DNA of 64,000 nt, taken from the IMG/VR virus record IMGVR_UViG_3300028591_000016; one strand, given 5' to 3'. Position 1 is the stretch's first letter. Every line of letters begins with the position of its first letter. The notes under the pieces are model-generated. The model did no database searches, had not been told where the DNA came from, and was given only the letters and a program-made list of their open reading frames with translations. Both the position numbers and the translations under genes were made by a program. This document shows, piece after piece, positions 1 through 64,000 of the stretch. This DNA is from an uncultured virus (IMG/VR IMGVR_UViG_3300028591_000016) (lineage: Duplodnaviria; Heunggongvirae; Uroviricota; Caudoviricetes).

Positions 1-120
1 AACGGGAGCCTCAACATAATCAAGGGAGCATACGAGATGGAAGAGACTGAAGAGACATTGAGAAAATGTATCAATGAAGCAATGAGACAGACGATAAAAG
101 AGATATTCGAGGAAGAGTAA
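1..120 (+). CDS. hypothetical protein, 3' fragment
   Basis: Open frame from window start to TAA at 118-120; next gene starts 2 nt later. Confidence 0.6.
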   Translation, partial: NGSLNIIKGAYEMEETEETLRKCINEAMRQTIKEIFEEE

Positions 121-122
121 GT

Positions 123-353
123 ATGGCAGAATACAACAGCATGAGAACGATATATGAAGTACAATATCAGAATGGCCAGGGGAACTGGGATGTGTATGCA
201 ATCTTTGAGACATACAAGAAAGCCAAGAAGAAAGCAGAGGAACTGAACATCTCCATCGAAAAGGGAGATGATCCTGATATGATAGTCACAGAGCCTGCGA
301 AGCATTGCAGGATAGTCCAGATGTTGATAATGAAACACGAGATGAAGTACTGA
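123..353 (+). CDS. hypothetical protein (76 aa)
   Basis: ORF in tightly packed + strand array. Confidence 0.75.
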   Translation: MAEYNSMRTIYEVQYQNGQGNWDVYAIFETYKKAKKKAEELNISIEKGDDPDMIVTEPAKHCRIVQMLIMKHEMKY

Positions 354-362
354 GGTGAAACG

Positions 363-719
363 ATGAAGATAACACACATCGATGATGACGTGATAACATT
401 CGATAACGGAAAGACATTGCAAACATATCATGACCAGGATTGTTGCGAAGAGGTCTATGCAGACTTCCCGAACATGCAGGTCATCGGAGAAAGAGAAAAG
501 AACTACGTCAGCGTACGTGACCTGGACTTCTTCGAGGATATACTAGACTCAGTTGTCCCGATAAAAGATCTGGGATTCTATCTCGTGACCAAGCAGGGTA
601 TCTGCATACTAGTGTCATGCTATGATATCCAGAACGGATACTACAACAGTGATCTGTCATTGATATACGATGGCAAGGAGAAGGACATCTCCGAGTGCAC
701 GAAGGAAGAAGAGATCTGA
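363..719 (+). CDS. hypothetical phage protein with HxQDCCE motif
   Basis: GAGGTGA RBS; HDQDCCEEVY and QNGYY motifs typical of a small conserved phage family. Confidence 0.75.
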   Translation: MKITHIDDDVITFDNGKTLQTYHDQDCCEEVYADFPNMQVIGEREKNYVSVRDLDFFEDILDSVVPIKDLGFYLVTKQGICILVSCYDIQNGYYNSDLSLIYDGKEKDISECTKEEEI

Positions 720-737
720 TAGATGAAGGGTGATAAC

Positions 738-953
738 ATGGATGAAGATTGGTTAATATATATAGGAGCGATCATCACTACAGTTATAATCGCGGTGCTT
801 TATCTGCTTGCGATCATAGGTGTGGGATGGATAATCGATTGGCTATTTGGCAAGCTTGCAATCGAGATAGACAAGATACTGTATTGGACAGGCATTGCGT
901 TGCTCATTCCCTTTGTCATCTTTGGTAAGGCAAGTAACAAGAAGGAGGACTGA
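738..953 (+). CDS. small membrane protein
   Basis: GGTGA RBS; two hydrophobic segments. Confidence 0.7.
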   Translation: MDEDWLIYIGAIITTVIIAVLYLLAIIGVGWIIDWLFGKLAIEIDKILYWTGIALLIPFVIFGKASNKKED

Positions 954-957
954 GCAT

Positions 958-1083
958 ATGTTCAGATGTCCGTACGCAGATACGAAGGTATGGTGCAACA
1001 TACGTGAGAACGAAGATGATGATAGCATCGTGTGTGACTCATGTGATGTTATTGTCTTAGTAGGTTGGGATATAAATGACTGA
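958..1083 (+). CDS. Cys-rich microprotein (41 aa)
   Basis: GGAGG RBS; MFRCPY...WC...CDSC. Confidence 0.6.
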   Translation: MFRCPYADTKVWCNIRENEDDDSIVCDSCDVIVLVGWDIND

Positions 1084-1246
1084 TTATGTTTGTTATGGAT
1101 GTAATGAGAACTGTACTTACGATGAGTACGCACTTCGTGACATGGACATCTTATGTGACATCGGTTCTGGCGATGAGATCATAGACATCATGTGTCCTTA
1201 CTTCGGAGACTATACAGAGTTCCATGAAGAAAAGGAACAGGAGTAA
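1076..1246 (+). CDS. Cys-rich microprotein (56 aa), not in ORF track
   Basis: Manual translation MTDYVCYGCNENC...MCPYFGDYTEFHEEKEQE; fills the gap exactly. Confidence 0.65.
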   Translation: MTDYVCYGCNENCTYDEYALRDMDILCDIGSGDEIIDIMCPYFGDYTEFHEEKEQE

Positions 1247-1249
1247 TCT

Positions 1250-1465
1250 ATGAGCACACACGAAGGCCTGGTAATCATCTCCCTTGCATTCTCCATCATA
1301 TGGATATGCATTATGGGACATGACTTCTGGTGCTACTATAAAAAGCACGGAAAGATAGGAGATGTAGAAGACGCGGAATGCATCATGTGGGATGCCATGC
1401 GTATGATCTTCTCTCTTCTCGTGATGATCATAGGACTGAGCTTGGCATTGTTGGAGGTGATATGA
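1250..1465 (+). CDS. small membrane protein
   Basis: Two hydrophobic helices; RBS GGAG. Confidence 0.7.
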   Translation: MSTHEGLVIISLAFSIIWICIMGHDFWCYYKKHGKIGDVEDAECIMWDAMRMIFSLLVMIIGLSLALLEVI

Positions 1466-1666
1466 ATGCCTGAAGAATATCTGGACACCTCTTGTCCTAT
1501 CTGCGGCAAGAAAGATATGGCAGGCTGGTGGGACAGCGATGATGATAATGTCATGATGTTCTGCACAAGATGCAACACGATGTATGCAGTGATGAACAAT
1601 GGTACAAAGATCATGATGACATCCTTGAATAACGAAGAGAAGAAAAAGATCGAAGCAATGAGATAA
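1466..1666 (+). CDS. Zn-ribbon protein
   Basis: CPICG...CTRC; GGAGGTGA RBS. Confidence 0.75.
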   Translation: MPEEYLDTSCPICGKKDMAGWWDSDDDNVMMFCTRCNTMYAVMNNGTKIMMTSLNNEEKKKIEAMR

Positions 1667-1684
1667 TCGTAAGAGGTGATTGAA

Positions 1685-1858
1685 ATGGATAATGAGAAGT
1701 ATGATCTGAACAAGATCTTTGACTTCGGCCCGATGTGTGAGAACGCAAAGGACAAGTATGCAGCGATGAGGACACTCAGAACCCTGCGTGACATGATAGA
1801 CATGATGATCGGAAAGCTCGGCAATGAGATGATCAAGGAAAGGAATGAAAATGAATGA
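1685..1858 (+). CDS. hypothetical protein
   Basis: GAGGTGA RBS. Confidence 0.65.
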   Translation: MDNEKYDLNKIFDFGPMCENAKDKYAAMRTLRTLRDMIDMMIGKLGNEMIKERNENE

Positions 1859-1910
1859 CGACGAAAAGAAAACAATTGAGGCAATGAAAGAACAGTGGGA
1901 GAAGGAATGA
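1851..1910 (+). CDS. 19-aa mini-ORF or gene remnant
   Basis: MNDDEKKTIEAMKEQWEKE resembles the C-terminus of 1466-1666 (NNEEKKKIEAMR). Confidence 0.35.
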   Translation: MNDDEKKTIEAMKEQWEKE

Positions 1911-1914
1911 TACA

Positions 1915-2307
1915 ATGGCAAACGAATGGTACAAGGATAATGATAGGATGAGATACTTCATCAAGGCACTTGAGAACAAACTGAATACGATCTTCAGTTA
2001 TTCAGTCACGGTCGATGACTGGGAGTGGTATATCCCTAAGATCCACAAGACAGATGAGCAGTACCTGGAGATCAAAGGGAATGTATCCGGCGAGTCCAGC
2101 TACTCATGCAACTACAGGGACGCGGACGACTTCGACATAGTGGAATTCGATTTCGATACGCCGGTGTTCGCAGGCCACTTCCCTGAGTCGATGCTCAAGG
2201 AGAACACCAAGCAGCAGTTCTTCGAGATGATGGTAAAAGACTTCATCGATGAAATAGAGAATGCAGTGGAAGACTACGCAGCGAACGCAAGAGAGAACAA
2301 CGATTGA
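1915..2307 (+). CDS. hypothetical protein
   Basis: 130-aa ORF in array. Confidence 0.75.
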   Translation: MANEWYKDNDRMRYFIKALENKLNTIFSYSVTVDDWEWYIPKIHKTDEQYLEIKGNVSGESSYSCNYRDADDFDIVEFDFDTPVFAGHFPESMLKENTKQQFFEMMVKDFIDEIENAVEDYAANARENND

Positions 2308-2319
2308 AACAAGGAGAGT

Positions 2320-2823
2320 ATGAAAATGGAAATGGACATGGAGTTCAGACTGAAGATGGCAGAGGAATACATCCATCAACAGTATGTGAATGAATGCAAG
2401 GAGAGCGGATGGAATATCAAAAGGAAAGCGAACCTGTATAAGGATCTTCCTCCGAGCATGCACGAACCTATCCTGGACAGAATGGCAGACGAGGTAGTGG
2501 TCGATTACCTCCAGGCATTGATCGGCAGGATCTATGAGAACAGACTCTGGTCATCAAAGGATTACGACAATGCACCTCCGTACATCAAAGAGAAACAACC
2601 AAAGTGGTTACTCATCCTGATCGAGAAGGTAGTCAACGGAACATTCGAGAACTGCCTGGATCTTCTGGGCACGGACTTCAAGTACTTTAAGGATGCAGAG
2701 TACCTCAGATATACTGATGATGGGTCACAGAAGAACTGGGAAAGGATGATGGAGCTCATGCATAAACACTGTCAAAAGCTCTGCGGACTGGGAGCTGATG
2801 ATCATGAAGAAGGCAAGGACTGA
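2320..2823 (+). CDS. hypothetical protein
   Basis: 167-aa ORF, AGGAG RBS. Confidence 0.75.
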   Translation: MKMEMDMEFRLKMAEEYIHQQYVNECKESGWNIKRKANLYKDLPPSMHEPILDRMADEVVVDYLQALIGRIYENRLWSSKDYDNAPPYIKEKQPKWLLILIEKVVNGTFENCLDLLGTDFKYFKDAEYLRYTDDGSQKNWERMMELMHKHCQKLCGLGADDHEEGKD

Positions 2824-3541
2824 AAAACGTCAGGTAAAAAGAAAAGTGGGTTGTGATCTCTCTGATCCTGAATTGAATCGCAAACCAAAAGATGGATATG
2901 GGTTCATCTATAAGTACACATTCAAGAATGGTAAATGCTACATAGGACAAACAACTAATTCAAATAAAATAAGAATTAGAAATCATTGCTATTGTAATGA
3001 TTATCCCGTGGATAGAGCAATACGTTCTGGTGCAAAATTCAATGTGGATATATTATCAGAGGTTCCAATGGAATATCTGGATGACGCAGAAAGATATTGC
3101 ATTGCATACTTCAACACATTGGTGCCGAATGGATATAACCTGATATCAGGAGGAAAACAATTCAGGATGAGTGATGAACTAAAGAAAAGGATTGGAATAA
3201 AAAGTAAAGAGTACTGGATTGGAATGAATGAGACACAGAAAAAGAAACGTATGACCCCGTTGATAAATAGCAGAAAGATAAAGATAATATGCATAGAAAC
3301 AGGAGAGATATATGAATCGATGAATGAAGCTGCCCGTAAAAATAACACAAGCGCAGGACATATCCATAATGCAATACACGGCATAAGACATACAGCTGGA
3401 GGTTATCACTGGACAACATACTCAAAAACAATATTACAATATAAAAACGAAATAGTATCATATCTAACTCAATTCGAAAAAGAGATCGATACAATAAACC
3501 GCAGAAAACTTCCAATGAATTTCAAATCAAAGAAGGTATAA
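2798..3541 (+). CDS. GIY-YIG homing endonuclease with NUMOD1-type DNA-binding domain
   Basis: GFIYKYTFKNGKCYIGQT (GIY-YIG), PNGYNL..GG, IICIETGEIYESMNEAARK...TAGGYHW. Confidence 0.85.
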   Translation: MIMKKARTEKRQVKRKVGCDLSDPELNRKPKDGYGFIYKYTFKNGKCYIGQTTNSNKIRIRNHCYCNDYPVDRAIRSGAKFNVDILSEVPMEYLDDAERYCIAYFNTLVPNGYNLISGGKQFRMSDELKKRIGIKSKEYWIGMNETQKKKRMTPLINSRKIKIICIETGEIYESMNEAARKNNTSAGHIHNAIHGIRHTAGGYHWTTYSKTILQYKNEIVSYLTQFEKEIDTINRRKLPMNFKSKKV

Positions 3542-3543
3542 GA

Positions 3544-3963
3544 ATGGCAAAGAAAGAGGACATAACAATAAAGGAATCAGGCCTTAAGGTCGGAGACATC
3601 CTTATAGGTCAGACGCATATGTATCGCACCATCACATATTGGTACGAGATCATCAAGGTAACAGAGAAGAGACTGGAAGTAAGAGAACTTCCTGTCGCTT
3701 ATCCCACGGCATACAGAAACAACACACCTGGAGATCAGTGCATGCCTGTACTGAACGTGAAAGATAACTGGTACATCCCGAACGGTTATCCTTACACGGA
3801 TCCTCTCAGGGAATGTTCGAAACCCGTGAGAGGAAAGGCAGTGAGATACACAGTGGATACAACGAAGGGAAAGTCGACCCGTATCTACGTAGATATCCCT
3901 GGCAACTACTCCCCGTTGCTCTCTCTATGGGATGGAACACCGGGATGGGTGAACTGTGACTGA
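3544..3963 (+). CDS. hypothetical protein
   Basis: 139-aa ORF. Confidence 0.75.
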   Translation: MAKKEDITIKESGLKVGDILIGQTHMYRTITYWYEIIKVTEKRLEVRELPVAYPTAYRNNTPGDQCMPVLNVKDNWYIPNGYPYTDPLRECSKPVRGKAVRYTVDTTKGKSTRIYVDIPGNYSPLLSLWDGTPGWVNCD

Positions 3964-3985
3964 AACCATTTAATCAACAGGAGGT

Positions 3986-4222
3986 ATGAAAATGGCATTT
4001 GTATACAGCAAAGATGATGAACATCTGCTTATCCAGTGTAAGCAGTGCAAAGGGATAATCGAATTCCCTTGCGACAAGGAACTTCACGAGAGGATATCCT
4101 CAAAGGATTTCAGATTCGAGAACATATCCGATCTGGATGACATGCGCAGGCATGCGATACTCCTCAATGTCTGCGACACCTGCTTCAAAGGATTAAGCAA
4201 GAAAAAGGAGACGAAGGAATGA
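3986..4222 (+). CDS. Zn-finger protein
   Basis: CKQC...CDTC; GGAGGT RBS. Confidence 0.7.
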   Translation: MKMAFVYSKDDEHLLIQCKQCKGIIEFPCDKELHERISSKDFRFENISDLDDMRRHAILLNVCDTCFKGLSKKKETKE

Positions 4223-4767
4223 CCGAATATATCTACAACAGGAACCAGATAACACTCGGCCCGGGAGTAGAACTCGACTTCGAACTGTACCGTGACAGGT
4301 GGAAATCCGGAGTGGATACCATCCCGCAAGTGAGCGTCACCGTGGACATCAAGGGACTGAAAAGGAATCGCAGGTTCGATGAAGTCCTAGAGACATATCC
4401 GGATGCGCAGATGGTAGAATACTTCGACCCGAACACGCACAAAATTGCAGAGATGGCCGGTAATAAGAACAGGCACATGATCTTTATCTTCCTCCTGAGA
4501 AACGAGAATGATCTCGCGAATCTCAGAGAAAGTATAGGGCTGGCTTCACAATGGCATGATGGATTGAGGAGAACTGTCAATCAGTATTGGGAAGACCCGA
4601 GATACAAGGCATATCACCTTTTCAAGAACATTCCGGTACCTTCGAGAGCATTCACAATCTACATGAATACGAATATCGAACCAGAGTTGGCTATGGAGAA
4701 GGAATATCTGGGAATTATGGATAAATTCCTTGACTTCGGCTTTTTCATAGCCAGAGAATTACATTAA
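4219..4767 (+). CDS. hypothetical protein
   Basis: ATGA-coupled 182-aa ORF. Confidence 0.75.
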   Translation: MTEYIYNRNQITLGPGVELDFELYRDRWKSGVDTIPQVSVTVDIKGLKRNRRFDEVLETYPDAQMVEYFDPNTHKIAEMAGNKNRHMIFIFLLRNENDLANLRESIGLASQWHDGLRRTVNQYWEDPRYKAYHLFKNIPVPSRAFTIYMNTNIEPELAMEKEYLGIMDKFLDFGFFIARELH

Positions 4768-4796
4768 ACATTTTACCTTTTTAGGAGGGACAAAAA

Positions 4797-5552
4797 ATGG
4801 GAAGACCAAAAGCAGAAAAGAAAAGCAATGGAAATGTTGCAAGAAGACAGGCAGACTTGAAAAGAATGTGCGGTTCCGTGGATACACAGGAACCTAAACC
4901 ATTCAATCCAAACTTCATGGGTGTGAACCCTGTGAAGAACACGGAGATCAACGATCCCAAAGAGAAGATGATGAGGGATGAATTGGAGACATACATCAAT
5001 AACTTCGTCCCGTATTCCGGACAGGACTTCGATGACAGCGGTGTCATCAATAGATTCTTCGTACAGCGCAGCAACCCTGTGCTCGGGATCATAGACGGGC
5101 GCAGAATGATCTGTTTGATGTGCATAGATCGCATCAAGGATCTGACCATTGAGGAGTTCACCGAGGGAGTTGTCGGGCCTGCAAGGTCGAATCCAGTCAC
5201 CGTATGTTCGCAGGTCGATATCATCGCTGACTGGATGGCCGGAGGAATCGTGGTGAATCACAGACTCACTCCCGCGGAGAAGGAATCCGGACGCAAGGAC
5301 TACACGCCGATCCTTGATAAGAAACTCGAGCTCACAGCTGACGGCAGGCAGCTCCTGTTCAAGATGGAGTCGCTGCTGGATGACCTCACAAGAAACCTTC
5401 TCATAGATGCTGTGACAAGGAGGGATATCTACATACAGAGACTGAGGGCAGAGAAGAAGAACAAACAGAAGGCGAAGAAAAGCAGGCAGTTATTCTCCGA
5501 GGATAACATGAGTGCCATCGCAAAACTGAAGGAGTTACTTGCACATAAGTGA
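4797..5552 (+). CDS. hypothetical protein
   Basis: AGGAGG RBS; 251 aa. Confidence 0.8.
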   Translation: MGRPKAEKKSNGNVARRQADLKRMCGSVDTQEPKPFNPNFMGVNPVKNTEINDPKEKMMRDELETYINNFVPYSGQDFDDSGVINRFFVQRSNPVLGIIDGRRMICLMCIDRIKDLTIEEFTEGVVGPARSNPVTVCSQVDIIADWMAGGIVVNHRLTPAEKESGRKDYTPILDKKLELTADGRQLLFKMESLLDDLTRNLLIDAVTRRDIYIQRLRAEKKNKQKAKKSRQLFSEDNMSAIAKLKELLAHK

Positions 5553-5556
5553 TCAT

Positions 5557-5847
5557 ATGTTTGGAATAAACGGGAGAAAGAGGAGAGAGAAGAAATGCAA
5601 CAGTATCCTGAGCAATATCATCACGACCAACGAAGTCCTTGGCGTGTATTGCAAAAGGATAAAGGATAGTATCATGCAGAACGAGGGCAATATCATGAAC
5701 GTATACCAGGAGATCTCGTTCACCATATCAAAGGATTATGATGAGCCGGATCGTGATGTATGCGATCGTGTATCTGTCACTCTTGTTACCATGATACGCA
5801 TGTCTGCTAACAACTACAAGGATTTGGAGTACAAATATCATGGTTGA
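5557..5847 (+). CDS. hypothetical protein
   Basis: ATG 4 nt after previous stop. Confidence 0.65.
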   Translation: MFGINGRKRREKKCNSILSNIITTNEVLGVYCKRIKDSIMQNEGNIMNVYQEISFTISKDYDEPDRDVCDRVSVTLVTMIRMSANNYKDLEYKYHG

Positions 5848-6052
5848 ACATAAATATACCATCTATCGGAAGACCATCGAAAAGATAACGATGACCGAGA
5901 AGGATGGTGTTGAGTGTCTGTCTGATGCCTGGAAGGTCGGGAAGAAGATGTTGGGTGATCCGCTCATCGATCCTTCCGATTATCCGGAGGACAGAGAGAT
6001 ACGTGTGAGATGGAAGGTCATACGCGGAGAGGTCGATCCTGATAAGGAATGA
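5840..6052 (+). CDS. hypothetical protein
   Basis: GGAG RBS; overlap-coupled. Confidence 0.65.
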   Translation: MVEHKYTIYRKTIEKITMTEKDGVECLSDAWKVGKKMLGDPLIDPSDYPEDREIRVRWKVIRGEVDPDKE

Positions 6053-6067
6053 CTTTTCGTGATGATA

Positions 6068-6113
6068 CTGTATAGATAATGTATATATATTATGTAGACT
6101 ATATCTATATCAG
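6068..6113 (+). promoter_or_regulatory. AT-rich promoter with flanking TATAGATA/TATCTATA inverted half-sites
   Basis: Intergenic TATATATAT between TATAGATA (6071) and TATCTATA (6102). Confidence 0.5.
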
Positions 6114-6164
6114 TAAACCAATTAGCTAAACTTGTTAATTGAAAAAGAAAAAGGAGAAAGAAAC

Positions 6165-6707
6165 ATGGCAGGATATGCAGATGTTATGAGAGGAATTGTG
6201 AACGAAGCAACCGAGGATGTCCTTGACGTCGTGTGTGGAGCATACATGTGCAACGTAGACGTCGGGAACAAGGTCGATGAGCCGGCAATCATCACCATCG
6301 AGAATAAGAAGTACGGTTCCAAGAGACTTCTCGGAAAGGATGTCAAGGTCGTCACCTATGATATCGCAGTCTACTCCTGTAACGAGGAGAGGGCAAGGCA
6401 GGGAAAGAAGAGCTGGCTCTGTGTCAACAAGGTTCCTTCCGCACTCGGACTTCTGGAGAACGAGATCGACTCCATCAAGACCGAGGAGGATGCGAAGACA
6501 AAAGTATCCACAATGCTCGCAGCCGGGTTCGAGTCTGCGGTCGGCATGGTCATCAAGTCCATGGACAAGATGTCCGATGCGGACGAGCAAAGGTTCAAGG
6601 AGGACATTGTCACAAATGATGAGCTCATGGAGGAGATGTTCGGAGACATGACAAAATGGGATGATGATGAGGACGAAGACGAGGGTGAGGATGAGTACGA
6701 TGACTGA
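6165..6707 (+). CDS. hypothetical protein with acidic tail
   Basis: AGGAG RBS; DDDEDEDEGEDEYDD C-terminus. Confidence 0.75.
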   Translation: MAGYADVMRGIVNEATEDVLDVVCGAYMCNVDVGNKVDEPAIITIENKKYGSKRLLGKDVKVVTYDIAVYSCNEERARQGKKSWLCVNKVPSALGLLENEIDSIKTEEDAKTKVSTMLAAGFESAVGMVIKSMDKMSDADEQRFKEDIVTNDELMEEMFGDMTKWDDDEDEDEGEDEYDD

Positions 6708-6957
6708 GGAGTGTCCGGACACCGGTGAGCTCAGAGTCGAACAGCTCAGGAAGCTGACGTTCTCTCAGCTGGATGATCTGGCTAAAGGGCTCATCGCTTC
6801 TGTCGAGTCCGGGATGAAAGTCATCAGAATCCTTGAGGAGAATACGGACATCAAGACAAAGATGATGAGGATGGGGATTACCACGTTCATCAATCTCATC
6901 AAGGAAGTGTCCGTTGCATATGAAGAGAGAGTAAAGGAGGAAATAAAGAAAGACTGA
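6700..6957 (+). CDS. hypothetical protein
   Basis: Overlap-coupled ORF. Confidence 0.65.
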   Translation: MTEECPDTGELRVEQLRKLTFSQLDDLAKGLIASVESGMKVIRILEENTDIKTKMMRMGITTFINLIKEVSVAYEERVKEEIKKD

Positions 6958-6999
6958 AACTGTCCGTGCTGAGATGCACCCTGTTATAATACCTTGACT

Positions 7000-7032
7000 A
7001 AACCATTTGAAACCTTTTACCAAACCTTTTAC
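7000..7032 (+). terminator. AAACC(A/T)TTT tandem motif, probable archaeal terminator
   Basis: AAACCATTT-G-AAACCTTTTAC-C-AAACCTTTTAC; similar motifs at 3963, 8834-8867, 41290, 43724, 55705. Confidence 0.45.
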
Positions 7033-7055
7033 TTGTACTTAACAGAGGTTATACA

Positions 7056-8834
7056 ATGACTGAATTCGGAGACAAAGTTGCAATGTATATGAATTCCATC
7101 AATGGAAATGGAATCGATGAGAAAGAGAAGGCCCTCACAAAGAGGGAGAAGAAGCAGACCACCTACAGATATGAGGCAGAGGTCAGCGGGATCGACGCGA
7201 TCATCACTTACTATGTAAGTGAGAAAGAAAAGATGAAGCTCGTGATGTTCCTTTCGCAGACGAACGAGAACGGACTGCCGGTGTGCTTCATCCAGGAGAA
7301 GGGGAAGAACCTGATCTGCGATGAGACCACACTGAAATCATTCCTCAACGGGCTGATCCACACGGATATGTTCCCGAACGGATACGTGGACATCAAGGAC
7401 AAGAAGACCGGAGAGCTCTGTGAGTCGATGCCCAGGATGTACAAGGCCAACGGCGGAGACTACGGCAACAGGTTCATCAGGTGCTTCCTGTTCATGATAT
7501 CTCACAAGAAGTTCATCGAACATATCAAACAGGGACTGATCAACCTGGAGATCATGTATAGGATAATCGATTACGAGGAAGGCAGATCTCACTGGGGAAG
7601 AGAGTCGATGTATATTCCGTGGTTCATCCGCGCGACCGGAAGGTACGGTCTTTCGATGGATGGGTTCGAGCAGGCGTATTCGCCCGGAAAGAGAAAGGTG
7701 TTCAACGAAGAGAAGGGAGAGATAGAGGATGTGTTCGATCCGAACTTCTATCCTTACCTTGCAGATGATAACGATGGACTTCATCTGAAGATGTTCAAGG
7801 CAGGCATGAAGCATGCTCTCGAGGACAATGCACTGAACAAGGTCACCGCGCTTTTGAATTTCTATTCAGACAGGACAGATACCGGCAGGAGAGACCACAA
7901 GAACTTCACTCAGAAACTGTATTACACTTTCCTGATCCTTGCGAACAGATACGATGAGCCATATGCAACAGAATGCATGATGGATTATCTGACACACCCG
8001 AAGCTAAACAACCTGTACTATGAGAAGCTCGACAGTCTTCTCAGGATCAATGCGAGAGCATATGCCATAGGTGCAGGATCTGTCACCGATCCTAACAACC
8101 GTTACAGAAGCAACAGCTACACGACCGTGCCTGGAAACCTCATCTATCATAGGCTGAACGAGGATAATGAGAAGCTCACTCTCAAACTCAACAAGACCAG
8201 CCTGTGGGATTACATCCTGTACGAGTCCTCGATGGGAAGGGGAGACAACCTCGGAGATATGCTCAGCACATGGATAGATTATCTCACGGGTCATCTGTCA
8301 TTCCACGGAAAGGTGGACGACAAGTATCCGGAGTACCTCGGTGACATGGAGGTGAAGATCCTGGATCAGTGCAAGGATCTGAAAGAGTTCGATAAGGCCG
8401 AGCTTCTGAAGATGAAGGCAGAGATCGGTGCGAAGTACTGCGAGCTTTCGATCGGTGAGTACGAGCTTCACATCTTCAAGGAGATAAGGGAGTTCATCGA
8501 TGAAGCGTCTTACATGAACAACTGTCTGGAGAAGATGGACTATGCAACGAGAGTTACCGAGGGCAAGCACTGGATAGGATCGTTCAGGAAGAAGAATGAC
8601 CTCGATGAGAAGTCCATCTTCACTGTGGAGATCAGTCCTCTTACAGGAATGATGACACAGATCAAGTGCAGGTTCAACCACCTTCCTGAGAGAGACCACA
8701 GGGACGAGGAGATGAAAGTCCTGAAGAAGATGCAGGACAAGATCTACAAGGCGATGATGGACGATGGGGTCATCGCCAACATCGAGGGATACGGCCCTGA
8801 GTTCGATTTCATTCTTAAGAACCAGCAGCAGTAA
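7056..8834 (+). CDS. PcfJ-like domain protein
   Basis: C-terminal EFIDEASYMNNCL..YATRVTEGK.WIGSFRKK...FTVEI...QIKCRFN pattern. Confidence 0.7.
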   Translation: MTEFGDKVAMYMNSINGNGIDEKEKALTKREKKQTTYRYEAEVSGIDAIITYYVSEKEKMKLVMFLSQTNENGLPVCFIQEKGKNLICDETTLKSFLNGLIHTDMFPNGYVDIKDKKTGELCESMPRMYKANGGDYGNRFIRCFLFMISHKKFIEHIKQGLINLEIMYRIIDYEEGRSHWGRESMYIPWFIRATGRYGLSMDGFEQAYSPGKRKVFNEEKGEIEDVFDPNFYPYLADDNDGLHLKMFKAGMKHALEDNALNKVTALLNFYSDRTDTGRRDHKNFTQKLYYTFLILANRYDEPYATECMMDYLTHPKLNNLYYEKLDSLLRINARAYAIGAGSVTDPNNRYRSNSYTTVPGNLIYHRLNEDNEKLTLKLNKTSLWDYILYESSMGRGDNLGDMLSTWIDYLTGHLSFHGKVDDKYPEYLGDMEVKILDQCKDLKEFDKAELLKMKAEIGAKYCELSIGEYELHIFKEIREFIDEASYMNNCLEKMDYATRVTEGKHWIGSFRKKNDLDEKSIFTVEISPLTGMMTQIKCRFNHLPERDHRDEEMKVLKKMQDKIYKAMMDDGVIANIEGYGPEFDFILKNQQQ

Positions 8835-8882
8835 ACCTATTCGTCAAACCTTTTCAAAACCTTTTCAGTAAATGGTGATACC

Positions 8883-9071
8883 ATGGAGAAAGACAAGGAG
8901 TTCTACGAGAACATTATGAAAGAGTCCTGCTCTCTGCAGGGAATGTACGGAAGATTCTACCATCTGGAATATGAACAGTGGCCTGAGGATTACCAGGATC
9001 AGTTCATTGAAGAGATGGACAAAGCAGGCGTAGACAGTCTGCTGGATTATGTGATGTTCATGGAGGCTTGA
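8883..9071 (+). CDS. hypothetical protein
   Basis: GGTGA RBS. Confidence 0.65.
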   Translation: MEKDKEFYENIMKESCSLQGMYGRFYHLEYEQWPEDYQDQFIEEMDKAGVDSLLDYVMFMEA

Positions 9072-9073
9072 AT

Positions 9074-9712
9074 ATGGGACAGTATTACACACCGGTGATC
9101 AGGTCAAGCGATGGAGATATGCAGAAGCTCTATTCGCATGACTACGATAATGGACTGAAGCTGATGGAGCATTCGTATCTTGCGAATGAGTTCGTCAATG
9201 CAGTCCTGTTCACGATGGAAGACATCTGTAAGGAGATGGACTATGTCCGGCTCTATTGGATGGGTGACTATGCAGATGATGTCATCCCTAAGGATGACAA
9301 GGAGAAGATGGCTGCATACAGATACTCCAGGAACGAGAAGAAACCGTACTACAAGTTCGTGCTCACCGAGGATGTGATGACCACGGTCGGTTGGCTGGTA
9401 CAGAACCTGGACAAACATGTGGTGCTGAACATTCCTTCGTTCAGTTATGGATACTGCACGATCAATGTCCTTCCGCTGCTCACCAACTGCGGTAACGGAC
9501 TAGGCGGAGGAGACTTCGAAGGTGTATTGAAGCTGGATGATGAGGTGATATCAGTGAATGATATCGGGCCATGGGCAGGCGATCGTCTGAATGTCATAGG
9601 CATTCACTCGAATACATATGACGAGGTAGAGCTGGCATGGGATTGTATAAAGAGGAATGATCCGGAAGTGAAGCATTTCTATCCGGAGATCTATGTGAAG
9701 GAGGAATTGTAA
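9074..9712 (+). CDS. conserved phage hypothetical protein (MGQYY...GLKLMEHSY family)
   Basis: MGQYY, GLKLMEHSY, W.GDYAD, LPLLT..GNG.GGGDF, GPWAGD motifs. Confidence 0.75.
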   Translation: MGQYYTPVIRSSDGDMQKLYSHDYDNGLKLMEHSYLANEFVNAVLFTMEDICKEMDYVRLYWMGDYADDVIPKDDKEKMAAYRYSRNEKKPYYKFVLTEDVMTTVGWLVQNLDKHVVLNIPSFSYGYCTINVLPLLTNCGNGLGGGDFEGVLKLDDEVISVNDIGPWAGDRLNVIGIHSNTYDEVELAWDCIKRNDPEVKHFYPEIYVKEEL

Positions 9713-10264
9713 ATGGGAATTGTGATCAACAATCTGTATGATATGCTGAAGATCATTGAGTCGGCGGATACATATGACAAGACATTCGACCATGGCGTAT
9801 GCTATGATCTGTATGAGGATCATGACCCGATAGATGTGTGCATGATCGAGGTACAGAAGCAAATCGATATCGTGTCATTCAATAAGGCAAGCTATGGTAT
9901 CACTATCATAGCCGATATCGCAGGCTTCGTCAAGAAGTACATGCATGATCTGTATGTGATGTCTCAGAGGTTCAGACATCCTATGGAGTCTGATGACCCG
10001 GAGGATGATGATGCTGTGTATACCGGTGTCACGATCATCAATGCATTGGAACCTGGATACGGTGCAGATGATGATTATCTTCTGCTTCTCAAGAAAATAA
10101 ATGAGGAAGAGTATTGGAAGTGGATAAGGAAATACGGAGGAGATTGGCTTGCAGATAATGCAGAGTATGTCGAGGTCATGTGGAACGAGGTCATCACAGA
10201 CGCGATCAATGAGTGGCCGGATGCTTTGCCTGTGAAGGAAGAGAAGAAGGAGGAAGACGAATGA
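9713..10264 (+). CDS. hypothetical protein
   Basis: GGAGG RBS. Confidence 0.75.
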   Translation: MGIVINNLYDMLKIIESADTYDKTFDHGVCYDLYEDHDPIDVCMIEVQKQIDIVSFNKASYGITIIADIAGFVKKYMHDLYVMSQRFRHPMESDDPEDDDAVYTGVTIINALEPGYGADDDYLLLLKKINEEEYWKWIRKYGGDWLADNAEYVEVMWNEVITDAINEWPDALPVKEEKKEEDE

Positions 10265-10494
10265 AAGGATTGAAAGCAATCGATATTGCAACAGGAAAGG
10301 AAGTGAAGATAGGAGATACAGTCACCTCGTTCAGAGGAGAGACTGCCGTGCTCCATGATATCACGAGGGTGAATGAGTTCCATTACGGAGGCAGAAGATC
10401 AGGAAAGATCGCTGTCAAATGGAAGCCGGATGACATGTGGTCTATGGAATACTATGACAATGTATTCAACCTAAGGGTGGAATATGACAACTGA
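10261..10494 (+). CDS. hypothetical protein
   Basis: ATGA-coupled; GGAGG RBS. Confidence 0.7.
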   Translation: MKGLKAIDIATGKEVKIGDTVTSFRGETAVLHDITRVNEFHYGGRRSGKIAVKWKPDDMWSMEYYDNVFNLRVEYDN

Positions 10495-10885
10495 ACAATG
10501 CAACAGATGCAGGTTCGCACCTACACCTGGTTCTTATTCTACATGCAGCGGAGATGATCTTCCTGTATGGTCATGCGATAAGATCGATGATCCAGAGATG
10601 CCATTCGATATGGATGAGGATACTGTGTGTCCATGTTTCAAACCTAGAGAGGAGCAGCATGTCATTGAGGATGAGGTCTGTATCTTCTGCGGCGCCGATA
10701 CCTGTGTCATAGACATAGGTGTCGATGATAGGGAATGGATCGATGAGAATACCGTAGAGCTGTGGCAGAATTATCATTGTACCAAGTGCGGAAAGGACTT
10801 CGTCGGCCGTATCATTCTCAAAGTAGTCGAGAGGATACTCGGAGAGGATGATAAGATCGTATTGGAAAAAGCATGGGGCGAATGA
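10484..10885 (+). CDS. Cys-rich Zn-ribbon protein
   Basis: CNRC...CPCF; CIFCG...CTKCG. Confidence 0.75.
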   Translation: MTTEQCNRCRFAPTPGSYSTCSGDDLPVWSCDKIDDPEMPFDMDEDTVCPCFKPREEQHVIEDEVCIFCGADTCVIDIGVDDREWIDENTVELWQNYHCTKCGKDFVGRIILKVVERILGEDDKIVLEKAWGE

Positions 10886-10886
10886 T

Positions 10887-11105
10887 ATGTCGTTAGAAGA
10901 TGATGATATGGACATCATCCTGAAGAAAGTCTATGATGTCATATACAATGAGACGAAGATCTGTTTCGAGGAGTATACGATAGAGAATATCAAAGGTACC
11001 ATCTGGTCTGTCTATGATGCTATCTGCGATAACATCAGACGTGACGTACGCTTCTATGCAGATGGACTTGCTGAGAGGATACTTGAAGAGTGTAAGGAAG
11101 AGTGA
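10887..11105 (+). CDS. hypothetical protein
   Basis: ATG 1 nt after previous stop. Confidence 0.65.
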   Translation: MSLEDDDMDIILKKVYDVIYNETKICFEEYTIENIKGTIWSVYDAICDNIRRDVRFYADGLAERILEECKEE

Positions 11106-11119
11106 TATGAAGTGATTGT

Positions 11120-11521
11120 ATGGATACGAATGAGATGAAGGAACAGATAAAGAATACAGAACTCTTGCATAATTATTACAATTGTCTGGATGATCTTCAG
11201 ACGATCGGCAGTGAGGATGTAAGAGTCTGGTTGGATGAGAGCAAGGACTTCCTTCCTGATACCATCTCACATTATTGCAGGAAGTGCGAATGCGTAATGA
11301 CATTCTACAGTTATGGAACAAGACATGTGGATCAGTCCACGTATGTTCTCGCTGATGTCATCAACGAGCAGCCCGTGATAATGATGAGGAAGATCTACAA
11401 GTGCAGCTGCGGACGCGAGTACGTGACTGTCACCCAGTTCTTCGAACAGGTTGGATCCGATGTAAGTTATGGCTATCATCCGATAGTGTTTGCACCGAAG
11501 AACGAATTGAAGAATGAATAA
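11120..11521 (+). CDS. Zn-ribbon protein
   Basis: CRKC...CSCG. Confidence 0.7.
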   Translation: MDTNEMKEQIKNTELLHNYYNCLDDLQTIGSEDVRVWLDESKDFLPDTISHYCRKCECVMTFYSYGTRHVDQSTYVLADVINEQPVIMMRKIYKCSCGREYVTVTQFFEQVGSDVSYGYHPIVFAPKNELKNE

Positions 11522-11536
11522 TAGGAGAGTATTGGA

Positions 11537-11935
11537 ATGAATACAAAAGAGTATGCAGAGATGAAGAAGATCGCCGTCAAGGCACAGAAGGATGAGGAGC
11601 TTACCACCGATGAAGCAGTGAGATTCATCCTTCTCTTGGAGAAATCCAAAATGAACGAGGCACTCAAGAAGTGCCAGGCTGTACTTCGTAAGGCAGCCAT
11701 GGAGAAGAGGGTCACCTATTCTGACACCCTCGGGGAGATCACGGTGTACGAGCCTTTCGTCAGTGTGATCAACGAGGAGGACTTCAAGAGGGAGAAGCCT
11801 GCGGAGTATCTCAACATCATTGCCAGGAAGGCAGAGAAGCTCCACATCACCCTCGACGATCTATCGAAGGATGACAAGGAGAGGTACGTCCACTTCGAGA
11901 GAGGGACAGCCAAGGTCAAGGTGAACCTCGCATAA
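11537..11935 (+). CDS. hypothetical protein
   Basis: AGGAG RBS; 132 aa. Confidence 0.75.
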   Translation: MNTKEYAEMKKIAVKAQKDEELTTDEAVRFILLLEKSKMNEALKKCQAVLRKAAMEKRVTYSDTLGEITVYEPFVSVINEEDFKREKPAEYLNIIARKAEKLHITLDDLSKDDKERYVHFERGTAKVKVNLA

Positions 11936-11939
11936 ACAT

Positions 11940-11961
11940 GATGGGGTTCATCCCCATCTTT
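11940..11961 (+). terminator. stem-loop after gene
   Basis: GATGGGG-TTCAT-CCCCATC followed by TTT. Confidence 0.55.
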
Positions 11962-11981
11962 AATTAACAGGAGATGAAAGT

Positions 11982-12377
11982 ATGTCAGGTACTAAGAAGG
12001 ATTTGGAAGAGCAGTGCAGATGGATCGTAGAGAAAATCGAGGCACTTGCCGATGAGAACAAGCTCTATGATATGGAGAAAGATTGTTTTGTGGACAGGGA
12101 CAGTCTCGAGGATCCCAATGATTATGATGAGGGAAGGTATCAGAGCCTCTGGGATTATATCGCAGACAATCTGGGTATCAAGATAATCACCAGTCTTGAC
12201 GGTTCAGAGTATTACGGGGCTGAGATCTGTGTGGCTTGGGGTGGGCCTAACATCTACATAGAGACCAGGGATTCATATGTCAGAGGATACTGGGGTGATG
12301 AGGTCAGTATTCCTCTTTCATATTATGCACGCGATGCTATCGATGAGATTATAGATGAACTGAGGTCGTGTTATTAA
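11982..12377 (+). CDS. conserved phage hypothetical protein
   Basis: YYGAEICVAWGGPNIYIET...VRGYWG motif. Confidence 0.75.
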   Translation: MSGTKKDLEEQCRWIVEKIEALADENKLYDMEKDCFVDRDSLEDPNDYDEGRYQSLWDYIADNLGIKIITSLDGSEYYGAEICVAWGGPNIYIETRDSYVRGYWGDEVSIPLSYYARDAIDEIIDELRSCY

Positions 12378-12386
12378 GGTGATAGA

Positions 12387-12896
12387 ATGGGATATGATAA
12401 CAGACATGTAACTGAACTTGAGATACTTTCGGAGCTTGCAAAGAAAGCAGAGGAAGTCCTTGGTAAGTATGTGAATGAGATTATGGATGAGAACGTGAAA
12501 CAATGGTATGTTCCCGGGATCCAGTATATAGATAACGGTCGTGTCGAGTTGGTGATGTACGATCGTGATCCGATTGATTCCGGAGAGACCATTGAAGATG
12601 AAGATATCAAACCTGTCATGGGTGATAAGTTCAATGACAATATAATCGGATATCTTCACAATGAATGCGTCACCAATCTGTTAGATCCTGTTATCATTTA
12701 TCTCAGGGACAACGGTGTTCCTGTAACTGGATGGGTGTATACCGATACAGAAGGGATGGAAAGCTGGTATGCATTCTGGATCGATGGGAATATTCTCGAT
12801 AAAGGATTGAATGAGATCGGTGCAGCTAGGTTCGCTATGAGTTATCTGAAGGAACATGATGGTGTATTCGATCGTAAGATAATGAACAGGATCTGA
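12387..12896 (+). CDS. hypothetical protein
   Basis: AGGTGA RBS. Confidence 0.75.
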   Translation: MGYDNRHVTELEILSELAKKAEEVLGKYVNEIMDENVKQWYVPGIQYIDNGRVELVMYDRDPIDSGETIEDEDIKPVMGDKFNDNIIGYLHNECVTNLLDPVIIYLRDNGVPVTGWVYTDTEGMESWYAFWIDGNILDKGLNEIGAARFAMSYLKEHDGVFDRKIMNRI

Positions 12897-12900
12897 TAAT

Positions 12901-13119
12901 ATGGCCTGCCCATTCTGTAATAGACCTGAGGAATATTTCACAGGTGATGTTATTCTTTACAAGATCGAGTGGCCTCACGCGTATGTGAATCTCGCATGCT
13001 TCTGTGATAGATGTAATAAATCATTCTGGCAGAGACATGAGTTCAAAACGGATGATTATTACTACGAGAACGTAACAAATGAAGAACATGAAAAAGATAT
13101 GAAGGAGATGAAAGAATGA
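12901..13119 (+). CDS. Zn-ribbon protein
   Basis: CPFC...CDRC. Confidence 0.7.
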   Translation: MACPFCNRPEEYFTGDVILYKIEWPHAYVNLACFCDRCNKSFWQRHEFKTDDYYYENVTNEEHEKDMKEMKE

Positions 13120-13352
13120 GTATTGGTTTTGATAGGGACATGATAGTTTCTGCTGTTTTCAATCTTATGAATGAGGCAATACAGAAGATACCTGAACGTG
13201 AAAAGAATGAAACTTGGGGTACCGAGCAGACACGTAAGGAGTTTTACAAGTGTGTTCGCTATATATTGGTATCAATGCAAGATGAAGTAGACTGGATAAT
13301 CGATGAATACGAAGATGAACTTGGATTGATTGAGGAGGATATGAGAGAATGA
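13116..13352 (+). CDS. hypothetical protein
   Basis: ATGA-coupled. Confidence 0.7.
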   Translation: MSIGFDRDMIVSAVFNLMNEAIQKIPEREKNETWGTEQTRKEFYKCVRYILVSMQDEVDWIIDEYEDELGLIEEDMRE

Positions 13353-13537
13353 GTGTCTATGAAGATATATGCGAATGGATTGTTGACGATTATCTTGAAG
13401 CGATCGATGCTGGAGAGTCTCCAGATCTCATTGATATCATAGAGCAGAACCTGATAGATCTGTCTGAGTCCATATACGACCGTGAGAAAGATATCAGGTG
13501 TGAGATTGAGAAGAGGATGAAGGAGATGAAAGAATGA
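13349..13537 (+). CDS. hypothetical protein
   Basis: ATGA-coupled. Confidence 0.7.
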   Translation: MSVYEDICEWIVDDYLEAIDAGESPDLIDIIEQNLIDLSESIYDREKDIRCEIEKRMKEMKE

Positions 13538-13821
13538 GAGCAGATAGAGAGACTGCAGGTCACGTGGTATATGATGCATGTGAAGCTGCTGTCAATCAGG
13601 TATTGGCAGATGAAGGGCCTTATGATTGGTCTGATGATGAGATCGATGAGGCAACATATTACATGCGTATGTTCGTGCTTGAGACACTTGTGAATATCAA
13701 ATACAAATCTGAGCAACTTAAAGATGCGAATGGAAAGTTTGATGCTTTCACTGAGGATGAGATGGAGAACTACGCAATGGATGCTATCGACATGGTAAAG
13801 ACATTCGGAAGAGGTGAATGA
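13534..13821 (+). CDS. hypothetical protein
   Basis: ATGA-coupled. Confidence 0.7.
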   Translation: MRADRETAGHVVYDACEAAVNQVLADEGPYDWSDDEIDEATYYMRMFVLETLVNIKYKSEQLKDANGKFDAFTEDEMENYAMDAIDMVKTFGRGE

Positions 13822-14473
13822 TATGGGATTGATAAAGAATAGAGAGTATAAACAGGAAGCGGCGTATCACACAGATCATGGGTTCGTCCTGAGCATGGGT
13901 AACAGGAAGATGGGAAGAGTCATGTCCTTCTCTTTGCCTCCGGGACTGACATGTGCAGATGATATCCCGTGTCTGTCCACATGTTATGCAGCGAAGATGG
14001 AGAGGATCTATCCGACTGTGAAGAACAGCTGGAAGAATAACTATGACCTGCTGCAGAAGTATTGGGGAGATGTATTCGTCAATGACATCTGCGCGGCCAT
14101 CAGGAAGAAGAAGCCTGAGCTGTTCAGATGGCATGTTGGCGGAGACATATTCTCCAAGGATTACCTGGACAATATGTGTCTTATTGCCAAAAAGAACAAG
14201 GACGTGAAGTTCTGGGCATTCACCAAGCAGTTCTCCGTGTTGGAGGATTACGATGATAAGATCCCGGAGAACCTCACGATAGTCCTTTCGGTCTGGCCTC
14301 CGCATGTTCCTTCGGATGAATTGAAAGAGAAATACGGATGCTGTTACTTCCAGGATGCCGAGGAGAACTACGATGTTCCGGAGGATGCATTCATCTGTGA
14401 CGGCGACTGTGAGATGTGCAGGCGTTGCGTAGAGCTGCGTGCAAATGAGTCGGTGGTCATCTATAAACACTAA
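13814..14473 (+). CDS. gp88-like protein (radical-SAM-like Cys cluster)
   Basis: GNRKMG..SFSLPPGLTC...CYA.K, FRWHVGGD, FWAFTK, C-terminal C..C..C..C. Confidence 0.7.
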   Translation: MNDMGLIKNREYKQEAAYHTDHGFVLSMGNRKMGRVMSFSLPPGLTCADDIPCLSTCYAAKMERIYPTVKNSWKNNYDLLQKYWGDVFVNDICAAIRKKKPELFRWHVGGDIFSKDYLDNMCLIAKKNKDVKFWAFTKQFSVLEDYDDKIPENLTIVLSVWPPHVPSDELKEKYGCCYFQDAEENYDVPEDAFICDGDCEMCRRCVELRANESVVIYKH

Positions 14474-14508
14474 TTATAAATAGTATCTATACCATATATA
14501 GATACTAT
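14474..14508 (+). promoter_or_regulatory. TATA box plus 12-bp perfect inverted repeat (operator)
   Basis: TTATAAAT then ATAGTATCTATA-CCATA-TATAGATACTAT. Confidence 0.6.
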
Positions 14509-14523
14509 CTAAATGGTGTTACC

Positions 14524-14907
14524 ATGTATTACATGCCGGTAGATATGTGCAAGCTGATTGCGAACATCGTTGCATATCCATGGGATTGTCTTACCAAATA
14601 TGATCCCCGTATAATGTGCAATGACCTTCGTAAGATGCTTGATGATACTGGCCCTAATCTGTTCTTCGATGTGATATCACATCCGGTGATCGTTAAGGAA
14701 GGTCTTGTGTTCAGGACTTTCCTTACGGTCATGTCAAAGGATCCCGAGCTGGTTCTCGGTGTGGTATCGCGTGCTGTTCTGAGGGATATGGTCTTCACAT
14801 TGTATTTCACGGATGCATATGGCGACCAGTATTCTCTCAACAGCGTTTCATTCAGAACCGTGGGAACAGAGGGATTGAGTATAGATACCATGAACTTGGT
14901 GATATGA
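14524..14907 (+). CDS. hypothetical protein
   Basis: 127-aa ORF after promoter. Confidence 0.7.
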   Translation: MYYMPVDMCKLIANIVAYPWDCLTKYDPRIMCNDLRKMLDDTGPNLFFDVISHPVIVKEGLVFRTFLTVMSKDPELVLGVVSRAVLRDMVFTLYFTDAYGDQYSLNSVSFRTVGTEGLSIDTMNLVI

Positions 14908-15660
14908 ATGGATTTATTGGAATTGAATGATATCTATTGTAAGGACAAAGCGAGGATAAAGACTGATAAGTTTTTCAAGGATCCTGTTCGTGTGGAATAT
15001 TCATTTACTCCTACAGAAGAGCACGTTATGTCTACAGAGGATGGGAGGATATCCGCTATTGTGAACAACCCATTCGATGGTATCAGAAGTGTCACACTTA
15101 ACCACTCCATAAAGGAATTTGTGAAATGTATCCATGATGGTGTCCCTGTTACCGATCATCTGTTTGGATGTGATGCAGATGTATGCGTTGGTTCTCTCTT
15201 TGAACACTATGAGGATAGGGTCAGACAATATAACGACCAGGTCGCTATAGGTTGTCAATGTCACCCGGACATCACCTTCTCGAATGTGATCCCGGGGATG
15301 ACCTTGATCCTGGATCGTATGAAGAATACCAACTTCGAGCTTAGCCCAGATAAGGGTTCTGATGCGATTACTGCATACTCTGTGAACGGTATCCAAGCTG
15401 ATGGGAGAGCATTGTCTTTGATATACATACCCAAGGATAACAACAAGATCTATGGTTATGGCGGAACGATATACACTAACCGTGGATTGAAATCATTGGA
15501 TGATGCGTTGAAGATATATCTCTTCAGTAATACATACATCGTTTCACGTTCCCCGGAGATGGAAAAGTTTCCAGAGTTCAAGACCATGAAGACATCATGT
15601 GTGATAATCTATGAGGATTCTTTAGAAAGGGTATTGAAACTTATCGATGAACAGGAGTGA
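14908..15660 (+). CDS. hypothetical protein
   Basis: GGTGA RBS; 250 aa. Confidence 0.75.
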   Translation: MDLLELNDIYCKDKARIKTDKFFKDPVRVEYSFTPTEEHVMSTEDGRISAIVNNPFDGIRSVTLNHSIKEFVKCIHDGVPVTDHLFGCDADVCVGSLFEHYEDRVRQYNDQVAIGCQCHPDITFSNVIPGMTLILDRMKNTNFELSPDKGSDAITAYSVNGIQADGRALSLIYIPKDNNKIYGYGGTIYTNRGLKSLDDALKIYLFSNTYIVSRSPEMEKFPEFKTMKTSCVIIYEDSLERVLKLIDEQE

Positions 15661-15664
15661 TCGA

Positions 15665-15874
15665 ATGGGAATAGAAATAATAGAGAATGGATTGATATAT
15701 GATGGGAAAAAAGTCTTTGTAAAAGACAAGAAGAATGGCTGCATAATCAACGTTGATGGCAAGAAGATCCGCGTTAATAATGACCAGTTCATTCTTTTGT
15801 ACACATTCTTTGCTGCATTGTTTAAGGATGTATGTAGCAAAGAGGATAAGAAAAAGGAGGAGGTATACTTATGA
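15665..15874 (+). CDS. hypothetical protein
   Basis: GGAGTGA RBS. Confidence 0.65.
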   Translation: MGIEIIENGLIYDGKKVFVKDKKNGCIINVDGKKIRVNNDQFILLYTFFAALFKDVCSKEDKKKEEVYL

Positions 15875-16182
15875 CCGAAGGAATTGTTTCATGTGAGATC
15901 TTTCAGAAGGGTGAGCTGTATGATTGTAAGGTCTATCTTGGTAAGGATATGGACGGAGGGAATTCCTATGTCTGTATCCGTGTAGATAAGATTAAAATCA
16001 CTTACAATACTTCCAGGAAGCTTTTCATCATGAAGTTCTTGGTAGGCGGCAGAGTAGTTACTGAAGCTTATGTGAACAAGATATACATCTATGACATGGA
16101 GAAGGAGAACAATATCCGTTTCCCGGAGATAGATGCAGAGTGGCCGTATGAAGATATAATAATTGAAATGAAGGAGGATTGA
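15871..16182 (+). CDS. hypothetical protein
   Basis: GGAGGT RBS; ATGA-coupled. Confidence 0.7.
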   Translation: MTEGIVSCEIFQKGELYDCKVYLGKDMDGGNSYVCIRVDKIKITYNTSRKLFIMKFLVGGRVVTEAYVNKIYIYDMEKENNIRFPEIDAEWPYEDIIIEMKED

Positions 16183-16184
16183 AT

Positions 16185-16388
16185 ATGAACGTTAGTACAG
16201 AAGACATAAAGGTATTTGTCGCTAGAGTTGAGAAACTGGCTGAGATGGCATTCGGACTCGACATGTCGGATCCGTACAATGAGGATGGTATGGACTATTT
16301 CCACCATGACATCTGGCTGGTCATGGAGGATTGCTTCGGTATCAGCCCCAATGACATGAAGGCGAAGTACAAGGTCGAGAAGGTGTGA
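16185..16388 (+). CDS. hypothetical protein
   Basis: GGAGG RBS. Confidence 0.65.
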   Translation: MNVSTEDIKVFVARVEKLAEMAFGLDMSDPYNEDGMDYFHHDIWLVMEDCFGISPNDMKAKYKVEKV

Positions 16389-16390
16389 GC

Positions 16391-16600
16391 ATGAAGAACG
16401 ATGTGCAGTATGTATGTAAGGTAACCCTTACCAAGATAAAGGGGAGCAATGTCCTTGCTCCTTCTTCCATTCATCTTAAAGATGATGAGGTGAAGAAGTC
16501 TGTTTTGGATGTGATGGAACCTGGAGATGAGGTAGTCATATCCAAGATGACCTATGAGGAGTTCCTTGCTTCGCTGCCGGATAAAGAGGTGAGAGAATGA
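16391..16600 (+). CDS. hypothetical protein
   Basis: AGGTG RBS. Confidence 0.65.
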   Translation: MKNDVQYVCKVTLTKIKGSNVLAPSSIHLKDDEVKKSVLDVMEPGDEVVISKMTYEEFLASLPDKEVRE

Positions 16601-16800
16601 AGATCTATACTGTATGCGTATATGTGAATGAGACCGAGGTTCCAGAGGACAGGTGGGAGGACATCGACTTTGAGAGAGCCGATGCTATCGCTGCGGAAGA
16701 TTTGCAGTGGGTCATCGAGCATAATCATCCGAAAGGTGCCTGTCTCTTCAGACACTATAGAAATGAGGATGATGCTATTGAACATGCGGAGGGGGCATGA
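16597..16800 (+). CDS. hypothetical protein
   Basis: GAGGTGA RBS; ATGA-coupled. Confidence 0.65.
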   Translation: MKIYTVCVYVNETEVPEDRWEDIDFERADAIAAEDLQWVIEHNHPKGACLFRHYRNEDDAIEHAEGA

Positions 16801-17201
16801 TGAGCAGGGAAGGAGAGGATGCATTCGATCTTGGCGCAGAGTTCTGGGAGCAGTATGAGATATTCACTGATGATGACGGAAAGAGATTCCTCAATATCGG
16901 TGTATACATCTACTGTGCCGAGAACGATATCGGATGGGAGGACGGAGTCTCCAGGGAATGGAGAGAGGTTCACGAGTATGTCTCTTTCCCTCTGGAGAAG
17001 GTGCTTGAGATCATCGATAACGAGGACACACTTTGTAATCAATCGGAGTATGACTTCAGACCCAGTGACGAGATCGAGGATCTGACACAGGAAGAAGCTA
17101 AACAAAGATTCGTGGACATGTACGATAATAACATCAAGATGAATATGAAAGAGATAAGGGCAGATACCCCTAATGGCGTCTATTTTGGAGTTGTGATCTA
17201 A
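16797..17201 (+). CDS. hypothetical acidic protein
   Basis: ATGA-coupled 134 aa. Confidence 0.7.
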   Translation: MMSREGEDAFDLGAEFWEQYEIFTDDDGKRFLNIGVYIYCAENDIGWEDGVSREWREVHEYVSFPLEKVLEIIDNEDTLCNQSEYDFRPSDEIEDLTQEEAKQRFVDMYDNNIKMNMKEIRADTPNGVYFGVVI

Positions 17202-17365
17202 TGGCAAAGAAACAATGGCAAGGTGAGGAATGGCTTGTGTGCAAGTGCTGCGGGTACAAACAGTATGATGTCGGGACAGTGCTTCAGTACAAGGTGAAGT
17301 ATCCCGGTATGGCTGCGCATGATATCCCTTACAAGTGCGGAGCATGTATGGATAATGAGGAGTGA
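17201..17365 (+). CDS. Zn-finger microprotein (54 aa), not in ORF track
   Basis: MAKKQWQGEEWLVCKCCG...YKCGACMDNEE; TAATG-coupled. Confidence 0.65.
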   Translation: MAKKQWQGEEWLVCKCCGYKQYDVGTVLQYKVKYPGMAAHDIPYKCGACMDNEE

Positions 17366-17374
17366 GGTGATCAT

Positions 17375-18052
17375 ATGAAAGTATTGGAATTATTTGCAGG
17401 AACAAGAAGTATCGGAAAAGGATTCGAGAGAGCCGGCGTACCGCGTGAGAACATACTCTCGATCGAGCTGGATATGCAGCACAAGGATATTGATTGGTAC
17501 AGAGATATCGAGACGGTGGAAGCCGAGGAGATCATCAAGGAATTCGGTGTGCCCGATGTGGTATGGGCGAGCCCACCTTGCCAGTCGTACAGTATCGCTG
17601 CCATAAGCAAGCACAGGACACGCGGAGAGGATGGCTATCTCTATCCCAAATCCGAGTTCGCCAAGTTATCCGATAATCTGCTTGAGCACACTATCGACCT
17701 CATCCGTGAACTTCAGCTGTACAATGATGATCTCATCTGGTTCATTGAGAATCCCCGCGGCGGCATGAGGAAGTCCGTACCCATCAACAGTAATCATCTG
17801 AATAAGTACAGGTACACTATCACGTATTGCCAGTACGGTGACCATAGGATGAAACCTACTGACATCTGGACTAACCACCCGAACGTTCAGTTCAAGCCCA
17901 TGTGTCACAATGGCGACCCCTGTCATGACAGAGCTCCACGCGGTGCCAAGACAGGGACGCAGGGACTGGACGGAGCTGTCGAGCGTAGCAGGATACCTGA
18001 CGGGTTCTGCGACCACGTAGCTGAGATATGCCTCAGTAATATGGGGGAGTGA
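17375..18052 (+). CDS. DNA cytosine-C5 methyltransferase (compact phage type)
   Basis: Motif I LELFAG, motif IV WASPPC, motif VI IENP, YCQYG..MKPTDIW. Confidence 0.9.
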   Translation: MKVLELFAGTRSIGKGFERAGVPRENILSIELDMQHKDIDWYRDIETVEAEEIIKEFGVPDVVWASPPCQSYSIAAISKHRTRGEDGYLYPKSEFAKLSDNLLEHTIDLIRELQLYNDDLIWFIENPRGGMRKSVPINSNHLNKYRYTITYCQYGDHRMKPTDIWTNHPNVQFKPMCHNGDPCHDRAPRGAKTGTQGLDGAVERSRIPDGFCDHVAEICLSNMGE

Positions 18053-18432
18053 GTATGGCCATGAAAACCTATTCCGAGGAGTTCAAGAATGCCGTCGTCC
18101 AGGAGTATATGTCCTCGGAGGATGTCACCATGTCTTATCTCGCCACCAAGTACAAGCTCAGTATCAGTACGATATCCAATTGGTTAAGGGATACCGACGG
18201 CGGAGAGAAAAGGAACAAGCATAGAGGATGGTATCCTAAGGAGACCAAGCATAAGAGGTTCGCATGCACTGATATGCTCAGCGATAAGATTCCTCTCAAT
18301 GTGAAGCTCAATATGATCTATGATAAGCTGAACATTCTTGAGCGTTACATCATGCTGCTGACATCATCGATAGATCATGTGATGTTCAATATAGAGAATG
18401 ATTGTGTGGATGAAGAGGATAAGGAGGAATGA
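18049..18432 (+). CDS. helix-turn-helix DNA-binding protein
   Basis: YSEEFKNAVVQEY...SYLATKYKLSISTISNWLR (HTH_Tnp_1-like); no transposase catalytic domain. Confidence 0.7.
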   Translation: MSMAMKTYSEEFKNAVVQEYMSSEDVTMSYLATKYKLSISTISNWLRDTDGGEKRNKHRGWYPKETKHKRFACTDMLSDKIPLNVKLNMIYDKLNILERYIMLLTSSIDHVMFNIENDCVDEEDKEE

Positions 18433-18890
18433 ATATGCACGCAACTATCTATCAGATATCTGATGTCCCTGTCGATAAAGAGAATTACATCGACGAAACA
18501 TATCTTCCTGAATGGTTCTGGAATAAGATGGATTATGCCGATGTTATAGACGATAAAGATGCAGAAGAGAGATGTATATGCACCGGAGAACGTCCAGGTC
18601 TGCACTTCGATAAAGAAAAGAAACTGCTCACAGTGACTGACAAGAACGCGTACTTCAAGACCAAGTACGACGACTTCAAGAGTCATGTTGCTAAACTGAC
18701 GGACTGTACGCTGGACGAGTTTGTGAAAGGAAGTTGTGACGTTAGCGTCTACCATATCCAGATGGTATACGATGATGAATACGACATCTATGTTTGTGAC
18801 AGTGATGGCGTATTGGAGACGTTAGATCAATGGGTTAGATATAGTGATGGGACAGCTTACATAGGTGCTGTACTCGATTATCATTATTGA
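18429..18890 (+). CDS. hypothetical protein
   Basis: ATGA-coupled; ends YIGAVLDYHY. Confidence 0.75.
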   Translation: MNMHATIYQISDVPVDKENYIDETYLPEWFWNKMDYADVIDDKDAEERCICTGERPGLHFDKEKKLLTVTDKNAYFKTKYDDFKSHVAKLTDCTLDEFVKGSCDVSVYHIQMVYDDEYDIYVCDSDGVLETLDQWVRYSDGTAYIGAVLDYHY

Positions 18891-18903
18891 CGGAGGTGAG
18901 AAT

Positions 18904-19206
18904 ATGGATGATATATTACTCTGGGTGATGCTGTATCCGATTACCTTCATGATCATCATCTTCGTGGTGTTCTATTTCATCGGGATATACAACACCAGGA
19001 AGATGTTTATGGTCGATGCTCTCGAAGAGAACGGAGGTACTATCACGTATCAGGGAGTGGAGTTCATCGTGCAGAGGCATGCACAGATAGAAGTGCATTA
19101 CTCCGGGATCGTCGTGCACAATCCCAACGGAACCATGAGGGCATTCAAGACCGTCAACCCGATCTTCTCTCAGGCGCCGGTGATCACAATAGGATACAGG
19201 GGATGA
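18904..19206 (+). CDS. membrane-anchored hypothetical protein
   Basis: GGAGGTGA RBS; N-terminal TM helix. Confidence 0.7.
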   Translation: MDDILLWVMLYPITFMIIIFVVFYFIGIYNTRKMFMVDALEENGGTITYQGVEFIVQRHAQIEVHYSGIVVHNPNGTMRAFKTVNPIFSQAPVITIGYRG

Positions 19207-19640
19207 ACATGGATAAAGAAGCTTTGAAGATCTATTCGTTATTTTTTATAACAGTGATAGGCGTTTTTCTGATAGCTGGTGGTATAGCAACCTTGGTCAC
19301 ATCAGATGATGACAAGCCTGATGATACATGGTCTGACTTCGCGGATAAGTCTAACCAATATACAGACTATATGGTCGAGAAGTATAAAAAATATGATCCG
19401 TCTGTCTACTCCTTTGCTACATCCGCCCGTATCATCTATACATCGGGTGACGAGTTCACTGTGAATGTGAATAAGGAGCCCAGTGTTATCAGATGGTATC
19501 ATCTGTATGCTGATGATAAAGGTATAAGGATTGAGTATCATGTTATGGATTATAGCTTTACGGACAGGGTGCCTTCCATCTATTACATACCGTATGAGTC
19601 TATCATGTCTGTCTATGTGAACAATCTGCCTACTGGATGA
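19203..19640 (+). CDS. membrane-anchored or secreted hypothetical protein
   Basis: N-terminal TM helix. Confidence 0.7.
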   Translation: MNMDKEALKIYSLFFITVIGVFLIAGGIATLVTSDDDKPDDTWSDFADKSNQYTDYMVEKYKKYDPSVYSFATSARIIYTSGDEFTVNVNKEPSVIRWYHLYADDKGIRIEYHVMDYSFTDRVPSIYYIPYESIMSVYVNNLPTG

Positions 19641-19678
19641 TGATAACTTTAAAGAGGTAATATGACATAAAGAATAAT

Positions 19679-19786
19679 ATGGCTATCATATCTCCGGAGA
19701 AGAAGAAGCTGTCTCTTCTCTTCTCCACTATCTCTCTCATCACTGAAGGTATCAAGTATGTCCTCAGGCTGCTTGGCCTGATGTAA
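19679..19786 (+). CDS. 35-aa amphipathic peptide, not in ORF track
   Basis: MAIISPEKKKLSLLFSTISLITEGIKYVLRLLGLM; TTTAAA box ~25 nt upstream. Confidence 0.5.
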   Translation: MAIISPEKKKLSLLFSTISLITEGIKYVLRLLGLM

Positions 19787-19818
19787 ATATAATATATCAT
19801 GTCGGCCTTCTGTATATC

Positions 19819-20301
19819 ATGAAGAGTGATTTCGGAGACGATCTTCTGCCCAAGCGTGCGACTCCAGGTTCTGCCGGTTATGATTTCTATTTCCCTAAGA
19901 ACCATCAGGAGTATATGCCTGTCAATGTGAAAGCGACCAATGAGTATATCTTCATCGACACCGGGATCCACCTGGAGGATGGAGACCTGCAGCCTGATGA
20001 GGTCATGATCCTCTTCCCCAAGTCCGGGATAGGAAAACGTACCGGGTTTTACTTCTCGAATACTCTTGGTGTGATAGACTCGGATTACCGTGACAGCATC
20101 AAGTGTTACTTCAACACGGAGATGGGAATCCTTGACCTGAAGAGAGGCGATGCGTTCATGCAGGGGATCATATTCAAGTTCAGTCTGCTCCCCGGTGACA
20201 AGCCTGTGCTTGAGGAAAGGACTGGAGGATTCGGATCCACTGCCGAGCCTATCGCCGAGAAGAGACGCGGCAGGAAACCTAAGGTGACTGAGGATGAGTG
20301 A
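19819..20301 (+). CDS. dut: trimeric dUTPase
   Basis: Motifs SAGYDF, PKSG, GVIDSDYR, RTGGFGST. Confidence 0.95.
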   Translation: MKSDFGDDLLPKRATPGSAGYDFYFPKNHQEYMPVNVKATNEYIFIDTGIHLEDGDLQPDEVMILFPKSGIGKRTGFYFSNTLGVIDSDYRDSIKCYFNTEMGILDLKRGDAFMQGIIFKFSLLPGDKPVLEERTGGFGSTAEPIAEKRRGRKPKVTEDE

Positions 20302-20530
20302 TGAGCTCTGGTATCCTTATCGCATCCTGATCCCCGATCAGGCTGAGCTTGAGGATACCTATCGTGATCTTCTTACCGGCGGATATAATGTCATAGCATT
20401 GATGTCGCCTGCTGATAAGATGTACTATCTCTATGTATCGAATGAGGATGAGATCGATGGGATAGCCCGTATCCTTGAGGACAATGATGTCAATCATGAG
20501 ATCCAGGAATGGGACATGGAGCCGGAATGA
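20294..20530 (+). CDS. hypothetical acidic protein
   Basis: AGGTGA RBS. Confidence 0.65.
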   Translation: MSDELWYPYRILIPDQAELEDTYRDLLTGGYNVIALMSPADKMYYLYVSNEDEIDGIARILEDNDVNHEIQEWDMEPE

Positions 20531-20955
20531 GCGAACGTTCCCTGTATGATATATGGTGGGGTGCTTACCGGCGTTGTCACGATCCCCGCAGGAAGGACTA
20601 TGCCAAGTATGGCGGCCGCGGTATATCCATGTGCAAGGAGTGGCGGGAGTCCTTCGAGGTCTTCGAACAATGGGCTCTGTCCAACGGATACAGGGATGGA
20701 ATGACCCTTGACAGGGTGTGCAATAACCGCGGATATTCCCCTGGTAACTGCCGGTGGATTACCAGGAGACAGCAGTCCTATAACCGTAGGACGAACAGAT
20801 ATATCACGATAGACGGAAGGACACAGACGCTTGAGCAATGGGCAGCTGAGAAAGGTATCGGGCCAGATGTCATCAAGCACAGGGAGGAGAGAGGATGGAC
20901 GATAGAGGAAGCAATTTTGACCCCGAAGAATTCAAGAAGAAAGGCGGGAAGGTAA
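20527..20955 (+). CDS. HNH-family homing endonuclease
   Basis: YGGRGISMCKEW..F..W..NGY...TLDR..NNRGYSPGNCRW...QSYNRR. Confidence 0.85.
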   Translation: MSERSLYDIWWGAYRRCHDPRRKDYAKYGGRGISMCKEWRESFEVFEQWALSNGYRDGMTLDRVCNNRGYSPGNCRWITRRQQSYNRRTNRYITIDGRTQTLEQWAAEKGIGPDVIKHREERGWTIEEAILTPKNSRRKAGR

Positions 20956-21365
20956 TTCCGTATAAATGTTTCAAGACTCTGTATTTGTCCAATGCGTTGA
21001 CCAAATGCGTTGGTAACCTGAAGAGGAAGGCTACGGATGTCGAAGACATATTAATCCTTAAGAAATTCTTTACGAACACCATATACAGAATCGACGATAT
21101 CCTTGATCTTCAACGCATATTCTATAGATACGGTATCAGCAGTAAAGGCCTCAGCAATGTCTTCACGAAGGATCTCAGTGATATTCTTTCGTATAATAGG
21201 AGGGGGATTATATACACTTTCGAATGTCTTGATGATGATGAGGTCGTCATAGCCCGTATGTATATGCCCATGCGTAACAGGAAGATCCGCGATGGTGATA
21301 AACTGATCGCTGTCGGGAGACTGTATGGACACGATGCATTCTGGGGATCTATCGCTCTCCAGTAA
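20895..21365 (+). CDS. hypothetical protein (start uncertain)
   Basis: Last + strand ORF of the left arm; overlaps HNH gene. Confidence 0.55.
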   Translation: MDDRGSNFDPEEFKKKGGKVIPYKCFKTLYLSNALTKCVGNLKRKATDVEDILILKKFFTNTIYRIDDILDLQRIFYRYGISSKGLSNVFTKDLSDILSYNRRGIIYTFECLDDDEVVIARMYMPMRNRKIRDGDKLIAVGRLYGHDAFWGSIALQ

Positions 21366-21471
21366 TCCGCAGTGTGGGCAACGGGGGGCGGTTGTCGCCG
21401 GGCCTCCAAAATCGCGCGGAAATTTTTTTTTCAAAATAATTTTTTCAGAAATTATTTTCAAAATAATTAAT
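21366..21471. other. convergent-arm junction: GC block then phased T/A tracts; candidate packaging or terminus site
   Basis: Non-coding; TTTTCAAAATAATT occurs twice (21428, 21455). Confidence 0.4.
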
Positions 21472-21475
21472 AGGT

Positions 21476-21495
21476 TAGGGCCCCGAAGGGCCTAA
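21476..21495 (-). terminator. UUCG-tetraloop hairpin ending the capsid transcript
   Basis: Minus strand TTAGGCCC-TTCG-GGGCCCTAA. Confidence 0.65.
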
Positions 21496-21500
21496 GAGAT

Positions 21501-22061
21501 TTACTGCTCGAGCACCAGGAGCACAAGCTCAACATTACCAGTGCTGACTTCCGCCGCATTGGTCGAACAGAGCTTAAGCTTCTGAGTCTTGGGGTCGAAA
21601 GTATACGCCACGACCTTCTCGGACTGTACCCCCAGAACCTCCTTGATGGGGGTGACCCTGGGGTTAGAGATGTCTCTCAGCACGACGCCCCCCTGACTAG
21701 CAGTATATGCCAGATTCATGGGGATTCTCCTGAACTTGAACCAACCCGCAAAATTGAGGAGCTCAGGCACCCCTTCTCCCGCACTCAGAGTGATAGTGAG
21801 TGCGACGGTCTTGGTCGTAGTCCCATCAGAGATCGATACGTTCACTGCTTGAGTAGTGGGTGCAACGATGGCGCTGGCTGCGGTAATTGTGACCTCAGCC
21901 GCAAACTCATCACTGCCCTCTGCCAGCTCATATCCAGTGACGGTCACGCTCTTTCCCTTTGCGGAATACGCAACAGGAATGGAGGTGGCGTTCGTGGCAA
22001 CAGTTCCGGTGTACTCCGCTCCATCAACGGACACAGTGAGTTTTCCGATAGTAACTGCCAT
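21501..22061 (-). CDS. putative capsid decoration or cement protein (Ig-like)
   Basis: Directly after MCP, AGGAGG RBS, beta-rich T/A/V composition. Confidence 0.6.
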   Translation of the reverse strand: MAVTIGKLTVSVDGAEYTGTVATNATSIPVAYSAKGKSVTVTGYELAEGSDEFAAEVTITAASAIVAPTTQAVNVSISDGTTTKTVALTITLSAGEGVPELLNFAGWFKFRRIPMNLAYTASQGGVVLRDISNPRVTPIKEVLGVQSEKVVAYTFDPKTQKLKLCSTNAAEVSTGNVELVLLVLEQ

Positions 22062-22082
22062 CTTTATTCCTCCTAAAGGTTA

Positions 22083-22100
22083 GAGGGCCCGAAGGCCCTC
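22083..22100 (-). terminator. UUCG hairpin after MCP
   Basis: Minus strand GAGGGCC-TTCG-GGCCCTC. Confidence 0.65.
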
Positions 22101-22104
22101 AGGA

Positions 22105-23538
22105 TCAGGCGGATGCTCCCACATTCTTCAGGCGTCCGGAGCTGATGAACTTGTCAGCCCTGAGCTCTGCCCTCATGTGGGTGATGGTGTGCTCCTTGAG
22201 GTCCCTGGTGATTGCAGGGTTCTCGATGGTCCACACCTCAACAGGCGAGGTCATGCACATCCAGACATGCTTGAGGTCCAGAAGGAATGCGTCACCGTAG
22301 ACTGCAGTGTCAACAGTCTTTCCAGTGTAGTTGTAGGTGAGGTTTCCGGACATCATGATCGGGAGGTTCATGTAGGAGCTGAGTGCCATACCGACATCGC
22401 GTCCCTCGTTGGTCTTCATTCCGCCGATGGACATGGTCGTGTACATGGAGTCAACATAGATGTTGTTGGCCTTGCACAGCTGGTTGAGCTTGTTCCACAT
22501 GAGCGGAGACATGACCCACAGCTTGTCAGTGTAGTCACCCTCCCAGTTGGTCAGGCAGTTCATGTACAGATTGTCGAACATTCCGAGAGAAGGCACAGAG
22601 CCCTCTGCGTCCTCGACCTGTGCGTCGTAGTTGTTCCTGACATGGGTGTTGGTTCCGGTCCAAACTCCATTGGAATCGATATCATTATCCGCGAATCCGA
22701 GCTTCCTTCCCTGTCCGCTGTTCATCTGACCCTGGTATCCTCCGGCCATGTCTCCCTCAAGACCTCCCCAGGGGAGGTAGTTGTTGAGGTTGTCTCCGGA
22801 TGCGACCTCAGTACCGCTCGCAAAGATCCTTGCGAGTCCGTTGAGCGAGGTCTCCTGACCCTGATACATGGGCTGGGTCCTCTTGTCCGCCCTGTTCGCG
22901 AAGGCGATGGGCCTGAGGATGGTCTTGTCGGTGAGATCTGCGTAGTTCTTTCCAATCAGGTCGATGTACTGCTTGTAGGAAGCGGTATCATCCTTACCCT
23001 CAAGGGCCTTCAGTCCGAGACCGTAGTCGTAGGGCAGAGGGAGCTCCTTGTAGGGGACCCTGATCATGTCGTAGTCCGTCTTCACAGAGTTGGGAATCTG
23101 TCCATCGGGCACGGTGGCTGCACCGAGTCCCATGAAGGTTCCGTCGGGGTATGCAGTGCTGTCAAATACCCTGGAATTGTTGGGTCCCATGAGGAACTCC
23201 TCTGCGAGTCCGTATGACGCATACTCGGTAACGAGCCTCATTCCCTCCCAGTCGTATGCCCTCTTGGAAAGGCACGAGGAGACCGCTTTAGATGTGAACA
23301 TCGCTGCGGTAACATCCATTCCGAACTTGGGGTTGAAGAAACCTCCGGAGTATCCGGTGTTATTGAGACCGCCGTCAAAGACGGGGGCGCCTGCAGACCT
23401 AGCGAAAGAGCCGTAGAAGGCACCGTAGCCGCCGTCGTAGAAATCATTGATCAGCTGACTGCAACCCTCAGAGGTCGGCTCATAAGTGGTAGTGATCTTT
23501 CCATCACTCCTTCTCTGAAACTGTCCTGTTCCTGCCAT
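22105..23538 (-). CDS. major capsid protein (HK97 fold, archaeal tailed-virus type)
   Basis: Position after protease and scaffold; FNPKFG..V..., LSKRAYDWEGMRLVT, SYMNLPIM, DAFLLDL..V, MRAELRA..F...GRLKN resemble halovirus/magrovirus-like MCPs. Confidence 0.85.
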   Translation of the reverse strand: MAGTGQFQRRSDGKITTTYEPTSEGCSQLINDFYDGGYGAFYGSFARSAGAPVFDGGLNNTGYSGGFFNPKFGMDVTAAMFTSKAVSSCLSKRAYDWEGMRLVTEYASYGLAEEFLMGPNNSRVFDSTAYPDGTFMGLGAATVPDGQIPNSVKTDYDMIRVPYKELPLPYDYGLGLKALEGKDDTASYKQYIDLIGKNYADLTDKTILRPIAFANRADKRTQPMYQGQETSLNGLARIFASGTEVASGDNLNNYLPWGGLEGDMAGGYQGQMNSGQGRKLGFADNDIDSNGVWTGTNTHVRNNYDAQVEDAEGSVPSLGMFDNLYMNCLTNWEGDYTDKLWVMSPLMWNKLNQLCKANNIYVDSMYTTMSIGGMKTNEGRDVGMALSSYMNLPIMMSGNLTYNYTGKTVDTAVYGDAFLLDLKHVWMCMTSPVEVWTIENPAITRDLKEHTITHMRAELRADKFISSGRLKNVGASA

Positions 23539-23589
23539 AGTTGTACACCTTGACTTGACTTTTTATCTATATAGGGATTTAAAAAGGTA

Positions 23590-23607
23590 AGGGCGGGAAA
23601 CCGCCCT
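23590..23607 (-). terminator. stem-loop between scaffold genes and MCP promoter
   Basis: Minus strand AGGGCGG-TTTC-CCGCCCT followed by TACCTTTTT. Confidence 0.6.
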
Positions 23608-23615
23608 AATTGGGG

Positions 23616-23825
23616 TCAGCGGCCCTCCTGACGCTTGGCCATCGCAGAGTCGATGTCGGCCGTGAAGCCGGGGGAAGAGAGTGCCTTCCTTATCTCCTCT
23701 GTGTTGTCCAGCCCCGCGCTTGCACGGTAAGGGGAGTCCTGGTGAAGCACCGGGACCCCCCCCTCCGACTTGCATATCGCGAAGGACTCGTTGAGCGATT
23801 CTATGTGATGTCCGCGAGCGATCAT
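23616..23825 (-). CDS. small scaffold-like protein (69 aa)
   Basis: ATGA-coupled; immediately upstream of MCP; ends ADIDSAMAKRQEGR. Confidence 0.6.
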   Translation of the reverse strand: MIARGHHIESLNESFAICKSEGGVPVLHQDSPYRASAGLDNTEEIRKALSSPGFTADIDSAMAKRQEGR

Positions 23826-26749
23826 GGCTTCTTAGGAGCCTTGATTGCGTCAATCATATTGCCGTACTCCGTGCTCCTATCCTCCTTAGTCGTTGCATTG
23901 TCCAGATTCGTCGTATCATACCCGGCAAGAGCTGCTGCTCTATCTGCGTTCGTAAGCGCGGATGTCAGCTTGTATTTCTTACCCTTGTACGCGTTGCCGT
24001 AGTTGTGGGTTATCATCGAAGCGTCACCCCCAATCGCCTTTGAAGCCCTTGTTCTGGGATCTATGCTTGCGCCGGTCATGATGTTGCTTGCAGCCGAAGT
24101 GATATCCTCAGCATCATTGAGCAACTCCTCAACTGTCTTTTGCGAGGTATCATATCCCTTCATTACATTGGCCTTATACCATTTATCAAGCATATCACTG
24201 AATTCGGGGACGAAACCATAGGGTTTATTGCCCCCGCCTGTGATCAGTCCGCGGATCGGACTGGTGGCGAGGACCACATCCTGGTATCCCGCGCCATCCG
24301 CTCCAAAGATATCAGCCATTTGCGCACTGAGTGCGGCATTGTTCTTGAATGATCCCATGAAGTTCTCCTTAGCCTTATCGATCGCATCGAAATCGAGCTT
24401 GTCTGCGGAGGCTGCCTTCTCCCAAGCGGCAAGTGTGGTATCCATCTTGGATCCCGCAAAGTTAGGGATTGCCCCCTGCAGATGGTTCCTCAGATACGGA
24501 AGACCTGTCTTATTCATAGCGTAGAAGTCATCACCTAACTTGAATGCAGGCGAATAGTATGAGGAGAAGGTACCGGTGAATATATCCTTTGGCATATTCA
24601 GCGACTCACCCTCCGTATACTCCGGAATATATTGGTCCGCCATTATCTTCTGAGGATCATAGGTCTTCCTACCGATCTTGAATGCCTGCGTGGTGGGATC
24701 CATAAGGAACTTCTTCGCCTTGACTAACTGTCTCGCAAACTCATGCTGAAGGTAGGGGTTTGCATCTCCATACATATTGCCCGTGGATGCCATCTGGAGA
24801 GTCGATGGGATGTTGATACCGGTCTTCTCTGACAGTGCCCCCGCAATAAGACGCAGCTTTTCATCTCTCTGAATCTCGTTGAAAAGGTCATCCAGCTTAT
24901 CTCCGTAAGGCATCCAGTCTATCATCCTGGCGGTCGGTTCATATTTTATGAGCTTGTCATACGCATCCAATGCACTATCAAACCCAGCGTCACCGGGGTT
25001 GACACCTATCCGTCTTGCAAAGAGCAGAGGTGCTACATTCCTTAAGATGGTCTCTGAATCGGTTATTGGGTTCGCTCTGGTACCTAACACGCCAGCGGAA
25101 TCCAGCGTTGCATCATCAAGACCGTATGCCTTCAGGAAATTTCTGATATCGTCTCTTGACGCATAGCTCCCCTTATCCATATCATACAGGTCTGCAAGCC
25201 GTGCAAGAATCTGCCACTGTTCCATCTCCTCTCCTCTCTTAGCTGCCTCATTCTGATATGCAAAGAAGTGAGGGATTATGCCCTTGAGGTTATTGACTCT
25301 CGTTTGAGTTGCATCATCTGCTACACCCTTAGCCGCCATCCTGTCCTTATCTGCTGATGCCCTTTGCTTGATCTTCTCCTTTTCGACATCGCCCAGAGAC
25401 AGGACTCTCTCAAAAGGCTCGGTATCGATCGGCTCATAGATCTTGCCTATGTCTATGCCGAATGACTTGAAGAGCGGCTCAGTATACTGTGCGCCTACAT
25501 TATTGTCGCAATATTTGACAATCTCATCGATAACAGGCTCATATGACTTCTCGATAGAGGTAGCGCCACGCTTCTGAAGGGCCCACATCGTCGAAAGGAC
25601 GTCTCCTACACGCATGTTCTTGACCGCATCGAAGGACCCGATCGACTTCTGGATGGTCTGGAACTGATCCCTCGCCATCTCGGTAGCAGACTTGGAAATC
25701 TTGTACCTCTTTCCATCGATTCCGGACTGGGTTCTCATCCTCTCATTCATAAGGTCATCGATGGACTTCTTGATGGGGTTGTCGCAGACCTTGAAGGACT
25801 CGGTGTCGATGTCCTTGTCCTCCGTGAGACCTTTCTCCTTATTATCCGTGATGATATCATCCATCTTTGCCCCGAGGAACAGATTAATCTGGATGTCAGG
25901 TTTCATCTCTTCCTCTGCACTGGCAGAGACGGGGACGGTGGGGTCGTTTGCACCTGGTTCCTCTGCGGCGGCCCCTTCTCCCTCCGCAAAGTTCTCATTT
26001 GCATCGCCTTTGTCACATTTCTCAATCTCGGTGGCCTCGGACCTTGTCAGAGCGTCAAGAAGCACCTCTGGAGATACCTCCTCTTCGCCGACTGCGTCCA
26101 TATCTCCCTCCGTTGCGAGCAGTTCATCTGCAAGAGGGTCACCCTCTCCCTCTCCTGCAAGTGCCTCGACAATTGCTTCCGGAGGGATTTCCTCATCTGG
26201 AACAGGAGCGGCGGCATCTTCTACAGGGTAGTTCTCCTCCACATACTCCTTTATGATGTCTGCAAGCTTCATGATTGCTTTAGGATCGCCTACCTGCACA
26301 AGTGCATCCTGAAGTGCCGCCAGCGTCTCATCTCCTCCGCCCGCGACATTCTCATCCGCGAACAGTCCAGGCATAGGAGGTGCCGCGGGAGGCATAGCGG
26401 CTGGCGCTTCGGGCATCGGGGGCATCGGAGGTTCGGCTCCCATACCCTCATCCATCGGTGCTCCCTCCGGTCCAGGTGGTACGCCCTCACCCTCCATTGG
26501 AGGCATCCCTCCATCCATCGGGGGTGCTCCTCCTGCCTCAGGAGGCATTCCAGGGGGCATTCCTCCGTCCATCGGAGGCGCCGCACCTCCTGCCCCACCC
26601 TCGATCTTCTGTGTAAGCCTTGCCGTATCGGCCTTGACAGAGTTGATCTCTGCCAAAATAGCTTGGAGCATTCCTACAGCAGACGCATCGCCGATATTGG
26701 CACCGTCTGCCTTGGAGAACTGCTCCCACGCAGTATCTTCGTTGGTCAT
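23822..26749 (-). CDS. large scaffold-like or internal head protein (975 aa)
   Basis: Between protease and MCP; Pro/Glu-rich N-terminal third, many hydrophobic-x-K-S sites, globular C-terminal half. Confidence 0.65.
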   Translation of the reverse strand: MTNEDTAWEQFSKADGANIGDASAVGMLQAILAEINSVKADTARLTQKIEGGAGGAAPPMDGGMPPGMPPEAGGAPPMDGGMPPMEGEGVPPGPEGAPMDEGMGAEPPMPPMPEAPAAMPPAAPPMPGLFADENVAGGGDETLAALQDALVQVGDPKAIMKLADIIKEYVEENYPVEDAAAPVPDEEIPPEAIVEALAGEGEGDPLADELLATEGDMDAVGEEEVSPEVLLDALTRSEATEIEKCDKGDANENFAEGEGAAAEEPGANDPTVPVSASAEEEMKPDIQINLFLGAKMDDIITDNKEKGLTEDKDIDTESFKVCDNPIKKSIDDLMNERMRTQSGIDGKRYKISKSATEMARDQFQTIQKSIGSFDAVKNMRVGDVLSTMWALQKRGATSIEKSYEPVIDEIVKYCDNNVGAQYTEPLFKSFGIDIGKIYEPIDTEPFERVLSLGDVEKEKIKQRASADKDRMAAKGVADDATQTRVNNLKGIIPHFFAYQNEAAKRGEEMEQWQILARLADLYDMDKGSYASRDDIRNFLKAYGLDDATLDSAGVLGTRANPITDSETILRNVAPLLFARRIGVNPGDAGFDSALDAYDKLIKYEPTARMIDWMPYGDKLDDLFNEIQRDEKLRLIAGALSEKTGINIPSTLQMASTGNMYGDANPYLQHEFARQLVKAKKFLMDPTTQAFKIGRKTYDPQKIMADQYIPEYTEGESLNMPKDIFTGTFSSYYSPAFKLGDDFYAMNKTGLPYLRNHLQGAIPNFAGSKMDTTLAAWEKAASADKLDFDAIDKAKENFMGSFKNNAALSAQMADIFGADGAGYQDVVLATSPIRGLITGGGNKPYGFVPEFSDMLDKWYKANVMKGYDTSQKTVEELLNDAEDITSAASNIMTGASIDPRTRASKAIGGDASMITHNYGNAYKGKKYKLTSALTNADRAAALAGYDTTNLDNATTKEDRSTEYGNMIDAIKAPKKP

Positions 26750-26807
26750 GGTAATTACCAAACCGATTATTATCTTATGAATATAAAAAGGGAAAGCAGT
26801 TTAGGGG

Positions 26808-27824
26808 TCAGTTCTTAAGGAAACGATATGCTCCGTCACCCGAATCCTCAATCAACCTATTATAATACAGATTGGTGAAAAGCGGCCTTGGAACGGCTTG
26901 AGTCAGGGACCCATCGTCCTTACAGAACCCGTTGGTATGACAGAACTTGAACACCTTCTCAAGATATTGGGGGCGCCTGCATATCCTTGCCGTACCGGTG
27001 TCTGCATCATAATCCGCACACAGACCATTCTCTACCATCTTACTATGATTACGCTGGAAGGACTCGGTGGACATAGGGACGTGGACCCCATCCGCACGGG
27101 CGTGGCAATCCGTGTATCCTATCGCTTCCAAGGACTTCTTCAGAGAAAGGTACGGGCATGTCGTGATATCTCTATGAATCTGGTAGGAATCTATACCCAG
27201 ATTGAGAACAGACTCGGACTTGGTGATGGATGCCTTGTCGTTGTACCACTGCATGGTACAATAAGGGTTCATAGGATTGCTGCAGATCGAGATCTCCATC
27301 AATTGTGCCACATCCCTGCGGGTATAGCATCCGCGCTCATCACACTGGTACTTCCCAGGTGCGGCCTCTCCTGCAATAGAGAGGTTGTTCATCCCGTTGA
27401 CGAAGTTCTTACGCATGTTGTCATAAACAAGGTCTCCGCCGAAGAGGTTACCATATGCCATGATAGCATCCACTCCGTCATCATTCTTAGCAGGCTTCCA
27501 GTCCCAGATGACCCCTACATTGTAGTTGTGATGGTCATTCTGCACATTTCCGCCGTAATCTATGAATGAATCCATGTGCTCCTTGACAGTGTCCAGATCG
27601 ATGATGTCCTTCGCCTTGTCTATCGAGTCGGCAGAGGCGATTATCTCAAAGCTGAAGGATGATGGGAGCTCACGGCATGCCCTCCACGCCTCTTTCTTAG
27701 CCTCCTTCGCCTCATCCTCGGTCTTAGGGTCTACTTTATTGTATGCGTCCATCCAGACCTTGCAGTCCTCCTCATTTAGGGACGCCAAAACCTGCGTAGG
27801 TAACTCAAAGATGGAATTATACAT
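26808..27824 (-). CDS. prohead protease with N-terminal ChaB-like domain
   Basis: MYNSIFELPTQV...KVWMDAYN...AKKEAWRAC (ChaB); ASADSIDKAKD, NVQNDH, LSIAG, LMEISICSNPMNP (HK97-type protease). Confidence 0.85.
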   Translation of the reverse strand: MYNSIFELPTQVLASLNEEDCKVWMDAYNKVDPKTEDEAKEAKKEAWRACRELPSSFSFEIIASADSIDKAKDIIDLDTVKEHMDSFIDYGGNVQNDHHNYNVGVIWDWKPAKNDDGVDAIMAYGNLFGGDLVYDNMRKNFVNGMNNLSIAGEAAPGKYQCDERGCYTRRDVAQLMEISICSNPMNPYCTMQWYNDKASITKSESVLNLGIDSYQIHRDITTCPYLSLKKSLEAIGYTDCHARADGVHVPMSTESFQRNHSKMVENGLCADYDADTGTARICRRPQYLEKVFKFCHTNGFCKDDGSLTQAVPRPLFTNLYYNRLIEDSGDGAYRFLKN

Positions 27825-28257
27825 CCTCCAACCTCCTATAGCGATTCTTCGACCATGTCTTGGTGACCTCTATGCACGGCACCATACTCATGATGTTTAT
27901 CAGGTCCTTCATTGAAAAATCATTGCCCATAGTATCAATCTCATCAAGCGTGATACTGTGGTCTGTAGGCACGGCATTGATCAGGGTATTTATCGAAGTC
28001 TGCGGACAATTGTAATACTGGGACAATAGCCGGATAGTGCACATCTGGGCCTCTGCGGCATCACAGTCCAGTTTGAAATAGGCCATACGCTCCTCCGCAT
28101 CCGCATCCTTCACCACGTGGGGATAACGGAGTTTGGTGATACGCGTCAGAAGCTGTCTCCTGCTAAGACCCAGTTCTCTGCACATATCTATCGAGGAGAC
28201 ATACTCCCCGCGGTCATCCATAAGATACTTCCATATCTGAATGTCTATACGCTTCAT
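27817..28257 (-). CDS. winged-HTH protein
   Basis: IWKYL...YVSSIDMCRELGLSRRQLLTRITKL. Confidence 0.65.
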   Translation of the reverse strand: MKRIDIQIWKYLMDDRGEYVSSIDMCRELGLSRRQLLTRITKLRYPHVVKDADAEERMAYFKLDCDAAEAQMCTIRLLSQYYNCPQTSINTLINAVPTDHSITLDEIDTMGNDFSMKDLINIMSMVPCIEVTKTWSKNRYRRLEDV

Positions 28258-28628
28258 GCCTTATACTCCCTGACCTCGATAATGTCCTTTGCTTTCCCCC
28301 TATAGAGGGGTTGAATCTTCTTATCCGCGAGGATATTCTGTACGTATTCCCTCACGACCTCGTTTGCCAGCTCCCTGGTCACTTCCTCCCAGTCTAAGCC
28401 GATGCCCGCCTTGGAATCGATCACGATGTTGATCTTCTCGTCAGTCAGCGAGGTCTCGCAGGCGTCATTGAAGTCCCACCCTGTGCGATACCGCAGATTG
28501 TGCTCATTTCCATCCAATCTGTCCTGATTCAGCTTCACTTCTGCCCTATTGGATCCGTTTGCGATTATCGCTTTCTCGATCTTTGACATATTGGTGATCT
28601 TCAGCTCAAATCCGGACTCGTCGGTCAT
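28254..28628 (-). CDS. hypothetical protein in head operon
   Basis: ATGA-coupled to portal. Confidence 0.7.
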   Translation of the reverse strand: MTDESGFELKITNMSKIEKAIIANGSNRAEVKLNQDRLDGNEHNLRYRTGWDFNDACETSLTDEKINIVIDSKAGIGLDWEEVTRELANEVVREYVQNILADKKIQPLYRGKAKDIIEVREYKA

Positions 28629-30427
28629 GCCGCCATCTCCCTCATGGAGTCCTCGACCTCATCCTTGGATGCGTCCACGTCTGGGTCATCCCTTCTGGCA
28701 GTTCCTTTCTCGGGCGGACCTTCTGACCCGTCCCCGGGCATCCTTCCCATCGCCTCGGCCTGCTGCTGCATCATCATCTGCTGCATCTGCATCCTGCGGT
28801 CGACCTGCTGGACGGGCTCTCTGGAGTAGTAGAACTCTCCGTCCACATACTCCGCTTCATAACCGCCCTGGATCATCTTCAGCATCTCATCGATCTTGTC
28901 CATCCTCTTCTTGGCATCGGCCATCGCCTTGGTAGGCCTGTCAAGACGGAGATCCCAGTCAGTGATCTTCCCGGCCCACCATGACACGATCCAGTCACAT
29001 GCCCTGTCGATACAGGACATGGGGTGCATCAGATAACGGTCATAGACCGTGATCTGCTGACTCTCGTTGTTCATACCGCCCGAGGCCTCGACATCGCCTG
29101 CGAACAGGTTGGGTACTCCGATGTGCGCACAGAGCCTGTTACGGATATCGTCCTTGGATGCGAGCATATCCGATGTAGCATCGGACATCAGGTCGAGTAC
29201 CTGGGCGCGCATCTCTGCAACCCCTTGCAGTTGCGGAGGTGTGCATACAATCGGGATAGAATTGTCATTGGTCGCAAGGGTGTCCGTGATACCTCTTGCC
29301 ACCTCAATGGCGTCCTCATCATTGAATCCGGGAAGGATGACGATCTTACGGACATATCCGAACTTCCTCTTCTTCAGTTCCGACTTCTCGATGAAGTGCC
29401 AAGCCTGCAGGTCATCCTCTATGTCATACCATATCGGCATACCGTAGGTGAGTGCGGGTCTGAACCAATGGTCCTGATAGATCTCATGCTGCATGTAATA
29501 CCAGGACTGCCCGCTTGCACCGAGATTGTCTCCGACCTTATACGCTGCAGGGTATATCTCGATACCCTTCTCGGTCAGCTGGTTGATCTTGTCGATGTCG
29601 TCTGAAATGCTATACGGCGTATGCCTGTCTGCCAGAATGAATCCGTATTCACGACCGGGCGTACCCGAATCATCAAAGAGCTGCTGGACCTTGATGGGAT
29701 CCAGGGAGATGAACTCGACAGGGAACACCTCTTCCTCCTTCTTCCCCTCACCCAGGTCGATGGTGTGTATCTTTCCTGTCAACGGGTCGAAGATATCCCT
29801 CGCGATACAGAGCAGATACCCCTGATTGCAGAGATATTGCATCTCTGCATATGACCTTATGACCTCTTTCAGTGTCTGTCCGCTGTCATTCGCTTCATCA
29901 AGGAAGGATTTGCCATTCGGTCTCTTAAAATACTCCAGCTGGCTCTTATCCGGACGCCTTAACTCGGTCGACCCGCACTCTGGACATACACTTGTCATTG
30001 TACGCGTCTCATACCCGCATTTCGTGCATTTCTTAGCAAATTTCGGCTCGAATTTGAGGTCATAACGCAAAAGCTCAGTGACTGAACGGGAGATAAGTGT
30101 AGAAAGTATCGATACTTCCTGACGATACTGGTACATTCTTGCATACATGAACCACCAGTTATTCGTCTTGGTCACGCGGAAGTTTATATCGGTCGGTCTC
30201 TCCGTATTTCCTACCGCAAATCTGGAGGCGTGCGTCTGCGCATCCGCAGGGGGAATTTCCTCGGGATATGAATCGTAATATGTCCGCATAAGCGGGTCTA
30301 AACCTTTAGGAGTGGCTGAAAATACCTTTGCGGTTGTCTGAATCGGCCTCCCGATGAGGGGTGGAAGCGTTACTGATGGCATGTGATCACCGTTTATATA
30401 GTCCTGACTTTTTTTATATTTACTCAT
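28625..30427 (-). CDS. portal protein with Zn-ribbon insertion
   Basis: Follows TerL; YGMP, IRNRLCAHIGVPNLFAGDVEASGGMNNESQQITV; CTKC...CPEC insertion. Confidence 0.85.
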   Translation of the reverse strand: MSKYKKSQDYINGDHMPSVTLPPLIGRPIQTTAKVFSATPKGLDPLMRTYYDSYPEEIPPADAQTHASRFAVGNTERPTDINFRVTKTNNWWFMYARMYQYRQEVSILSTLISRSVTELLRYDLKFEPKFAKKCTKCGYETRTMTSVCPECGSTELRRPDKSQLEYFKRPNGKSFLDEANDSGQTLKEVIRSYAEMQYLCNQGYLLCIARDIFDPLTGKIHTIDLGEGKKEEEVFPVEFISLDPIKVQQLFDDSGTPGREYGFILADRHTPYSISDDIDKINQLTEKGIEIYPAAYKVGDNLGASGQSWYYMQHEIYQDHWFRPALTYGMPIWYDIEDDLQAWHFIEKSELKKRKFGYVRKIVILPGFNDEDAIEVARGITDTLATNDNSIPIVCTPPQLQGVAEMRAQVLDLMSDATSDMLASKDDIRNRLCAHIGVPNLFAGDVEASGGMNNESQQITVYDRYLMHPMSCIDRACDWIVSWWAGKITDWDLRLDRPTKAMADAKKRMDKIDEMLKMIQGGYEAEYVDGEFYYSREPVQQVDRRMQMQQMMMQQQAEAMGRMPGDGSEGPPEKGTARRDDPDVDASKDEVEDSMREMAA

Positions 30428-31838
30428 GGGTCGCAAATACCCTGCGACACCTGTACTCTGATGATACGCTTGTATCGATTGCTGCTACAAGCCTTCCTTT
30501 AGGTATCTCATCCATACCTTTAGCGACCGCGACACGGCCTTTGCCCGCCCTGAGGAACCGGTCCGTACCATAATGCAACGCATCCATCAGGTGGTCGTGC
30601 TCCTTCTCGGGCTTCCCTGTGAACTGTCCATCCTTATCGATTTCCCAGGAATATGAGGAGAATTCCATTATGTGATACTGGCACTTTGGATGAACGTGGA
30701 TATTGTAGGTCTGGATCCTCTGAATCGCATTCACAACCGAGTCCTTTCCCTTTAGGGCCGCCTCGAGATTGGGCAGCGCATACCTCTTGTAATTGCCGCC
30801 CTCATTCACGATCAATCCGTTCCTCAACTCGTAGATGGACTTGGGCTCTGCACAATCCGCAACGATACGGTCGAAGGCATACCCCATCTCCGTGATCTTC
30901 TTTGCTATATCTGCGTTGGTCATGCCCTTCTGATACATCTCATCTATGATCCACATCTCATGGTTCTTCACATCCACATATGCAACGGATAACGCATTAT
31001 ATGAGACGGAATACCCGAAATCCAGTCCCACTGCCTTCGCAATCCCCGGGCGATGAGCAATCTCTTCTGGATTGAAACTCTCTACCGTCCAATTCTCATA
31101 GATTTGACCCTGCGATGACCCCCATTCTCCATGTACGATGACCTCTGCCGCCTTGGGGTTGTATATCTCCAGATTGCGGTAATATTTTTTATCGTCATCC
31201 GTAAAAGCAGGGTTATCCAGATATGTCGTCGTAAACGCCAGCGTATCCTCCCTTTCCTGATCGAAGAACTGCTCCTTCAGCCAATGGAACTTATGCCAGG
31301 GGTTGAAAGAGAAGAAGAACTTCTTCTTCAGCCCGGTTTCAGGGGGAATTGCACGGATGGATGCCTGTACTTTGGTGATTGCGCCGAAATCGGTGATCTC
31401 AAAGGCCTCCTCGAACCACACCCAACAGAAATAACAGTTGGGAGGCGCACGCAAGGACGCCAATTTCAACGGATCATCCAATCCTCTGAATATAATAGTC
31501 TGCCCGGTCGGTTTATATGTGAACTGCATGGGCTGCATGGTGCAGTTCCACTTATCCAGCACCTCCAGGTCATATAACGCGTTCTTGATGTCCTGATAAC
31601 ATGACCCAGATATGGTATCGAAGATCTTCCTTATGACCACCGCAGAGGAGTGGGGTTGTTGCATGATATGCACAACAAGCCATAATGCCACAAAATAGGA
31701 TTTCCCGCTACCCTTCGATCCTTTGATGACAACATTCTCTTTATTCGTGTACCAAGGAAGAAGATATGCGTGTGATAGGGCAACCTTTGGGTCAAATATC
31801 TTCTTTCCGTCCTTGGTCACCACGAATTTAATTGCCAT
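30420..31838 (-). CDS. terL: terminase large subunit (PBSX-like)
   Basis: Walker A KGSKGSGKS, Walker B WVWFEEA, FNP, RNase H GLDFGY, ADCAEPKSI, HDHLMDALHY. Confidence 0.95.
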   Translation of the reverse strand: MAIKFVVTKDGKKIFDPKVALSHAYLLPWYTNKENVVIKGSKGSGKSYFVALWLVVHIMQQPHSSAVVIRKIFDTISGSCYQDIKNALYDLEVLDKWNCTMQPMQFTYKPTGQTIIFRGLDDPLKLASLRAPPNCYFCWVWFEEAFEITDFGAITKVQASIRAIPPETGLKKKFFFSFNPWHKFHWLKEQFFDQEREDTLAFTTTYLDNPAFTDDDKKYYRNLEIYNPKAAEVIVHGEWGSSQGQIYENWTVESFNPEEIAHRPGIAKAVGLDFGYSVSYNALSVAYVDVKNHEMWIIDEMYQKGMTNADIAKKITEMGYAFDRIVADCAEPKSIYELRNGLIVNEGGNYKRYALPNLEAALKGKDSVVNAIQRIQTYNIHVHPKCQYHIMEFSSYSWEIDKDGQFTGKPEKEHDHLMDALHYGTDRFLRAGKGRVAVAKGMDEIPKGRLVAAIDTSVSSEYRCRRVFATHE

Positions 31839-32274
31839 CTGTATCCTCACTCGGAAGAACCTCAAATTCCACATCGACTACGGAATCCTCTTCCTTGGCA
31901 TCATCTATCGCAATCGCGACCTCTGATGCGAGAGCCTGTTTTATGTCCTCGGGGAGGTCATCCATATTCGAATAGAACGTGGGAAGGTCCACCGTGATCT
32001 TCTGTTCTCTGACCGGCTCCATTCCGCCCATTTTGACCAACCATTCTGCGGACTTTACGTCTCCCCCGAGTGCCTGGTTTGCCATCCTGACTGCAATACC
32101 CGTCTGCACATCCAGATTCTTATCTCTGAGGGACATCATTGACATACGCCCATCAAGCTTAACAGGCACACCCTCGCCTATGGGGGAATTCATGACGATC
32201 GTGACTATCTCCTTCAGCGTATTCTCTCTTCTGACTTCCGGATCCTTTGAACTTGCAGCATCTGGCACATACAT
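31828..32274 (-). CDS. putative terminase small subunit
   Basis: Directly upstream of terL; NQALGGDVKSAEWLVKMGG helix motif. Confidence 0.65.
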   Translation of the reverse strand: MYVPDAASSKDPEVRRENTLKEIVTIVMNSPIGEGVPVKLDGRMSMMSLRDKNLDVQTGIAVRMANQALGGDVKSAEWLVKMGGMEPVREQKITVDLPTFYSNMDDLPEDIKQALASEVAIAIDDAKEEDSVVDVEFEVLPSEDTDGN

Positions 32275-32278
32275 GGAA

Positions 32279-32761
32279 TCACCTCTTCAGAACGCCATCC
32301 TCAACCATTCTTCCAAGCGGCGTGGTCTCCCCGCACCTCTTACAGTACATAGGCAGTGTAGCAAGTGTTGTCATGAATGTGGTATGGCAATGAGGGCATG
32401 TCCAGCCCTGCGAATCCTCATCCACACAATCCGAACCGTTATGCCCAACGCCATATGTGTTGTAATAAAGAACAGGCAGAGAGTTCATCTCGGCGAGCGA
32501 GAACTCAAAATATGTGCCATCCACATTGCGTCTGGCCCTTTGTCTTTCACGCCACTCTTCCTCTACATCATTCTTCTCCATCCTGCGGATGAGAGCCGAT
32601 TCCCTGAACATTCTGCCCATACGCGCCTTGTTCACAGCCTCGGCATCCACCGATCTGAGAAGCATCTGCGGCTCAATGATACGTGCATTGGTGAAGAGGT
32701 CACGCTTAACGGCCTTATCCAGGTCCTGCCTGAAGGAATCACGGTAATAGTTTCTTCCCAT
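32279..32761 (-). CDS. Zn-ribbon protein
   Basis: CPHC...CKRC; own TATA-like promoter. Confidence 0.7.
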   Translation of the reverse strand: MGRNYYRDSFRQDLDKAVKRDLFTNARIIEPQMLLRSVDAEAVNKARMGRMFRESALIRRMEKNDVEEEWRERQRARRNVDGTYFEFSLAEMNSLPVLYYNTYGVGHNGSDCVDEDSQGWTCPHCHTTFMTTLATLPMYCKRCGETTPLGRMVEDGVLKR

Positions 32762-32793
32762 ACCCCTATATAAAGGATATGGGATTAAAATGT

Positions 32794-35700
32794 TTAGGCT
32801 TGCCTATCCTCTATTTTCTTATCGATATCCCACTCACTCTCATCGAAATCAGCAGATCTGTAGAAATAACCTACACGCTCCCTTAATGTACGCTTTGGAC
32901 CCATTACCTCTGCATCCTTACGTTTTTGCCGCCTGACATGCTGCGACAAGAGGGTCTTTGGTAGACCTGTTGCCTCATCTATCACGGGCTCTCCTGTTTT
33001 ATCATCCAATAACGGTACACGAATGACGGGCCAACCGTATTTATTCGGTACAACAGGTAATGTAGACGTGTCTATATCATGCGTTATTGGTGACCCTGTG
33101 GTTTCATCCAGGGTCGGTTTTCCTGTGGTTTCGTCCAAAATCGGGATGCGTATCTGATGGTTGGGCACCCCTACCCCTCCGCTCGCCTCATACATCTCGG
33201 CAAGCTTGGCTGCATACTCCTCTATGTCTTCCATAGAAGATTGTTCATCAATTCTCATCCCAGGAATTATGGGCAATCCCTTTGCTCTTCCATTATTGAT
33301 TATCAATTTTACTGCATCCGCTATCTGTTTTTTGTTTAACCATGAGAGATCATAATCTCCGGAGGTTTCCTTCATGTTAAGCGTGGGCATGCTCATCAGA
33401 ACATCAGGCGTAGACTCCATCCTCACCTCTCCAGCATCATCACGAATGGGATTGCCCTCCTCATCTACCATGGGCTTGAAGGTAGTCATCGAGTCTGATA
33501 ATCCTTGCTTCCTTGCAATCATATCTGCAAGCTTGGTTGCGACAGCATCTATCTCCTCCTGCGTGGAGCTGGGGTTTAATCCAAATAGTACATCCTCACG
33601 AGTATCTCCTGCTCTAGGAGTGATTGCCTGCTCCTCTATAGGCTTACCCTCATTCCTCTTTGCATTCTTTTCACTAAGCTTTCTCCGCTTCGTATATCTC
33701 ATTGTTCTTCTGCTGTTATCCGCCTTAAATTCAGGGCTGGATATGATTCTTGATAGGATGTGTGCAATCTGATCCTTATCCAATCTAGTTATATCATACT
33801 TATCTATCCCTTTCCCTCCTTCATTGGTAGGTAATGGGATAAGCCCACTGCCATCCGGGAAGAACGCATCTGCAATAGCAGTTGCCTCAGCCGCTTTTGC
33901 ACCCTCCTCCGATACTTTTTTACGACGGAGATATGCATCCGTGCTGGTATTGATTCTCCAATCATTGAGTAGGTCTGCAAGCTTATCAATGGTCAACCCT
34001 TCATCAAATAATGCAAGTTTATCCGCTCTTCTCTTATCCTTGAGCGGCTTATCGACTGCTTTCTGAGAAAATCCTTCTTTTTCACCGGCAAGAGGCACAT
34101 GCAGAGGAGGTATTTTCACATCGAAATTTGTATCAAGACTGTCAATATCCACTGGGCCCCAGCCTTTCATCTTTTTCTTATTGTGTAGGCGAACCATCTC
34201 CATTGCTCTGCCCATGGCTGAAAATTCTCTCCACTTACGGGAGTCTGTACCGAACTCATTACGAAGCTTCTCATAGAATTCCGGAAGCTTACCCTGCTTC
34301 TGCGCATCTATCGACTCGTAATACAGGCCAATATAGTTCTTAAGGAGGTCTCCTGCATTTGCAATCATGTCTCCTTGGTCTTCCCCATTGTTTGCCCACT
34401 CTTTCGGTAAGGCCTTCCAATCATACGCATAATGGGCTCTGTCCTCTGCCGCCTTCTCGTCTCTCTCCCACTGCGCCTCTTCCTGTGCCACTCTATCCGA
34501 AAGAGATAACCTGTCTTTCTCCGGTATAGGCATACCTAGGACATTTCTTGCGAAATTGAGCTCCTTATCATCAACAGGCCTATAATAAGGGAACTGAGAA
34601 TAGATGATATCCTCTGCATTGGATCCAAGAGTGCCCAACAGATCATCTGTCGCATCATCGGTATAGAGGTCCTCATCCATCAGGTTATATGGCTCGAGTG
34701 CTAGCCTATCCTCACCTGAATTGTATCTTAGCCACTTGCTTCCTATCTCCCTGTTTAATTCAGGCCATTTCCGAAGATACCTATCCACCAACAGCTTAGT
34801 ATCATCATCCATGTCCGCATTTGCCCCGTTTTCAGCACCCCTCATCAGCTTATCCTTTGCAAGGGCCAATATCAGGTTCTTACGAACATTCTCGGGATCG
34901 AAATCTGCAAGGAGGTTGTTATATCTCTCTTTTTCAACGAGATAATGGTCATTCTCCTCCCTGTTCTCATTATCCGTATCCATCTTTTTATCAATCACAT
35001 CACTCTTTTCGGTAACATTGTCCTCATCTACCTCTGAATTATTCTGATCAAGAGATACTGCAGAGTCCCCATATGTCAATTTGGGCTCATATTTCTTATT
35101 ATCCCCCTTTAAATCATCAATCTCATCCTCTAAATCCTTAATCTGACGCGAATAGTCCATAAAGTCTTCTTGATCCACGTCCCTACGATTACGTAGATAT
35201 TTCAATTCGCTTATCTTTCTCTTCTTTTCAGCGATAGCCGCCTCATTTGCAAGAATCTTCTCTGTATACTGTATGTTGTTTGCATAGGTCTGGGGACGTG
35301 TCATCGAGCTCTCGTCCCCATCCAAAAATCTGAAGATATCATACTTATTTGTCTTTAGATCATCAACTGTCTTGTCTTCAAAGTTCTTTAACCCGATTTC
35401 ACGGTATGAGTCGTCTCCCAGGTACCTCTCAACAAAATCCTTCATCTGCTGGGCCCTGCTTTTCTGCATCTCTCTTGGCTTCCCAAGCAGTATTGGATTC
35501 GAACCGTCAGAGGCCAGGGTTTGCGCAAAGCTCCTCGCAAGAGCCTCCATTTTATCAATGTTGACCCCTGTTGAGTCGAGATCCCCATCCCTCATTGCTG
35601 TGATTATATCATCAAATTTTGCCAAAAGCGCTGCATTGGCCATGTTTTTCTTTATGCTATCCTCGGTTGCATCCATCTTTTTTGAACCGCGATACCTTTG

Positions 35701-37899
35701 GAAAACGTCGAGCAAATACTCCGGAGGGTATTCTGATAGGAGATGGCCCTCTCTGAGGAAGCCCATCGTCCTCAATAAGTCAGCATCCGCATCGGTTATT
35801 GTCTCGGTGTCCTTCAAACGTTTCAGCATGTCCTGGACATCATCGTTCATCCAGCTCCACTGGCCTTTTTTCCTGTCTATCGCATTGATGTCTTCCGTAT
35901 CCCACTCCGAAAAATTCTCTTTATTATACTTCTTCCCCCAGATATCCTTAATCACCTCTTCTCCATTCTCATCAACATCCTTTATGTGATACCTTGCATT
36001 ATCTGTGGGGGCGCGATGAATCGCATAGAGCATCATATCCCACAAAGAAGGGGTCCTTCCTGCATACTTCTTGTTAACAGTGTTGTACCCACTTACGATA
36101 TCATCTAACTCTCCAGTCAAACTATTCACAAGGTTCCTCAGATACAGTCCTTTTTGCGACTTGGGGAGATTTTCAACATCCTCTTCTGATGCCAATCCGT
36201 ATTTCCTTGCTAAATCGGCACGCGGCATGAAGTAGTCCACAATCGAATTATCATCGCCTTTATCCAATTGAAGGATCTTCATATACATCTTTGCGGCTTC
36301 ACTTGAGCCTAATATCTGGGATAGGATTACCTCTGGGGACAGGGAAAGTCCTGTCTTCTTCAAAAATGCGTTGTCCTTATCATCAATGGCAAGCGCACCC
36401 GCACCCATACTTTGCTCAATAGCGTCTGCAATACGACTGAGCCTGTTTCCATATGCCGAAAGAATAGGCGAATTTCCCTGCTCTCCCTTCGCGGTATAAT
36501 ATGCTGCTTTATCCCTTATCGCGTTCAGATATGCATTGTTCTGTATCGACAGGATCTTCTCGGCCTCTTCTGGGGGCAATCCTCCTACCCCAGACGCGCC
36601 CTGGGCACCGCCAATAGGGGTGACCAGCCTTCTTATCTTATTGTAATTGGATGCTGCACGTCCCAGGTCTTTTACAGACACAGGGGCAGTTCCCTCGGAC
36701 CCCATCAGATCTGAGGTGACGAGTCTTTTTATCGATGTACCCAGACTCAAGTCCCCCATCGAACCTGTGAGTGCAGCCGTAAGAACGGCCTCAAGGTCCG
36801 TCGGGTTGGTAATGGTCTCCATCGCCGAGGTTACCGGTGCATATTTGAACAGGGTCTCTATCGCCCGTTGCTCCTTACGGTTTTTCTCGGCCTCCCCTTT
36901 TGCAAATGCCTTCTTCCCTGCTTTTGTGTGCAATTTCAATTTTTTTAAGAATCTTTCCGCAGAGATGTTGCCCTTCATTGCTTCATTCTGCATCTGCATG
37001 ATCAATAATGCACGGGTCAATGGCACACGGAATTGCTTTGCCCTCTCTGCAGGATCATAACCATGCGCCTTCATTGCAGCATTGAACCAATTTGTAAAGA
37101 TCTGCCTTCCATCCGCATTGTATGTATATTTCGGTGCCTCCCCCTCTTTGGTCGTCTCATATGGCACCCTGTATTGGATATTTCCTTCTGGGTCTTTCAC
37201 TTCTGTGGCCAACTGCAACGCAGCTGGGTATTCGGGGAGAAGGCTCCAATCCGCACCCTTCACCTCTGCATTATCCGCCAAGCCCATTGCGGCAAGCAAT
37301 GCAAGTGAAAAGGACCTCTGATACCCCTCCGAATAATTGGCTCCGTCCTCATACTTTTGAAGATTCTTCACTACATTTGGGATATAAGGAAGGGGTACAC
37401 CATATGACCTGGAATTCACACCGGGACCGCGGGGATCATAACTCGATCCGATCCCCGTATTGCTCGGACCCCATCCCGCATCAAAGTCAGTCCTTCTCAC
37501 TTCCGGAACAATCGCAGAATCCCTCTCGTTGAGCAGGTCATCCATCCCTACCTGATCCATATACCTGTTCAATGTGGAATAGTTAGACCTTCCGCCCAGG
37601 CCCAGATTGATGCCTTCCCCCGAATCGGGATCATAGCCTTCCCCGACCAGCTCCGGGAAAGTGTCCTCCTCACCTTCCTCCGGATCTGCATCATAATCTA
37701 CAAAAGACAGTCTTCCTACAGGCTCTCCCTTCGCAGCCTTCTCATCACGAGCCTTCCATTCCGCCATATGGCTCTTGATTTCCTCTTGTTTCCTATCCAG
37801 CTCCTGGATTTCGGCTGCCTTCTTTGCATTATGCATGGTCAGGTCGTCGGCACCTTTCGCCTTCTTCTTTCTGATAAAAGGCTCATATTGTATAGTCAT
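32794..37899 (-). CDS. giant putative internal virion or ejection protein (1701 aa)
   Basis: True start MTIQYEPF ~25 nt after TTTTTATA box; the track's longer start overlaps another gene; no recognisable domain. Confidence 0.75.
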   Translation of the reverse strand: MTIQYEPFIRKKKAKGADDLTMHNAKKAAEIQELDRKQEEIKSHMAEWKARDEKAAKGEPVGRLSFVDYDADPEEGEEDTFPELVGEGYDPDSGEGINLGLGGRSNYSTLNRYMDQVGMDDLLNERDSAIVPEVRRTDFDAGWGPSNTGIGSSYDPRGPGVNSRSYGVPLPYIPNVVKNLQKYEDGANYSEGYQRSFSLALLAAMGLADNAEVKGADWSLLPEYPAALQLATEVKDPEGNIQYRVPYETTKEGEAPKYTYNADGRQIFTNWFNAAMKAHGYDPAERAKQFRVPLTRALLIMQMQNEAMKGNISAERFLKKLKLHTKAGKKAFAKGEAEKNRKEQRAIETLFKYAPVTSAMETITNPTDLEAVLTAALTGSMGDLSLGTSIKRLVTSDLMGSEGTAPVSVKDLGRAASNYNKIRRLVTPIGGAQGASGVGGLPPEEAEKILSIQNNAYLNAIRDKAAYYTAKGEQGNSPILSAYGNRLSRIADAIEQSMGAGALAIDDKDNAFLKKTGLSLSPEVILSQILGSSEAAKMYMKILQLDKGDDNSIVDYFMPRADLARKYGLASEEDVENLPKSQKGLYLRNLVNSLTGELDDIVSGYNTVNKKYAGRTPSLWDMMLYAIHRAPTDNARYHIKDVDENGEEVIKDIWGKKYNKENFSEWDTEDINAIDRKKGQWSWMNDDVQDMLKRLKDTETITDADADLLRTMGFLREGHLLSEYPPEYLLDVFQRYRGSKKMDATEDSIKKNMANAALLAKFDDIITAMRDGDLDSTGVNIDKMEALARSFAQTLASDGSNPILLGKPREMQKSRAQQMKDFVERYLGDDSYREIGLKNFEDKTVDDLKTNKYDIFRFLDGDESSMTRPQTYANNIQYTEKILANEAAIAEKKRKISELKYLRNRRDVDQEDFMDYSRQIKDLEDEIDDLKGDNKKYEPKLTYGDSAVSLDQNNSEVDEDNVTEKSDVIDKKMDTDNENREENDHYLVEKERYNNLLADFDPENVRKNLILALAKDKLMRGAENGANADMDDDTKLLVDRYLRKWPELNREIGSKWLRYNSGEDRLALEPYNLMDEDLYTDDATDDLLGTLGSNAEDIIYSQFPYYRPVDDKELNFARNVLGMPIPEKDRLSLSDRVAQEEAQWERDEKAAEDRAHYAYDWKALPKEWANNGEDQGDMIANAGDLLKNYIGLYYESIDAQKQGKLPEFYEKLRNEFGTDSRKWREFSAMGRAMEMVRLHNKKKMKGWGPVDIDSLDTNFDVKIPPLHVPLAGEKEGFSQKAVDKPLKDKRRADKLALFDEGLTIDKLADLLNDWRINTSTDAYLRRKKVSEEGAKAAEATAIADAFFPDGSGLIPLPTNEGGKGIDKYDITRLDKDQIAHILSRIISSPEFKADNSRRTMRYTKRRKLSEKNAKRNEGKPIEEQAITPRAGDTREDVLFGLNPSSTQEEIDAVATKLADMIARKQGLSDSMTTFKPMVDEEGNPIRDDAGEVRMESTPDVLMSMPTLNMKETSGDYDLSWLNKKQIADAVKLIINNGRAKGLPIIPGMRIDEQSSMEDIEEYAAKLAEMYEASGGVGVPNHQIRIPILDETTGKPTLDETTGSPITHDIDTSTLPVVPNKYGWPVIRVPLLDDKTGEPVIDEATGLPKTLLSQHVRRQKRKDAEVMGPKRTLRERVGYFYRSADFDESEWDIDKKIEDRQA

Positions 37900-37937
37900 G
37901 CGTGACTTATCTACATAAAAATATAAAAAGAAAGAGC

Positions 37938-37949
37938 GGGCCGAAGCCC
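37938..37949 (-). terminator. UUCG hairpin with U-tract
   Basis: Minus strand GGGC-TTCG-GCCC then GCTCTTTCTTTTT. Confidence 0.6.
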
Positions 37950-37957
37950 TAAAGGGT

Positions 37958-38191
37958 TTAGAGGATCGCCTGAAGCTGGTTGATCTTGTTCTCGATGACA
38001 CAGCGGACATCGCCGAACTCGACAGGGACCTTGACACCGGCCTCGATGTAGGCATCGGCGACCTCGTCCACGTCGCGGGGCTCGATAGAACCGTCGTCCA
38101 TGAACTGAACGTACTGGTCCTTCCACAGTCCGAAGGGCTGGGTGTCGTCAGCATCGATCTGAATGGTCACAGACCTGGGCTGCATATTCAA
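37958..38191 (-). CDS. hypothetical protein (75-77 aa)
   Basis: GGAGG RBS; coupled to the membrane protein gene. Confidence 0.7.
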   Translation of the reverse strand: MNMQPRSVTIQIDADDTQPFGLWKDQYVQFMDDGSIEPRDVDEVADAYIEAGVKVPVEFGDVRCVIENKINQLQAIL

Positions 38192-38817
38192 GCCTCCTTC
38201 GGGGGCTCTTCCGCCTTCTTGGCTGCCGCAATCTCCTTCACGGCTGCGGCATACTCTTCCGGGGTCATTCCCAGCTCCTCTGCGGCCTTCATGATGCCAT
38301 CGATGGCATTCTCGGCCTCCCTGACCTTCTGCTCGACGAACTTGCCGAGAGCAGTGATTCCCTCAGAGAAAAGGATGGTGAAGACCATACCGAGCCCAAG
38401 TGCTGCAAGTGCGCCGAAGACGCAGTAGTCGTAGACGGTGGGCTCGACGACCTTGAAGTATCCTACCAGGAGGGAGGATGCGAAATATGCCAGGATGCCG
38501 GTGAGCACCATAGCAAGGGCGACTCCGCCGATGAACTTGAGCTTCATCGGGTTGAGCTTCCTGTTCAGCTGCTCAGCGTCATTGTGCTCAACGTACCTCC
38601 AGAGGAAGACGAAGAAGCACACGATCACTGCGGCGACCGCACAGGTTACGATGTCGGAAACGACGAATTCTGTGGGTACTGTAGATACCATGATAAATAC
38701 CTCTCCTGACATCACGCAAGGCACCAGCACAGGCACGAGGATATACCTGCAGCTCCAGAGAACCGCGAGGGTATATCCCCATCTCCTGATTGTGCTAGCA
38801 TTCTCACGCTTTGCCAT
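38188..38817 (-). CDS. 3-TM holin-like membrane protein; two possible starts (38817 and 38691)
   Basis: Three hydrophobic helices, charged C-terminus; internal GGAGAGG RBS before Met43. Confidence 0.6.
   Translation of the reverse strand: MAKRENASTIRRWGYTLAVLWSCRYILVPVLVPCVMSGEVFIMVSTVPTEFVVSDIVTCAVAAVIVCFFVFLWRYVEHNDAEQLNRKLNPMKLKFIGGVALAMVLTGILAYFASSLLVGYFKVVEPTVYDYCVFGALAALGLGMVFTILFSEGITALGKFVEQKVREAENAIDGIMKAAEELGMTPEEYAAAVKEIAAAKKAEEPPKEA
38707..38816 (-). ncRNA. 110-nt rod-like structured RNA leader
   Basis: Nested helices with many G-U pairs on the minus strand (see findings). Confidence 0.6.
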
Positions 38818-38852
38818 ACTCCTTCTAACAGAGTGTGGTTATTTAAATCAAA

Positions 38853-39227
38853 TCAAAGGAATCCACCGGACCACTTTGTACTCGTGGATTTCCATCCTGC
38901 AGCAGTATTGCCGTTTGCTTCATTGTAGATGTAAATATTGCCGGTGGATCCATCAATGTAGAACCATCCTTGTTTAGGGGTGATCGGAACGGGCATATTT
39001 ACAAAAACCTTCACGTTCGAGGGGCCCTCAGGCTGGGTGGGGTCGAACGCAGGGTTGGATATATTACATTTAGCGACTGGATCCGAAAAATACACAGCGT
39101 TCTCATTGAACCCATTCGGAAGATTTTCCATATCCAGTGTTGCCGGTGCTGTTCCGTTCCCCATCCAAAGCTTAGCGTAATATTTCTCTGCGATTAGCGT
39201 AACCACTGTTGCGTCTGCCATATTCAT
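38853..39227 (-). CDS. putative minor structural protein
   Basis: LWMGNGTAP...PKQGWFYIDGSTGNIYIY...W fibre/collar-like motif; own TATA box. Confidence 0.6.
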   Translation of the reverse strand: MNMADATVVTLIAEKYYAKLWMGNGTAPATLDMENLPNGFNENAVYFSDPVAKCNISNPAFDPTQPEGPSNVKVFVNMPVPITPKQGWFYIDGSTGNIYIYNEANGNTAAGWKSTSTKWSGGFL

Positions 39228-39258
39228 GCAATTAAAATATGGATTTATAAAGAATGGG

Positions 39259-39354
39259 TCAAAGATCGAAATAACCGCCTAGCGCAAGAACGATTGCGCC
39301 TATGATACCCACTAGGATTTCCATGACCATTACCGGCTCCATCGTATCACTCAT
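39259..39354 (-). CDS. 31-aa single-TM peptide, not in ORF track
   Basis: MSDTMEPVMVMEILVGIIGAIVLALGGYFDL; ATTAATAT box upstream. Confidence 0.5.
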   Translation of the reverse strand: MSDTMEPVMVMEILVGIIGAIVLALGGYFDL

Positions 39355-39436
39355 CTATCGATTTTCTTATGAGATATTAATGCTTTGGCCGAAACTCTGC
39401 CCTTAACTTATATACTCACACCTCTTTTCTCACAAT

Positions 39437-39976
39437 ATGTTTGACATTAACGCAAGGATGGAACAGTGGTCTGCCGCCAATCGCGTACATTCCACTGAAG
39501 AACTGACAAAATCACTCCAACAGCCCTCCGAGCCGACCGCAACGGAGCCTATGACAAGGAGTGCAAGCATCCAAGCTCGCGCCGCACCGTTCCGTAAGTC
39601 GAAAGGGCCTGTTTTTGACATCAACAGCCGTATGGATGCGTGGAACAAGTCCGAGAAGGCCGGCGACACCGCGACCTACCAGAATCTGTCCTCCAGCGAC
39701 CCCTTCAAGAAGGGTCTGGAGGAGCCTTCGGACGCTGTGCAGATGCTTAGCTCCATGCCGCCCGAGCTTGTGATGGATATGGTGGAGATGTGCCTGGAAA
39801 AACTCGGTTCTGCATCCGAAGAGCCTGGACCACAGGATGATTCCCCTGAATCTGAGCCTAGCCCTAAGGATGATGAACCTAAGGACAAGGATGAGTCCAA
39901 GTCTGATGAGAAATCCGAGTCTGATGAGTCGGATAAGCCAGACACAGAGGAAAAGGACGACAAGGATGCTGAGTGA
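39437..39976 (+). CDS. acidic putative internal head protein with FDINxRMxxW repeat
   Basis: FDINARMEQW and FDINSRMDAW; LTKS, MTRS, FRKS, WNKS sites; TTATATA promoter. Confidence 0.7.
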   Translation: MFDINARMEQWSAANRVHSTEELTKSLQQPSEPTATEPMTRSASIQARAAPFRKSKGPVFDINSRMDAWNKSEKAGDTATYQNLSSSDPFKKGLEEPSDAVQMLSSMPPELVMDMVEMCLEKLGSASEEPGPQDDSPESEPSPKDDEPKDKDESKSDEKSESDESDKPDTEEKDDKDAE

Positions 39977-39977
39977 C

Positions 39978-40511
39978 ATGACCTGGACATTCCTTGACAG
40001 ATTGGGCGCATGGAAGGATGCGACCCGTGAGCCGGAGAGGACCAGTTCCTTCCTCAGAAAAGCAGAGGTAGAAAAAGAGGAGAAACTCCCCGATAATCCT
40101 ACCACGGACAATACAGTCAATCCAGCGACCGAGGGCGCTCCGGAAATCCCTGTAGAAAGTATGAAACCGACTCCCACTCCCACAGACCACATGATCGAAA
40201 AGACCGAGGTCGAGAAGGGAGATGGTGAAGTAGACCCTCATGATGGATGCGGATGCCCCGTTTCCGCCGCACTCCATAGCATCAAAGAAGAAGCGGAAGC
40301 CGCTGACCTCTACAACAAGCGGGCAAACAAGGTCGATGACCCACATGCCCGCGAGGTCTATCGCGACATTGCAAAGGAGGAGATGGTCCACCTGGGAGAA
40401 GCTTCTCAACTCCTCGCGGAAGCTGACCCAGAGCTTGCCTCCGAAGTCCCCAAGGGGATGGAGGAGGCGAGCGGCTCCAAAGTTGCATTCAAAAGACCGA
40501 AAAGAGAGTGA
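39978..40511 (+). CDS. ferritin-like protein (encapsulin-cargo/rubrerythrin half-domain) with disordered N-terminus
   Basis: SIKEEAEAADLYNKRA...D...REVYRDIAKEEMVHLGEASQLL...DPE: E-x6-Y and EExxH di-iron motifs. Confidence 0.8.
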   Translation: MTWTFLDRLGAWKDATREPERTSSFLRKAEVEKEEKLPDNPTTDNTVNPATEGAPEIPVESMKPTPTPTDHMIEKTEVEKGDGEVDPHDGCGCPVSAALHSIKEEAEAADLYNKRANKVDDPHAREVYRDIAKEEMVHLGEASQLLAEADPELASEVPKGMEEASGSKVAFKRPKRE

Positions 40512-40754
40512 TCAACCGTGTCTATTATGGATCTCGATACTCGAGACCCTAAACCAATTCTCTTCAAGATAATCCAGGTCTTCTTTTGACAAAAGCCAGG
40601 GATATTTCTCGCAAAGAAGGGTGATTCCCGCCATATGGCCGCCGATCTCGGAAAGATGTATCCTCATCTGCTCTCTCACAGACCTGCCGAACGGTGATTT
40701 TAGGAACTCCTTAGGATTTGTGATCGGATCGAAGAATAGCTTATCCTCACTCAT
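40512..40754 (-). CDS. hypothetical protein (80 aa)
   Basis: MSEDKLFFDP..., coupled to upstream gene. Confidence 0.6.
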   Translation of the reverse strand: MSEDKLFFDPITNPKEFLKSPFGRSVREQMRIHLSEIGGHMAGITLLCEKYPWLLSKEDLDYLEENWFRVSSIEIHNRHG

Positions 40755-40911
40755 CTGCCTCGTCATCTTCCCGAAGGGAATATTGCACTTCCGCACCGCA
40801 TTTCGTGCAGTGCAGGAAGGTCACGATCCCTTCGCCTTCACCATAGACTTCGTCATAATTAAAATCACTGTCCCAACACAGCTCTCCTCCGCAATACCAA
40901 CATTCTGCCAT
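40747..40911 (-). CDS. Zn-ribbon microprotein (54 aa), not in ORF track
   Basis: MAECWYCGGELCWDSDF...LHCTKCGAEVQY. Confidence 0.7.
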   Translation of the reverse strand: MAECWYCGGELCWDSDFNYDEVYGEGEGIVTFLHCTKCGAEVQYSLREDDEADE

Positions 40912-40913
40912 GA

Positions 40914-40929
40914 ATATGATATATCATAT
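40914..40929. promoter_or_regulatory. 16-bp palindromic operator
   Basis: ATATGATATATCATAT, perfect palindrome, 2 nt from start codon at 40911. Confidence 0.6.
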
Positions 40930-40980
40930 CCGTATTTATGACTTCACACCGTTTAAATAGTCACACCAGGATTCAATAGC

Positions 40981-41283
40981 ATGACTGAAGACTCTGAGAT
41001 CGAGAAGATCGTCAAATCCGGAATTATGAGCTTTATGAAGGGGGAAAAGATAGAGGAGCCTGTCGACAAGGCAAATGAGGACGAGACCCCCGCCGAGGAA
41101 CCGATTGCTGACGCGCCTGGTGAAGCAAACTCCCCAGAGACTGCGGAGGATATCCCTGCCGAAAAGGAAGAGATTACGCGTGAGGATCTTTTCGAAAGAT
41201 GCACCGGCATGCCCATTGATGAGGCGTCAGAAGACGTGATCATGTCCGCAATCGAGGACGGGCTGACCGCATTGGGGCTTTAA
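40981..41283 (+). CDS. acidic putative internal head protein
   Basis: IVKS, FMKG, VDKA sites; TTTAAATA promoter. Confidence 0.65.
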   Translation: MTEDSEIEKIVKSGIMSFMKGEKIEEPVDKANEDETPAEEPIADAPGEANSPETAEDIPAEKEEITREDLFERCTGMPIDEASEDVIMSAIEDGLTALGL

Positions 41284-41303
41284 GCTCACAAACCCTTTTA
41301 TAA

Positions 41304-41323
41304 GATATATCATATGATATATC
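41304..41323. promoter_or_regulatory. 20-bp palindromic operator
   Basis: GATATATCATATGATATATC, between TTTTATAA box and ATG 41324. Confidence 0.65.
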
Positions 41324-41569
41324 ATGTCTTCTTTAACTAAACCGAGGTTGGTGTGGTGCCCCACTTGCAAAAAGTGGTCTCGTGCACCAGCCTCAGACGA
41401 GAATATATGCGCATATTGCGGTCTGGTGAGCACCAAATGCCGCTGTACGCGCTGCGGGAAGGAATGGACCCCGCGCAAACCCATCAAGGAAGGGCAGCCA
41501 GCACAATGCTACTCCTGCAATTCCCCCTATTTTGATAGAGAAAGAACAAGAAAAGGTGAAAAACAATGA
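41324..41569 (+). CDS. double Zn-ribbon protein
   Basis: CPTC..CAYC..CTRCGKEWTPR...CYSCNSPYF. Confidence 0.75.
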   Translation: MSSLTKPRLVWCPTCKKWSRAPASDENICAYCGLVSTKCRCTRCGKEWTPRKPIKEGQPAQCYSCNSPYFDRERTRKGEKQ

Positions 41570-42285
41570 AAATACCATGCAAACCGCTTTCGGATATCCT
41601 GGATGTCCTGAAATCGATGTCTATTGATACTGTGACCATCGTTCCGACCCCCGAAGGGTGGGAATTCTATGTCAGGGACCCGTCCAACTTCATGATGGTC
41701 TCGGCAATCCTGAAGAAGGACGCCTTTGAAGAGAATGAATATGACCCAGAGATGGAGCCTTTCGCTGTAAACTACGATTTCCTCAGGGATTCCATCGCCA
41801 AACGCGATTCCATCGACCTGACGGTCGAGGATGGCTTCATGAGGATCACTGCGGGGAACACAAAGGCCAAGAAACGCCTCTACTCCCTCGATGAAACCCC
41901 GAGGATAATGCCCAAGATCAAACTCAAGAACTCTGTGGCCTTCACTTCAGACGTCCTAATCGAGCTGGCAAGCAAAAAGTACTGGTCCGGTGCAGACGGA
42001 TGCGAACTGGGCCTCCAAGTGGATACGTCCGAAACAGAGATCAAATTCTCATTCGAATCGGAGAGTGAGGGGTATGCAGACACTTATCCTGTACCTCTTG
42101 CAGATATGCCAGATGGCCCTCAGAAGAGCCATTTCTCACCGGCATTCCTGCTCCCTGTGCTCAAGGCTCTCCCGAAGGGGGTAGCTGCGATATTCACGAT
42201 GGAAACGGATAAACCGCTTATCGTAACACTGACCACCGATGAATACAAAATCGATATATTCATCGCGCCTCGTATAGGAGAATGA
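41566..42285 (+). CDS. pcn: PCNA sliding clamp (archaeal type)
   Basis: 239 aa; RDPSNFMMVSAILKKDAFE, DKPL.V, C-terminal IFIAPRI. Confidence 0.9.
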   Translation: MKIPCKPLSDILDVLKSMSIDTVTIVPTPEGWEFYVRDPSNFMMVSAILKKDAFEENEYDPEMEPFAVNYDFLRDSIAKRDSIDLTVEDGFMRITAGNTKAKKRLYSLDETPRIMPKIKLKNSVAFTSDVLIELASKKYWSGADGCELGLQVDTSETEIKFSFESESEGYADTYPVPLADMPDGPQKSHFSPAFLLPVLKALPKGVAAIFTMETDKPLIVTLTTDEYKIDIFIAPRIGE

Positions 42286-42289
42286 TACA

Positions 42290-42607
42290 ATGATAGAATA
42301 CCGTGCAGCAATACACACAACGAACAACTACTATTATGTAGAATGCAAGTCCAAGGAAGAAACAGAGCAGGTCATCAGCAGGTGGGCGGGTCTGATCGAG
42401 GCTTCGGACGACCCGTACAAGTTCCTCGAATACAAGCCGTTCTGCTATGTCCGCTTCGACCAGATCGTGGGCATCGAACTTATCGAATGGGATCAGTCCA
42501 TGGCTGAATACAAGCCATACTGGGATGAGGAGGGGCAGACCAGACTGGACGACTTTGCCACGTTCGACAGCAGCACCACTTCTGCCACAAAATCTGAGGA
42601 GGAGTGA
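42290..42607 (+). CDS. hypothetical protein with candidate PIP box
   Basis: QTRLDDF near the C-terminus. Confidence 0.7.
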   Translation: MIEYRAAIHTTNNYYYVECKSKEETEQVISRWAGLIEASDDPYKFLEYKPFCYVRFDQIVGIELIEWDQSMAEYKPYWDEEGQTRLDDFATFDSSTTSATKSEEE

Positions 42608-42609
42608 AC

Positions 42610-42999
42610 ATGGCCGATGACAGCAAGGCCATCCTGAGGATCCTTGAACCTGCATACAAGGGCGCGCTGGCATATCTGGACGCGTACGGGGAGGCGGGAC
42701 TGAGGATCCTCCGTCTGATCGATGCGCCCTGTCTCAAAGAGAAGTCGAGGTGCATCTGGTCGTACAAACAGGCCGTGCTGTCGGGTGCCAAGGAAGCGGA
42801 TGTCCAGAAGAGCTGGGTCAAAGAGGCCCTGAATGCGGGGGACAGACTTGGCGTGCTGATGATCCATGGCACGGTCCGCAAGACCGTGTGGATCACCCCT
42901 ATCGGGGCCCGCCTTGCGGGAATCGGCACGCTCAACGAGGCGAAAGCGTTCGTAACGATAAAAAGATCAAAGAAAAAGGAGGAAGACGATGAAAGTTGA
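42610..42999 (+). CDS. hypothetical protein (possible wHTH)
   Basis: GGAGG RBS; VWITPIGARLA. Confidence 0.65.
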   Translation: MADDSKAILRILEPAYKGALAYLDAYGEAGLRILRLIDAPCLKEKSRCIWSYKQAVLSGAKEADVQKSWVKEALNAGDRLGVLMIHGTVRKTVWITPIGARLAGIGTLNEAKAFVTIKRSKKKEEDDES

Positions 43000-43099
43000 A
43001 TATAGCAGTGAGTATCTGGAAGAGCTGGCGGACTGCGCAGAGAGAATCCAGAAGGATTTTGAAGAAGCAATCAAACTGGCACATGAGGTGAAAGAATGA
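42989..43099 (+). CDS. 36-aa microprotein, not in ORF track
   Basis: MKVEYSSEYLEELADCAERIQKDFEEAIKLAHEVKE; GGAGG RBS. Confidence 0.55.
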   Translation: MKVEYSSEYLEELADCAERIQKDFEEAIKLAHEVKE

Positions 43100-43320
43100 G
43101 CAACTATCGCATCAGAGCATACACGGAGAAGGGTCTGGAAGTGATGAAGGTCCCTTTCGACCAGAAGCCGGACATGGAGGCCTACTGGGCCAAGCTGATG
43201 ACAGCGGAAGGTCTGGCGGTGTTCGCGAGGATCGGGTACGTCATCGTATCCAAGGAGTACCAGACCCAGGGAGGCAACTGGGAGACGGAGATGTGCACAC
43301 CGGTGGAGGTGAAGGAGTGA
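43096..43320 (+). CDS. hypothetical protein
   Basis: GAGGTGA RBS; ATGA-coupled. Confidence 0.7.
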   Translation: MSNYRIRAYTEKGLEVMKVPFDQKPDMEAYWAKLMTAEGLAVFARIGYVIVSKEYQTQGGNWETEMCTPVEVKE

Positions 43321-43715
43321 AGGCCCCCAAGAAATACCTTGAGCTGGTGATCTTCAAGGGAGACCTCACCCAAGATGGTGCGGTCTTCCGCATGAATCAG
43401 ATGAAGATACTCATGCAGGCTGCCGCAGAACTCCGCGGAGTGCAATATCAGGAGGACTCTGGCTCATACGCCATCTTCGGTCCCTCGGAGAAGATCCACG
43501 AGGGCGATGAGATGGCCCAGGCCTTCCGCAAGAAGGTACTTTCCAAGGTGGACGTCTGCGGATTCTTCGGAGAAGCGGAGATCAAGGCAAAGGTACAGGT
43601 CGTCATCAAACTGGCACAGGAGCAGGAGCTGTCCTGCGGTGCAGACCTCATCCACATCCTTGCAGAGGACCTGCTCATGCAGAATCTGTATTCCCTTAAA
43701 GAGTGGGCTGCATAA
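43317..43715 (+). CDS. hypothetical protein
   Basis: GGAGGTGA RBS, GTG start. Confidence 0.7.
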   Translation: MKAPKKYLELVIFKGDLTQDGAVFRMNQMKILMQAAAELRGVQYQEDSGSYAIFGPSEKIHEGDEMAQAFRKKVLSKVDVCGFFGEAEIKAKVQVVIKLAQEQELSCGADLIHILAEDLLMQNLYSLKEWAA

Positions 43716-43760
43716 GCTCCCTCAAACCTTTTTATATATTTATCACCCCATTTGCTATAC

Positions 43761-46700
43761 ATGGCAGATCCGACTGAAGAGCTTACGCCCGTGCTCGTTC
43801 CTTTTGAAAAGGCCGCAACATATAACCAGTTCAAGGCACAGAACAAAGACTACGACTTAGACACGCTTTATAACATGTCAAATGACCCAAATCAACACGA
43901 GCGTACGAGGGGATATGCCAAACAAATGATCCAGGAGATAAAGGACAACGACCAAAAATACGGGGGTCATTTCAAAGGAGTGATCGATAAGGCCGAGAAT
44001 GACTCCAAAATGGCGGAATACTGGAAACAGCATACGGGAGCGGATCATCCTGTTCAAACAACACCCGAACCGGTCAACAGAGTTCCTCAGTCCCAACACC
44101 CTTCCTATTCTGACGGATCTACCTCTAATGCGCCCACAGCAGCGGCTACCTCTACCTCGACCGCAACAAAACAAAAGAAAAAGCATAAGGACTGGAGAGA
44201 CAAGAGGGACTGGAGCGACTCCAGTGTAGATCTGGCCGGAGGAGTTGCGATGGGGGCAAACACTGCAGGATCCATAGCCGGAGGACTTGCAACCGCAGGA
44301 GATGCGACCCGTAAGATGATGCAGGGCGTACTCAACCCCGGCCTTATGGGGCAGGGTGCAGCCGAAGGCATGCTCGGCGCAGTCGACACTATGGTCACAC
44401 CTACTAAAGAGTCCAGAGCCAGACAGAATAATCTGGTAGATGCGGCTCAACTGACTACCAACCGTAAGGAGCTGATGGACCAAATCAAGGCGATCCAAAA
44501 TAACAATGAACTGAAGGCTACGATGGAGGAACAGGCCAAACTAATGTTCCAAAACACACAGTGGTCTTCGATGTATGATAATCCCAATCTCCTACCGAGC
44601 CAATATAAGACCTTCATCAATGATTACCAGAACAATCTCTCCGCACTGGTCCAATATTGGAGAAACCAAGGCATGCCCGAGGAACTGATAAAGGACGTTG
44701 CAAAGGCATACTACTCTCCCTTAGAGATTGCAATGTACAATAATGAGTACACTACCGTCACAGAGCCGACGAATGAAAAGAGGCAAAAGACCGCAGACAA
44801 CGAGGCGGATGTTGCCACAGCCAATGCTGCGGCGATCAATAATGTTGCAACGAACATCCAATCTAATTTCGCACAGATTAAAAATAACCCTAAATTGGGC
44901 TTTGCATCCGGATATCTGGACTGGGCCCTTAAAAACGGATACGCCACTCGCGATATCCCCTCTGGTCAGATAATCCCGAAGGATAAGGATCTATTCATAG
45001 ACGGACAGGGCAACACGATAGACTCCCCCAACTTCAATGCGAATACCGCCAAGGTGAATTATGGCGCGAACGGATCCACCCTCAACGACTTCATCTCCTA
45101 CCTCAAGTCCACCGGTGACCCGAACAACCTTAAATGGGCTGCAAAGCTGGGCGCAGACAAGATGAAATATGACGATGAGGAGAAGAAATTCAGGGAAATG
45201 CCCGTGTCCCAATATTACGAGGACAATTTCAAGCGCAGCATAGGCAGATCCAAACTAAGCAAGAACAATAATGCAAAGAAGGACCTGAGAAAAACCCAAG
45301 CTACCGTAGAGTCAAGGATATTCGAAAGATATGGAGCATCCCTTGGATTAAGTGCGGAACAGGTCAGGTCCCTTGCGAACAATGGCGGACTCGCATCTAC
45401 CTCGATAGATGATTATGACGCTTTGAAAAAGGTACATGGCGCGCTTGTGCAGGATAGGAACTCCAGAAAGGTCCTGGACTCTATTGCAAAGATCAATGAA
45501 AAAATAGGGAACGCTATGAATAATAATCAGGCGGTCCAACTTACCGATGCTGAACGTGAATTATACAGGGAGGAGCTGATCTACCAAAACCTATGTTACA
45601 GGCTTGCAGCCATGGAGAAGATTCGTGAACTGGACAATAATCTATCTTCCTTCGGCAGACGCTTCGATGCGGTCGGTAACAAGCCTGTTGATGAACAGGG
45701 ATACCCGGTCCACCTCTCGCAGATAGATACCCTCCACCGCTTCCGCGATATGGCCTATGCCGAACTGAAGAAGGGCTTGTATGCACTCAATGATGATATG
45801 GATGAGATTTATATGGCAACATATGACCCTGCCCACAGGTCTGCTGGCGGAATGATGGTGAACGGGAATAATATGGCCTTCCAGAAGTTCGGCAATACCC
45901 CCTCCACCTCGCAAGCCTGGCATCTCGCAAATATGGTGGTTACCGACCATAATTTTGCTAAAAAATGGGGCTCACTGGGCGATCCAGCCCTTGCAGGAAC
46001 AGAGGTATGGGGCCCAGGCTATGTAGGCAGCAACCCGGATAGACGTGTCCACTACAGACTTGACAAATTCATGAGTTTCATCAATAATGCCGCAGATATC
46101 TTGGGCGGACCGCATATCACGAATGATAATAACTTTGCAAACCCTACCCTCAGCGAAGAGGGGATGATCAACAAGGCCGGTACCAATCAGATCATCCAAA
46201 AGATGGGCAATATGATGGGCACAGGCCCAGGCAGCGCAAGTAATATCGTCAGCGGATTGTCAACCCCCAAAAATACAACTGGATCTTTTATCGATCCGTA
46301 TGTCATCTCCCGCTATGGTAACGGTGAATTCTTCTCCGATCCGCCCACCTCTCAGGACATAGCCTCGATCAAACAGATGAGAGACTCGCTGGATAACTTA
46401 CATAATGCGACGAATTCTTCCGGTTACCCTGTGTATTCTGATACTCAGTCCGCCGCGATGAAACAATATCGTGCAGAACTTGTTACGAATACCGCCGCCG
46501 CATACATCAGAGACCATATCACCAATGGTATACCCATGCAGCCTGTGATCGATGCATACCGGGCATATACGGGATCCACCGCTACGAACAATAATGTCGT
46601 AAGAGAGATTGAGAGTATCATCAATTCACAACTATTTGCCAGTATAAGCACCGCATTGCGTCTTGGAAAAGAGAATGACCCCACTGTTGAAGGTTACCTC

Positions 46701-46835
46701 GGAAAGAACTATGATGATTACATGGGCGCACCGGGCGTCAATACAGGTGGGACCTCTGTTGGACCTAACCAACTTCGGAGGAATCCACAAAAAGTACTTG
46801 GCCTGATGAACGCGCTATTTGACGTCATGGTCTGA
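43761..46835 (+). CDS. large putative internal virion or ejection protein (1024 aa)
   Basis: Own TTTATATA promoter; N-terminal FEKA site; Gly/Ala-rich segment; Asn-rich. Confidence 0.7.
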   Translation: MADPTEELTPVLVPFEKAATYNQFKAQNKDYDLDTLYNMSNDPNQHERTRGYAKQMIQEIKDNDQKYGGHFKGVIDKAENDSKMAEYWKQHTGADHPVQTTPEPVNRVPQSQHPSYSDGSTSNAPTAAATSTSTATKQKKKHKDWRDKRDWSDSSVDLAGGVAMGANTAGSIAGGLATAGDATRKMMQGVLNPGLMGQGAAEGMLGAVDTMVTPTKESRARQNNLVDAAQLTTNRKELMDQIKAIQNNNELKATMEEQAKLMFQNTQWSSMYDNPNLLPSQYKTFINDYQNNLSALVQYWRNQGMPEELIKDVAKAYYSPLEIAMYNNEYTTVTEPTNEKRQKTADNEADVATANAAAINNVATNIQSNFAQIKNNPKLGFASGYLDWALKNGYATRDIPSGQIIPKDKDLFIDGQGNTIDSPNFNANTAKVNYGANGSTLNDFISYLKSTGDPNNLKWAAKLGADKMKYDDEEKKFREMPVSQYYEDNFKRSIGRSKLSKNNNAKKDLRKTQATVESRIFERYGASLGLSAEQVRSLANNGGLASTSIDDYDALKKVHGALVQDRNSRKVLDSIAKINEKIGNAMNNNQAVQLTDAERELYREELIYQNLCYRLAAMEKIRELDNNLSSFGRRFDAVGNKPVDEQGYPVHLSQIDTLHRFRDMAYAELKKGLYALNDDMDEIYMATYDPAHRSAGGMMVNGNNMAFQKFGNTPSTSQAWHLANMVVTDHNFAKKWGSLGDPALAGTEVWGPGYVGSNPDRRVHYRLDKFMSFINNAADILGGPHITNDNNFANPTLSEEGMINKAGTNQIIQKMGNMMGTGPGSASNIVSGLSTPKNTTGSFIDPYVISRYGNGEFFSDPPTSQDIASIKQMRDSLDNLHNATNSSGYPVYSDTQSAAMKQYRAELVTNTAAAYIRDHITNGIPMQPVIDAYRAYTGSTATNNNVVREIESIINSQLFASISTALRLGKENDPTVEGYLGKNYDDYMGAPGVNTGGTSVGPNQLRRNPQKVLGLMNALFDVMV

Positions 46836-48365
46836 TTATCCTTCAGTAGCGATGTAGATATGCGTGCCGTCCCTGGTACTCCTGCGCTGTCCTATGCCGA
46901 ACTGGGTCTTCAGCGAGGCATGGAACAGCTTCATGGACTTGGGCTGTCTGCCGGTGTCCCTGCAGAACCTACTGTAGGTCAGATAGAGCTCCGCTCTGTC
47001 GATAAGGGCCTGTCTGACCTCCTCCTTGTTCTGTATGTCCAGTTCGAGGTCTGTAGAGAGCCAGTCGAGCATGGTATCCTGCGCGGCCATCTGCTCCGAT
47101 TTCATCTCCTGCGACGCTTCGCAGATCAAGTACTCACCATCTAGATCGGTCTCGGTGAGCTCCTTGCCGTGCATCCTTCTGCGAAGCATGCACATCAATG
47201 ATACCAAAGCCTGCATAGCGAACCATTCCATGGCATCTGGCTCATAGAAGGTGCACTTTATGTTGCGGTCCTCCTTGAAGGTGGCATTGAAGGGTATGGC
47301 GTACATCCTTCTGGCCAATCCGCCGTCCATCCCGCCGAAATTGAGCAGGACATTGGACGCGAAGATGAACTTTCTGGGTCCGTAGCCCATATGGACGCTC
47401 TTATTCTTCGGATTGAAGGTGTACATCTCCCCGGAGGTCGATTTCTTGATGAATTCACGCACATCCGAGGTTGCCATCATCGCACTGCCGGGTCCGGCGG
47501 ACGAATCCGACGAGATATTGACCAATTTGCCCTCGGATTGGGCGATCGAGAAGGAATTTGCCATATCATACATGGAAAGCGTGGAAAAGTTCTCATTTCC
47601 TATCAATTTGCTCAGAATATCGAGCACGACCGACTTTCCATTGGCCCCAGCACCGTAGAGTATGGTGCAGGTGGGCACATTGAACGTCTTCGCGTACATT
47701 ATGTACCCCATTTGCTCGAAAAGCAGCTCGAAGAGCTTCTCGTCTCCGCACATCATCTCCAGATAGCGCTCGCGGATGCCGTTAGAGAGTGCGGAAGGGT
47801 TGAAATTGACGTCAAGGGGGTGTTCGATGAAGACATAAGAGGTTCTGGGAAGCAGTTTATTGTGTAATATGGAATAGACTCCGTTCTTGAATGGGATCAC
47901 TTCCCCTTCAAAATAAGGTTTTGTCAGCTCCCTGCGTGATTCCGTGGTCGCGAGGTTATCGATATCCGGCAGATTGGGGAGGATATTGACTTCCACCATA
48001 CTCGGGAATCTTGTCGACAAGGGGATATTAGGCGCAACATCCAATATCCCTCTGATCAGCTCATTCACCAGTATCTTGAGCGGGAGTTCATAGTAGTAAC
48101 CGGTTTTCATACTGAACCGGTATAGTATGAATTCCCCATCCTTCCTCACCCTGCAAACGCAACCCACATCTTTACAATATCTGCGGAGTCCGAGCCAATT
48201 GATCTCATATTTTCCCTTGGAAAAGGTCACAGGGGAATAGTCTGACAGCTGTGCCTCCTGACGCACATCGGTCAGGGTCGGGATATCGTCTGCAACGTCC
48301 GTACATGCCTTGAGCCGGGCCTCGAATTCAGGGGACCAAGCGGCAAAGTCTTCATCAGGGTTCAT
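46836..48365 (-). CDS. D5/P4-family SF3 helicase (primase-associated type)
   Basis: D5_N IPFKNGVY; Walker A GAGANGKS; EGKLVNISSD; FIFASN; GGLARR..IPF. Confidence 0.9.
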   Translation of the reverse strand: MNPDEDFAAWSPEFEARLKACTDVADDIPTLTDVRQEAQLSDYSPVTFSKGKYEINWLGLRRYCKDVGCVCRVRKDGEFILYRFSMKTGYYYELPLKILVNELIRGILDVAPNIPLSTRFPSMVEVNILPNLPDIDNLATTESRRELTKPYFEGEVIPFKNGVYSILHNKLLPRTSYVFIEHPLDVNFNPSALSNGIRERYLEMMCGDEKLFELLFEQMGYIMYAKTFNVPTCTILYGAGANGKSVVLDILSKLIGNENFSTLSMYDMANSFSIAQSEGKLVNISSDSSAGPGSAMMATSDVREFIKKSTSGEMYTFNPKNKSVHMGYGPRKFIFASNVLLNFGGMDGGLARRMYAIPFNATFKEDRNIKCTFYEPDAMEWFAMQALVSLMCMLRRRMHGKELTETDLDGEYLICEASQEMKSEQMAAQDTMLDWLSTDLELDIQNKEEVRQALIDRAELYLTYSRFCRDTGRQPKSMKLFHASLKTQFGIGQRRSTRDGTHIYIATEG

Positions 48366-48394
48366 GCGAATAGGATGGTCAAGGAGATATAAAT

Positions 48395-48478
48395 AGAAAA
48401 CGGACCGGATGAACCCAACAGGGCCGAAGCCCCCCGGTCCGGACACGTGTTTATCCCGCGACAGGAGTGAACGTATCG
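48395..48478 (-). ncRNA. candidate small structured RNA next to origin
   Basis: TTTTTTATA box at 48500-48508; CGGACCGG/CCGGTCCG stem enclosing a UUCG hairpin; ends in TTTTCT. Confidence 0.45.
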
Positions 48479-48514
48479 ATTGCTCATATGTATACCATCT
48501 ATAAAAAATCTCCC

Positions 48515-48674
48515 TGTGGATTCCATTTTGCAAGTGGATTCCATTTTGCAAGTGGATTGGATTTGATCCACTTCGCCTATTGCAAGTGGATTCTATTTTA
48601 CAAGTGGATTCAATCTGGATTCCTTTATATTTTAATATATAATTATTATAATATATAATCCACTTAATCCACTT
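48515..48674. repeat. iteron-type replication origin candidate
   Basis: GTGGATT at 48516, 48534, 48552, 48586, 48604 (18-bp period); inverted ATCCACTT at 48566, 48658, 48667; A/T-only tract 48624-48659. Confidence 0.75.
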
Positions 48675-48883
48675 AATATCTAAAGATTCTCACAGTAACA
48701 AGCAAAAACACAAAAAAGAGAGAATATATAGGAAGTGTATCAGGATTGTGGATTCGCGCACAGGAGGTTTCGCCCCGCCTAACCCCGATGGGTTTATACA
48801 TCTCCTCGGCATACTCCTATCTGCACGGTTTGATGCCTTCGTATGCATTCCACCTATTCACATCAGACCGGGCAGAGGTCCAT

Positions 48884-49450
48884 ATGAAAGCAGGCAAACT
48901 CACGCTGAAATACGTCCCCATCGACTCCCTCAAGGAGAACCCTGACAACGCAAGGGAGCACGGCTCCGAGATAGAGGAGCTCGTGCAGTCCATCGACAGG
49001 TTCGGATTTGCGGGAGAGATCAAGGTCGATAAGGACATGAACATCATCGCAGGGCATGGCAGACTCATCGCTGCGAAGAGGAACGGCATGAAGGAGGTCC
49101 CGGTCATGGTCCTTCCCTTCAATAAGGAGGAGGCGAAGGCCTTTGCGCTCATAGATAACAAGACCTCCGACGATTCCTCATGGATCATGGACCGCTACAA
49201 CAAACACGTGCAGGAGCTGAGGGACCTCGGATGGGACATGGGGTCCTTCGGGTTCACCTTGCCCGACTTCGGGGACTTCGCCCCGGAGATCCCGGGGGAG
49301 GAACAGCCGGAACCGGAGTTGCCGAGGCAACAGCCCAAGGCCCGCGACAGCTTCAATGTCATCGCCTATTGCAATGATGAGGAGACGAGGGACAAGGTGC
49401 TGGCGTTCCTCATAGAGAACAATATCGCGGGCCAAGTGTTAGGGAGTTGA
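48884..49450 (+). CDS. ParB/Srx-like domain protein
   Basis: IDSLKENPDNAREH...SIDRFGF...IIAGHGRLIAAK...LIDNK. Confidence 0.85.
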   Translation: MKAGKLTLKYVPIDSLKENPDNAREHGSEIEELVQSIDRFGFAGEIKVDKDMNIIAGHGRLIAAKRNGMKEVPVMVLPFNKEEAKAFALIDNKTSDDSSWIMDRYNKHVQELRDLGWDMGSFGFTLPDFGDFAPEIPGEEQPEPELPRQQPKARDSFNVIAYCNDEETRDKVLAFLIENNIAGQVLGS

Positions 49451-49455
49451 GAAGG

Positions 49456-51354
49456 ATGGCGGACGGGGTTTCGGTCAAGGCTCTGGAGAAGGCGGGACTC
49501 GAGAATATAGAAGGAGTCTACACCGGACCTGCCAGGGATTTGGCCGGGACCCGCTGGGAGTATGTCGGGATAGTCTCCCAGAGGGCCGCGATCACACCCG
49601 CCGGGCAATCCCTGACCCTGGAGGACATCACCCTTGCCGTTCTGAACGATGATGATAACCTCATCATCACGACCACTTCCGGGGACCTTATCACCGTAGC
49701 CCCTGACAGGTTCACGAACGAGATGCGCCAGCGCATCCGTAACATCCACAAGGGCGTCATAGCCGCATACGTGATGCCCAAATCGGACAGCGAGCTCAAG
49801 GACCTATTCCCTCTACTGTTCCCGGACTATCAGAGCAAGATGTACTACGACGAGCTTCGCGAGAGGGAGCGCATAGACATGTCCATGCTCGACCCGCTCA
49901 CCTATCCGAAGGGTACGATGGTCGATTATACGGACCAGATCGAGTATCTGTACTACGATGCCCTCGAGAGGAAACTGCGCGCGCTGGGCTGCAAGGGCCC
50001 ATTCCCGCCCGTGGAGGTGAGGAGGAGGGTCCTTTCCACTAAATTCTATGAGGCCAGGAAGAACCCGTTCAGGGAATGGCTGGAGTCCCTCGTATGGGAC
50101 GGGGAATCGAGAGTGGATACATGGTTCAAGAGGGTATTCAATGCCACCGCACCGCCGTTGGAGCAGTACGGACTCCAGGACCTCTATCTGATGAAGGTGG
50201 CGAGGGCATGGTTCTGCGGAGCCGTCGCCAGAGCCTATAACCCCATCGTCCACGAGGTCGTGCCCGTGTTCATCGGAGGACAGGGTATCGGAAAGACCTC
50301 TGGCCTGAGGTATACGGCAGGAAAGGACGAATGGTTCACCGACACGACCGTCGATGTAGCGTCAAGCAACGGCCCCAAGGAGTTCCTCGATGCGGTGAGG
50401 GGGATAATCCTCGTAGAGATGTCTGAGGGGTCCCAGCTCCGCACGAAGGACCAGGACAAACTGAAGGCCTTCATATCCAAACGTGAGGACCAGTACCGTA
50501 AACCCTATTCCCGCAGGGATGAGGTGTTCCCCAGACACTTCATCCTCGCCGCATCGTCGAACATGGATAACGTCTTCACCGATCTCACAGGCAACAGGCG
50601 TTACTATCCCATTTATTGCCATGCTGCCACCTTCTCCGACCGTACAGAGTACGACAGGGCGCAGGTATGGGCAGAGGCCAAGGTCATGTATGACGCTGGA
50701 GAGCACACATACATCGATTCAAGCTGGTTCCCTGCAATGGTCATGCAGGAGTATGCCACCGCGGATAATGCGAACGTCTCGATGATCGAGTCCTATCTGG
50801 ACAACCCCAATAACGATAATGGGGTCTATACGAAGATAGGGGCCGTCATCACCAAGGAGGAGGCCATGTACAAGATCTTCGGCAAGGCTCATGTATTGGC
50901 CAATTCCCCGGAGGACCATGCCTGGAAATCGTGGATAAACGGCACCAGATGTTGGGTGAAAACGGAGAGGCCGGTCAAGGTAGCCTTCTCCGCAGTCCCC
51001 CAGAGAGCATATGAGAGAATAAGGTCGCCCCTGCAGAACCCCTATATGCATGGGTCGATCACAAAAGAGAGCAAGGAGAAACTGATGAAAACCTGCTTGG
51101 ACGAAGCTAAATTCACTCTCCCGCCGAATGGCGGAGAAGAGGGCAATCCATCCATCGAGAGGAGGTTCAGAGGCAAGGTACCCTCTGAGATCTACAGGAT
51201 GATCTGCGAAGAGCAGCATATCTCACTGGCCTATTCCAAGATAAAGGCCGATGACCTTATGCCCGAGACGTTGAGGATCCTCCTCGACAACGGCCTTGTC
51301 TATTACGACAGGAGCAAGCAGGAGTATCGTACAGTGGTTCCGCTGGACGAATGA
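49456..51354 (+). CDS. VirE/VapE-family helicase
   Basis: NPFREWLESLVWDG, Walker A GGQGIGKT, LVEMSE, LKAFIS...YRKPY, DLTGNRRY, QVWAEA. Confidence 0.9.
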   Translation: MADGVSVKALEKAGLENIEGVYTGPARDLAGTRWEYVGIVSQRAAITPAGQSLTLEDITLAVLNDDDNLIITTTSGDLITVAPDRFTNEMRQRIRNIHKGVIAAYVMPKSDSELKDLFPLLFPDYQSKMYYDELRERERIDMSMLDPLTYPKGTMVDYTDQIEYLYYDALERKLRALGCKGPFPPVEVRRRVLSTKFYEARKNPFREWLESLVWDGESRVDTWFKRVFNATAPPLEQYGLQDLYLMKVARAWFCGAVARAYNPIVHEVVPVFIGGQGIGKTSGLRYTAGKDEWFTDTTVDVASSNGPKEFLDAVRGIILVEMSEGSQLRTKDQDKLKAFISKREDQYRKPYSRRDEVFPRHFILAASSNMDNVFTDLTGNRRYYPIYCHAATFSDRTEYDRAQVWAEAKVMYDAGEHTYIDSSWFPAMVMQEYATADNANVSMIESYLDNPNNDNGVYTKIGAVITKEEAMYKIFGKAHVLANSPEDHAWKSWINGTRCWVKTERPVKVAFSAVPQRAYERIRSPLQNPYMHGSITKESKEKLMKTCLDEAKFTLPPNGGEEGNPSIERRFRGKVPSEIYRMICEEQHISLAYSKIKADDLMPETLRILLDNGLVYYDRSKQEYRTVVPLDE

Positions 51355-51355
51355 G

Positions 51356-52696
51356 ATGAAGACATTATACCCCCATCAAAGACTCGGCATAGCCTGTATG
51401 GATACGACCGATAATCTGGGCCTGTTCTATGAGCCCGGGACCGGGAAGACCATCATGGCCCTAACGTGGATTCTGGGAGCCCTCAAGGACTGCAGGATTG
51501 CCGATGCGTTGATCGTCGCACCTGCATCTCTGGTGCCGAACTGGGAGAAGGACATCGAGGAGGCCACGCAGTTCGACCATATCACAGAGGACGATGTGAA
51601 GATGCTGAAGAGGTACGTCACCATCCGCTCATATCAGAAGCTCTACCGTACATCCACGGATAAGATCACTGAAAGACGCAAGATATACCTCCGTGAGGAC
51701 GTGGATAAGGAATGGGGTGCAATCATCATTGACGAGTCCCAGGGACTTGGGGGTCACAACTCCGTGCAGACGAAGGTCTGTCTCTCCATGGCCAATCTGG
51801 CAGACTACAGGTATATCTTAACGGGCACACCGGTTAGCGGAAGCGCCAAGACTGGAGGGGAGGACCTTGCCAAGTTATACGGTCAGTTCAAGTTCCTCAG
51901 ACCCAACATCTGGAAGAACTGGACCGAGTGGTGCAGGAAGTATGTGCTCGCATACGATAAGTTCTACAAGCCCATCAGATATGACGTTGAGGCCCTTCAC
52001 AAGGTCATGAACGAAATGGCCATCTCTGTCAGGCTGCAGGACTGCGTGGACCTGCCCGGGGAGATCAAGACGAACGTCCCATGTCCCCTATCCGAGCAAA
52101 AGGCATATACGGACATCCGCAAGGGTGCCACGGAGAAATATGGGTTCGAGATAAAGACTGCCGGCGGTCAGTACACAAAGCTACTGCAACTATGTTCCGG
52201 ATCGCTGAAGAATGATTCCGGGGATACGGATACGTATTCAACCTCAAAGGACGAGGTCTTGAAGGAGCTGCTCATCGATAATCCTGAACCGCTGGTCATC
52301 TTCTGCATGTACAGGGCAAGCATAGACAGGTGCGAGAGGATTGCCAAGGCCGCGGGAAGGAACCCTGTTGTATTCGACGGACGTTCCAAAGGTCCCACAT
52401 GGAAGGAGTTCACTGATGGGAAGAGGGACGTCGTGATATCGCAATACGCAGCTGGAGGTGCAGGGCTGAACCTGCAGAGGGGTGCGTTCATGATCCTTTA
52501 TGAGCCCTGCTTCTCCACCCGCCATCTCACACAGGCGCTGGCGAGGATTCAGCGTACGGGTCAGACCAAGGTCTGCAGATATATGTTCCTCTACACGCCT
52601 GGAACGGTCGAGCAGAAGGTCATGGAGTCTGTGCAGAACGGTCAGGACGTTGTTGCCGAGACATTCCGTAAGTGGGCGGAGGAAGGCTCCATTTAA
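51356..52696 (+). CDS. SNF2-like SF2 helicase
   Basis: LYPHQ, PGTGKT, IIDES, LTGTP, GAGLNLQ, QALARIQRTGQ. Confidence 0.9.
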   Translation: MKTLYPHQRLGIACMDTTDNLGLFYEPGTGKTIMALTWILGALKDCRIADALIVAPASLVPNWEKDIEEATQFDHITEDDVKMLKRYVTIRSYQKLYRTSTDKITERRKIYLREDVDKEWGAIIIDESQGLGGHNSVQTKVCLSMANLADYRYILTGTPVSGSAKTGGEDLAKLYGQFKFLRPNIWKNWTEWCRKYVLAYDKFYKPIRYDVEALHKVMNEMAISVRLQDCVDLPGEIKTNVPCPLSEQKAYTDIRKGATEKYGFEIKTAGGQYTKLLQLCSGSLKNDSGDTDTYSTSKDEVLKELLIDNPEPLVIFCMYRASIDRCERIAKAAGRNPVVFDGRSKGPTWKEFTDGKRDVVISQYAAGGAGLNLQRGAFMILYEPCFSTRHLTQALARIQRTGQTKVCRYMFLYTPGTVEQKVMESVQNGQDVVAETFRKWAEEGSI

Positions 52697-52748
52697 CGAT
52701 GGGATCTATTAAATACTATGACTCCATATTGTTTTTTGGAGGAAGCTT

Positions 52749-53621
52749 ATGGCAGAATCTACTGAAAGAAAAGATGTAATTGCGTATTACAAGAAAGTGA
52801 ACAAATTGCGTGAGATGACATTGACTTGCGATTTCACGAAGGATAAGACACTCTCCGGTCTCGGGCCAAAACCGGTCCCCTACCTTTCGGCAGGGAAGAT
52901 CCGCCAGCAGTTCGCGCCTCTCTTCTCGCAGGTGGGACTGGAGCTCGAGACCAGCTTCACGGATGTGAAAGAACTCCCTGCACTCGGTTCCAGGGGCATG
53001 CAGCACTGGCTTGTGACCTTCACAGTCAGGTTCATCGACGTGGACACCGGCTACGCAGGCCCGACCATGACATACGTCGGTGAGGGATCGGATGTTCAGG
53101 ACAAAGGGATCAGGAAGGCCATGACCTTCGCATACAAGTCCTGGCTCAGCGACATGTTCTGCATCGAGGAAGGCATCGACCCCGAGGCGGAGTCAAGAGT
53201 GGAGAGCACATACATCCCCAAGACCGCAGAGGAGAAGGTCGAGATCAAGACCAAGCTTGCAGAGAAGGCCATAAAGCCGCCTGTAGCGCCTTCTGCAACA
53301 AAAGTAGAGTCCACACCTGCCCCGAAGCCCGAAATCCCCGCAAAACCCGCCATTGAGGCCCCTGTGAAGCCGGCAGAGGCAGTTAAGGAGGCTCCCGCAC
53401 CCGTTGCGGCCGAGATTCCCGAGCCGGGATGCGATGCAGGCTTCAAACCGACCGCTCCGCTGGCGAAAACGCTGAAGGAGAGGTACCAGAACTGGCAGGA
53501 AGCCTCCCAGAAGGGCTTTGTGGCCAAGGAGGTCTTCGAAAAGATGGTCACGGCCTACAGGAACATCAATGACATGGGTGCGGCGATCAGTTTCAACACC
53601 AAATTCCCTGCTCAGAAGTGA
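52749..53621 (+). CDS. ERF-family single-strand annealing protein
   Basis: GEGSDVQDKGIRKAMTFAYK...FCI...DPE; Pro/Ala linker. Confidence 0.8.
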   Translation: MAESTERKDVIAYYKKVNKLREMTLTCDFTKDKTLSGLGPKPVPYLSAGKIRQQFAPLFSQVGLELETSFTDVKELPALGSRGMQHWLVTFTVRFIDVDTGYAGPTMTYVGEGSDVQDKGIRKAMTFAYKSWLSDMFCIEEGIDPEAESRVESTYIPKTAEEKVEIKTKLAEKAIKPPVAPSATKVESTPAPKPEIPAKPAIEAPVKPAEAVKEAPAPVAAEIPEPGCDAGFKPTAPLAKTLKERYQNWQEASQKGFVAKEVFEKMVTAYRNINDMGAAISFNTKFPAQK

Positions 53622-53626
53622 TTTTG

Positions 53627-54688
53627 ATGGCAGACCGCAAGTATACCGACCCAAAATGTGCCTTTGTACTCCGTGAGGGCCGTGTCGAGACCGATGAATC
53701 GGTCAAAGGCAAGGTCACAGGCACTATGATGGGCGGAATTCTCGGAAAATCGCCCTTTTCCAGCCCCTTTTTGGTCGCGTGCGACCTTCTGGGGGTCGGA
53801 AGAGAGGATTTGGACGGTAAACTGGAGGTCGAAATCGGGAAATTCCTCGAGCCGAAGCTCATCGACTACTGTGCGGAGCGCTATCAGGACATCGGAGCCT
53901 TCGTGAAGGCCGAGGATGTGTTCGAAAAGAGGGACGGAGACCATGATTCGTGGGCTTCGGACTGGGAAGACGACACTTTTGCGGGCCATTTGGACGGTGT
54001 CGTGGTCAGAGACGACGGGAATTACGTCCTGGAGGTCAAGACTACGGGCAATATCGCCTCTTGGGAGAACGGTGTGCCCGAGAATTACCTCCTCCAGGTC
54101 GCTCTGTACAACTATTTCATGTACAAAAAGGACAAGGCATACATCATCCTGGGCATCGTGGACGATGAGACCCGCAAGGATATGGAGTCTTGGACGCCGA
54201 ATGACGACAACGTGATGCTTTTCGAGGTCCCGATGGACGAACAGTTCATCCTTCAGGCCATGGTAGACGTCACTGCGTGGCGTGAGCAGTGGATCCTGTG
54301 CAACGCATGCACCCCTCCTTACGACCCGGCCAACCCCAGGGACGTGGACATGTGGAACCATCTGGTCGCCATATCCGCTGCGCCAGAGGATATCCAGAAT
54401 GATCTGGACGCTTTAGAGTCCTTATCTGCGGAACTTGCGGCCAAGAGGGCTGAGATCAAGCCCTTGGAAGACCAAATGGATACTCTGGAGAAGAAGGTCA
54501 AGGAGTACATGGTGTCCACTAATAAGATGGAACTCACCACGTCCTCCGGGACCATGCGCGGAGTGATATCTCATTCCGTAAGGACATCCGTCGACAAGAA
54601 GAAGCTCATCCAGGCAGGGATCGACCCCGAGCCCTACCTGACCAGAACTGAGGTAAACACTTTCTCCTTCAAGAAAGCGAAGGAGTGA
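53627..54688 (+). CDS. YqaJ-like (lambda-exo family) exonuclease
   Basis: TGTMMGGILGKSPF, GKFLEP, GHLDG, LEVKT, PENYLLQV..Y. Confidence 0.85.
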   Translation: MADRKYTDPKCAFVLREGRVETDESVKGKVTGTMMGGILGKSPFSSPFLVACDLLGVGREDLDGKLEVEIGKFLEPKLIDYCAERYQDIGAFVKAEDVFEKRDGDHDSWASDWEDDTFAGHLDGVVVRDDGNYVLEVKTTGNIASWENGVPENYLLQVALYNYFMYKKDKAYIILGIVDDETRKDMESWTPNDDNVMLFEVPMDEQFILQAMVDVTAWREQWILCNACTPPYDPANPRDVDMWNHLVAISAAPEDIQNDLDALESLSAELAAKRAEIKPLEDQMDTLEKKVKEYMVSTNKMELTTSSGTMRGVISHSVRTSVDKKKLIQAGIDPEPYLTRTEVNTFSFKKAKE

Positions 54689-54719
54689 AACGACTTAATA
54701 CAACAATAGGAAGGATACA

Positions 54720-55154
54720 ATGACATTCGAATCTAAGGATTGGGAATTTAGCAACATGAGCACTGAGACCGAGTTCGTTCAGCCCGAGGCAGGAGACCAG
54801 TATCTCTACATCGAGAGCGCGTCCTATGACCCCGACTCGGCACACATGGACATCAACTTCAGGTCTCTCGGGAACGGGGCCGAGTTCAGGATCAGATACT
54901 TCATGCTGACCAAGAACGGCAACCAGAACGGGTTCACCGGCAGGGTCCTGAGGACACTGGGAAAAGCAGTGAACAATGAGGACAAGGTCCTGGCACCCAG
55001 CGACATCGAGGGTGCGGTCGTCCGTGCCAACGTGATGTTCACCACGCCCAAGGAGGAGGGAGGCAAATCCTACCCCAAGATCGAGGAGTTCCTCCCCGTC
55101 TCCAAGGACCTGGCGGAATTCTCCGGCAAGCCTGACCAGTACTTCGAGGACTGA
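54720..55154 (+). CDS. putative ssDNA-binding protein (DUF669-like)
   Basis: After Exo/ERF; PEAGDQYLYIESA...YPKIEEF, acidic aromatic C-terminus. Confidence 0.55.
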   Translation: MTFESKDWEFSNMSTETEFVQPEAGDQYLYIESASYDPDSAHMDINFRSLGNGAEFRIRYFMLTKNGNQNGFTGRVLRTLGKAVNNEDKVLAPSDIEGAVVRANVMFTTPKEEGGKSYPKIEEFLPVSKDLAEFSGKPDQYFED

Positions 55155-55158
55155 TCTC

Positions 55159-55431
55159 GTGAAGTTCTACCTCACAACGACCGTCAAGGTTGTGGGGGGC
55201 TCATCCCTCTGCGTCTATGTCCCCCATATGTGGAAGCTGGATGCAGGGGATGAGGTGAACGTGACCGTGCGTAAGGCCGAGGATGAGGGTGAACACGCTG
55301 TCGTATTCACCTACATCGCGACCATACGCGCCGCCAATTCCGGGAATGGACGTAAAATCACCATTCCCAAATTCTTCGGCCTCAATGCCGGAGACTGGGT
55401 CACACTCGCACTTGAGGTCATCCCGATATGA
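55159..55431 (+). CDS. tandem AbrB/SpoVT-like regulator
   Basis: Two repeats: GGSSLCVYVP...LDAGDEV and GNGRKITIP..GLNAGDWV. Confidence 0.7.
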   Translation: MKFYLTTTVKVVGGSSLCVYVPHMWKLDAGDEVNVTVRKAEDEGEHAVVFTYIATIRAANSGNGRKITIPKFFGLNAGDWVTLALEVIPI

Positions 55432-55715
55432 CGCCTGAGGGCAAGATCAAGAAGGAGATCCGCGACTGGCTCTCCGTCAACCTGATTTACTGGACCAACG
55501 TGGCAGGGGGAGCATACGTCAACCCGGGGGCGCCGGACATAATCGCCGACGTCAACGGGCATTTCCTTGCCATCGAGGCCAAGACCAAGACGGGGAGGCA
55601 GTCCGAGTACCAGAAGGCCTGTGAAAGACAGGTGGCGGCATCGGGCGGTACATATATCGTCGCACGTTCCCTTCAGGACGTCGTGGAAGCGGTCGCCCTC
55701 CTCAAAACCCTTTAA
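55428..55715 (+). CDS. VRR-NUC nuclease or Holliday junction resolvase
   Basis: MTPEGKIK, GAPDII, AIEAK..TGRQSEYQ, GGTYIVARS. Confidence 0.9.
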   Translation: MTPEGKIKKEIRDWLSVNLIYWTNVAGGAYVNPGAPDIIADVNGHFLAIEAKTKTGRQSEYQKACERQVAASGGTYIVARSLQDVVEAVALLKTL

Positions 55716-55757
55716 AACCGCCTTTCTTTTTTTATACTCTCATATCGATGGGACATC

Positions 55758-56507
55758 ATGCCCTTCGCCGTACCTGAATGTCATTACTGCGACCCGGAGA
55801 TGGTCGCGGATACATTGGATCTGCCTGACCCAATCAATCCAAACGATGTCTACAAATTCTCCAACATCTCACACCCCAATTACAATGAGGTATGCAGACT
55901 CATCGCGTCCAATGAGGATAAGATCGACAGACGTCTGAAGAGGAGCTGGAGACCCCATAAAACTGTCACCCAGATGTTGGATATCCCCAGATATCAGCAT
56001 GACGAGAACTCGTGGAGGAGCGACTATTATCTGTACAACGGATACACAATCCCGCTTATGAGGGACATCCTTCCGTGGGACCCGGAGAAGGGCGACAAGC
56101 TGGAGATCAGGACATACAGCGGCGTATGGCATGACATCTCCAACCTCTATTCCGACCTCGGGATGAGGTCCAACTCATTCTCCTTCGACTACAATGGCGG
56201 CAGACTCTTCCTCAGGACATTCTGGCGTCAGCCCAGATACAATGCGGTCCGCATCACCTATAGGTACGGTGGCGGTGAGGACAGCGAGACCGGTGCGGAG
56301 GAGGTGCCGTACGCGATACAGCGTCTCTGCTGCCTCATGACCGCGATCCAGATACTCAACAGCCAGTTCTGGGTGATCAAGGTCGGGGCCGGAGGGGACA
56401 TCGGTGCGGTCAGGAATTCGATGATCCGCCTTTGGCAGGATGAGATCAATGAGATCATCAGCTCCTATCAGCGTCCCGGACGCGTAATCAGCATGCTGAC
56501 CAGGTGA
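55758..56507 (+). CDS. head-tail adaptor protein
   Basis: First gene of tail operon; VRITYRYGG...VPYAIQRLCCLMTA motif. Confidence 0.7.
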   Translation: MPFAVPECHYCDPEMVADTLDLPDPINPNDVYKFSNISHPNYNEVCRLIASNEDKIDRRLKRSWRPHKTVTQMLDIPRYQHDENSWRSDYYLYNGYTIPLMRDILPWDPEKGDKLEIRTYSGVWHDISNLYSDLGMRSNSFSFDYNGGRLFLRTFWRQPRYNAVRITYRYGGGEDSETGAEEVPYAIQRLCCLMTAIQILNSQFWVIKVGAGGDIGAVRNSMIRLWQDEINEIISSYQRPGRVISMLTR

Positions 56508-56511
56508 TACC

Positions 56512-57057
56512 ATGCTGAATGACACCACTCCCTATCCCGAGAATGAGTTCTTCATGGATGACGTGGCTGTCATCACCAAGATGCTGCAGGACAGTTGGTC
56601 CCTCGGACCGGAGGATACGCCTGTCATATCGTATGAGATGGAGGGGATGATGGTGGACGCCAGGAAGTCATATGTCTTCGTTTACCATGTCTCCCGTTAT
56701 AATTCCGTATCCTCCACGGATTACCTCACACTCCAGAGGACATCATTCGTGGATATCCGCGTGTCCTCCAGATCCAGGAAGAAGCTGTATGAGTACACGC
56801 AGGAAATCTATCGCATCATCTATGCCAATCGTCGTCTGGGCCCGAAATATCTCAATGGGTATACATGGATAGAGATTACCAACGACAGGATCGGCAATGA
56901 TGCACAGGGATGGTATTCCGTGCTCCTTTCCACAAAGCTCATGTCCTACGCATATCCCATCCGCAGTCCAGGCTTCGGAGACGAGATCAACGCAAAAGTC
57001 CTGGAACATCAGGATGGGATTGAGGATGATGAGGACAGGTGGGACCTGGACCCCTGA
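56512..57057 (+). CDS. putative tail completion or terminator protein
   Basis: Position before tail tube; size and beta-rich pattern. Confidence 0.55.
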   Translation: MLNDTTPYPENEFFMDDVAVITKMLQDSWSLGPEDTPVISYEMEGMMVDARKSYVFVYHVSRYNSVSSTDYLTLQRTSFVDIRVSSRSRKKLYEYTQEIYRIIYANRRLGPKYLNGYTWIEITNDRIGNDAQGWYSVLLSTKLMSYAYPIRSPGFGDEINAKVLEHQDGIEDDEDRWDLDP

Positions 57058-57098
57058 CTGTTAGAAGGTATTTAAATTCATAAAGAGGTGTAAAGCGC

Positions 57099-59036
57099 AT
57101 GGCAGATCCAAGGAAATCAGTAGCAATCGCACTCGAGGTCGGCAAGTTCGGCAGCGGGTACGTCAAGGATGCAAGCGGGGACCCTGTGGCCCCAAGCGAA
57201 TTCGGAGGGGTATATTACACCCTTCCTCCCGGCACATGGTGTTCGCACAGCAACGAGTTCAAGGCCGAATCGATCTATACGACAGGTTCGAAGCTGAGGG
57301 ACACTGCGGCATATGGGCCGTTCAGCGGTTCATGGAACATCCATTTCATCATGGATTATGAGCATACGGAGTTCCTCGACCTCATCTTCGATAATCATGT
57401 CATCGATAATGATGGTGCAGCCGTGTCAAATGTTACCACGGATGGGGGTGACCCCGTATACGATCATATCTGGACCAAGTCCAACGCCACCTTCGTCAAG
57501 CCCTTCGTCATCCGTGAGAAGCTTCTTAACAGGATTGCCAACAGCGCCAATGAGAATGCGCTCGATGAGGTCGTACTCCTGAAGGGATGTATCGTCAGAA
57601 GCGTCGAGTTCAACAGGAACCAACAGGGAAGTCAGATGGAGGTCAGGATGAGCGGACTGTTCGCGGATATGGAGGTCCAGCTCGCGGAACTTTCCGTTAC
57701 GGACTACACCCCCTATGATAACACAGTCGGACCTACGCAGTACTCCTGTATGTTCCTTGACCAGGAGAATGATGAGGGGTATGTCAGGGACGTGGACAGC
57801 CACTCGGTCAAGCTGGACCTTGATACGTCTCTTGTATACAACACCTGTACGCCCTTTGCGACCGCATTTTTCGAGGGTCAAACCCATATCACCTGGGATG
57901 CGAAGACCTTCGCCAACGATCCTCTTAAGAAGTTCCAGCTCAGGCCCTTCAGCGGCGGAAAGGATGCCATGCACCTTAAGCCGATGGCAAAAGGTCTCAT
58001 GCCCATGGAAGAGGCGTATTTCACTACATACAACCTTTCCATGCGCGATACGGAGGGGCTTGACACCTTTGTGGACGCAATCTCCACATCGCCATACCTT
58101 CTGAGATTCAAGCTTGAAGATTCTACGGTCAATGCGATGTCCTGGCCTGACGGAGAGGGAGAGAAGATCACGGACTCCCTTCAGGGAGTGGAGACCACAA
58201 GACTCATCCTCACTGTGAGAAACACCCACCCCACGCCCGATTGGACGAATAAGATCAATAACAATGGTACGGGGGCTGAATACACGCCTGTACCGGGACT
58301 GAATTATGTTTCCGCAAAGCTTCGTCCACTGCTTAACATCAACGACCTCGATGTGACATCCGGGTCGGCCATGGATTACACTATGGGCCCGGGTGAATAT
58401 ATCCGCATCAGTAATCAAGATATCAACAAGGGCATGATCATTAAAGAGGGCACTTCCAGATCCGAATTGCCTTCTGCGGATAATTACAGAAAATTGGATG
58501 GGTGGATAGTGCTTCCATACTCAACTGAACTGTATGACGTGCCGGAAGGTGCACCCAGCACACTTCAGGCTCTGTTCGGACTCAATGCCGAGTCTGCTGC
58601 TGCGCTTATTGCGGACAATCTGACAATCAATACGAACTGGGAAGGTCTGTACATGCAAATGAGAGACACCCGTTACATCCAAGTATCAACGCCGAGTACC
58701 TTAGAGGGATACATCGGTAAGTATGTCAAGGTAAGCAATACGGGCAACAATAGCAACGATTACGTGTTTGTGAGTTCATCCAATATGAATTCATTAAATA
58801 TCACAGCAGGTACAACCGCAGCATACACTGCGTCTCCTGGAGCTGTTGAGGCAACCTCTGTGAATCTTGTCAAATCTGTACCGATAACCACATTATCAGG
58901 TACACTTGGTGAACCAGGTACATATAAGCATTATATGATTAAATGCTATCTTGTACCCGACACATCTGCACTCAATGGCAAGCGTCTCGTCATCGAGAAG
59001 CATGGCATCCTTCGCATCGATGTGTCAAGCAGCTGA
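57099..59036 (+). CDS. major tail tube protein with C-terminal accessory extension
   Basis: Position before chaperone and TMP; AYGPFSGSW, LKGCIVRSVEF; ~250-aa extra C-terminal region. Confidence 0.7.
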   Translation: MADPRKSVAIALEVGKFGSGYVKDASGDPVAPSEFGGVYYTLPPGTWCSHSNEFKAESIYTTGSKLRDTAAYGPFSGSWNIHFIMDYEHTEFLDLIFDNHVIDNDGAAVSNVTTDGGDPVYDHIWTKSNATFVKPFVIREKLLNRIANSANENALDEVVLLKGCIVRSVEFNRNQQGSQMEVRMSGLFADMEVQLAELSVTDYTPYDNTVGPTQYSCMFLDQENDEGYVRDVDSHSVKLDLDTSLVYNTCTPFATAFFEGQTHITWDAKTFANDPLKKFQLRPFSGGKDAMHLKPMAKGLMPMEEAYFTTYNLSMRDTEGLDTFVDAISTSPYLLRFKLEDSTVNAMSWPDGEGEKITDSLQGVETTRLILTVRNTHPTPDWTNKINNNGTGAEYTPVPGLNYVSAKLRPLLNINDLDVTSGSAMDYTMGPGEYIRISNQDINKGMIIKEGTSRSELPSADNYRKLDGWIVLPYSTELYDVPEGAPSTLQALFGLNAESAAALIADNLTINTNWEGLYMQMRDTRYIQVSTPSTLEGYIGKYVKVSNTGNNSNDYVFVSSSNMNSLNITAGTTAAYTASPGAVEATSVNLVKSVPITTLSGTLGEPGTYKHYMIKCYLVPDTSALNGKRLVIEKHGILRIDVSSS

Positions 59037-59039
59037 GGT

Positions 59040-59444
59040 ATGACTATGGTACTGCAGAACTCGATAATCATAAATCTGGACAAATACGGCGCAGAAGGCT
59101 ACATAGCGGTGGGGTACCCCTCACTCAGGAAGATGAAGCTTGCAGAGCAGGCTGCATCCTCTCTGATGATCTCATTCGATAAGAACGGAAAGCCGACCGT
59201 GGACTCTTCCAAGGCTCTCGAGGCCGACCTGATCATAAAGGTCCTGGTCTATATCGAGGAGGCACCGTTCCAACTCATGAACGCCGATGCGTTCTTCGAG
59301 TTCACCGACAAGATGGATGCGAACCAGCGCGGATCCGGGCAGGCACTCTATGACGAACTCATCGAAGCCGTCAACAAGGTCAATGCTGGTGAGGTATCCC
59401 CTTCACCCGACTCACAGGCAGCGGAGACCGTGAGTTCGGCGTAA
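59040..59444 (+). CDS. tail assembly chaperone (G-like)
   Basis: Between tail tube and TMP. Confidence 0.65.
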   Translation: MTMVLQNSIIINLDKYGAEGYIAVGYPSLRKMKLAEQAASSLMISFDKNGKPTVDSSKALEADLIIKVLVYIEEAPFQLMNADAFFEFTDKMDANQRGSGQALYDELIEAVNKVNAGEVSPSPDSQAAETVSSA

Positions 59445-59662
59445 AACTCTTCGCGGAGCAATTGGCCAAGGGCGAGCCGTCCTCCGAGGCGACCGCCCTG
59501 GCCGCATACGGCATATACCTGATGAACGGCGGAAGGAAGGAGGATTACATGGATCTGAACTGCGATGATATACAACTCATCTACACCACATATGCCGCTT
59601 ATCAGAATCAGCTGATCCACAGACTGACGGATATCATCGTGAAGATGTTCGGAGGGCAGTGA
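59393..59662 (+). CDS. tail assembly chaperone -1 frame extension (T-like)
   Basis: -1 frame is open from 59393 to 59662 with only a TTG start at 59462. Confidence 0.6.
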   Translation, partial: GIPFTRLTGSGDREFGVKLFAEQLAKGEPSSEATALAAYGIYLMNGGRKEDYMDLNCDDIQLIYTTYAAYQNQLIHRLTDIIVKMFGGQ

Positions 59663-59663
59663 T

Positions 59664-60854
59664 ATGGCCGACGCGTTCAAACATGCCGTAGAGATCGAGA
59701 CCAGTCTCCGTATCGTCTCAAATGCCAACCTTCAGAAAGACCTCGCTAAGATATCCCAACAGGTTGCCCAGGCCGTTGCAGGCAAAGAGCTCTATGAGTA
59801 TCTATCCAAGAATGCAAAGCACAACATCGAGAAGATAATCGACAACGATGGGACCAGAATGGTCGGGGGAGCGTCGGAGGGGGACAGCAAAGGCGATGAG
59901 AAGAAAAAGAAGGAACAGACCGCAAAGACCCTCGAATCCATATCGACCGGCACACAAACGATTGCCACAAGCGGGATGTCCGTTCTTAAGACCAGTCTAG
60001 GCATCCTCACAGACGTGTTCGAGCGTATCAAGCAAGCTTCTCCCCTGCTTCAGGCAATGGAGAACCTGTTCAATCTGGCCATGCAGCTGTTCTTCATGCC
60101 GTTGGGCACGAAGCTGGCCACTGTGCTTATCCCTCATGTCACCGCACTCGTTGAGGATGTGATGAAGATATGGGACGGATTCGAGAATAAGAATCTAAGC
60201 CAGATCCTGGAGGACACCATTCACATCGGTGCAGAGATATTCGGTAAGTATTTCATAAACATCGGTAAAGAGCTCAGTAACGGCAATGGCATCTTGGGCG
60301 CTGTCGGTAAAATGATAACGTCCATCGGCAATCTGATATCGCACCACGGGGAGACCATAATCAAGAACATCATCGGCATCCTCACCTTCATCATCAATCA
60401 TATACCCGAGATCCTCGGAGCGATCATCGCATTCATGGCAGTCTCCAAAGCATTGCAGATCGCACAGATCGCAGTCATGATGGCAATCAATTGGAAGACC
60501 GCCATCGCAGGAGCTGCCGCACTTGCCGCGGTAGCGGTTGTCGGCAGTGTTGCAAGCTATCAGGCCAAGAAGATGGTCGACACTGCTGCAGACGGGGGCT
60601 ACTTCCCCGCTACACCAGGCGGTACGCAGGTGCTCCTGGCAGAAGGCGGAGAAGGGGAGACCGTTGTTCCAGACAGTAAAAAGGTAGATTTTGCCAAATC
60701 CGTTCTTTCACAACAACAGGCTACCAACTCCTCTATGACCATCACCAATAATTTCGTGTTCAACGGATACAATGAGATGCAGATGGTAGATAAGATCAAG
60801 AGAACGGTCAATGAACAGGTCAACCTCAGCAGGCTCAGGAGCGGATTATCGTGA
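59664..60854 (+). CDS. tape measure protein (short, 396 aa)
   Basis: Amphipathic helices, hydrophobic Ala-rich segment, AADGG...LAEGGEGETVVP C-terminal motif. Confidence 0.8.
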   Translation: MADAFKHAVEIETSLRIVSNANLQKDLAKISQQVAQAVAGKELYEYLSKNAKHNIEKIIDNDGTRMVGGASEGDSKGDEKKKKEQTAKTLESISTGTQTIATSGMSVLKTSLGILTDVFERIKQASPLLQAMENLFNLAMQLFFMPLGTKLATVLIPHVTALVEDVMKIWDGFENKNLSQILEDTIHIGAEIFGKYFINIGKELSNGNGILGAVGKMITSIGNLISHHGETIIKNIIGILTFIINHIPEILGAIIAFMAVSKALQIAQIAVMMAINWKTAIAGAAALAAVAVVGSVASYQAKKMVDTAADGGYFPATPGGTQVLLAEGGEGETVVPDSKKVDFAKSVLSQQQATNSSMTITNNFVFNGYNEMQMVDKIKRTVNEQVNLSRLRSGLS

Positions 60855-63800
60855 GTTTTCCAAGCGGAGGATCTGCAGAATCGCCATTACAGTCATATTC
60901 TTACACGCAACCCGCGCCCAGTAGCTGGAGTGCCCCACCATCGGATATCTATGTGTATGTTGGTGGGAGAGTCACATTGCAGGCAAATACCCGCACCAAT
61001 TCATCAAATACTGTTACGTATTTGATATATTGGAGTATATCATCCGGGGATAATATTGGGCTGGAGGAGACCTCTGAACACACCGTTCAGGGCACGCTTT
61101 CCTCTGTAGGTATCTCAACGATTACAGTGCTGTGGCAAACCATCCCAGGTTCAAGGGAGGGAACGACAATACGTATTCACTCTATGCCTCTCCCTGATGT
61201 GCCAGTAGATTATGGAGGCACATCACAAGCACCTCTTGAGTCCTTTACACGCAGCGCGTCCACCATAGTCAGCAGTGGAAGCGGGTACCTCTACACATTC
61301 GCAGGCTCTCCCATCTCCATATCTGCAGAAAACGAAGCAACAGTACTGTCAGTGACCGCGGACCGCGGATTGACGATTGCGGACGGTTCACTTTCAGGAA
61401 CGGTCATCGGTACGGCGGATGTGGCTGTTACACTGTCTAGTGACAAATCCCTGACCATCCATGTGATTCCTGTGTACAGGACTGTGCTTTATACGCCCCA
61501 TTATTCAAACAGGGCCGTTAAAGGGGTGATATCCACATTGGACGGAACGCAGACTGCGCAGTGCAACTCTTGGCTATTACCTTTCCAGAGAGTGTGCATG
61601 CTGCAGACAACAGCCCCGATTGTGGTCCACGCTGAATGTATCCATTCGGATCCATACCCTAATGACATCATATCCTCGCGCATACCATGGATCATCAGTG
61701 AATGGGATATCTGTCTCTATAAGGATAACGCGTATCATCATACGGGTCTATTACATAGACAGATTGAGAACTATAGGGATGAGATAACACTGACACTCAC
61801 GTCCTCTGATTATAATGAAGACCCCGCTGGGTCGGGCATATTCGGGATATCAATCAGACCCTATCCCTATATAGATGGGGTATTTGCGGTATTCTTCGAT
61901 GCACGTTCATACGGCACGGAGTTCCCTGCACAATATATCCTCCCTGGAATCTCTCTGCCAAATGACCCAGACCGTGAATATGAGCTGAATCACATCTCTG
62001 CCCCGATGCAGGGAATGTTCCAGATAGGCCCTGCCGCATTGCCTATGGCAACGGTGGAGGTAGATGATTGGCAGAGGTCCCATACGACATCGGACAAGTC
62101 CGACGACATCTCCCCTTATTCACCGATTATCCCAGAACAATCCGTGGAGGTCTCTTCGGCCACGCTCGGGACTATCACCGGTAATCGCATATGGTATAGA
62201 CCACGCACCCACCTGCTGACCGTGGATGAGGACCAGGATGCGATTCTTATCTTCAACAATGGCGGAGGAAGATTCCTCTCGACCCAGAGGGCTGTCTCCC
62301 CCTCCGCACATCCATCCAGGGATGCAGACACGGAGATAGGGAACTTCTATTACGATTGGAAGGAGGATAGCTGGTATTGGTTCTCTGGAAGAGGGACCCT
62401 GCCAGTCAATGAGGAGATGAAGGTCTACTTCAGGTCGCTGCCATTCACCGAATCTATGGACAACCCGAATGGATCGACATATTCTCTCATACCTCCTGAT
62501 GGCATGGGCGGGATGACAGCCTGGGAAACAGAGAAGCCTTATTTCAAGGGTGTTGACGATTCCACATACATCGGAAACCGCATCTCCTTTGAATATACCT
62601 TCACCGCCCGCAAATCACAGGACAGGATGATCAGAAGGACATTCTACCCTGCATGGACTCCATTATTGAATGACGGAGATGTGCAAAGGGCCATACTGAT
62701 AACTCCTGGACACAAGGCGATAGAGATTCACAACATCCAGACGGTTACCGAGACATATAACGTATCTTTAGATGTGAAACCCATTGTGGTCTATGGATAC
62801 AAGCGTTCCTTCTGCATGGATTTGGGGGTATCTAAACAGATATCGATACAGTATACGCGCCCCGGTCTGCCCTACCCTCAGAACACCATCGCTCCGACCC
62901 CGCACGAGTGTGACAATAGCAGCGGGGACAGCCGCAGATGGTCCAATGCAAAATGGATAGAGGGGATGCAGGAGCTCCTCAACAGATGGCAGATGAGGAC
63001 GAATGGGTCAGAACTGTTCCTCCTCCGCCCGGGATTGGGTCGTCTCTCTGGCACGGAGACAGACGCAGATCCGATGAGGAGTTACATCACGAGAATCATA
63101 GGCGACAATTGTTACATCTCCGAGTTCTCGGTGCCATATGCAGACAGCCCATACTCCATATCTGGCACAGTGGGGCTCACTATCGGTACGCTGTATCCCA
63201 AGGTCTCCTCCCGTCCGTTGGTCACCGTGAACTTCTACCAGCCCATATACAATCCTGGAGATTATCCTCCTGGAACAATGAACAATCCTTATACGGAATA
63301 CAATGTGACACTCTATTCCCCCACATCCGTCCCTTCGGACATATACATAACAGAGGGGGCCCATATTTCAATAAATGGGGTCATAGGTAACCAGGTTTCA
63401 TATTTCTCCTATGGAATCAGATTTTCAAATGAATTTGCAGATACTCATGGCCTTACCTGCGAAAGAACTGAACGGAGCGAGGGATTCTTCGTATCTACTA
63501 CTTACTACTACACATATTCTATATCGGGTACCTTATCTGCTGGGACATATACAATATCTGCAAACATAGAATCCTACGCCCCCGTCCAGTCACCCAACGC
63601 CACATCTGTCGCCTCATCAAGGCCCTTCACGATACATGTGGTCCCTGCAATAAATGATCCTGAAATAGAAGGGGATACCAGTTATAGGACCACATCCCGC
63701 AGATACCCTGCGGCCACACTTTTGATGTTGCCGGAACCTGCATCCATCTTCGGATCCAGCGGTATTCAAATTACGACCGAACCAAGCTCCGGAGGAGGGT

Positions 63801-64000
63801 ATGATTACCGCGTCAGCGGTACTGCCGTATCTGGATGGAGTCTGTATGGAGATGAAACGCCATTCCCTCCTAAAAAGGTGATAGATGTAAGGGATCTATA
63901 TGTGCCAGCATTCCAGGATTATCGTCTTTATGGTATCGGTGCAGACATCAGCGGTTCCTCGGCTCACTTCTTCTTCCCGCCTACTGATGAAAATAACATG
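60851..64000 (+). CDS. tail tip/Dit-like protein with adhesin-like Ig repeats (partial, at least 1050 codons), not in ORF track
   Basis: GTGA-coupled to TMP; translated by hand with no stop to the window end; three related ~90-130-aa modules. Confidence 0.8.
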   Translation, partial: MSFPSGGSAESPLQSYSYTQPAPSSWSAPPSDIYVYVGGRVTLQANTRTNSSNTVTYLIYWSISSGDNIGLEETSEHTVQGTLSSVGISTITVLWQTIPGSREGTTIRIHSMPLPDVPVDYGGTSQAPLESFTRSASTIVSSGSGYLYTFAGSPISISAENEATVLSVTADRGLTIADGSLSGTVIGTADVAVTLSSDKSLTIHVIPVYRTVLYTPHYSNRAVKGVISTLDGTQTAQCNSWLLPFQRVCMLQTTAPIVVHAECIHSDPYPNDIISSRIPWIISEWDICLYKDNAYHHTGLLHRQIENYRDEITLTLTSSDYNEDPAGSGIFGISIRPYPYIDGVFAVFFDARSYGTEFPAQYILPGISLPNDPDREYELNHISAPMQGMFQIGPAALPMATVEVDDWQRSHTTSDKSDDISPYSPIIPEQSVEVSSATLGTITGNRIWYRPRTHLLTVDEDQDAILIFNNGGGRFLSTQRAVSPSAHPSRDADTEIGNFYYDWKEDSWYWFSGRGTLPVNEEMKVYFRSLPFTESMDNPNGSTYSLIPPDGMGGMTAWETEKPYFKGVDDSTYIGNRISFEYTFTARKSQDRMIRRTFYPAWTPLLNDGDVQRAILITPGHKAIEIHNIQTVTETYNVSLDVKPIVVYGYKRSFCMDLGVSKQISIQYTRPGLPYPQNTIAPTPHECDNSSGDSRRWSNAKWIEGMQELLNRWQMRTNGSELFLLRPGLGRLSGTETDADPMRSYITRIIGDNCYISEFSVPYADSPYSISGTVGLTIGTLYPKVSSRPLVTVNFYQPIYNPGDYPPGTMNNPYTEYNVTLYSPTSVPSDIYITEGAHISINGVIGNQVSYFSYGIRFSNEFADTHGLTCERTERSEGFFVSTTYYYTYSISGTLSAGTYTISANIESYAPVQSPNATSVASSRPFTIHVVPAINDPEIEGDTSYRTTSRRYPAATLLMLPEPASIFGSSGIQITTEPSSGGGYDYRVSGTAVSGWSLYGDETPFPPKKVIDVRDLYVPAFQDYRLYGIGADISGSSAHFFFPPTDENNM

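Follow-up and report, generated by a model that had tools for sequence, protein, structure and literature searches.

Portable helix tags and a T4-type prohead protease may load an encapsulin-type ferritin into the head of an uncultured tailed virus

Terminal helices that reach the interior of HK97-fold procapsids are represented by the C-terminal targeting peptide of the HK97 protease and the C-terminal, coat-binding helix-turn-helix of the P22 scaffold, each of which has, to our knowledge, been described for one protein and not for several unrelated cargoes. The sites of the T4 prohead protease gp21 end in Glu, (L/I)-x-E. The passages cited here describe that the T4 capsid-targeting sequence (CTS) carries foreign proteins, e.g. 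GFP, into the head (PMC3012670; PMC10052503). For SPN3US gp245/phiKZ-type heads, the cited account reports many propeptides, including ones with multiple motif copies, a preference for Ser at P1', large internal or ejection proteins and a protease that sheds its own C-terminal part (PMC10052503). The encapsulin targeting peptide has been given as L(F)-x-V(I)-x-x-L(I) with G/S/T spacers, and roles have been assigned to the EncFtn residues Glu32, Tyr39, Glu62 and His65 (both in the sections cited from PMC11202242). In Archaea, Flp domains are described as fusion partners of a shell-associated protein (cited section of PMC8346489).

The window, i.e. the whole analyzed stretch of 64,000 nt, encodes the head module of a tailed virus, in which the genes for MCP, portal, protease and TerL have the same order as in vir335, a Methanomassiliicoccales virus and the sole named relative (Table 1). 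TerL matched Pfam at E 1.8e-44, and a comparison of the MCP with Pfam gave zero matches of any kind. The source seems to be an uncultured archaeal-type gut virus. The virus is known from metagenomes only. We consider it reasonably probable that it combines a T4-style prohead protease with portable helix tags that load proteins, among them an encapsulin-type cargo, into the prohead.

Table 1. Features of the window with their sites and tags; arrows mark predicted bonds
Feature	Position (nt)	Strand	Sites and tags (nt)	Basis
Major capsid protein (MCP), 477 aa	22105..23538	-	FAR↓S, candidate propeptide site, residues 45-48 (23395-23406)	34.7% identity to vir335 'major head protein, HK97-like fold'
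69-aa protein	23616..23825	-	ICK↓S (23766-23777); IRK↓A (23682-23693); C-terminal DID tag ADIDSAMAKRQ (23628-23660)	Sites and tag kept in 4/4 family members
975-aa scaffold-like protein	23822..26749	-	N-terminal FSK↓A; cluster of five hydrophobic-x-K-S sites, residues 326-429 (25463-25774)	Sharp-motif cluster; equivalent gene in relatives
Prohead protease, 338 aa	26808..27824	-	ITK↓S in linker (27216-27227); LKK↓S (27132-27143)	Model vs T4 gp21 and herpesvirus proteases; conserved residues
Portal protein (context)	28625..30436	-	YKKS close to N-terminus	Homologous to vir335 portal
1701-aa giant protein	32794..37899	-	N-terminal basic stretch and helix (37831-37875); FYR↓S (32854-32865); C-terminal DID tag WDIDKKIEDRQ (32800-32832)	Homolog P0042; EncFtn-derived tag profile
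Divergent intergenic region	39228..39436		TATA-like boxes	Direct reading of sequence
179-aa protein	39437..39976	+	W-type tag 1 FDINARMEQW (39440-39469); LTK↓S, MTR↓S, FRK↓S; W-type tag 2 FDINSRMDAW (39614-39643); PFKK↓G	14 family members aligned; helix model
177-aa EncFtn-like protein	39978..40511	+	W-type tag FLDRLGAW (39990-40013); FLRK↓A (40050-40064); ferritin-like domain (~40281-40469)	Pfam and PDB matches; invariant residues
100-aa acidic protein	40981..41283	+	IVK↓S, FMK↓G, VDK↓A in N-terminal region	Loose motif 3 vs 0.36; weak candidate cargo
1024-aa protein	43761..46835	+	FEKA	Membership in system unsupported

The protease consists of a ChaB-like N-terminal domain, a core with conserved His98 and Ser149, a linker and a C-terminal domain. 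Its model matched T4 gp21 with Z 10.5 over 130 aligned residues, well above the next unrelated match, and herpesvirus proteases with Z 6.2-6.6, and H98, S149, K202 and S203 were invariant in 11 sequences. The linker (residues 185-219) that bears ITK↓S was modeled with pLDDT < 50, and a strict hydrophobic-x-K-S is fixed in the linker of 15/15 proteases. Because the model resembles gp21, hydrophobic-x-K-S is most likely the site at which the prohead protease would cut, as judged from sequence and model.

An earlier note on this DNA had proposed that a loose motif, [FILMVY]-x-[KR]-[SAG], recurs as protease site in the head-associated proteins, and all strings listed there are present in the genes named. 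Set against shuffle expectation, the loose motif is close to chance in the MCP (2 observed vs 3.0), the protease (3 vs 2.0), the portal (6 vs 3.9), the 1701-aa (13 vs 14.0) and the 1024-aa protein (8 vs 6.4), as well as in the early (41 vs 42.8) and late genes (35 vs 33.2) of the window. Among the named proteins, an excess is confined to the 69-aa (3 vs 0.62), 975-aa (12 vs 6.7), 179-aa (4 vs 0.92), EncFtn-like (3 vs 0.94) and 100-aa proteins. A protease-site-like motif does exist, in a form narrower than originally written: hydrophobic-x-K-S, defined as [FILMV]-x-K-S and hereafter called the sharp motif. Within the window alone, it is significant in the 975-aa protein only (5 vs 0.76 expected); the counts are 4 vs 6.6 in the early genes and 4 vs 4.7 in the late genes. 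Pooled over the lineages, the 12 scaffold-like proteins contain 70 copies vs 7.9 expected and the 15 proteases 44 vs 6.7, counts that include homologous positions, one per lineage, and thus do not represent independent events. The pooled TerL proteins had 4 vs 7.8, and the controls in the scaffold-like proteins were at chance (reversed motif 5 vs 7.9; hydrophobic-x-E-S 10 vs 12.4; non-hydrophobic-x-K-S 28 vs 29.3). Conservation in relatives was found for the protease linker site and for the MCP, in which hydrophobic-x-[KR]-[SA] occupies the FAR↓S position in 12/12 aligned sequences, and not for the portal YKKS, which is absent at that place in the closest relative L007, nor for FEKA of the 1024-aa protein or the sites of the 100-aa protein. 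Portals pooled across relatives contained 17 motifs vs 7.0 expected. The view that all listed proteins are protease substrates was not supported, the counts being at chance in the portal, in the 1024-aa protein and over most of the 1701-aa protein.

The earlier note had also pointed to a recurring short helix close to such sites, and this was borne out. The strict pattern D-I-[D/N]-x-x-[M/I/V]-x-x-[R/W] matched four times in the 91 proteins of the window (0.09 expected), a number that 0/2000 shuffles reached. With a profile trained solely on the ends of EncFtn-like proteins from other viruses, the C-ends of the 69-aa protein (13.4 bits) and the 1701-aa protein (7.5 bits) ranked first and second among 1161 six-frame segments, the best of 20 shuffled decoys scoring 6.3 bits. 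The 69-aa gene adjoins the MCP gene inside the head operon. P0042, the 1830-aa homolog of the 1701-aa protein, ends with an identical FYR↓S, a spacer and YDIDKEIADRQA, and the N-end of the 1701-aa protein is similar to the K-K↓S/A-helix N-ends of giants in relatives. In the 179-aa protein, three sites lie between the two W-type tags, and PFKK↓G follows the second tag, ahead of a helical segment and the acidic tail. The invariant columns of its family (14 members) are both tags and the F-x-K and P-F positions, and the tags were modeled as helices with pLDDT ~87-89 vs a mean of 64.6. By these patterns, the tag is a real, portable terminal peptide.

The most telling point, which was missed in the earlier note, is the EncFtn-like identity of the 177-aa protein. 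It matched PF22277 with E 1.7e-6 and 28.2 bits (cut-off 27), and its best matches among solved structures were PDB 5n5e (E 7.8e-8), the encapsulated ferritin of Pyrococcus furiosus, and 2e0z (E 8.6e-7), the P. furiosus encapsulin fused to it. Residues E105, Y112, E135 and H138 are invariant. The N-terminal tag and FLRK↓A are followed by a linker, a CxC motif and the ferritin-like domain. All 25 of 25 EncFtn-like homologs are tagged at one or both ends, with DID tags at the C-end in 21, DID tags at the N-end in 7 and W-type tags at the N-end in 17, as counted with regular expressions tuned by eye. In the lineages L028, L032 and L033, an EncFtn-like stretch (BLAST 7e-10 and 3e-6; Pfam E 8e-5 to 4e-3, below threshold) forms the N-terminus of a head-operon giant and is followed by hydrophobic-x-K-S. 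The records of five more distant relatives, two of them complete, yielded no EncFtn-like gene. The sequence comparisons suggest that the 177-aa protein, an enzyme type otherwise known as encapsulin nanocompartment cargo, is probably loaded into the capsid by its end-tag.

In the mechanism that we favor, the prohead protease, which has the fold of T4 gp21 and herpesvirus assemblin, most likely cleaves between the Lys (rarely Arg) of a hydrophobic-x-Lys triplet and a following Ser or Ala. It would thereby trim the first ~47 residues off the MCP, free its own C-terminal domain and fragment several internal proteins along with the scaffold-like 975-aa one. Within the clade of the window, an amphipathic helix of ~10 residues, D-I-D-x-x-[M/I/V]-x-x-R-Q or F-D-I-N-x-R-M-x-x-W, behaves as a portable end-tag of four unrelated families: at the C-end of the 69-aa and 1701-aa proteins, at the N-end and internally in the 179-aa protein and, in the EncFtn-like proteins, at either end or at both. 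By analogy to the T4 CTS and encapsulin targeting peptides, the tag most likely steers its carriers to a putative receptor in the assembling prohead, and the protease would then remove it where hydrophobic-x-K↓S separates tag and body. Hydrophobic-x-K-S is absent between the domain and the C-terminal tags (21/25), the N-terminal DID tags (7/25) or the N-terminal tags of the short forms in the EncFtn-like family, so that tags cannot be regarded as generally removable, as had been assumed. The earlier equation of the tag with the coat-binding helix of a scaffold, for which the 69-aa protein had been taken, was not supported.

The scaffold-like protein raises the question whether the helices might instead be docking (exosite) elements that recruit the prohead protease to nearby hydrophobic-x-K↓S sites, with packaging decided otherwise, which we regard as unlikely. 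The equivalent gene after the protease in 12 lineages encodes 3-11 sites (6-11 in nine lineages, 3 in L028 and L033), one of them within the first 30 residues in 9/12 proteins; the alignment with the L007 protein is confined to the N-terminal ~458 aa. Directly behind the first site of the cluster in the 975-aa protein lies the helix SIDDLMNERM. KSIDDLMNERM, listed in the earlier note as a variant of the tag, was not picked up by the EncFtn-derived profile (2.5 bits); by sequence it is part of a related family-wide motif set right after K↓S and was not joined to the DID tag. An amphipathic helix likewise begins right after K↓S at the N-ends of giants (L007, L008, P0042) and at many scaffold and giant sites of distant relatives. 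As these helices of the 975-aa protein and the giants follow the scissile bond, they would remain on the product, a position that fits protease recognition as well as docking, and sites are also close to the tags in the 69-aa, 179-aa and 1701-aa proteins. However, the majority of hydrophobic-x-K-S sites, e.g. in the MCP and the protease linker, have no adjoining helix, and the EncFtn-like DID tags are located at ends without a nearby site.

A rightward operon begins with the genes at 39437, 39978 and 40981, which are followed by genes for a Zn-ribbon and a PCNA-like protein. TATA-like boxes, so called by the archaeal promoter consensus, precede the start codons of the 39437 gene (plus strand) and the 39227 gene (minus strand) by ~22-28 nt, in agreement with the earlier suggestion that some of the unrelated carriers of the portable helix, here the 179-aa and EncFtn-like proteins, have genes apart from the head operon with a candidate promoter of their own. 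Given the PCNA-like gene, the products of the three genes could be non-structural, and their transcription away from the head operon would suit a quite unlikely reading in which the tags have nothing to do with the capsid but mediate self-association or bind a partner, and the plus-strand genes are early or middle genes for non-virion proteins; through their tags, the ferritin-like, 179-aa and giant proteins might then assemble into a complex in the cytoplasm or interact with a host factor. Against this, the same tag type ends two head-operon proteins, tagged proteins also bear the motif characteristic of scaffold, protease and MCP, and the EncFtn-like domain is fused to a head-operon giant in three lineages. 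Chance recurrence of short, low-information motifs without common function is very improbable, since the near-chance counts of the loose motif are opposed by the sharp-motif excess with its controls, the fixed positions in MCPs and proteases, the shuffles and the out-of-sample profile, and it stands only for the instances in the portal, the 1024-aa and the 100-aa protein. For the 100-aa protein, no homologs were obtained, and pattern and profile searches detected neither a DID nor a W tag. The 1024-aa protein is not supported as a member of the system, as its motif count is near chance (sharp motif 0 vs 0.98 expected), neither tag was found and comparative support for FEKA is lacking; a family or relatives were not found.

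The system proposed here, with packaging by tags and a prohead protease, resembles T4 in the protease fold shared with gp21, in scaffold or core proteins studded with the cutting motif and in a short peptide that is common to unrelated proteins and adjoins the motif of the head protease, as far as the T4 elements are described. It differs in that T4 sites end in Glu, whereas the predicted sites here are hydrophobic-x-K↓S, and in that the tag occupies either end or both, unlike the N-terminal CTS as described; moreover, the ferritin tag is often without a following site and the host is archaeal. Compared to the helices of HK97 and P22, the tag is similar as a short terminal helix, but it would span a set of unrelated cargoes. 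With SPN3US gp245/phiKZ-type maturation, the head module would share the features listed above, but those proteases cut after Glu, their propeptides are almost all N-terminal and, as described in the cited sections, the heads have neither a portable C-terminal tag nor ferritin cargo (PMC10052503). Unlike an encapsulin, the shell is a genuine viral capsid that comes with a portal, a terminase and a protease; the tags are modeled as helices, the protease belongs to the system and the tag sequence deviates from the targeting peptide as published in the cited section, although a few F-D-I-D-x-L tags fit its hydrophobic spacing. With encapsulin systems for EncFtn/Flp, including archaeal Flp-fusion encapsulins (P. 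furiosus PfV), the virus shares a homologous cargo, in whose family the equivalents of EncFtn Glu32/Tyr39/Glu62/His65 are invariant; in both, an enzyme bears short peptides at its ends, and its container is presumed to be a shell of the HK97 fold.

The window is a virus genome in which a plus-strand block with about 50 small genes is followed by a minus-strand head operon, a further plus-strand block and a late block. The head operon encodes TerL (Pfam match, E 1.8e-44), the portal, the protease, the 975-aa protein, the 69-aa protein and the capsid protein. No match to the major capsid protein (MCP) was found in Pfam; over 99% of its length it shares 34.7% identity with a protein annotated 'major head protein, HK97-like fold' from vir335, a complete 83-kb virus genome assigned to Methanomassiliicoccales that has the same gene order as the window. 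A PCNA-like gene (phrog_947, E 7e-8) and TATA-like boxes about 25 nt upstream of start codons, as in the archaeal TATA consensus, fit with an archaeal host. Relatives were gathered by portal alignment, which yielded 5 viral contigs and 48 metagenome loci; the closest are the loci L007 and L008 (84% and 73% portal identity), and about ten lineages are more distant. A search of viral contigs with the MCP only returned an identical 10-kb fragment alone, and Rfam gave 0 matches over the whole window.

Several further features of these genomes were observed. Ahead of the gene for the giant 1701-aa protein, what looks like a gap of about 290 nt contains a conserved gene for a protein of only about 75 aa. 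After it come a GC hairpin with a T-run and, about 25 nt ahead of the giant's start codon, a TATA-like box. The small gene is kept in L007 and L008 with a mean column identity of 83%. Just upstream of a small-terminase-like gene, a 160-aa protein with a C-terminal CxxC...CxxC is kept in all lineages reaching that far. A zinc-ribbon-like stretch with four cysteines (CxxC...CxxC) is inserted in the portal at residues ~137-157; C137, C140, C151 and C154 are invariant in a 4-sequence portal alignment, with weak matches to Pfam zinc ribbons. In one distant relative, L039, the portal ORF is 1180 aa long, about twice the usual length, which suggests a fusion with a downstream gene. The TerL of several relatives (L001, L003, L005 and L006) measures 637-862 aa vs 484 aa in the window, and the ends of the extra segment look intein-like.

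Coordinates of the features discussed, in the window unless a relative is named
Feature	Coordinates	Strand	Strict-helix match
Block of small genes	1-21400	+	
Head operon	39227 down to 21501	-	
69-aa protein	23616..23825	-	C-end
975-aa protein	23822..26749	-	
C-terminal part of 975-aa protein	23822-25400	-	
Protease	26808..27824	-	
Portal	28625-30436	-	
160-aa CxxC...CxxC protein	32279-32761	-	
1701-aa giant protein	32794..37899	-	C-end
Small gene before giant	37958-38184	-	
Further plus-strand block	from 39437	+	
179-aa protein	39437..39976	+	N-end; residue 61
EncFtn-like protein, 177 aa	39978..40511	+	
Cys-x-Cys (G-C-G-C-P)	40245-40259	+	
1024-aa protein	43761..46835	+	
Late block	from 48746		
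Long TerL of L001	12055-13968		
Long portal ORF of L039	9800-13342		

The earlier note had described a motif hydrophobic-x-[K/R]-[S/A/G], counted here as [FILMVY]-x-[KR]-[SAG], recurring in head-associated proteins. All strings that it quoted are present, but the motif is real only in a sharper form and in fewer proteins. As a marker, the loose form was dropped because it is too loose and occurs near expectation in most of the named proteins (observed vs expected: MCP 2 vs 3.0, protease 3 vs 2.0, portal 6 vs 3.9, 1701-aa protein 13 vs 14.0, 1024-aa protein 8 vs 6.4), with 41 vs 42.8 in early and 35 vs 33.2 in late genes. The sharp motif [FILMV]-x-K-S occurs five times in the 975-aa protein, all within residues 326-429, vs 0.76 expected, whereas the controls in the window had 4 vs 6.6 (early genes) and 4 vs 4.7 (late genes). 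In relatives, the product of the gene directly after the protease, the position of the 975-aa protein, contains 3-11 hydrophobic-x-K-S vs 0.4-1.8 expected (6-11 in 9 of 12 lineages, 3 in the loci L028 and L033, 5 in the window), and the proteases of these lineages contain 2-6 each. Pooled counts against a composition-based expectation were 70 vs 7.9 for the scaffold-like proteins (n=12), 44 vs 6.7 for proteases (n=15), 9 vs 4.2 for MCPs (n=11), 17 vs 7.0 for portals (n=14), 19 vs 11.8 for giant proteins (n=10) and 4 vs 7.8 for TerL (n=12); since homologous positions are included, these counts suggest more independent events than there are, although the scaffold-like proteins can hardly be aligned with one another. 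In the scaffold-like proteins, the control patterns were at chance level (reversed motif 5 vs 7.9, hydrophobic-x-E-S 10 vs 12.4, non-hydrophobic-x-K-S 28 vs 29.3).

The sites are kept in position as well. The MCP of the window has FAR↓S at residues 45-48 (the arrow marks the presumed cut), a site that reads hydrophobic-x-[KR]-[SA] in 12/12 MCPs. Past the catalytic core of the protease, where the window has ITK↓S at residues 200-203, all 15 proteases have hydrophobic-x-K-S, and 9 of 12 scaffold-like proteins contain a site inside their first 30 residues. The portal string YKKS is not kept in L007. For the 1024-aa protein, no Pfam family and no tblastn match in phages was found, and an atlas comparison (0.75 to a viral cluster without family) gave a lead only. 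The alignment of the 975-aa protein with its counterpart in L007 covers no more than the first ~458 residues; the C-terminal ~520 aa come after the last site of the cluster, LFK↓S, and may be a separate cargo domain that is freed by cleavage.

The protease had no sequence match in Pfam or PDB except a weak one to a ChaB-like N-terminal domain; since a sequence-profile search against PDB retrieved only ChaB for this domain (E 0.27), a fold search was used instead. The AlphaFold model (mean pLDDT 76) has three parts, namely a core (residues 56-181), a C-terminal domain and, between them, a disordered linker (185-219) with the invariant site. The best match of the core was T4 gp21 (Foldseek E 5.9e-3; VIA Z 10.5, rmsd 3.6, 130 of 164 residues), with herpesvirus proteases next (Z 6.2-6.6), and His98 and Ser149 are invariant in 11 protease sequences. 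Residues 1-52 form the ChaB-like domain (Pfam PF06150, E 0.0097, below cut-off; VIA Z 6.8 to 1sg7), which is kept in all 15 aligned proteases. In T4 and herpesviruses, proteases of this fold recognize a hydrophobic P3 and a fixed P1 residue. For the phage SPN3US, a preference for Ser at P1' and self-removal of a C-terminal part are described (PMC10052503, excerpt). Taken together, these properties led us to read hydrophobic-x-K↓S as the putative cutting site, and it is by this analogy that we infer the position of the scissile bond within it.

The short helix D-I-[DN]-x-x-[MI]-x-x-[RW] that the earlier note had placed just after such sites was confirmed: the strict pattern has 4 matches in 91 window proteins vs 0.09 expected, a number reached in 0/2000 shuffles, and the tag is kept across families. 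In the 69-aa family, both sites and the tag are conserved in 4/4 members. In the giant family, the 1830-aa homolog P0042 likewise has FYR↓S near its end, then a spacer and, last, Y-D-I-D-K-E-I-A-D-R-Q-A; besides P0042, 5 of 10 giants end with hydrophobic-x-[KR]↓[SA] followed by 12-22 residues including an amphipathic stretch and then the stop codon. Among 14 sequences of the 179-aa family, the invariant columns are essentially the two tags and the F-x-K and P-F site positions, while the remainder is variable. In the AlphaFold model of the 179-aa protein, which is of low overall quality (mean pLDDT 64.6), both tags are helices and have the highest local confidence (block means 87 and 89). Because the EncFtn-like protein of the window carries an N-terminal W-type tag only, a tag profile built solely from EncFtn-family ends of other viruses could be tested cleanly on 1161 six-frame window segments. 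The top rank went to the C-end of the 69-aa protein (13.4 bits), followed by that of the 1701-aa protein (7.5 bits), vs 6.3 bits for the best of 20 shuffled decoys, indicating that the tag, as a module, moves from one protein family or terminus to another. The peptide that recurs in lineages farther away is S-[FI]-x-[DE]-[LM]-[MF], usually adjoining a site. The 'SIDDLM' of the 975-aa protein, which had been listed as a variant of the helix, is of this type; it scored 2.5 bits with the DID profile and was not joined to the tag. A complex prediction for MCP and the 69-aa protein, run without controls, scored 0.00 and speaks neither for nor against binding.

The gene at 39978 encodes a protein that matches PF22277 (EncFtn-like) with 28.2 bits vs the Pfam cut-off of 27 (E 1.7e-6), and the same family was precomputed on 25/25 homologs; it was found in 0/5 records of more distant relatives. 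Among solved structures, the window protein is closest to the encapsulated ferritin of P. furiosus (5n5e, E 7.8e-8) and to the 'virus-like particle' of the same species (2e0z, E 8.6e-7), which is an encapsulin carrying an EncFtn domain. E105, Y112, E135 and H138 are invariant in 18 sequences and align to Glu32, Tyr39, Glu62 and His65, the ferroxidase-centre residues (PMC11202242, excerpt); judged from sequence, the candidate cargo would thus be an EncFtn/Flp protein with a ferroxidase centre, as in encapsulin systems. Directly before the ferritin-like domain, the viral family has a nearly invariant Cys-x-Cys, possibly an extra metal site. All 25 homologs carry at least one tag: 17 have a W-type tag at the N-end (F-L-D-R-I-D-A-W and the like, then S-S-F-L-R), 21 have D-I-D-x-x-[IVM]-x-x-R-Q at the extreme C-end, and 7 short forms (101-121 aa), most of them tagged at both ends, have a DID tag at the start, directly before the domain. 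In the loci L028, L032 and L033, the gene for the giant protein lies directly upstream of the terminase genes, and an EncFtn-like stretch forms the N-terminus of its product (BLAST against the protein of the window 7e-10 and 3e-6; Pfam EncFtn-like or Rubrerythrin below threshold, E 8e-5 to 4e-3), and hydrophobic-x-K-S follows within ~30-60 residues of each stretch. An EncFtn alignment search for more in-clade loci found none in viral_contigs or genome_contigs, so that the per-genome census of tagged genes rests on the window, L007, L008 and isolated proteins.

The most likely working, by analogy with known heads, is tag-directed loading combined with cutting at hydrophobic-x-K↓S. Tagged proteins would be drawn into the assembling prohead, where the protease would then remove the MCP propeptide, free its own C-terminal domain and dismantle the scaffold-like 975-aa protein. 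Where a site lies between tag and body, as in the 69-aa protein, the C-end of the 1701-aa protein, the N-end of the 179-aa protein and the long N-extension of the EncFtn-like protein, the tag would be clipped. The shared tag and protease sites for capsid loading that the earlier note had envisaged are supported in part, namely for fewer proteins and with the sharper motif. Several points weaken this reading. For helices directly after K↓S, a role in recognition by the protease is an alternative. EncFtn DID tags frequently have no site beside them, and under tag-directed loading these would stay on, like encapsulin peptides. The plus-strand tagged genes, moreover, share an operon with replication genes. 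The idea that the DID peptides belong to the ferritin fold was rejected, since they fall outside the part aligned to 5n5e (chain residues 29-91 of 99) and are also present on unrelated proteins. A reading of the tag as PIP-box (PCNA-binding) was dropped because spacing and residues differ from the PIP-box consensus.

A bolder reading goes further. That these viruses load a working EncFtn ferroxidase by end-tags into a genome-packaging HK97 capsid, so that the virion or procapsid doubles as an encapsulin-like iron-handling compartment, is a rather doubtful proposition; the ferroxidase would then either stand free with a tag or be a domain released by cleavage from a giant internal protein. If true, these viruses would be a living link from tailed viruses to the archaeal Flp-fusion encapsulins. 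HK97 capsids are regarded as the ancestors of encapsulins. A 2026 paper proposes that procapsids could become encapsulins, and the reverse, through an exchange of scaffold and cargo; it also asks whether cargo-like proteins are encoded by viruses, or cargo-like enzymes co-assembled in their procapsids. Ferroxidase loading would be a natural case of this cargo/scaffold switch in the evolution of HK97-fold shells (PMC13669383). The locus described here makes the question of viral procapsid cargo enzymes directly testable. The tagged candidate cargo is an encapsulated-ferritin homolog, and the solved structures nearest to it represent the cargo domain of an encapsulin from an archaeon. Within the reach of our search, which did not extend to a description of vir335, no paper was found that connects EncFtn with archaeal viruses or that treats ferritin-like proteins as part of virions. 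For an archaeal gut virus family that is not yet cultivable, the putative hydrophobic-x-Lys↓Ser code allows one to predict where the capsid, protease and scaffold proteins begin and end once mature, and a candidate tag that is usable from either protein end and moves across families may provide a compact handle for loading foreign proteins into an archaeal virus capsid.

With T4-type systems, the locus shares an assemblin/gp21-fold serine protease in the head module, a short motif enriched in scaffold or core proteins and near the MCP N-terminus, and the same short terminal peptide next to the putative cutting motif on unrelated proteins of four families, although such a neighbouring motif is often absent for the EncFtn DID tags. 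The code itself differs: T4 cleaves after Glu in (L/I)-x-E, whereas hydrophobic-x-E-S was not enriched here (10 vs 12.4 in scaffold-like proteins) and hydrophobic-x-K-S was. The capsid-targeting sequence of T4 follows the same logic (PMC3012670, excerpt), but with another code, and the tags described here occur at either end. Encapsulin shells are encoded in small operons without portal, terminase and protease, whereas the window has a portal, TerL and a prohead protease. According to PMC11202242, the encapsulin targeting peptide has the consensus L(F)-x-V(I)-x-x-L(I) with G/S/T spacers; a few tags of the window clade (D-I-D-x-x-[MIV]-x-x-R-Q), those with F-D-I-D-x-L, match its hydrophobic spacing, but with acidic spacers. 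Lineage-specific head-protease codes and T4-style loading tags are already known from T4 and giant phages, whereas the putative cutting code, its occurrence in an archaeal virus family, a portable tag used at both ends and the candidate EncFtn cargo are new here.

Follow-up and report, generated by a model that had tools for sequence, protein, structure and literature searches.

In the DNA of an uncultured virus (IMG/VR IMGVR_UViG_3300028591_000016; the stretch analysed, 64,000 nt, is referred to as the window), the segment between two in-frame start codons of a membrane-protein gene is, as judged from sequence comparison, dual-coded: it is a maintained reading frame and, at the same time, a conserved predicted RNA rod. 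The rod appears to be real and conserved at this two-start gene, and a putative regulatory role for it is well motivated. Our preferred reading, to which we assign a probability of roughly 0.45, is that the structure sets the choice between the two starts in a manner analogous, and not homologous, to that of the lambda S gene.

The gene, its two starts and the rod

A terminase large subunit gene lies at 30420-31874 of the window and the virus is head-tailed. Other genes match a primase, a VapE-type helicase, an SNF2 helicase, ParB and a clamp-like protein, and a weak match to a major head protein was also returned. The nearest named relative of the terminase (42.5% identity) is that of vir335 (Caudoviricetes sp.), in whose record (BK063680.1) the host is given as Methanomassiliicoccales. 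The stretch was found in sequencing runs of sheep and bovine gut metagenomes. At the first-in-operon genes of the window an A/T-rich TATA-like box, often preceded by AAACC, ends 20-23 nt 5' of the ATG, and GAGGTGA-type Shine-Dalgarno (SD) sites stand at operon-internal genes. This layout of promoters and SD sites is the archaeal pattern, and many genes look leaderless. An archaeal host had been part of the original prediction made from the stretch alone, and it is borne out by the archaeal-type promoters and by a terminase closest to that of a Methanomassiliicoccales virus; on this sequence evidence the virus is an archaeal head-tailed virus of the ruminant gut and of Methanomassiliicoccales type.

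The rod gene is the second in a minus-strand module that comprises genes for a 124-aa protein, the 209-aa membrane protein, a 75-aa protein, a giant protein, two small proteins, the terminase, the portal and head proteins. The membrane-protein gene (38188..38817, minus strand, as for all features of the gene given below) encodes an extension helix, three core hydrophobic helices and a charged C-terminal tail. A low-confidence AlphaFold model (mean pLDDT 59.5) places helices at residues 8-31, 49-80, 91-120 and 128-181; the ESM Atlas returned unnamed clusters only (<0.85).

The first start codon, AUG1 (38815..38817), opens the 209-aa form. A TATA-like box, TTTAAATA (38840..38847), has its 3' end 23 nt before the A of AUG1; it is unchanged in the related sequences L004 and L005 (see below), and TTTAAAAA stands at the identical 23-nt distance in L011. 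In archaeal leaderless transcripts the TATA box lies about 23-27 nt upstream of the transcription start, which is also the start codon. Since the box ends 23 nt before AUG1, the transcript is predicted to be leaderless or nearly so, with transcription probably starting at or near AUG1. The box-to-AUG1 spacing fits this geometry; a contig of the RNA library X6 reaches upstream to 38876, which may reflect read-through transcripts or DNA, and read-through from the 124-aa gene would put a leader before AUG1.

The box forms part of a 21-nt block, TTTAAATAACCACACTCTGTT (38827..38847), which is the same in the window and in L005, despite a protein identity of only 55%, and shows a single C>T change in L004. 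It occurs once in the window, where 0 copies are expected by chance. A possible small hairpin between CCACACUCU (38819-38838) and GGAGUAUGG (38812-38817) would hide an SD-like GAAGGAG together with AUG1 on read-through transcripts. The L004 version of this hairpin is stronger (9 bp, AUG1 pairing probability 1.0), and the invariance of the 21-nt block may perhaps be due to this hairpin.

Downstream of AUG1, the N-terminal extension comprises 42 codons (38692..38817), with a basic start followed by ~20 hydrophobic residues, and occupies the same bases as the rod. The second start, AUG2 (38689..38691), is in frame and opens the 167-aa, three-helix core form. It is preceded by an SD-like GGAGAGG (38700..38706), and the arrangement GAGGT-7 nt-ATG has the spacing of the operon-internal GAGGTGA sites of the window. 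Around AUG2 lies a near-invariant nucleotide block (38660..38704), with 3 changes in 45 nt between the window and L005. The following geometry had been recognised in the original prediction and was recovered here: a rod ~23 nt after the box with AUG1 (38817) in its base, the SD-like motif at its end, AUG2 at 38691, and a frame that runs through the rod without a stop and adds a basic and hydrophobic N-terminus.

The rod itself is 110 nt long (38707..38816), with its first paired base at 38816 and its last at 38707. Stem 1, UGGCA/UGUCA (38812-38816/38707-38711), includes the U and G of AUG1. It is followed by stem 2, GCGUGAG/CUUGCGU (38803-38809/38714-38720), stem 3, GCUAGCACA/UGUGCUGGU (38791-38800/38722-38731), stem 4, AUGGGGAUAUACC/GGUAUAUCCUCGU (38770-38782/38735-38747), and an apical stem, GCGGUUC/GAGCUGC (38760-38766/38749-38755), closed by the loop UCUG (38756-38759). 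These five stems and the loop, as first proposed, are all present in the minimum-free-energy fold of 38705-38818, which has an energy of −57.0 kcal/mol and a z-score of −5.54, with none of 200 dinucleotide shuffles as good; over the full 157-nt interval proposed originally, z was −4.86. The comparison with shuffled sequence on both strands, which had been suggested as a check, gave only −2.03 for the opposite strand (7/200 shuffles as good), and folding as DNA gave −1.81 and −0.90, neither strand being significant. This asymmetry in the window arises because G-U pairs make up 11 of the total of 44. When both strands were scanned in sliding 120-nt segments, 38701-38820 on the minus strand ranked 4th of 6390 positions, by raw energy and by GC-corrected residual.

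The rod joins no Rfam family. A search of 37500-40000 returned four matches at E up to 10, none of which reached the gathering score of its family, and the only one on the rod was RRE (9.5 bits vs a gathering score of 104). By inspection by eye, neither a K-turn nor a bulge-helix-bulge was found in the internal loops of the rod.

Recurrence of the layout in three remote clades

An exhaustive profile search yielded 19 representatives of the protein family among 1.84 billion proteins. There are 14 close homologues, of which 11 are 200-212 aa long and carry the extension, and three, of 161-169 aa, are called from the inner Met. The two-start layout put forward in the original prediction is conserved: the Met at the junction is kept in 11/11 extension-bearing members (alignment A6), within the motif M-[V/F]-[A/S]-T-[V/I]-P, and an SD-like motif precedes AUG2 in 7/7 DNA sequences. 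In the same alignment P0019 begins at the junction Met, and six short members are without the extension.

The seven distinct DNA sequences compared were the window, L004, L005, vir335, L009, L010 and L011. Clade A consists of the window (to which L002 and L003 are identical), L004 (90% protein identity) and L005 (55%); clade B of vir335_00026 and its relatives L007-L010; and clade C of L011, which is 37% identical to P0020 over the tblastn-matched stretch. Clade B was linked to the window family by hhalign with the broad profile A6 (probability 91.4%, E 8.9e-7, 22% identity). A direct BLASTP comparison of the window protein with vir335_00026 was not significant (E 0.13), and the A1 profile on its own likewise failed to make the link (probability 0.3%), so that only the broader A6 connected the two. 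By these comparisons, the three clades are only remotely homologous. Searches of viral and genome contig collections with the single protein or alignment A1 gave no relatives, and a search of genome contigs with alignment A7 gave no match. Phage records contained no tblastn match to the protein and no blastn match to the locus, and a search of viral contigs with the terminase returned only a 100%-identical fragment that stops short of the rod.

Synteny is preserved, the order running from an upstream protein that is variable except for its conserved C-terminus, through the membrane protein and a small protein, to large proteins. vir335_00026, annotated as a hypothetical protein, is encoded at the corresponding position, with large proteins and the terminase encoded downstream. 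Like the window gene, it has a hydrophobic extension (36 codons), the junction Met and a rod (82 nt, z −4.2). Unlike the window gene, its AUG1 is operon-internal, SD-led and without a TATA box, an upstream stop codon lies 5 nt before it, and its rod is mostly Watson-Crick, with 5 G-U among 38 pairs as opposed to 11/44. In clades A and C AUG1 is signalled by a TATA-like box at a distance of 23 nt, in clade B by an SD.

The upstream co-directional gene (38853..39227, minus strand) varies in length among these relatives, from 124 aa in the window to 174 in L004 (2432-2956), 184 in L011 (741-1295) and 201 in L005 (2359-2964), with a shared C-terminal motif, G-x-Y-Y/I-x...W-x-G-x-F/I-L. In the contig variant X8, 219 different letters stand in place of 38877-39236. 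The gene looks like one for a hypervariable, possibly host-recognition protein. On the other side, the first ~85 codons of the 1786-aa ORF (32794-38154) look out-of-frame and overlap the conserved 75-aa gene (37958-38185), which has homologues in L005 (3611-3838) and L011 (2010-2261); the start of the giant protein is probably near 37899 (MTIQYEPF...). No family matched the giant protein in any library tried.

The sequences of the rod arms differ between and within clades. The structure recurs at the same place in all three, down to ~22% protein identity: the first paired base is ORF nt 2-5 in 7/7 sequences, and 12-27 nt separate the end of the main rod from AUG2. Sense-strand shuffle z-scores were −3.30 for L005, −4.16 for vir335, −3.66 for L009, −2.38 for L010 and −4.36 for L011, and +0.20 for L004. 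In local scans the rod ranked first of 650 positions in L005, first of 448 in L009, second of 2916 in vir335, 7th of 328 in L011 and 25th of 652 in L004. The top local RNA fold of the L011 locus (2161-2340, minus strand, −57.7 kcal/mol) runs antisense to the small gene that follows the membrane-protein gene.

As a control for the coding content, each peptide was synonymously recoded 500 times with the gene's own codon usage. No recoding was as stable as the natural sequence for the window (z −4.9; 0/500), L005 (−3.6; 0/500), vir335 (−4.9; 0/500) or L009 (−4.7; 0/500); one was for L010 (−3.7; 1/500), three for L011 (−2.9; 3/500) and 36 for L004 (−1.5; 36/500). The rod is thus 2.9-4.9 sd more stable than the recodings in 6/7 distinct sequences, all but L004, and codon-order shuffles of those six gave z-scores of −4.1 to −5.8.

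Substitutions within a clade were also compared with the pairing. In X8 and X9, two near-identical natural variants among the run contigs, 5/5 stem substitutions keep the pair (G-C to G-U, U-G to C-G, A-U to G-U twice, and U-G to U-A), while the sixth substitution lies in the loop; the energies range from −54.9 to −59.4 kcal/mol. RNAalifold on the three clade-A sequences gave a positive, that is unfavourable, covariation term with 4 compensated pairs, a result from few sequences and poor because the rods are out of column register. In L004, at 90% protein identity, the rod has decayed to −43.2 kcal/mol, and substitutions break 9 of the 14 pairs that they touch, so that pairing is preserved no better than under random placement (mean 7.1).

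It had further been argued that the many G-U pairs work only on the transcribed strand and so point to selection at the RNA level. This holds for the window, but fails for the family as a whole: antisense z-scores were −4.75 for L009, −3.23 for L010 and −4.15 for L011, about as good as or better than those of the sense strand.

The segment also behaves as coding sequence. Frame 0 of the extension has no stop in 7/7 DNA sequences, whereas the other two frames contain stops in 12/14 cases, and the frame-0 peptide always includes a hydrophobic stretch, its highest 19-residue Kyte-Doolittle value lying at 1.64-1.95 in the six sequences for which it was measured. For the extension, comparison of the window with L004 gives a dN/dS of 0.165, with 6, 2 and 12 differences at the three codon positions, and a dS that, at 0.56 vs 0.27 for the core, is not reduced. 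The extension evolves faster than the core (32% vs 68% identity, window vs L005); in clade B, 18/36 of its codons show non-synonymous changes vs 23/159 in the core. Synonymous changes are fewer around AUG2, as a trend only: 1/11 codons with identical residues vs 35/93 in the rest of the core (one-sided p 0.054), and in clade B 1/13 vs 33/119 (p 0.10).

Proposed choice between the starts and competing explanations

We propose that the structure of the mRNA sets the choice between the two starts. The 126 nt between them both code for the hydrophobic extension and are predicted to fold as the rod, which has AUG1 in its base and ends shortly upstream of the SD of AUG2. With pairing that sets in only 1-4 nt after its A, AUG1 could be used by a ribosome only if a helix of about −50 kcal/mol were melted first; the initiation region of AUG2 lies outside the rod. 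An initiating ribosome needs roughly 15 nt of single-stranded RNA downstream of the start, and hence AUG1 would be handicapped and AUG2 would not. The rod would then make the short, three-helix form predominate over a rare long form of four helices, and its stability would set the long:short ratio. The likely purpose would be to dose or time a membrane-active protein that heads the structural and packaging operon, possibly a holin together with its inhibitor form. Use of both starts and inhibition of AUG1 by the rod are what the arrangement of these signals suggests.

The predicted pairing probability of the SD2 zone was 0.37-0.71, meaning that its accessibility is not clearly high. A switch to an alternative fold, in which the 3' arm sequesters SD2, was considered and rejected, as removal of the 5' arm gave no consistent change in six sequences. 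In X8 a 1-nt deletion at 38713, within the internal loop between stems 1 and 2, leaves the rod in place and puts AUG1 out of frame with AUG2, creating a 56-codon upstream ORF; this internal loop is not conserved. Given this frameshift, the virus may be able to do without the long form, unless the contig itself is faulty. RNA-library contigs of X4 cover 38100-38803, ending inside the rod, and those of X6 cover 38100-38285 and 38525-38876, past the TATA-like box; such contigs may include DNA, prove neither expression nor RNA ends, and give no meaning to the parts they leave uncovered.

The competing explanation we take most seriously, and nevertheless consider unlikely, is that the rod is a general throttle or a 5'-end stabiliser. 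It would lower or delay the translation of a potentially toxic membrane protein, or block exonucleases; only one start would matter and the second Met would be incidental. In clades A and C the transcript is predicted to be leaderless and has the rod at its extreme 5' end, which speaks for such a role, as do the retention of the rod in X8, where the in-frame extension is lost, and the six short family members that have no extension. In the vir335 clade, however, the gene is SD-led, with its upstream stop codon 5 nt before AUG1, and because it is operon-internal there a 5'-end stabiliser does not fit clade B. An incidental second Met is likewise hard to reconcile with the junction Met in 11/11 members and the SD before AUG2 in 7/7 sequences, and with an extension whose frame and hydrophobic character are both maintained.

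It is improbable that the rod is a by-product of coding, without a function of its own. A purine-rich segment for basic and polar residues followed by a pyrimidine-rich segment for hydrophobic ones would be self-complementary by composition, and the polar half is indeed coded by the 5' arm and the hydrophobic half by the 3' arm. The decay of the L004 rod in a gene that persists, and the synonymous divergence between window and L004, undiminished in the extension (dS 0.56 vs 0.27 in the core), are in line with this. Synonymous recoding retains the peptide, yet 6/7 sequences are 2.9-4.9 sd more stable than their recodings; a pure by-product of composition is excluded for these six by this control, and the codon-order shuffles (−4.1 to −5.8) also stand against it.

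We regard as very improbable a DNA-level element, be it a cruciform, a single-stranded hairpin used in replication or packaging, or a palindrome bound by protein. The rod site lies ~7 kb upstream of the terminase genes, and in L009, L010 and L011 both strands fold about equally. As DNA, on the other hand, the fold of the window is not significant (z −1.8 and −0.9) and depends on 11 G-U pairs, the inverted-repeat search of the window did not report the rod, and in each of the three clades the rod goes with the start of a single gene. Least credible of all is an independent small or processed ncRNA, cut from the transcript as a riboregulator, which the original prediction had also entertained: a long stable hairpin with a defined base and, weakly, the X4 contigs that end inside the rod at 38803 would agree with it, but contigs cannot show RNA ends, no Rfam family matched, no second copy or target of the rod was found in the window, and the maintained reading frame encodes a hydrophobic helix.

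Known systems, the holin question and other elements of the window

Lambda S carries a dual-start motif with the sdi stem-loop and yields the S105 holin and the S107 antiholin, the stem-loop being thought to set the use of the starts. The start choice that we propose for the archaeal gene resembles it in several respects: a small membrane protein of several helices, ending in a charged C-terminal tail, is encoded with two in-frame starts; a stem-loop of the mRNA lies at these starts; and the gene heads the late operon, upstream of the packaging genes. The window protein has no sequence or profile similarity to lambda S. In lambda S the starts are 2 codons apart with the hairpin upstream, whereas here 36-42 codons separate them and the coding sequence in between is itself the hairpin; the extension adds a whole hydrophobic helix, the host is archaeal, and AUG1 is probably leaderless in two clades.

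In the MS2 lysis gene, and in early transcripts of T4 gene e, a hairpin masks the sole start, and either coupling or an alternative promoter opens it. The likeness lies in a stable local structure that covers a start codon and limits the translation of a lysis-related gene; the archaeal gene differs in having a further start, which is exposed, directly after the rod, and no alternative promoter was seen inside the rod. Type I toxin mRNAs of the hok and tisB type encode small membrane-active proteins, the translation of which is kept poor by extensive 5' structure. They share with the present case a heavily structured 5' region on a membrane-protein mRNA. No antisense RNA or processing signal was found here, unlike in those systems, and the gene is a conserved member of a structural operon rather than of a toxin-antitoxin locus.

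Profiles of Pfam Phage_holin_*, NCBIfam and the PHROGs lysis category gave no significant match to the membrane protein. A sub-threshold hit to Phage_holin_3_6 (E 0.014) appeared in 1/19 family members, among many chance hits to membrane proteins. No lytic enzyme was recognised next to the gene or elsewhere among the 73 window proteins scanned against Pfam, and the neighbouring 124-aa, 75-aa and giant proteins are all unannotated. A holin, by the definition quoted in a review (PMC10791045), is a small membrane protein with at least one transmembrane helix and a charged, hydrophilic C-terminus. With its three core helices and K/E-rich tail the membrane protein fits this description, which is necessary and not sufficient. 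The gene further shows the marks of a dual-start motif, namely two in-frame starts, each with its own initiation signals, conserved among relatives.

We hypothesise that the protein may act as a holin. That the family is a holin/antiholin pair of tailed archaeal viruses, in which the short form makes the lesion, the long form restrains it and the rod fixes their ratio and with it the lysis clock, is a doubtful extension of this idea. If it were true, an RNA-set lysis timer would have arisen independently of lambda S in viruses of hosts without a murein wall, and the restraining N-terminal helix that tethers the long form would be encoded by the rod's own bases.

In the same 2024 review, the holin genes of archaeal viruses are said to remain elusive and the egress of head-tailed archaeal viruses is described as uncharacterised (PMC10791045). 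The present small family (19 representatives) offers a concrete candidate for an archaeal-virus holin with a built-in regulatory feature. Whatever the function of the protein, the segment would be a clean natural case of overlapping constraints from protein and RNA structure, and would illustrate how a start site is chosen on an archaeal mRNA that is probably leaderless. In the part of the literature that was searched, on dual-start holins and antiholins with stem-loops, on Methanomassiliicoccales viruses and holins and on leaderless alternative starts in archaea, nothing describing this element was found.

Three further elements were seen in the window. Its strongest local fold lies at 55240-55400, with −69.5 and −67.5 kcal/mol (z −4.7 and −4.4), equal on both strands and within the plus-strand ORFs 55228-55431 and 55428-55715. 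An A/T-rich region (~25% G+C) at 48532-48665, between a primase-like gene (46836-48551, minus strand) and a ParB-like gene (48788-49450), contains several direct and inverted AAGTGGATT-like words and looks like a replication origin or partition site. Finally, a 15-nt near-perfect inverted repeat, TAAATAGTATCTATA/TATAGATACTATCTA (14477-14511), is located directly upstream of the gene at 14524-14907 and may be an operator.

Follow-up and report, generated by a model that had tools for sequence, protein, structure and literature searches.

Encapsulins are thought to be related to viruses with the HK97 fold, and to our knowledge a functional bridge between the two has so far been missing. Head-internal or ejected proteins are known from phages, among them DarA and DarB of phage P1 and the internal proteins and Alt of T4. 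Encapsulin cargo carries a C-terminal loading peptide of about 10 residues, placed after a flexible linker (PMC8229669). One such cargo family is EncFtn (R. rubrum Rru_A0973, H. ochraceum, P. furiosus PFC_05175; PF22277); the available text on the R. rubrum protein assigns Glu32, Tyr39, Glu62 and His65 to the ferroxidase centre and Glu31 and Glu34 to an entry site (PMC5012862). In archaeal encapsulins of the PfV type (2e0z) the half-ferritin is tied to the HK97-fold shell, and free-standing EncFtn-like proteins are encoded by Methanomassiliicoccales. A survey of polyvalent proteins describes MuF-domain proteins as head components carrying fused, delivered effector domains, and its available text has 0 occurrences of "ferritin" or "rubrerythrin" (PMC5512222). 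A 2026 paper speculates that virus- or host-encoded cargo-like proteins may co-assemble in procapsids and calls the idea testable; in the accessible part of that paper the speculation comes without a named example (PMC13669383).

Here we describe a gene in a 64,000-nucleotide stretch of DNA from an uncultured virus (IMG/VR IMGVR_UViG_3300028591_000016; the whole stretch is referred to as the window). Its product, P0001, is by its sequence a virus-encoded EncFtn-like half-ferritin with an intact di-iron ferroxidase-type site, and so a further variant of an already known family, now in a tailed virus. P0001 and EncFtn have in common the two-helix-plus-one fold, an identical spacing of six metal-site positions, an acidic character and a flexible extension ending in a short terminal peptide. 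In contrast to EncFtn, P0001 comes from a tailed virus and has no encapsulin shell adjacent or fused; its long tether and best-conserved peptide are N-terminal, not C-terminal; it adds a Cys-Gly-Cys motif before helix 1; and its terminal peptides recur in viral proteins. PfV-type encapsulins are likewise archaeal, but the window encodes the half-ferritin in a gene of its own, and its HK97-fold protein is a viral major capsid protein (MCP) of 477 aa, accompanied by portal, terminase and protease. The free-standing Methanomassiliicoccales proteins have an equal domain and equal ligands, whereas they lack the N-terminal module, tether, Cys-Gly-Cys motif and tail of P0001 and lie in ordinary chromosomal surroundings. 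With MuF-linked effectors, polyvalent and Dar proteins, and T4 internal proteins and Alt, the locus and its relatives share giant hypervariable proteins beside virion genes, small accessory proteins, an effector-like domain fused to portal and MuF parts, a genome-encoded prohead protease and putative short peptides for targeting.

We put the probability that P0001 is carried in the viral capsid, as one of a set of head-internal proteins, at roughly 0.45. The locus is a concrete candidate, in that a signature encapsulin cargo domain occurs in a real tailed virus; common peptides, together with gene fusions in relatives, tie this domain both to portal-MuF head proteins and to a giant protein whose gene adjoins the packaging genes. 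If packaged, P0001 would stand as the first encapsulin-cargo enzyme found in a virion and as a novel way in which viruses of strict anaerobes protect their genomes, and methanogen-virus virions would hold an iron-oxidising enzyme together with their DNA. Without packaging, two results would still hold: methanogen viruses possess a diverged version of the shell-less EncFtn-like protein of their hosts, and in those hosts the family is common in the absence of any encapsulin. Both are relevant to the annotation of the EncFtn family.

The window belongs to a tailed archaeal virus

The window comes from a tailed virus of gut methanogenic archaea, and the capsid protein it encodes has the HK97 fold. 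Related viruses occur in metagenome-assembled genomes (MAGs) of Methanomethylophilaceae, in agreement with the original prediction of an HK97-fold virus infecting a strict anaerobe. The head and packaging genes occupy the minus strand:

22105..23538, minus strand: MCP, 477 aa, HK97 fold, 35% identical to the annotated MCP of vir335
23616..23825, minus strand: ORF of 69 aa (putative gene), C-terminus resembling the DIDK..RQ tail
23822..26761, minus strand: 979-aa scaffold-like protein in the protease/MCP interval, with a Met/Pro/Gly-rich low-complexity region
26808..27824, minus strand: prohead protease homologue, 37% identical to the annotated prohead protease of vir335
28625..30436, minus strand: portal protein, 41% identical to the vir335 portal
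30420..31874, minus strand: terminase large subunit (TerL; Terminase_3 1.8e-44, phrog_3717 2.3e-59)
31828..32761, minus strand: two small genes, 148 aa and 160 aa, in the interval between the giant gene and TerL, used as synteny anchors
32794..37899, minus strand: giant protein of 1701 aa, counted from its probable start, with a DIDK..DRQ-type peptide at the C-terminus

An AF2 model of the MCP (pTM 0.76) gave 175 Foldseek matches at E <= 0.001, headed by capsid proteins of tailed phages and related particles. The 69-aa ORF overlaps the stop codon of the 979-aa gene (ATGA) and sits 77 nt 5' of the MCP gene. From the position of its gene, the 979-aa protein may be a scaffold; an 877-aa gene-caller version is present on a 95,812-base contig, and a search for homologues of the 979-aa protein returned itself only. 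The giant ORF is open up to 38154 and gave no Pfam, PHROG or Atlas lead. Homologues of the 148-aa and 160-aa genes are found in the same order in vir335, L004, L005, L021 and L016. A Pfam scan of 64 window ORFs detected no Linocin_M18 shell, and no MuF domain was found in the window.

The P0001 gene lies on the opposite strand, about 0.75 kb from the end of this giant/packaging/head block. It is the first gene of an operon in which small genes, a sliding-clamp-like gene and replication genes follow; early genes, too, typically occupy such a position.

Organisation of the P0001 locus

The features of the locus are as follows:

39437..39976, plus strand: upstream acidic protein, 179 aa, with a poly-acidic tail; the stop precedes the ATG at 39978 by 1 nt
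39978..40511, plus strand: EncFtn-like half-ferritin gene, P0001, 177 aa (ORF and translation; PF22277; PDB 5n5e)
39987..40058, plus strand: conserved N-terminal module (N-module), residues 4-27, a predicted short helix (5-15) followed by a ...PERTSSFLR island
40059..40247, plus strand: disordered acidic Pro/Thr-rich linker, residues 28-90, pLDDT < 50
40248..40256, plus strand: Cys-Gly-Cys motif (C91 and C93) directly ahead of helix 1
40257..40469, plus strand: EncFtn-like domain, residues 94-164, with E104, E105, E107, Y112, E135 and H138
40470..40508, plus strand: short basic C-terminal tail, residues 165-177 (...AFKRPKRE), with 5 K+R and 1 D+E

The ORF runs from an ATG at 39978 to a TGA stop at 40509-40511. 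Since a 98%-identical database homologue begins at a second in-frame ATG at 39966, 12 nt further 5', the start of the protein is uncertain by 4 residues. The first 95 residues are acidic (21 D+E against 11 K+R, pI 4.5) and residues 16-90 are disordered in the AF2 model (pLDDT < 50), so that the acidic, disordered N-terminus proposed earlier is indeed present. The linker varies in length and sequence across the aligned homologues. The Cys-Gly-Cys motif is at least 90% kept among the 26 homologues; none was seen in host forms or in the N-terminal sequences of giant-fused forms. The basic 13-residue tail follows the domain directly. Metatranscriptome contigs from two runs, identical to the window, span a region including 39609-40064; they carry no level, strand or single-transcript information, and such libraries can contain DNA.

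P0001 has an EncFtn-like domain with a conserved metal site

Pfam assigns residues 96-139 of P0001 to the EncFtn-like family PF22277 (28.6 bits, cut-off 27), and precomputed annotation places the same family on all 25 database homologues. Rubrerythrin (PF02915; 18.6 bits, cut-off 22.8) and Ferritin-like (16.7 bits) both remained below their cut-offs, the former matching half of its profile only (positions 6-61 of 137), and Pfam found no rubredoxin domain in P0001. The best solved sequence relative is the P. furiosus EncFtn domain 5n5e (7.8e-8 with a single sequence, 6.6e-11 with a family profile), followed by the PfV particle 2e0z (8.6e-7 and 8e-10, respectively). The encapsulin-type ferritin-like domain of the original prediction is thus borne out. 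No PHROG family matched P0001 at E <= 0.001; the domain alone approached phrog_7573, of unknown function, with an E-value of 0.061.

The predicted ligand strings E-x6-Y (E105, Y112) and EExxH (E134/E135, H138) are both present. E105, Y112, E135 and H138 align with P. furiosus EncFtn, and their spacing (7, 30 and 3) equals that of the R. rubrum ferroxidase centre, with E104 and E107 the counterparts of its entry-site residues Glu31 and Glu34. All six positions are invariant in the 26 aligned homologues, and E-x6-Y...ExxH is retained in 162 of the 164 segments of a wider domain set. This conservation argues for selection on metal binding, which, however, drives assembly too.

In the AF2 model the domain consists of helices 94-118, 122-149 and 151-164, with pLDDT of about 90 or more. 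A Foldseek comparison of the kind suggested at the outset returned only EncFtn, EncB/EncC or NE0167 among its top matches (E >= 0.023, TMt 0.62-0.84, rmsd 0.8-1.9 A across 57-64 residues), and a second structure search, made without Foldseek, had EncB, rubrerythrin and EncFtn among the top matches with Z of 8.7-9.5. Since unrelated helical hairpins reach an equal Z of 8-10 against the same model, the fold by itself cannot assign the family. The generic nature of this packing unit invites the idea that the half-ferritin hairpin serves mainly as a hub for metal-dependent multimerisation, drawing the giant protein and its partners into clusters, and that catalysis has become secondary or has been lost. 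Such a hub would fit with the iron-dependent formation of decamers by EncFtn, as given in the available text (PMC5012862), and with the placement of the domain at the N-termini of otherwise unrelated giants and between portal and MuF parts (see below). We nevertheless consider it improbable, because ferroxidase-centre and entry-site residues are invariant and the ligand pattern is almost universally retained.

Shell-less EncFtn-like genes are common in the host order

Standalone EncFtn-like genes, of about 93 aa, are present in 48 of 151 genomes of the host order, Methanomassiliicoccales. In every one of 11 fetched loci the ligand pattern was found in a small ORF, called at 93-169 aa and in most cases at about 93-101 aa. 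An encapsulin shell (Linocin_M18) was detected in only one of the 151. An EncFtn-type domain therefore does not imply encapsulation: in this order the family works without a shell, and a gene taken over from the host could be active in the cytoplasm. Between virus and host, the domains share about 40% identity.

These data favour a possible alternative, on which we look with some doubt, whereby P0001 is an auxiliary protein: a captured host half-ferritin, perhaps expressed early, that would counter Fe(II), oxygen or peroxide stress in the infected cell and thereby let the strictly anaerobic host stay productive. It would remain unpackaged, and its N-module would bind a cellular or non-structural viral partner. 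In keeping with this, one of six scanned host loci adjoins a desulfoferrodoxin gene and one of six is near an AhpC/TSA gene, P0001 heads the strand bearing the replication genes, and elsewhere the domain is fused to PrimPol and to AAA/LigD-phosphoesterase domains (P0072 and P0163). The observations in the next three sections are those that it leaves unexplained and that led us to prefer a place for P0001 inside the capsid.

The scarcity of shells also bears on the idea that P0001 is aimed at a host encapsulin, whether by being taken up as hijacked cargo or by poisoning the nanocompartment. The family is best known as encapsulin cargo, and fusions of EncFtn to Linocin_M18 make up 16 of the 35 mid-length library relatives scanned, 15 of these 16 shell-fused domains clustering apart from the viral forms in a quick and poorly resolved tree. 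However, with a single shell in the 151 host-order genomes and none among the 64 window ORFs scanned, with an encapsulin probably absent from the actual host, and with a C-terminus of P0001 that does not look like what we take to be the loading-peptide consensus of encapsulins, we regard such targeting as very improbable.

Terminal peptides are shared with other viral proteins

The N-module is present in 18 of the 26 aligned homologues, and also in the two nearest outgroup proteins (P0029 and P0030, whose domains are 53% and 41% identical). The acidic protein encoded immediately upstream holds two further copies, and its gene is conserved at the equivalent position in L004 and L005. When an HMM built from EncFtn N-termini only was run against 881 six-frame ORFs, the best non-self matches were the acidic proteins of all three viruses (E-values 2.7e-5, 1.9e-3 and 1.1e-2), and the reciprocal HMM recovered the EncFtn protein of L005 at 8.6e-4. 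A solely cytoplasmic stress protein would leave this common module unaccounted for. N-module HMMs matched neither the giant proteins nor a 1027-aa protein nor scaffold-like N-termini, where the resemblances are by eye only. When three P0001 segments were compared with 40 window proteins by Smith-Waterman alignment and shuffles, the highest z was 3.5, which is not meaningful. The LRKA, IEKT and VEKG strings to which attention had been drawn do exist in the N-terminus of P0001 as putative cleavage sites, LRKA being conserved in only 4, and IEKT in 2, of the 18 long-form homologues.

C-terminal tails of the homologues are mostly of a DIDK..DRQ type (21/26), with four basic and one lacking a tail; P0001 itself does not have the DIDK-type tail. 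An HMM of the DIDK..DRQ tail matched the giant protein at its very end (last 11 residues of 1786, domain E 0.14) and, among the 881 six-frame ORFs, the putative 69-aa ORF next to the MCP gene, again at the C-terminus (E 0.0036). Among the window, L004 and L005, the EncFtn protein and the giant protein differ in tail type. A tail common to the giant protein and to an ORF next to the capsid gene is again without explanation if P0001 is an unpackaged auxiliary protein. A likeness between the basic tail of P0001 and that of the 979-aa protein (...AIKAPKKP) was dropped: the pattern, written after viewing both tails, matched only three C-termini in 819 ORFs, and an HMM of the four basic EncFtn tails misses the 979-aa tail.

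Gene order and fusions in related viruses

The original prediction had also pointed to gene context in related viruses. The pair of acidic and EncFtn genes, divergent from the giant, packaging and head block, is found in the window, L004 and L005, and in L021, a contig of a Methanomethylophilaceae MAG, the domain is fused to a giant protein. By tblastn, no EncFtn-like gene was found in vir335, the closest annotated relative.

L021 is related to the window through TerL (43% identical), portal (52%), protease (49%) and MCP (36%). Its EncFtn-like domain forms the N-terminus of a 2040-aa protein whose gene lies directly 5' of a run of genes homologous to the 160-aa gene, the 148-aa gene, TerL and portal, and thus in the slot of the giant gene of the window. 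The same N-terminal domain is carried by ten library representatives of 937-2314 aa. A motif, SF[RK]D[IV]..., lies after the domain, and in six of the ten it is seen again at the C-terminus or close to it; homology between it and the window motifs was not supported, as the motif HMM matches no window ORF. A profile of the giant fusions without the domain matched no ORF of the window, L004 or L005, nor did BLAST.

A second kind of fusion involves head proteins. In a single representative, P0109, a portal (phrog_18178, 4.2e-47; the window portal is 25% identical to it over 474 aa) is followed by a half-ferritin and a MuF-like minor head protein. The half-ferritin is 41% identical to P0001 over 71 aa and keeps the ligands; an IMG/VR relative of P0109, L012, is without the insert. 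Neither the giant fusion on the packaging side nor the portal-MuF fusion is accounted for by a protein that simply relieves stress in the infected cell.

A proposed model for packaging of P0001

Residues 1-40 of P0001 were docked on the MCP with an ipSAE of 0.57 (median of 0.54, 0.68 and 0.57), against 0.00 for the best of 3 controls, with partner pLDDT of at least 48 and at least 69% of contacts common to the runs; this mark is reached by 116 of 157 solved complexes and by 2 of 215 mismatches, and only 18 of the solved complexes, together with both passing mismatches, fall at or below 0.60. We take the predicted docking as weak support for a contact between N-module and MCP, and as a further point on which the auxiliary reading is silent.

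In our preferred model, P0001, the acidic protein and the hypervariable giant protein would form a head-internal set of an archaeal tailed virus. Short conserved peptides would bring P0001 into the procapsid: the N-module, which sits on a long flexible tether and probably touches the HK97-fold capsid protein on its inner face, and in most relatives also a DIDK..DRQ-type C-tail. Once in the capsid, and possibly after joint delivery with the DNA, the domain would form dimers or oligomers around Fe(II) and oxidise this iron. In a virus that infects a strict anaerobe, this may limit damage by Fe/O2/H2O2 to the viral genome. Packaging, any proteolytic trimming, the oligomeric state, catalysis and the protective role are all inferred.

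The virion-cargo role suggested for P0001 at the outset is supported only in part. Shared motifs, the giant-protein and portal-MuF fusions and the weak docking speak for it; against it stand a gene outside the head module, a C-terminus that does not seem to form a recognisable loading peptide and the shell-less genes of the host order. A bolder version, which we think unlikely, is that a real HK97-fold virus loads an encapsulin-type ferroxidase into its procapsid via a tethered peptide on the inner face of the MCP. Encapsulin cargo loading would then have its viral counterpart here, and possibly its evolutionary origin, with the domain shuffled among a free gene, giant head-associated proteins, portal-MuF proteins and encapsulin shells.

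Finally, scans of IMG/VR with P0001, the homologue alignment, the MCP and P0036 returned nothing related save two records. One of them, L011, is an identical MCP fragment. The other, L001, is a weak match: a 101-aa ferritin-like ORF, 34% identical over 62 residues, that lies on a phage-like contig with tail-fibre-like genes around it.

P0001 is an EncFtn-like protein with a conserved metal site

The half-ferritin protein P0001 is encoded immediately behind the gene of an acidic protein:

39437-39976, plus strand: upstream ORF (acidic protein), 179 codons, its stop 1 base before the ATG of P0001
39978-40511, plus strand: P0001, 177 codons, ATG at 39978, TGA at 40509-40511

Because a 98%-identical database homologue is called from an alternative in-frame ATG at 39966, the N-terminus is uncertain by four residues. 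By all the sequence features examined, P0001 is a member of the EncFtn-like family. Residues 96-139 matched EncFtn-like (PF22277) in a Pfam scan at 28.6 bits (curated cut-off 27), and the protein scored under the cut-offs of both Rubrerythrin and Ferritin-like. Of all PDB sequences, 5n5e, the encapsulated-ferritin domain from P. furiosus, was closest (7.8e-8 for P0001 alone, 6.6e-11 for the 26-homologue profile), other top matches being the PfV particle 2e0z, in which the domain is fused to the encapsulin shell, and NE0167.

The AF2 model contained helices at 94-118, 122-149 and 151-164 (pLDDT about 90 or more) and a short N-terminal helix at 5-15 (pLDDT about 61), with residues 16-90 and 168-177 disordered. 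Its top Foldseek rows were of the EncFtn family throughout (P. furiosus, R. rubrum, H. ochraceum, NE0167 and M. xanthus EncB/EncC), with TMt of 0.62-0.84 and rmsd of 0.8-1.9 A over 57-64 residues, though at E of at least 0.023. Exhaustive structural alignment placed EncB, rubrerythrin and EncFtn at Z 8.7-9.5, equal to unrelated hairpins. Since this hairpin arrangement is common, the family assignment stands on sequence and ligands, not on fold.

In R. rubrum EncFtn, according to the available text of PMC5012862, two chains contribute Glu32, Glu62, His65 and Tyr39 to the di-iron centre, Glu31 and Glu34 form the entry site, and decamer formation is iron-driven. P0001 residues E105, Y112, E135 and H138 reproduce the di-iron-centre spacings, and E104 and E107 occupy the entry-site positions. 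All six were invariant in 26/26 aligned sequences, and the E-x6-Y...ExxH pattern was retained in 162 of 164 domain segments of a wider set. The original prediction of a ferritin-like domain with these ligands, behind a disordered N-terminus, is thus borne out. Directly N-terminal to helix 1 lies a Cys-Gly-Cys motif (C91, C93; 40248-40256, plus strand), nearly invariant in the viral subfamily; none was seen in the N-terminal sequences of giant-fused forms or in host forms. The motif may serve as an additional metal-binding or redox site.

The gene adjoins the head module of a tailed virus

The window is from a tailed virus. A tblastn comparison with the annotated Caudoviricetes sp. vir335 (recorded host, Methanomassiliicoccales) identified the portal, protease and major capsid protein (MCP):

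30420-31874, minus strand: terminase large subunit (TerL)
28625-30436, minus strand: portal, 41% identical to the vir335 homologue
26808-27824, minus strand: prohead protease, 37% identical to the vir335 homologue
23616-23825, minus strand: 69-aa ORF, 77 nt upstream of MCP and overlapping the stop codon of the gene for the 979-aa protein
22105-23538, minus strand: MCP, 35% identical to the vir335 homologue

An HK97-type capsid fold for the MCP is supported by its AF2 model (pTM 0.76): of 175 Foldseek matches at E <= 0.001, the highest were tailed-phage capsid proteins and those of related particles (a gene transfer agent and phage satellites), and HK97 and some encapsulins ranked lower. These genes belong to a minus-strand block (21501-39227) that runs, in transcription order, through a 124-aa gene, a membrane protein, a 75-aa gene, the giant gene (product 1701 aa from its probable start), 160-aa and 148-aa genes, TerL, portal, two small genes, protease, a 979-aa low-complexity protein, the 69-aa ORF and MCP. 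The P0001 gene is second in a divergent plus-strand unit, and therefore adjoins the head module but is not inside it. Two metagenome relatives, L004 and L005, preserve the whole arrangement, including the pair of acidic and EncFtn genes. From 41566 on, the plus strand carries a clamp-like gene, primase, ParB, helicases and recombination genes. This position, opposite the head genes and heading an operon into replication genes, favours the main rival to a virion role, namely that P0001 is a captured host gene whose product serves in the cytoplasm as an intracellular auxiliary antioxidant or iron-handling protein.

The giant gene itself (window 32794-38154, minus; L004 4277-7825, minus; L005 3358-7344, minus; 3758-9880, plus, in the MAG contig L021) is hypervariable: the proteins of the window, L004 and L005 (1701, 1182 and 1328 aa) have just 46-77 alignable residues in common, and flanking genes are 50-95% identical among the same viruses. 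The L004 and L005 giant proteins carry a similar hydrophobic-basic peptide at both ends.

Short terminal peptides are shared with neighbouring proteins

A word-indexed search returned 25 homologues of P0001, each flagged PF22277. With P0001 included, 18/26 aligned sequences are long forms comprising an N-terminal module (N-module; about 25 residues) that is strongly conserved, a variable Pro/Thr-rich tether, Cys-Gly-Cys and the domain; the other eight, short or truncated, start just before the domain. The C-terminal tails are of a DIDK..DRQ type in 21, short and basic in 4 (P0001 among them) and neither in 1. The nearest two outgroup proteins, P0029 and P0030 (domains 53% and 41% identical), retain the N-module.

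An HMM of the EncFtn N-modules alone, searched among 881 six-frame ORFs, had as top non-self matches the adjoining acidic proteins of the three viruses (E 2.7e-5, 1.9e-3 and 1.1e-2), each of which, in the window, L004 and L005, contains two copies; the reciprocal HMM recovered the L005 EncFtn at 8.6e-4. Similarly, an HMM of the DIDK-type tail matched the 69-aa ORF at residues 57-67 (E 0.0036) and, in the window, the giant ORF of 1786 codons at residues 1776-1785 (domain E 0.14). These are modest scores, but chance is unlikely because both matches fall at a C-terminus. Among the three viruses, the giant protein and EncFtn differ in tail type: DIDK-type on the giant protein and basic on EncFtn in the window, DIDK-type on EncFtn and a basic ...RVKKA end on the giant protein in L005. 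Several further peptide resemblances spotted by eye failed on testing and were rejected.

Docking of P0001 residues 1-40 (alignment of 17 rows) on the MCP (45 rows) gave ipSAE values of 0.54, 0.68 and 0.57 (median 0.57), whereas none of three controls exceeded 0.00; partner pLDDT was at least 48 and contact agreement between runs at least 69%. The docking mark was reached by 116/157 solved complexes and 2/215 mismatched pairs, of which only 18/157 solved complexes and both passing mismatches lay at or below 0.60; these counts hold roughly here, since our own alignments were supplied. The models thus weakly support binding of the P0001 N-terminus to the MCP.

Half-ferritin domains are fused to giant proteins and to a portal-MuF protein

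Fusions in relatives are the strongest indirect evidence in the case. An exhaustive search with the domain yielded 163 representatives (E <= 1e-3). From the best 150 of these, 57 of the longer ones were chosen for a Pfam scan. PfV-type fusions of EncFtn to Linocin_M18 made up 16/35 of one scanned subset of the best 150. Among the 57, ten proteins of 937-2314 aa had the domain at or near the N-terminus and nothing else recognisable. P0145 has it at residues 82-144. P0109 (778 aa) joins a portal (phrog_18178, 4.2e-47; 25% identical to the window portal over 474 aa), a half-ferritin (41% identical to P0001 over 71 aa, ligands intact) and a MuF-like minor head protein; its IMG/VR relative L012 encodes a portal-MuF protein without the insert. 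According to the available text of PMC5512222, the head contains MuF-domain proteins, which bear delivered effector domains as fusions, and packaging and injection are predicted for large multidomain proteins whose genes lie next to virion genes; the words 'ferritin' and 'rubrerythrin' are absent from that text.

A family-profile search of MAGs with capsid relatives found two viral-type copies. The copy on L021 forms the N-terminus of a protein of 2040 aa. The gene of this protein occupies the position that the giant gene has in the window, directly upstream of counterparts of the 160-aa and 148-aa genes, TerL and portal; identities between L021 and the window are 43% for TerL, 52% for portal, 49% for protease and 36% for MCP. 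On L019, a 79-kb contig, the copy is distant from the terminase, within a 327-aa ORF that overlaps the following ORF, of 1181 aa. The half-ferritin is therefore free or giant-fused among related viruses, a fusion/fission pattern that would indirectly tie its function to that of the giant protein, with one syntenic case.

In a rapidly built tree of 71 columns, which is poorly resolved, the window clade grouped with P0029 and P0030 (support 99), the ten giant-fused domains and P0109 fell within one 18-row group (support 82), and 15/16 shell-fused domains formed a separate group (support 92).

Two other fusions, P0072 (PrimPol, a LigD-type primase-polymerase, with a half-ferritin) and P0163 (half-ferritin, AAA_18, LigD phosphoesterase and a phosphoheptose-isomerase-like part), hint at a link with DNA-end processing. 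On a 78-kb IMG/VR contig, a 101-aa ferritin-like ORF (L001 4448-4753, plus; 34% identical to the P0001 domain over 62 residues) is surrounded by tail-fibre-like genes, as judged from translations, and precedes a 332-aa ORF by about 3.4 kb.

Shell-less forms in the host order and the cargo question

EncFtn-like matches to the family profile occurred in 48 of 151 Methanomassiliicoccales genomes, and a Linocin_M18 shell in only 1/151, so that the domain functions without a shell in the host lineage; the order may be described as a shell-less 'encapsulated ferritin' lineage. Each of the 11 fetched loci (L023-L033) had a small ORF, called at 93-169 aa but mostly about 93-101, that shows the ligand pattern and lacks N-module, tether and tail. 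A second query, over 261 genomes, recovered only the two viral-type copies described above. Of six loci scanned for neighbours, one adjoins a desulfoferrodoxin gene and one is near an AhpC/TSA gene; the host proteins probably act in oxidative-stress defence.

These genes are the weightiest point against cargo and make a captured cytoplasmic host gene a serious rival, if a less likely one than the head-internal reading. The absence of an EncFtn-like gene from vir335 also counts against cargo, as does the putative status of the giant protein, which has no known domain, as a virion protein. The original prediction of virion cargo is accordingly upheld in part: shared peptides, fusions and the weak docking speak for it, but the gene is on the other strand and, there being no encapsulin shell, P0001 is not a member of an encapsulin system. 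The reading we prefer, at slightly under even odds (about 0.45), is that P0001 resides inside the head, is directed there by short terminal peptides and works in connection with the giant and acidic proteins. It would act like encapsulin cargo, but within the viral capsid. The available text of PMC13669383 speculates that cargo-like proteins might co-assemble in procapsids. We found no report of a virus-encoded EncFtn in the literature searched, which left out the methanogen-virus compendium and supplements.

Further features of the virus

MCP relatives lie on four genome-collection contigs, three from 'Candidatus Methanomethylophilaceae archaeon' MAGs and one from a Lachnospiraceae bin; the latter (L015, 5.3 kb, 35% identical) is probably a binning artefact. 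Since the 979-aa protein, in the gene caller's version, is found on a 95.8-kb contig, the viral genome exceeds the window. Window-identical contigs from two metatranscriptome libraries (runs X4 and X5) cover 21500-41499, X4 covering 30/30 bins; the virus, or its RNA, is present in these animal-gut samples. The gene between protease and MCP (window 23822-26761, minus; L021 16065-18092; L016 8070-9977) encodes a protein in which a conserved helix at the N-terminus leads into a long low-complexity region rich in Met, Pro, Gly and Asp, its length differing by virus (979 aa in the window, 675 in L021, 635 in L016, 470 in vir335), and may be an unusual scaffold.
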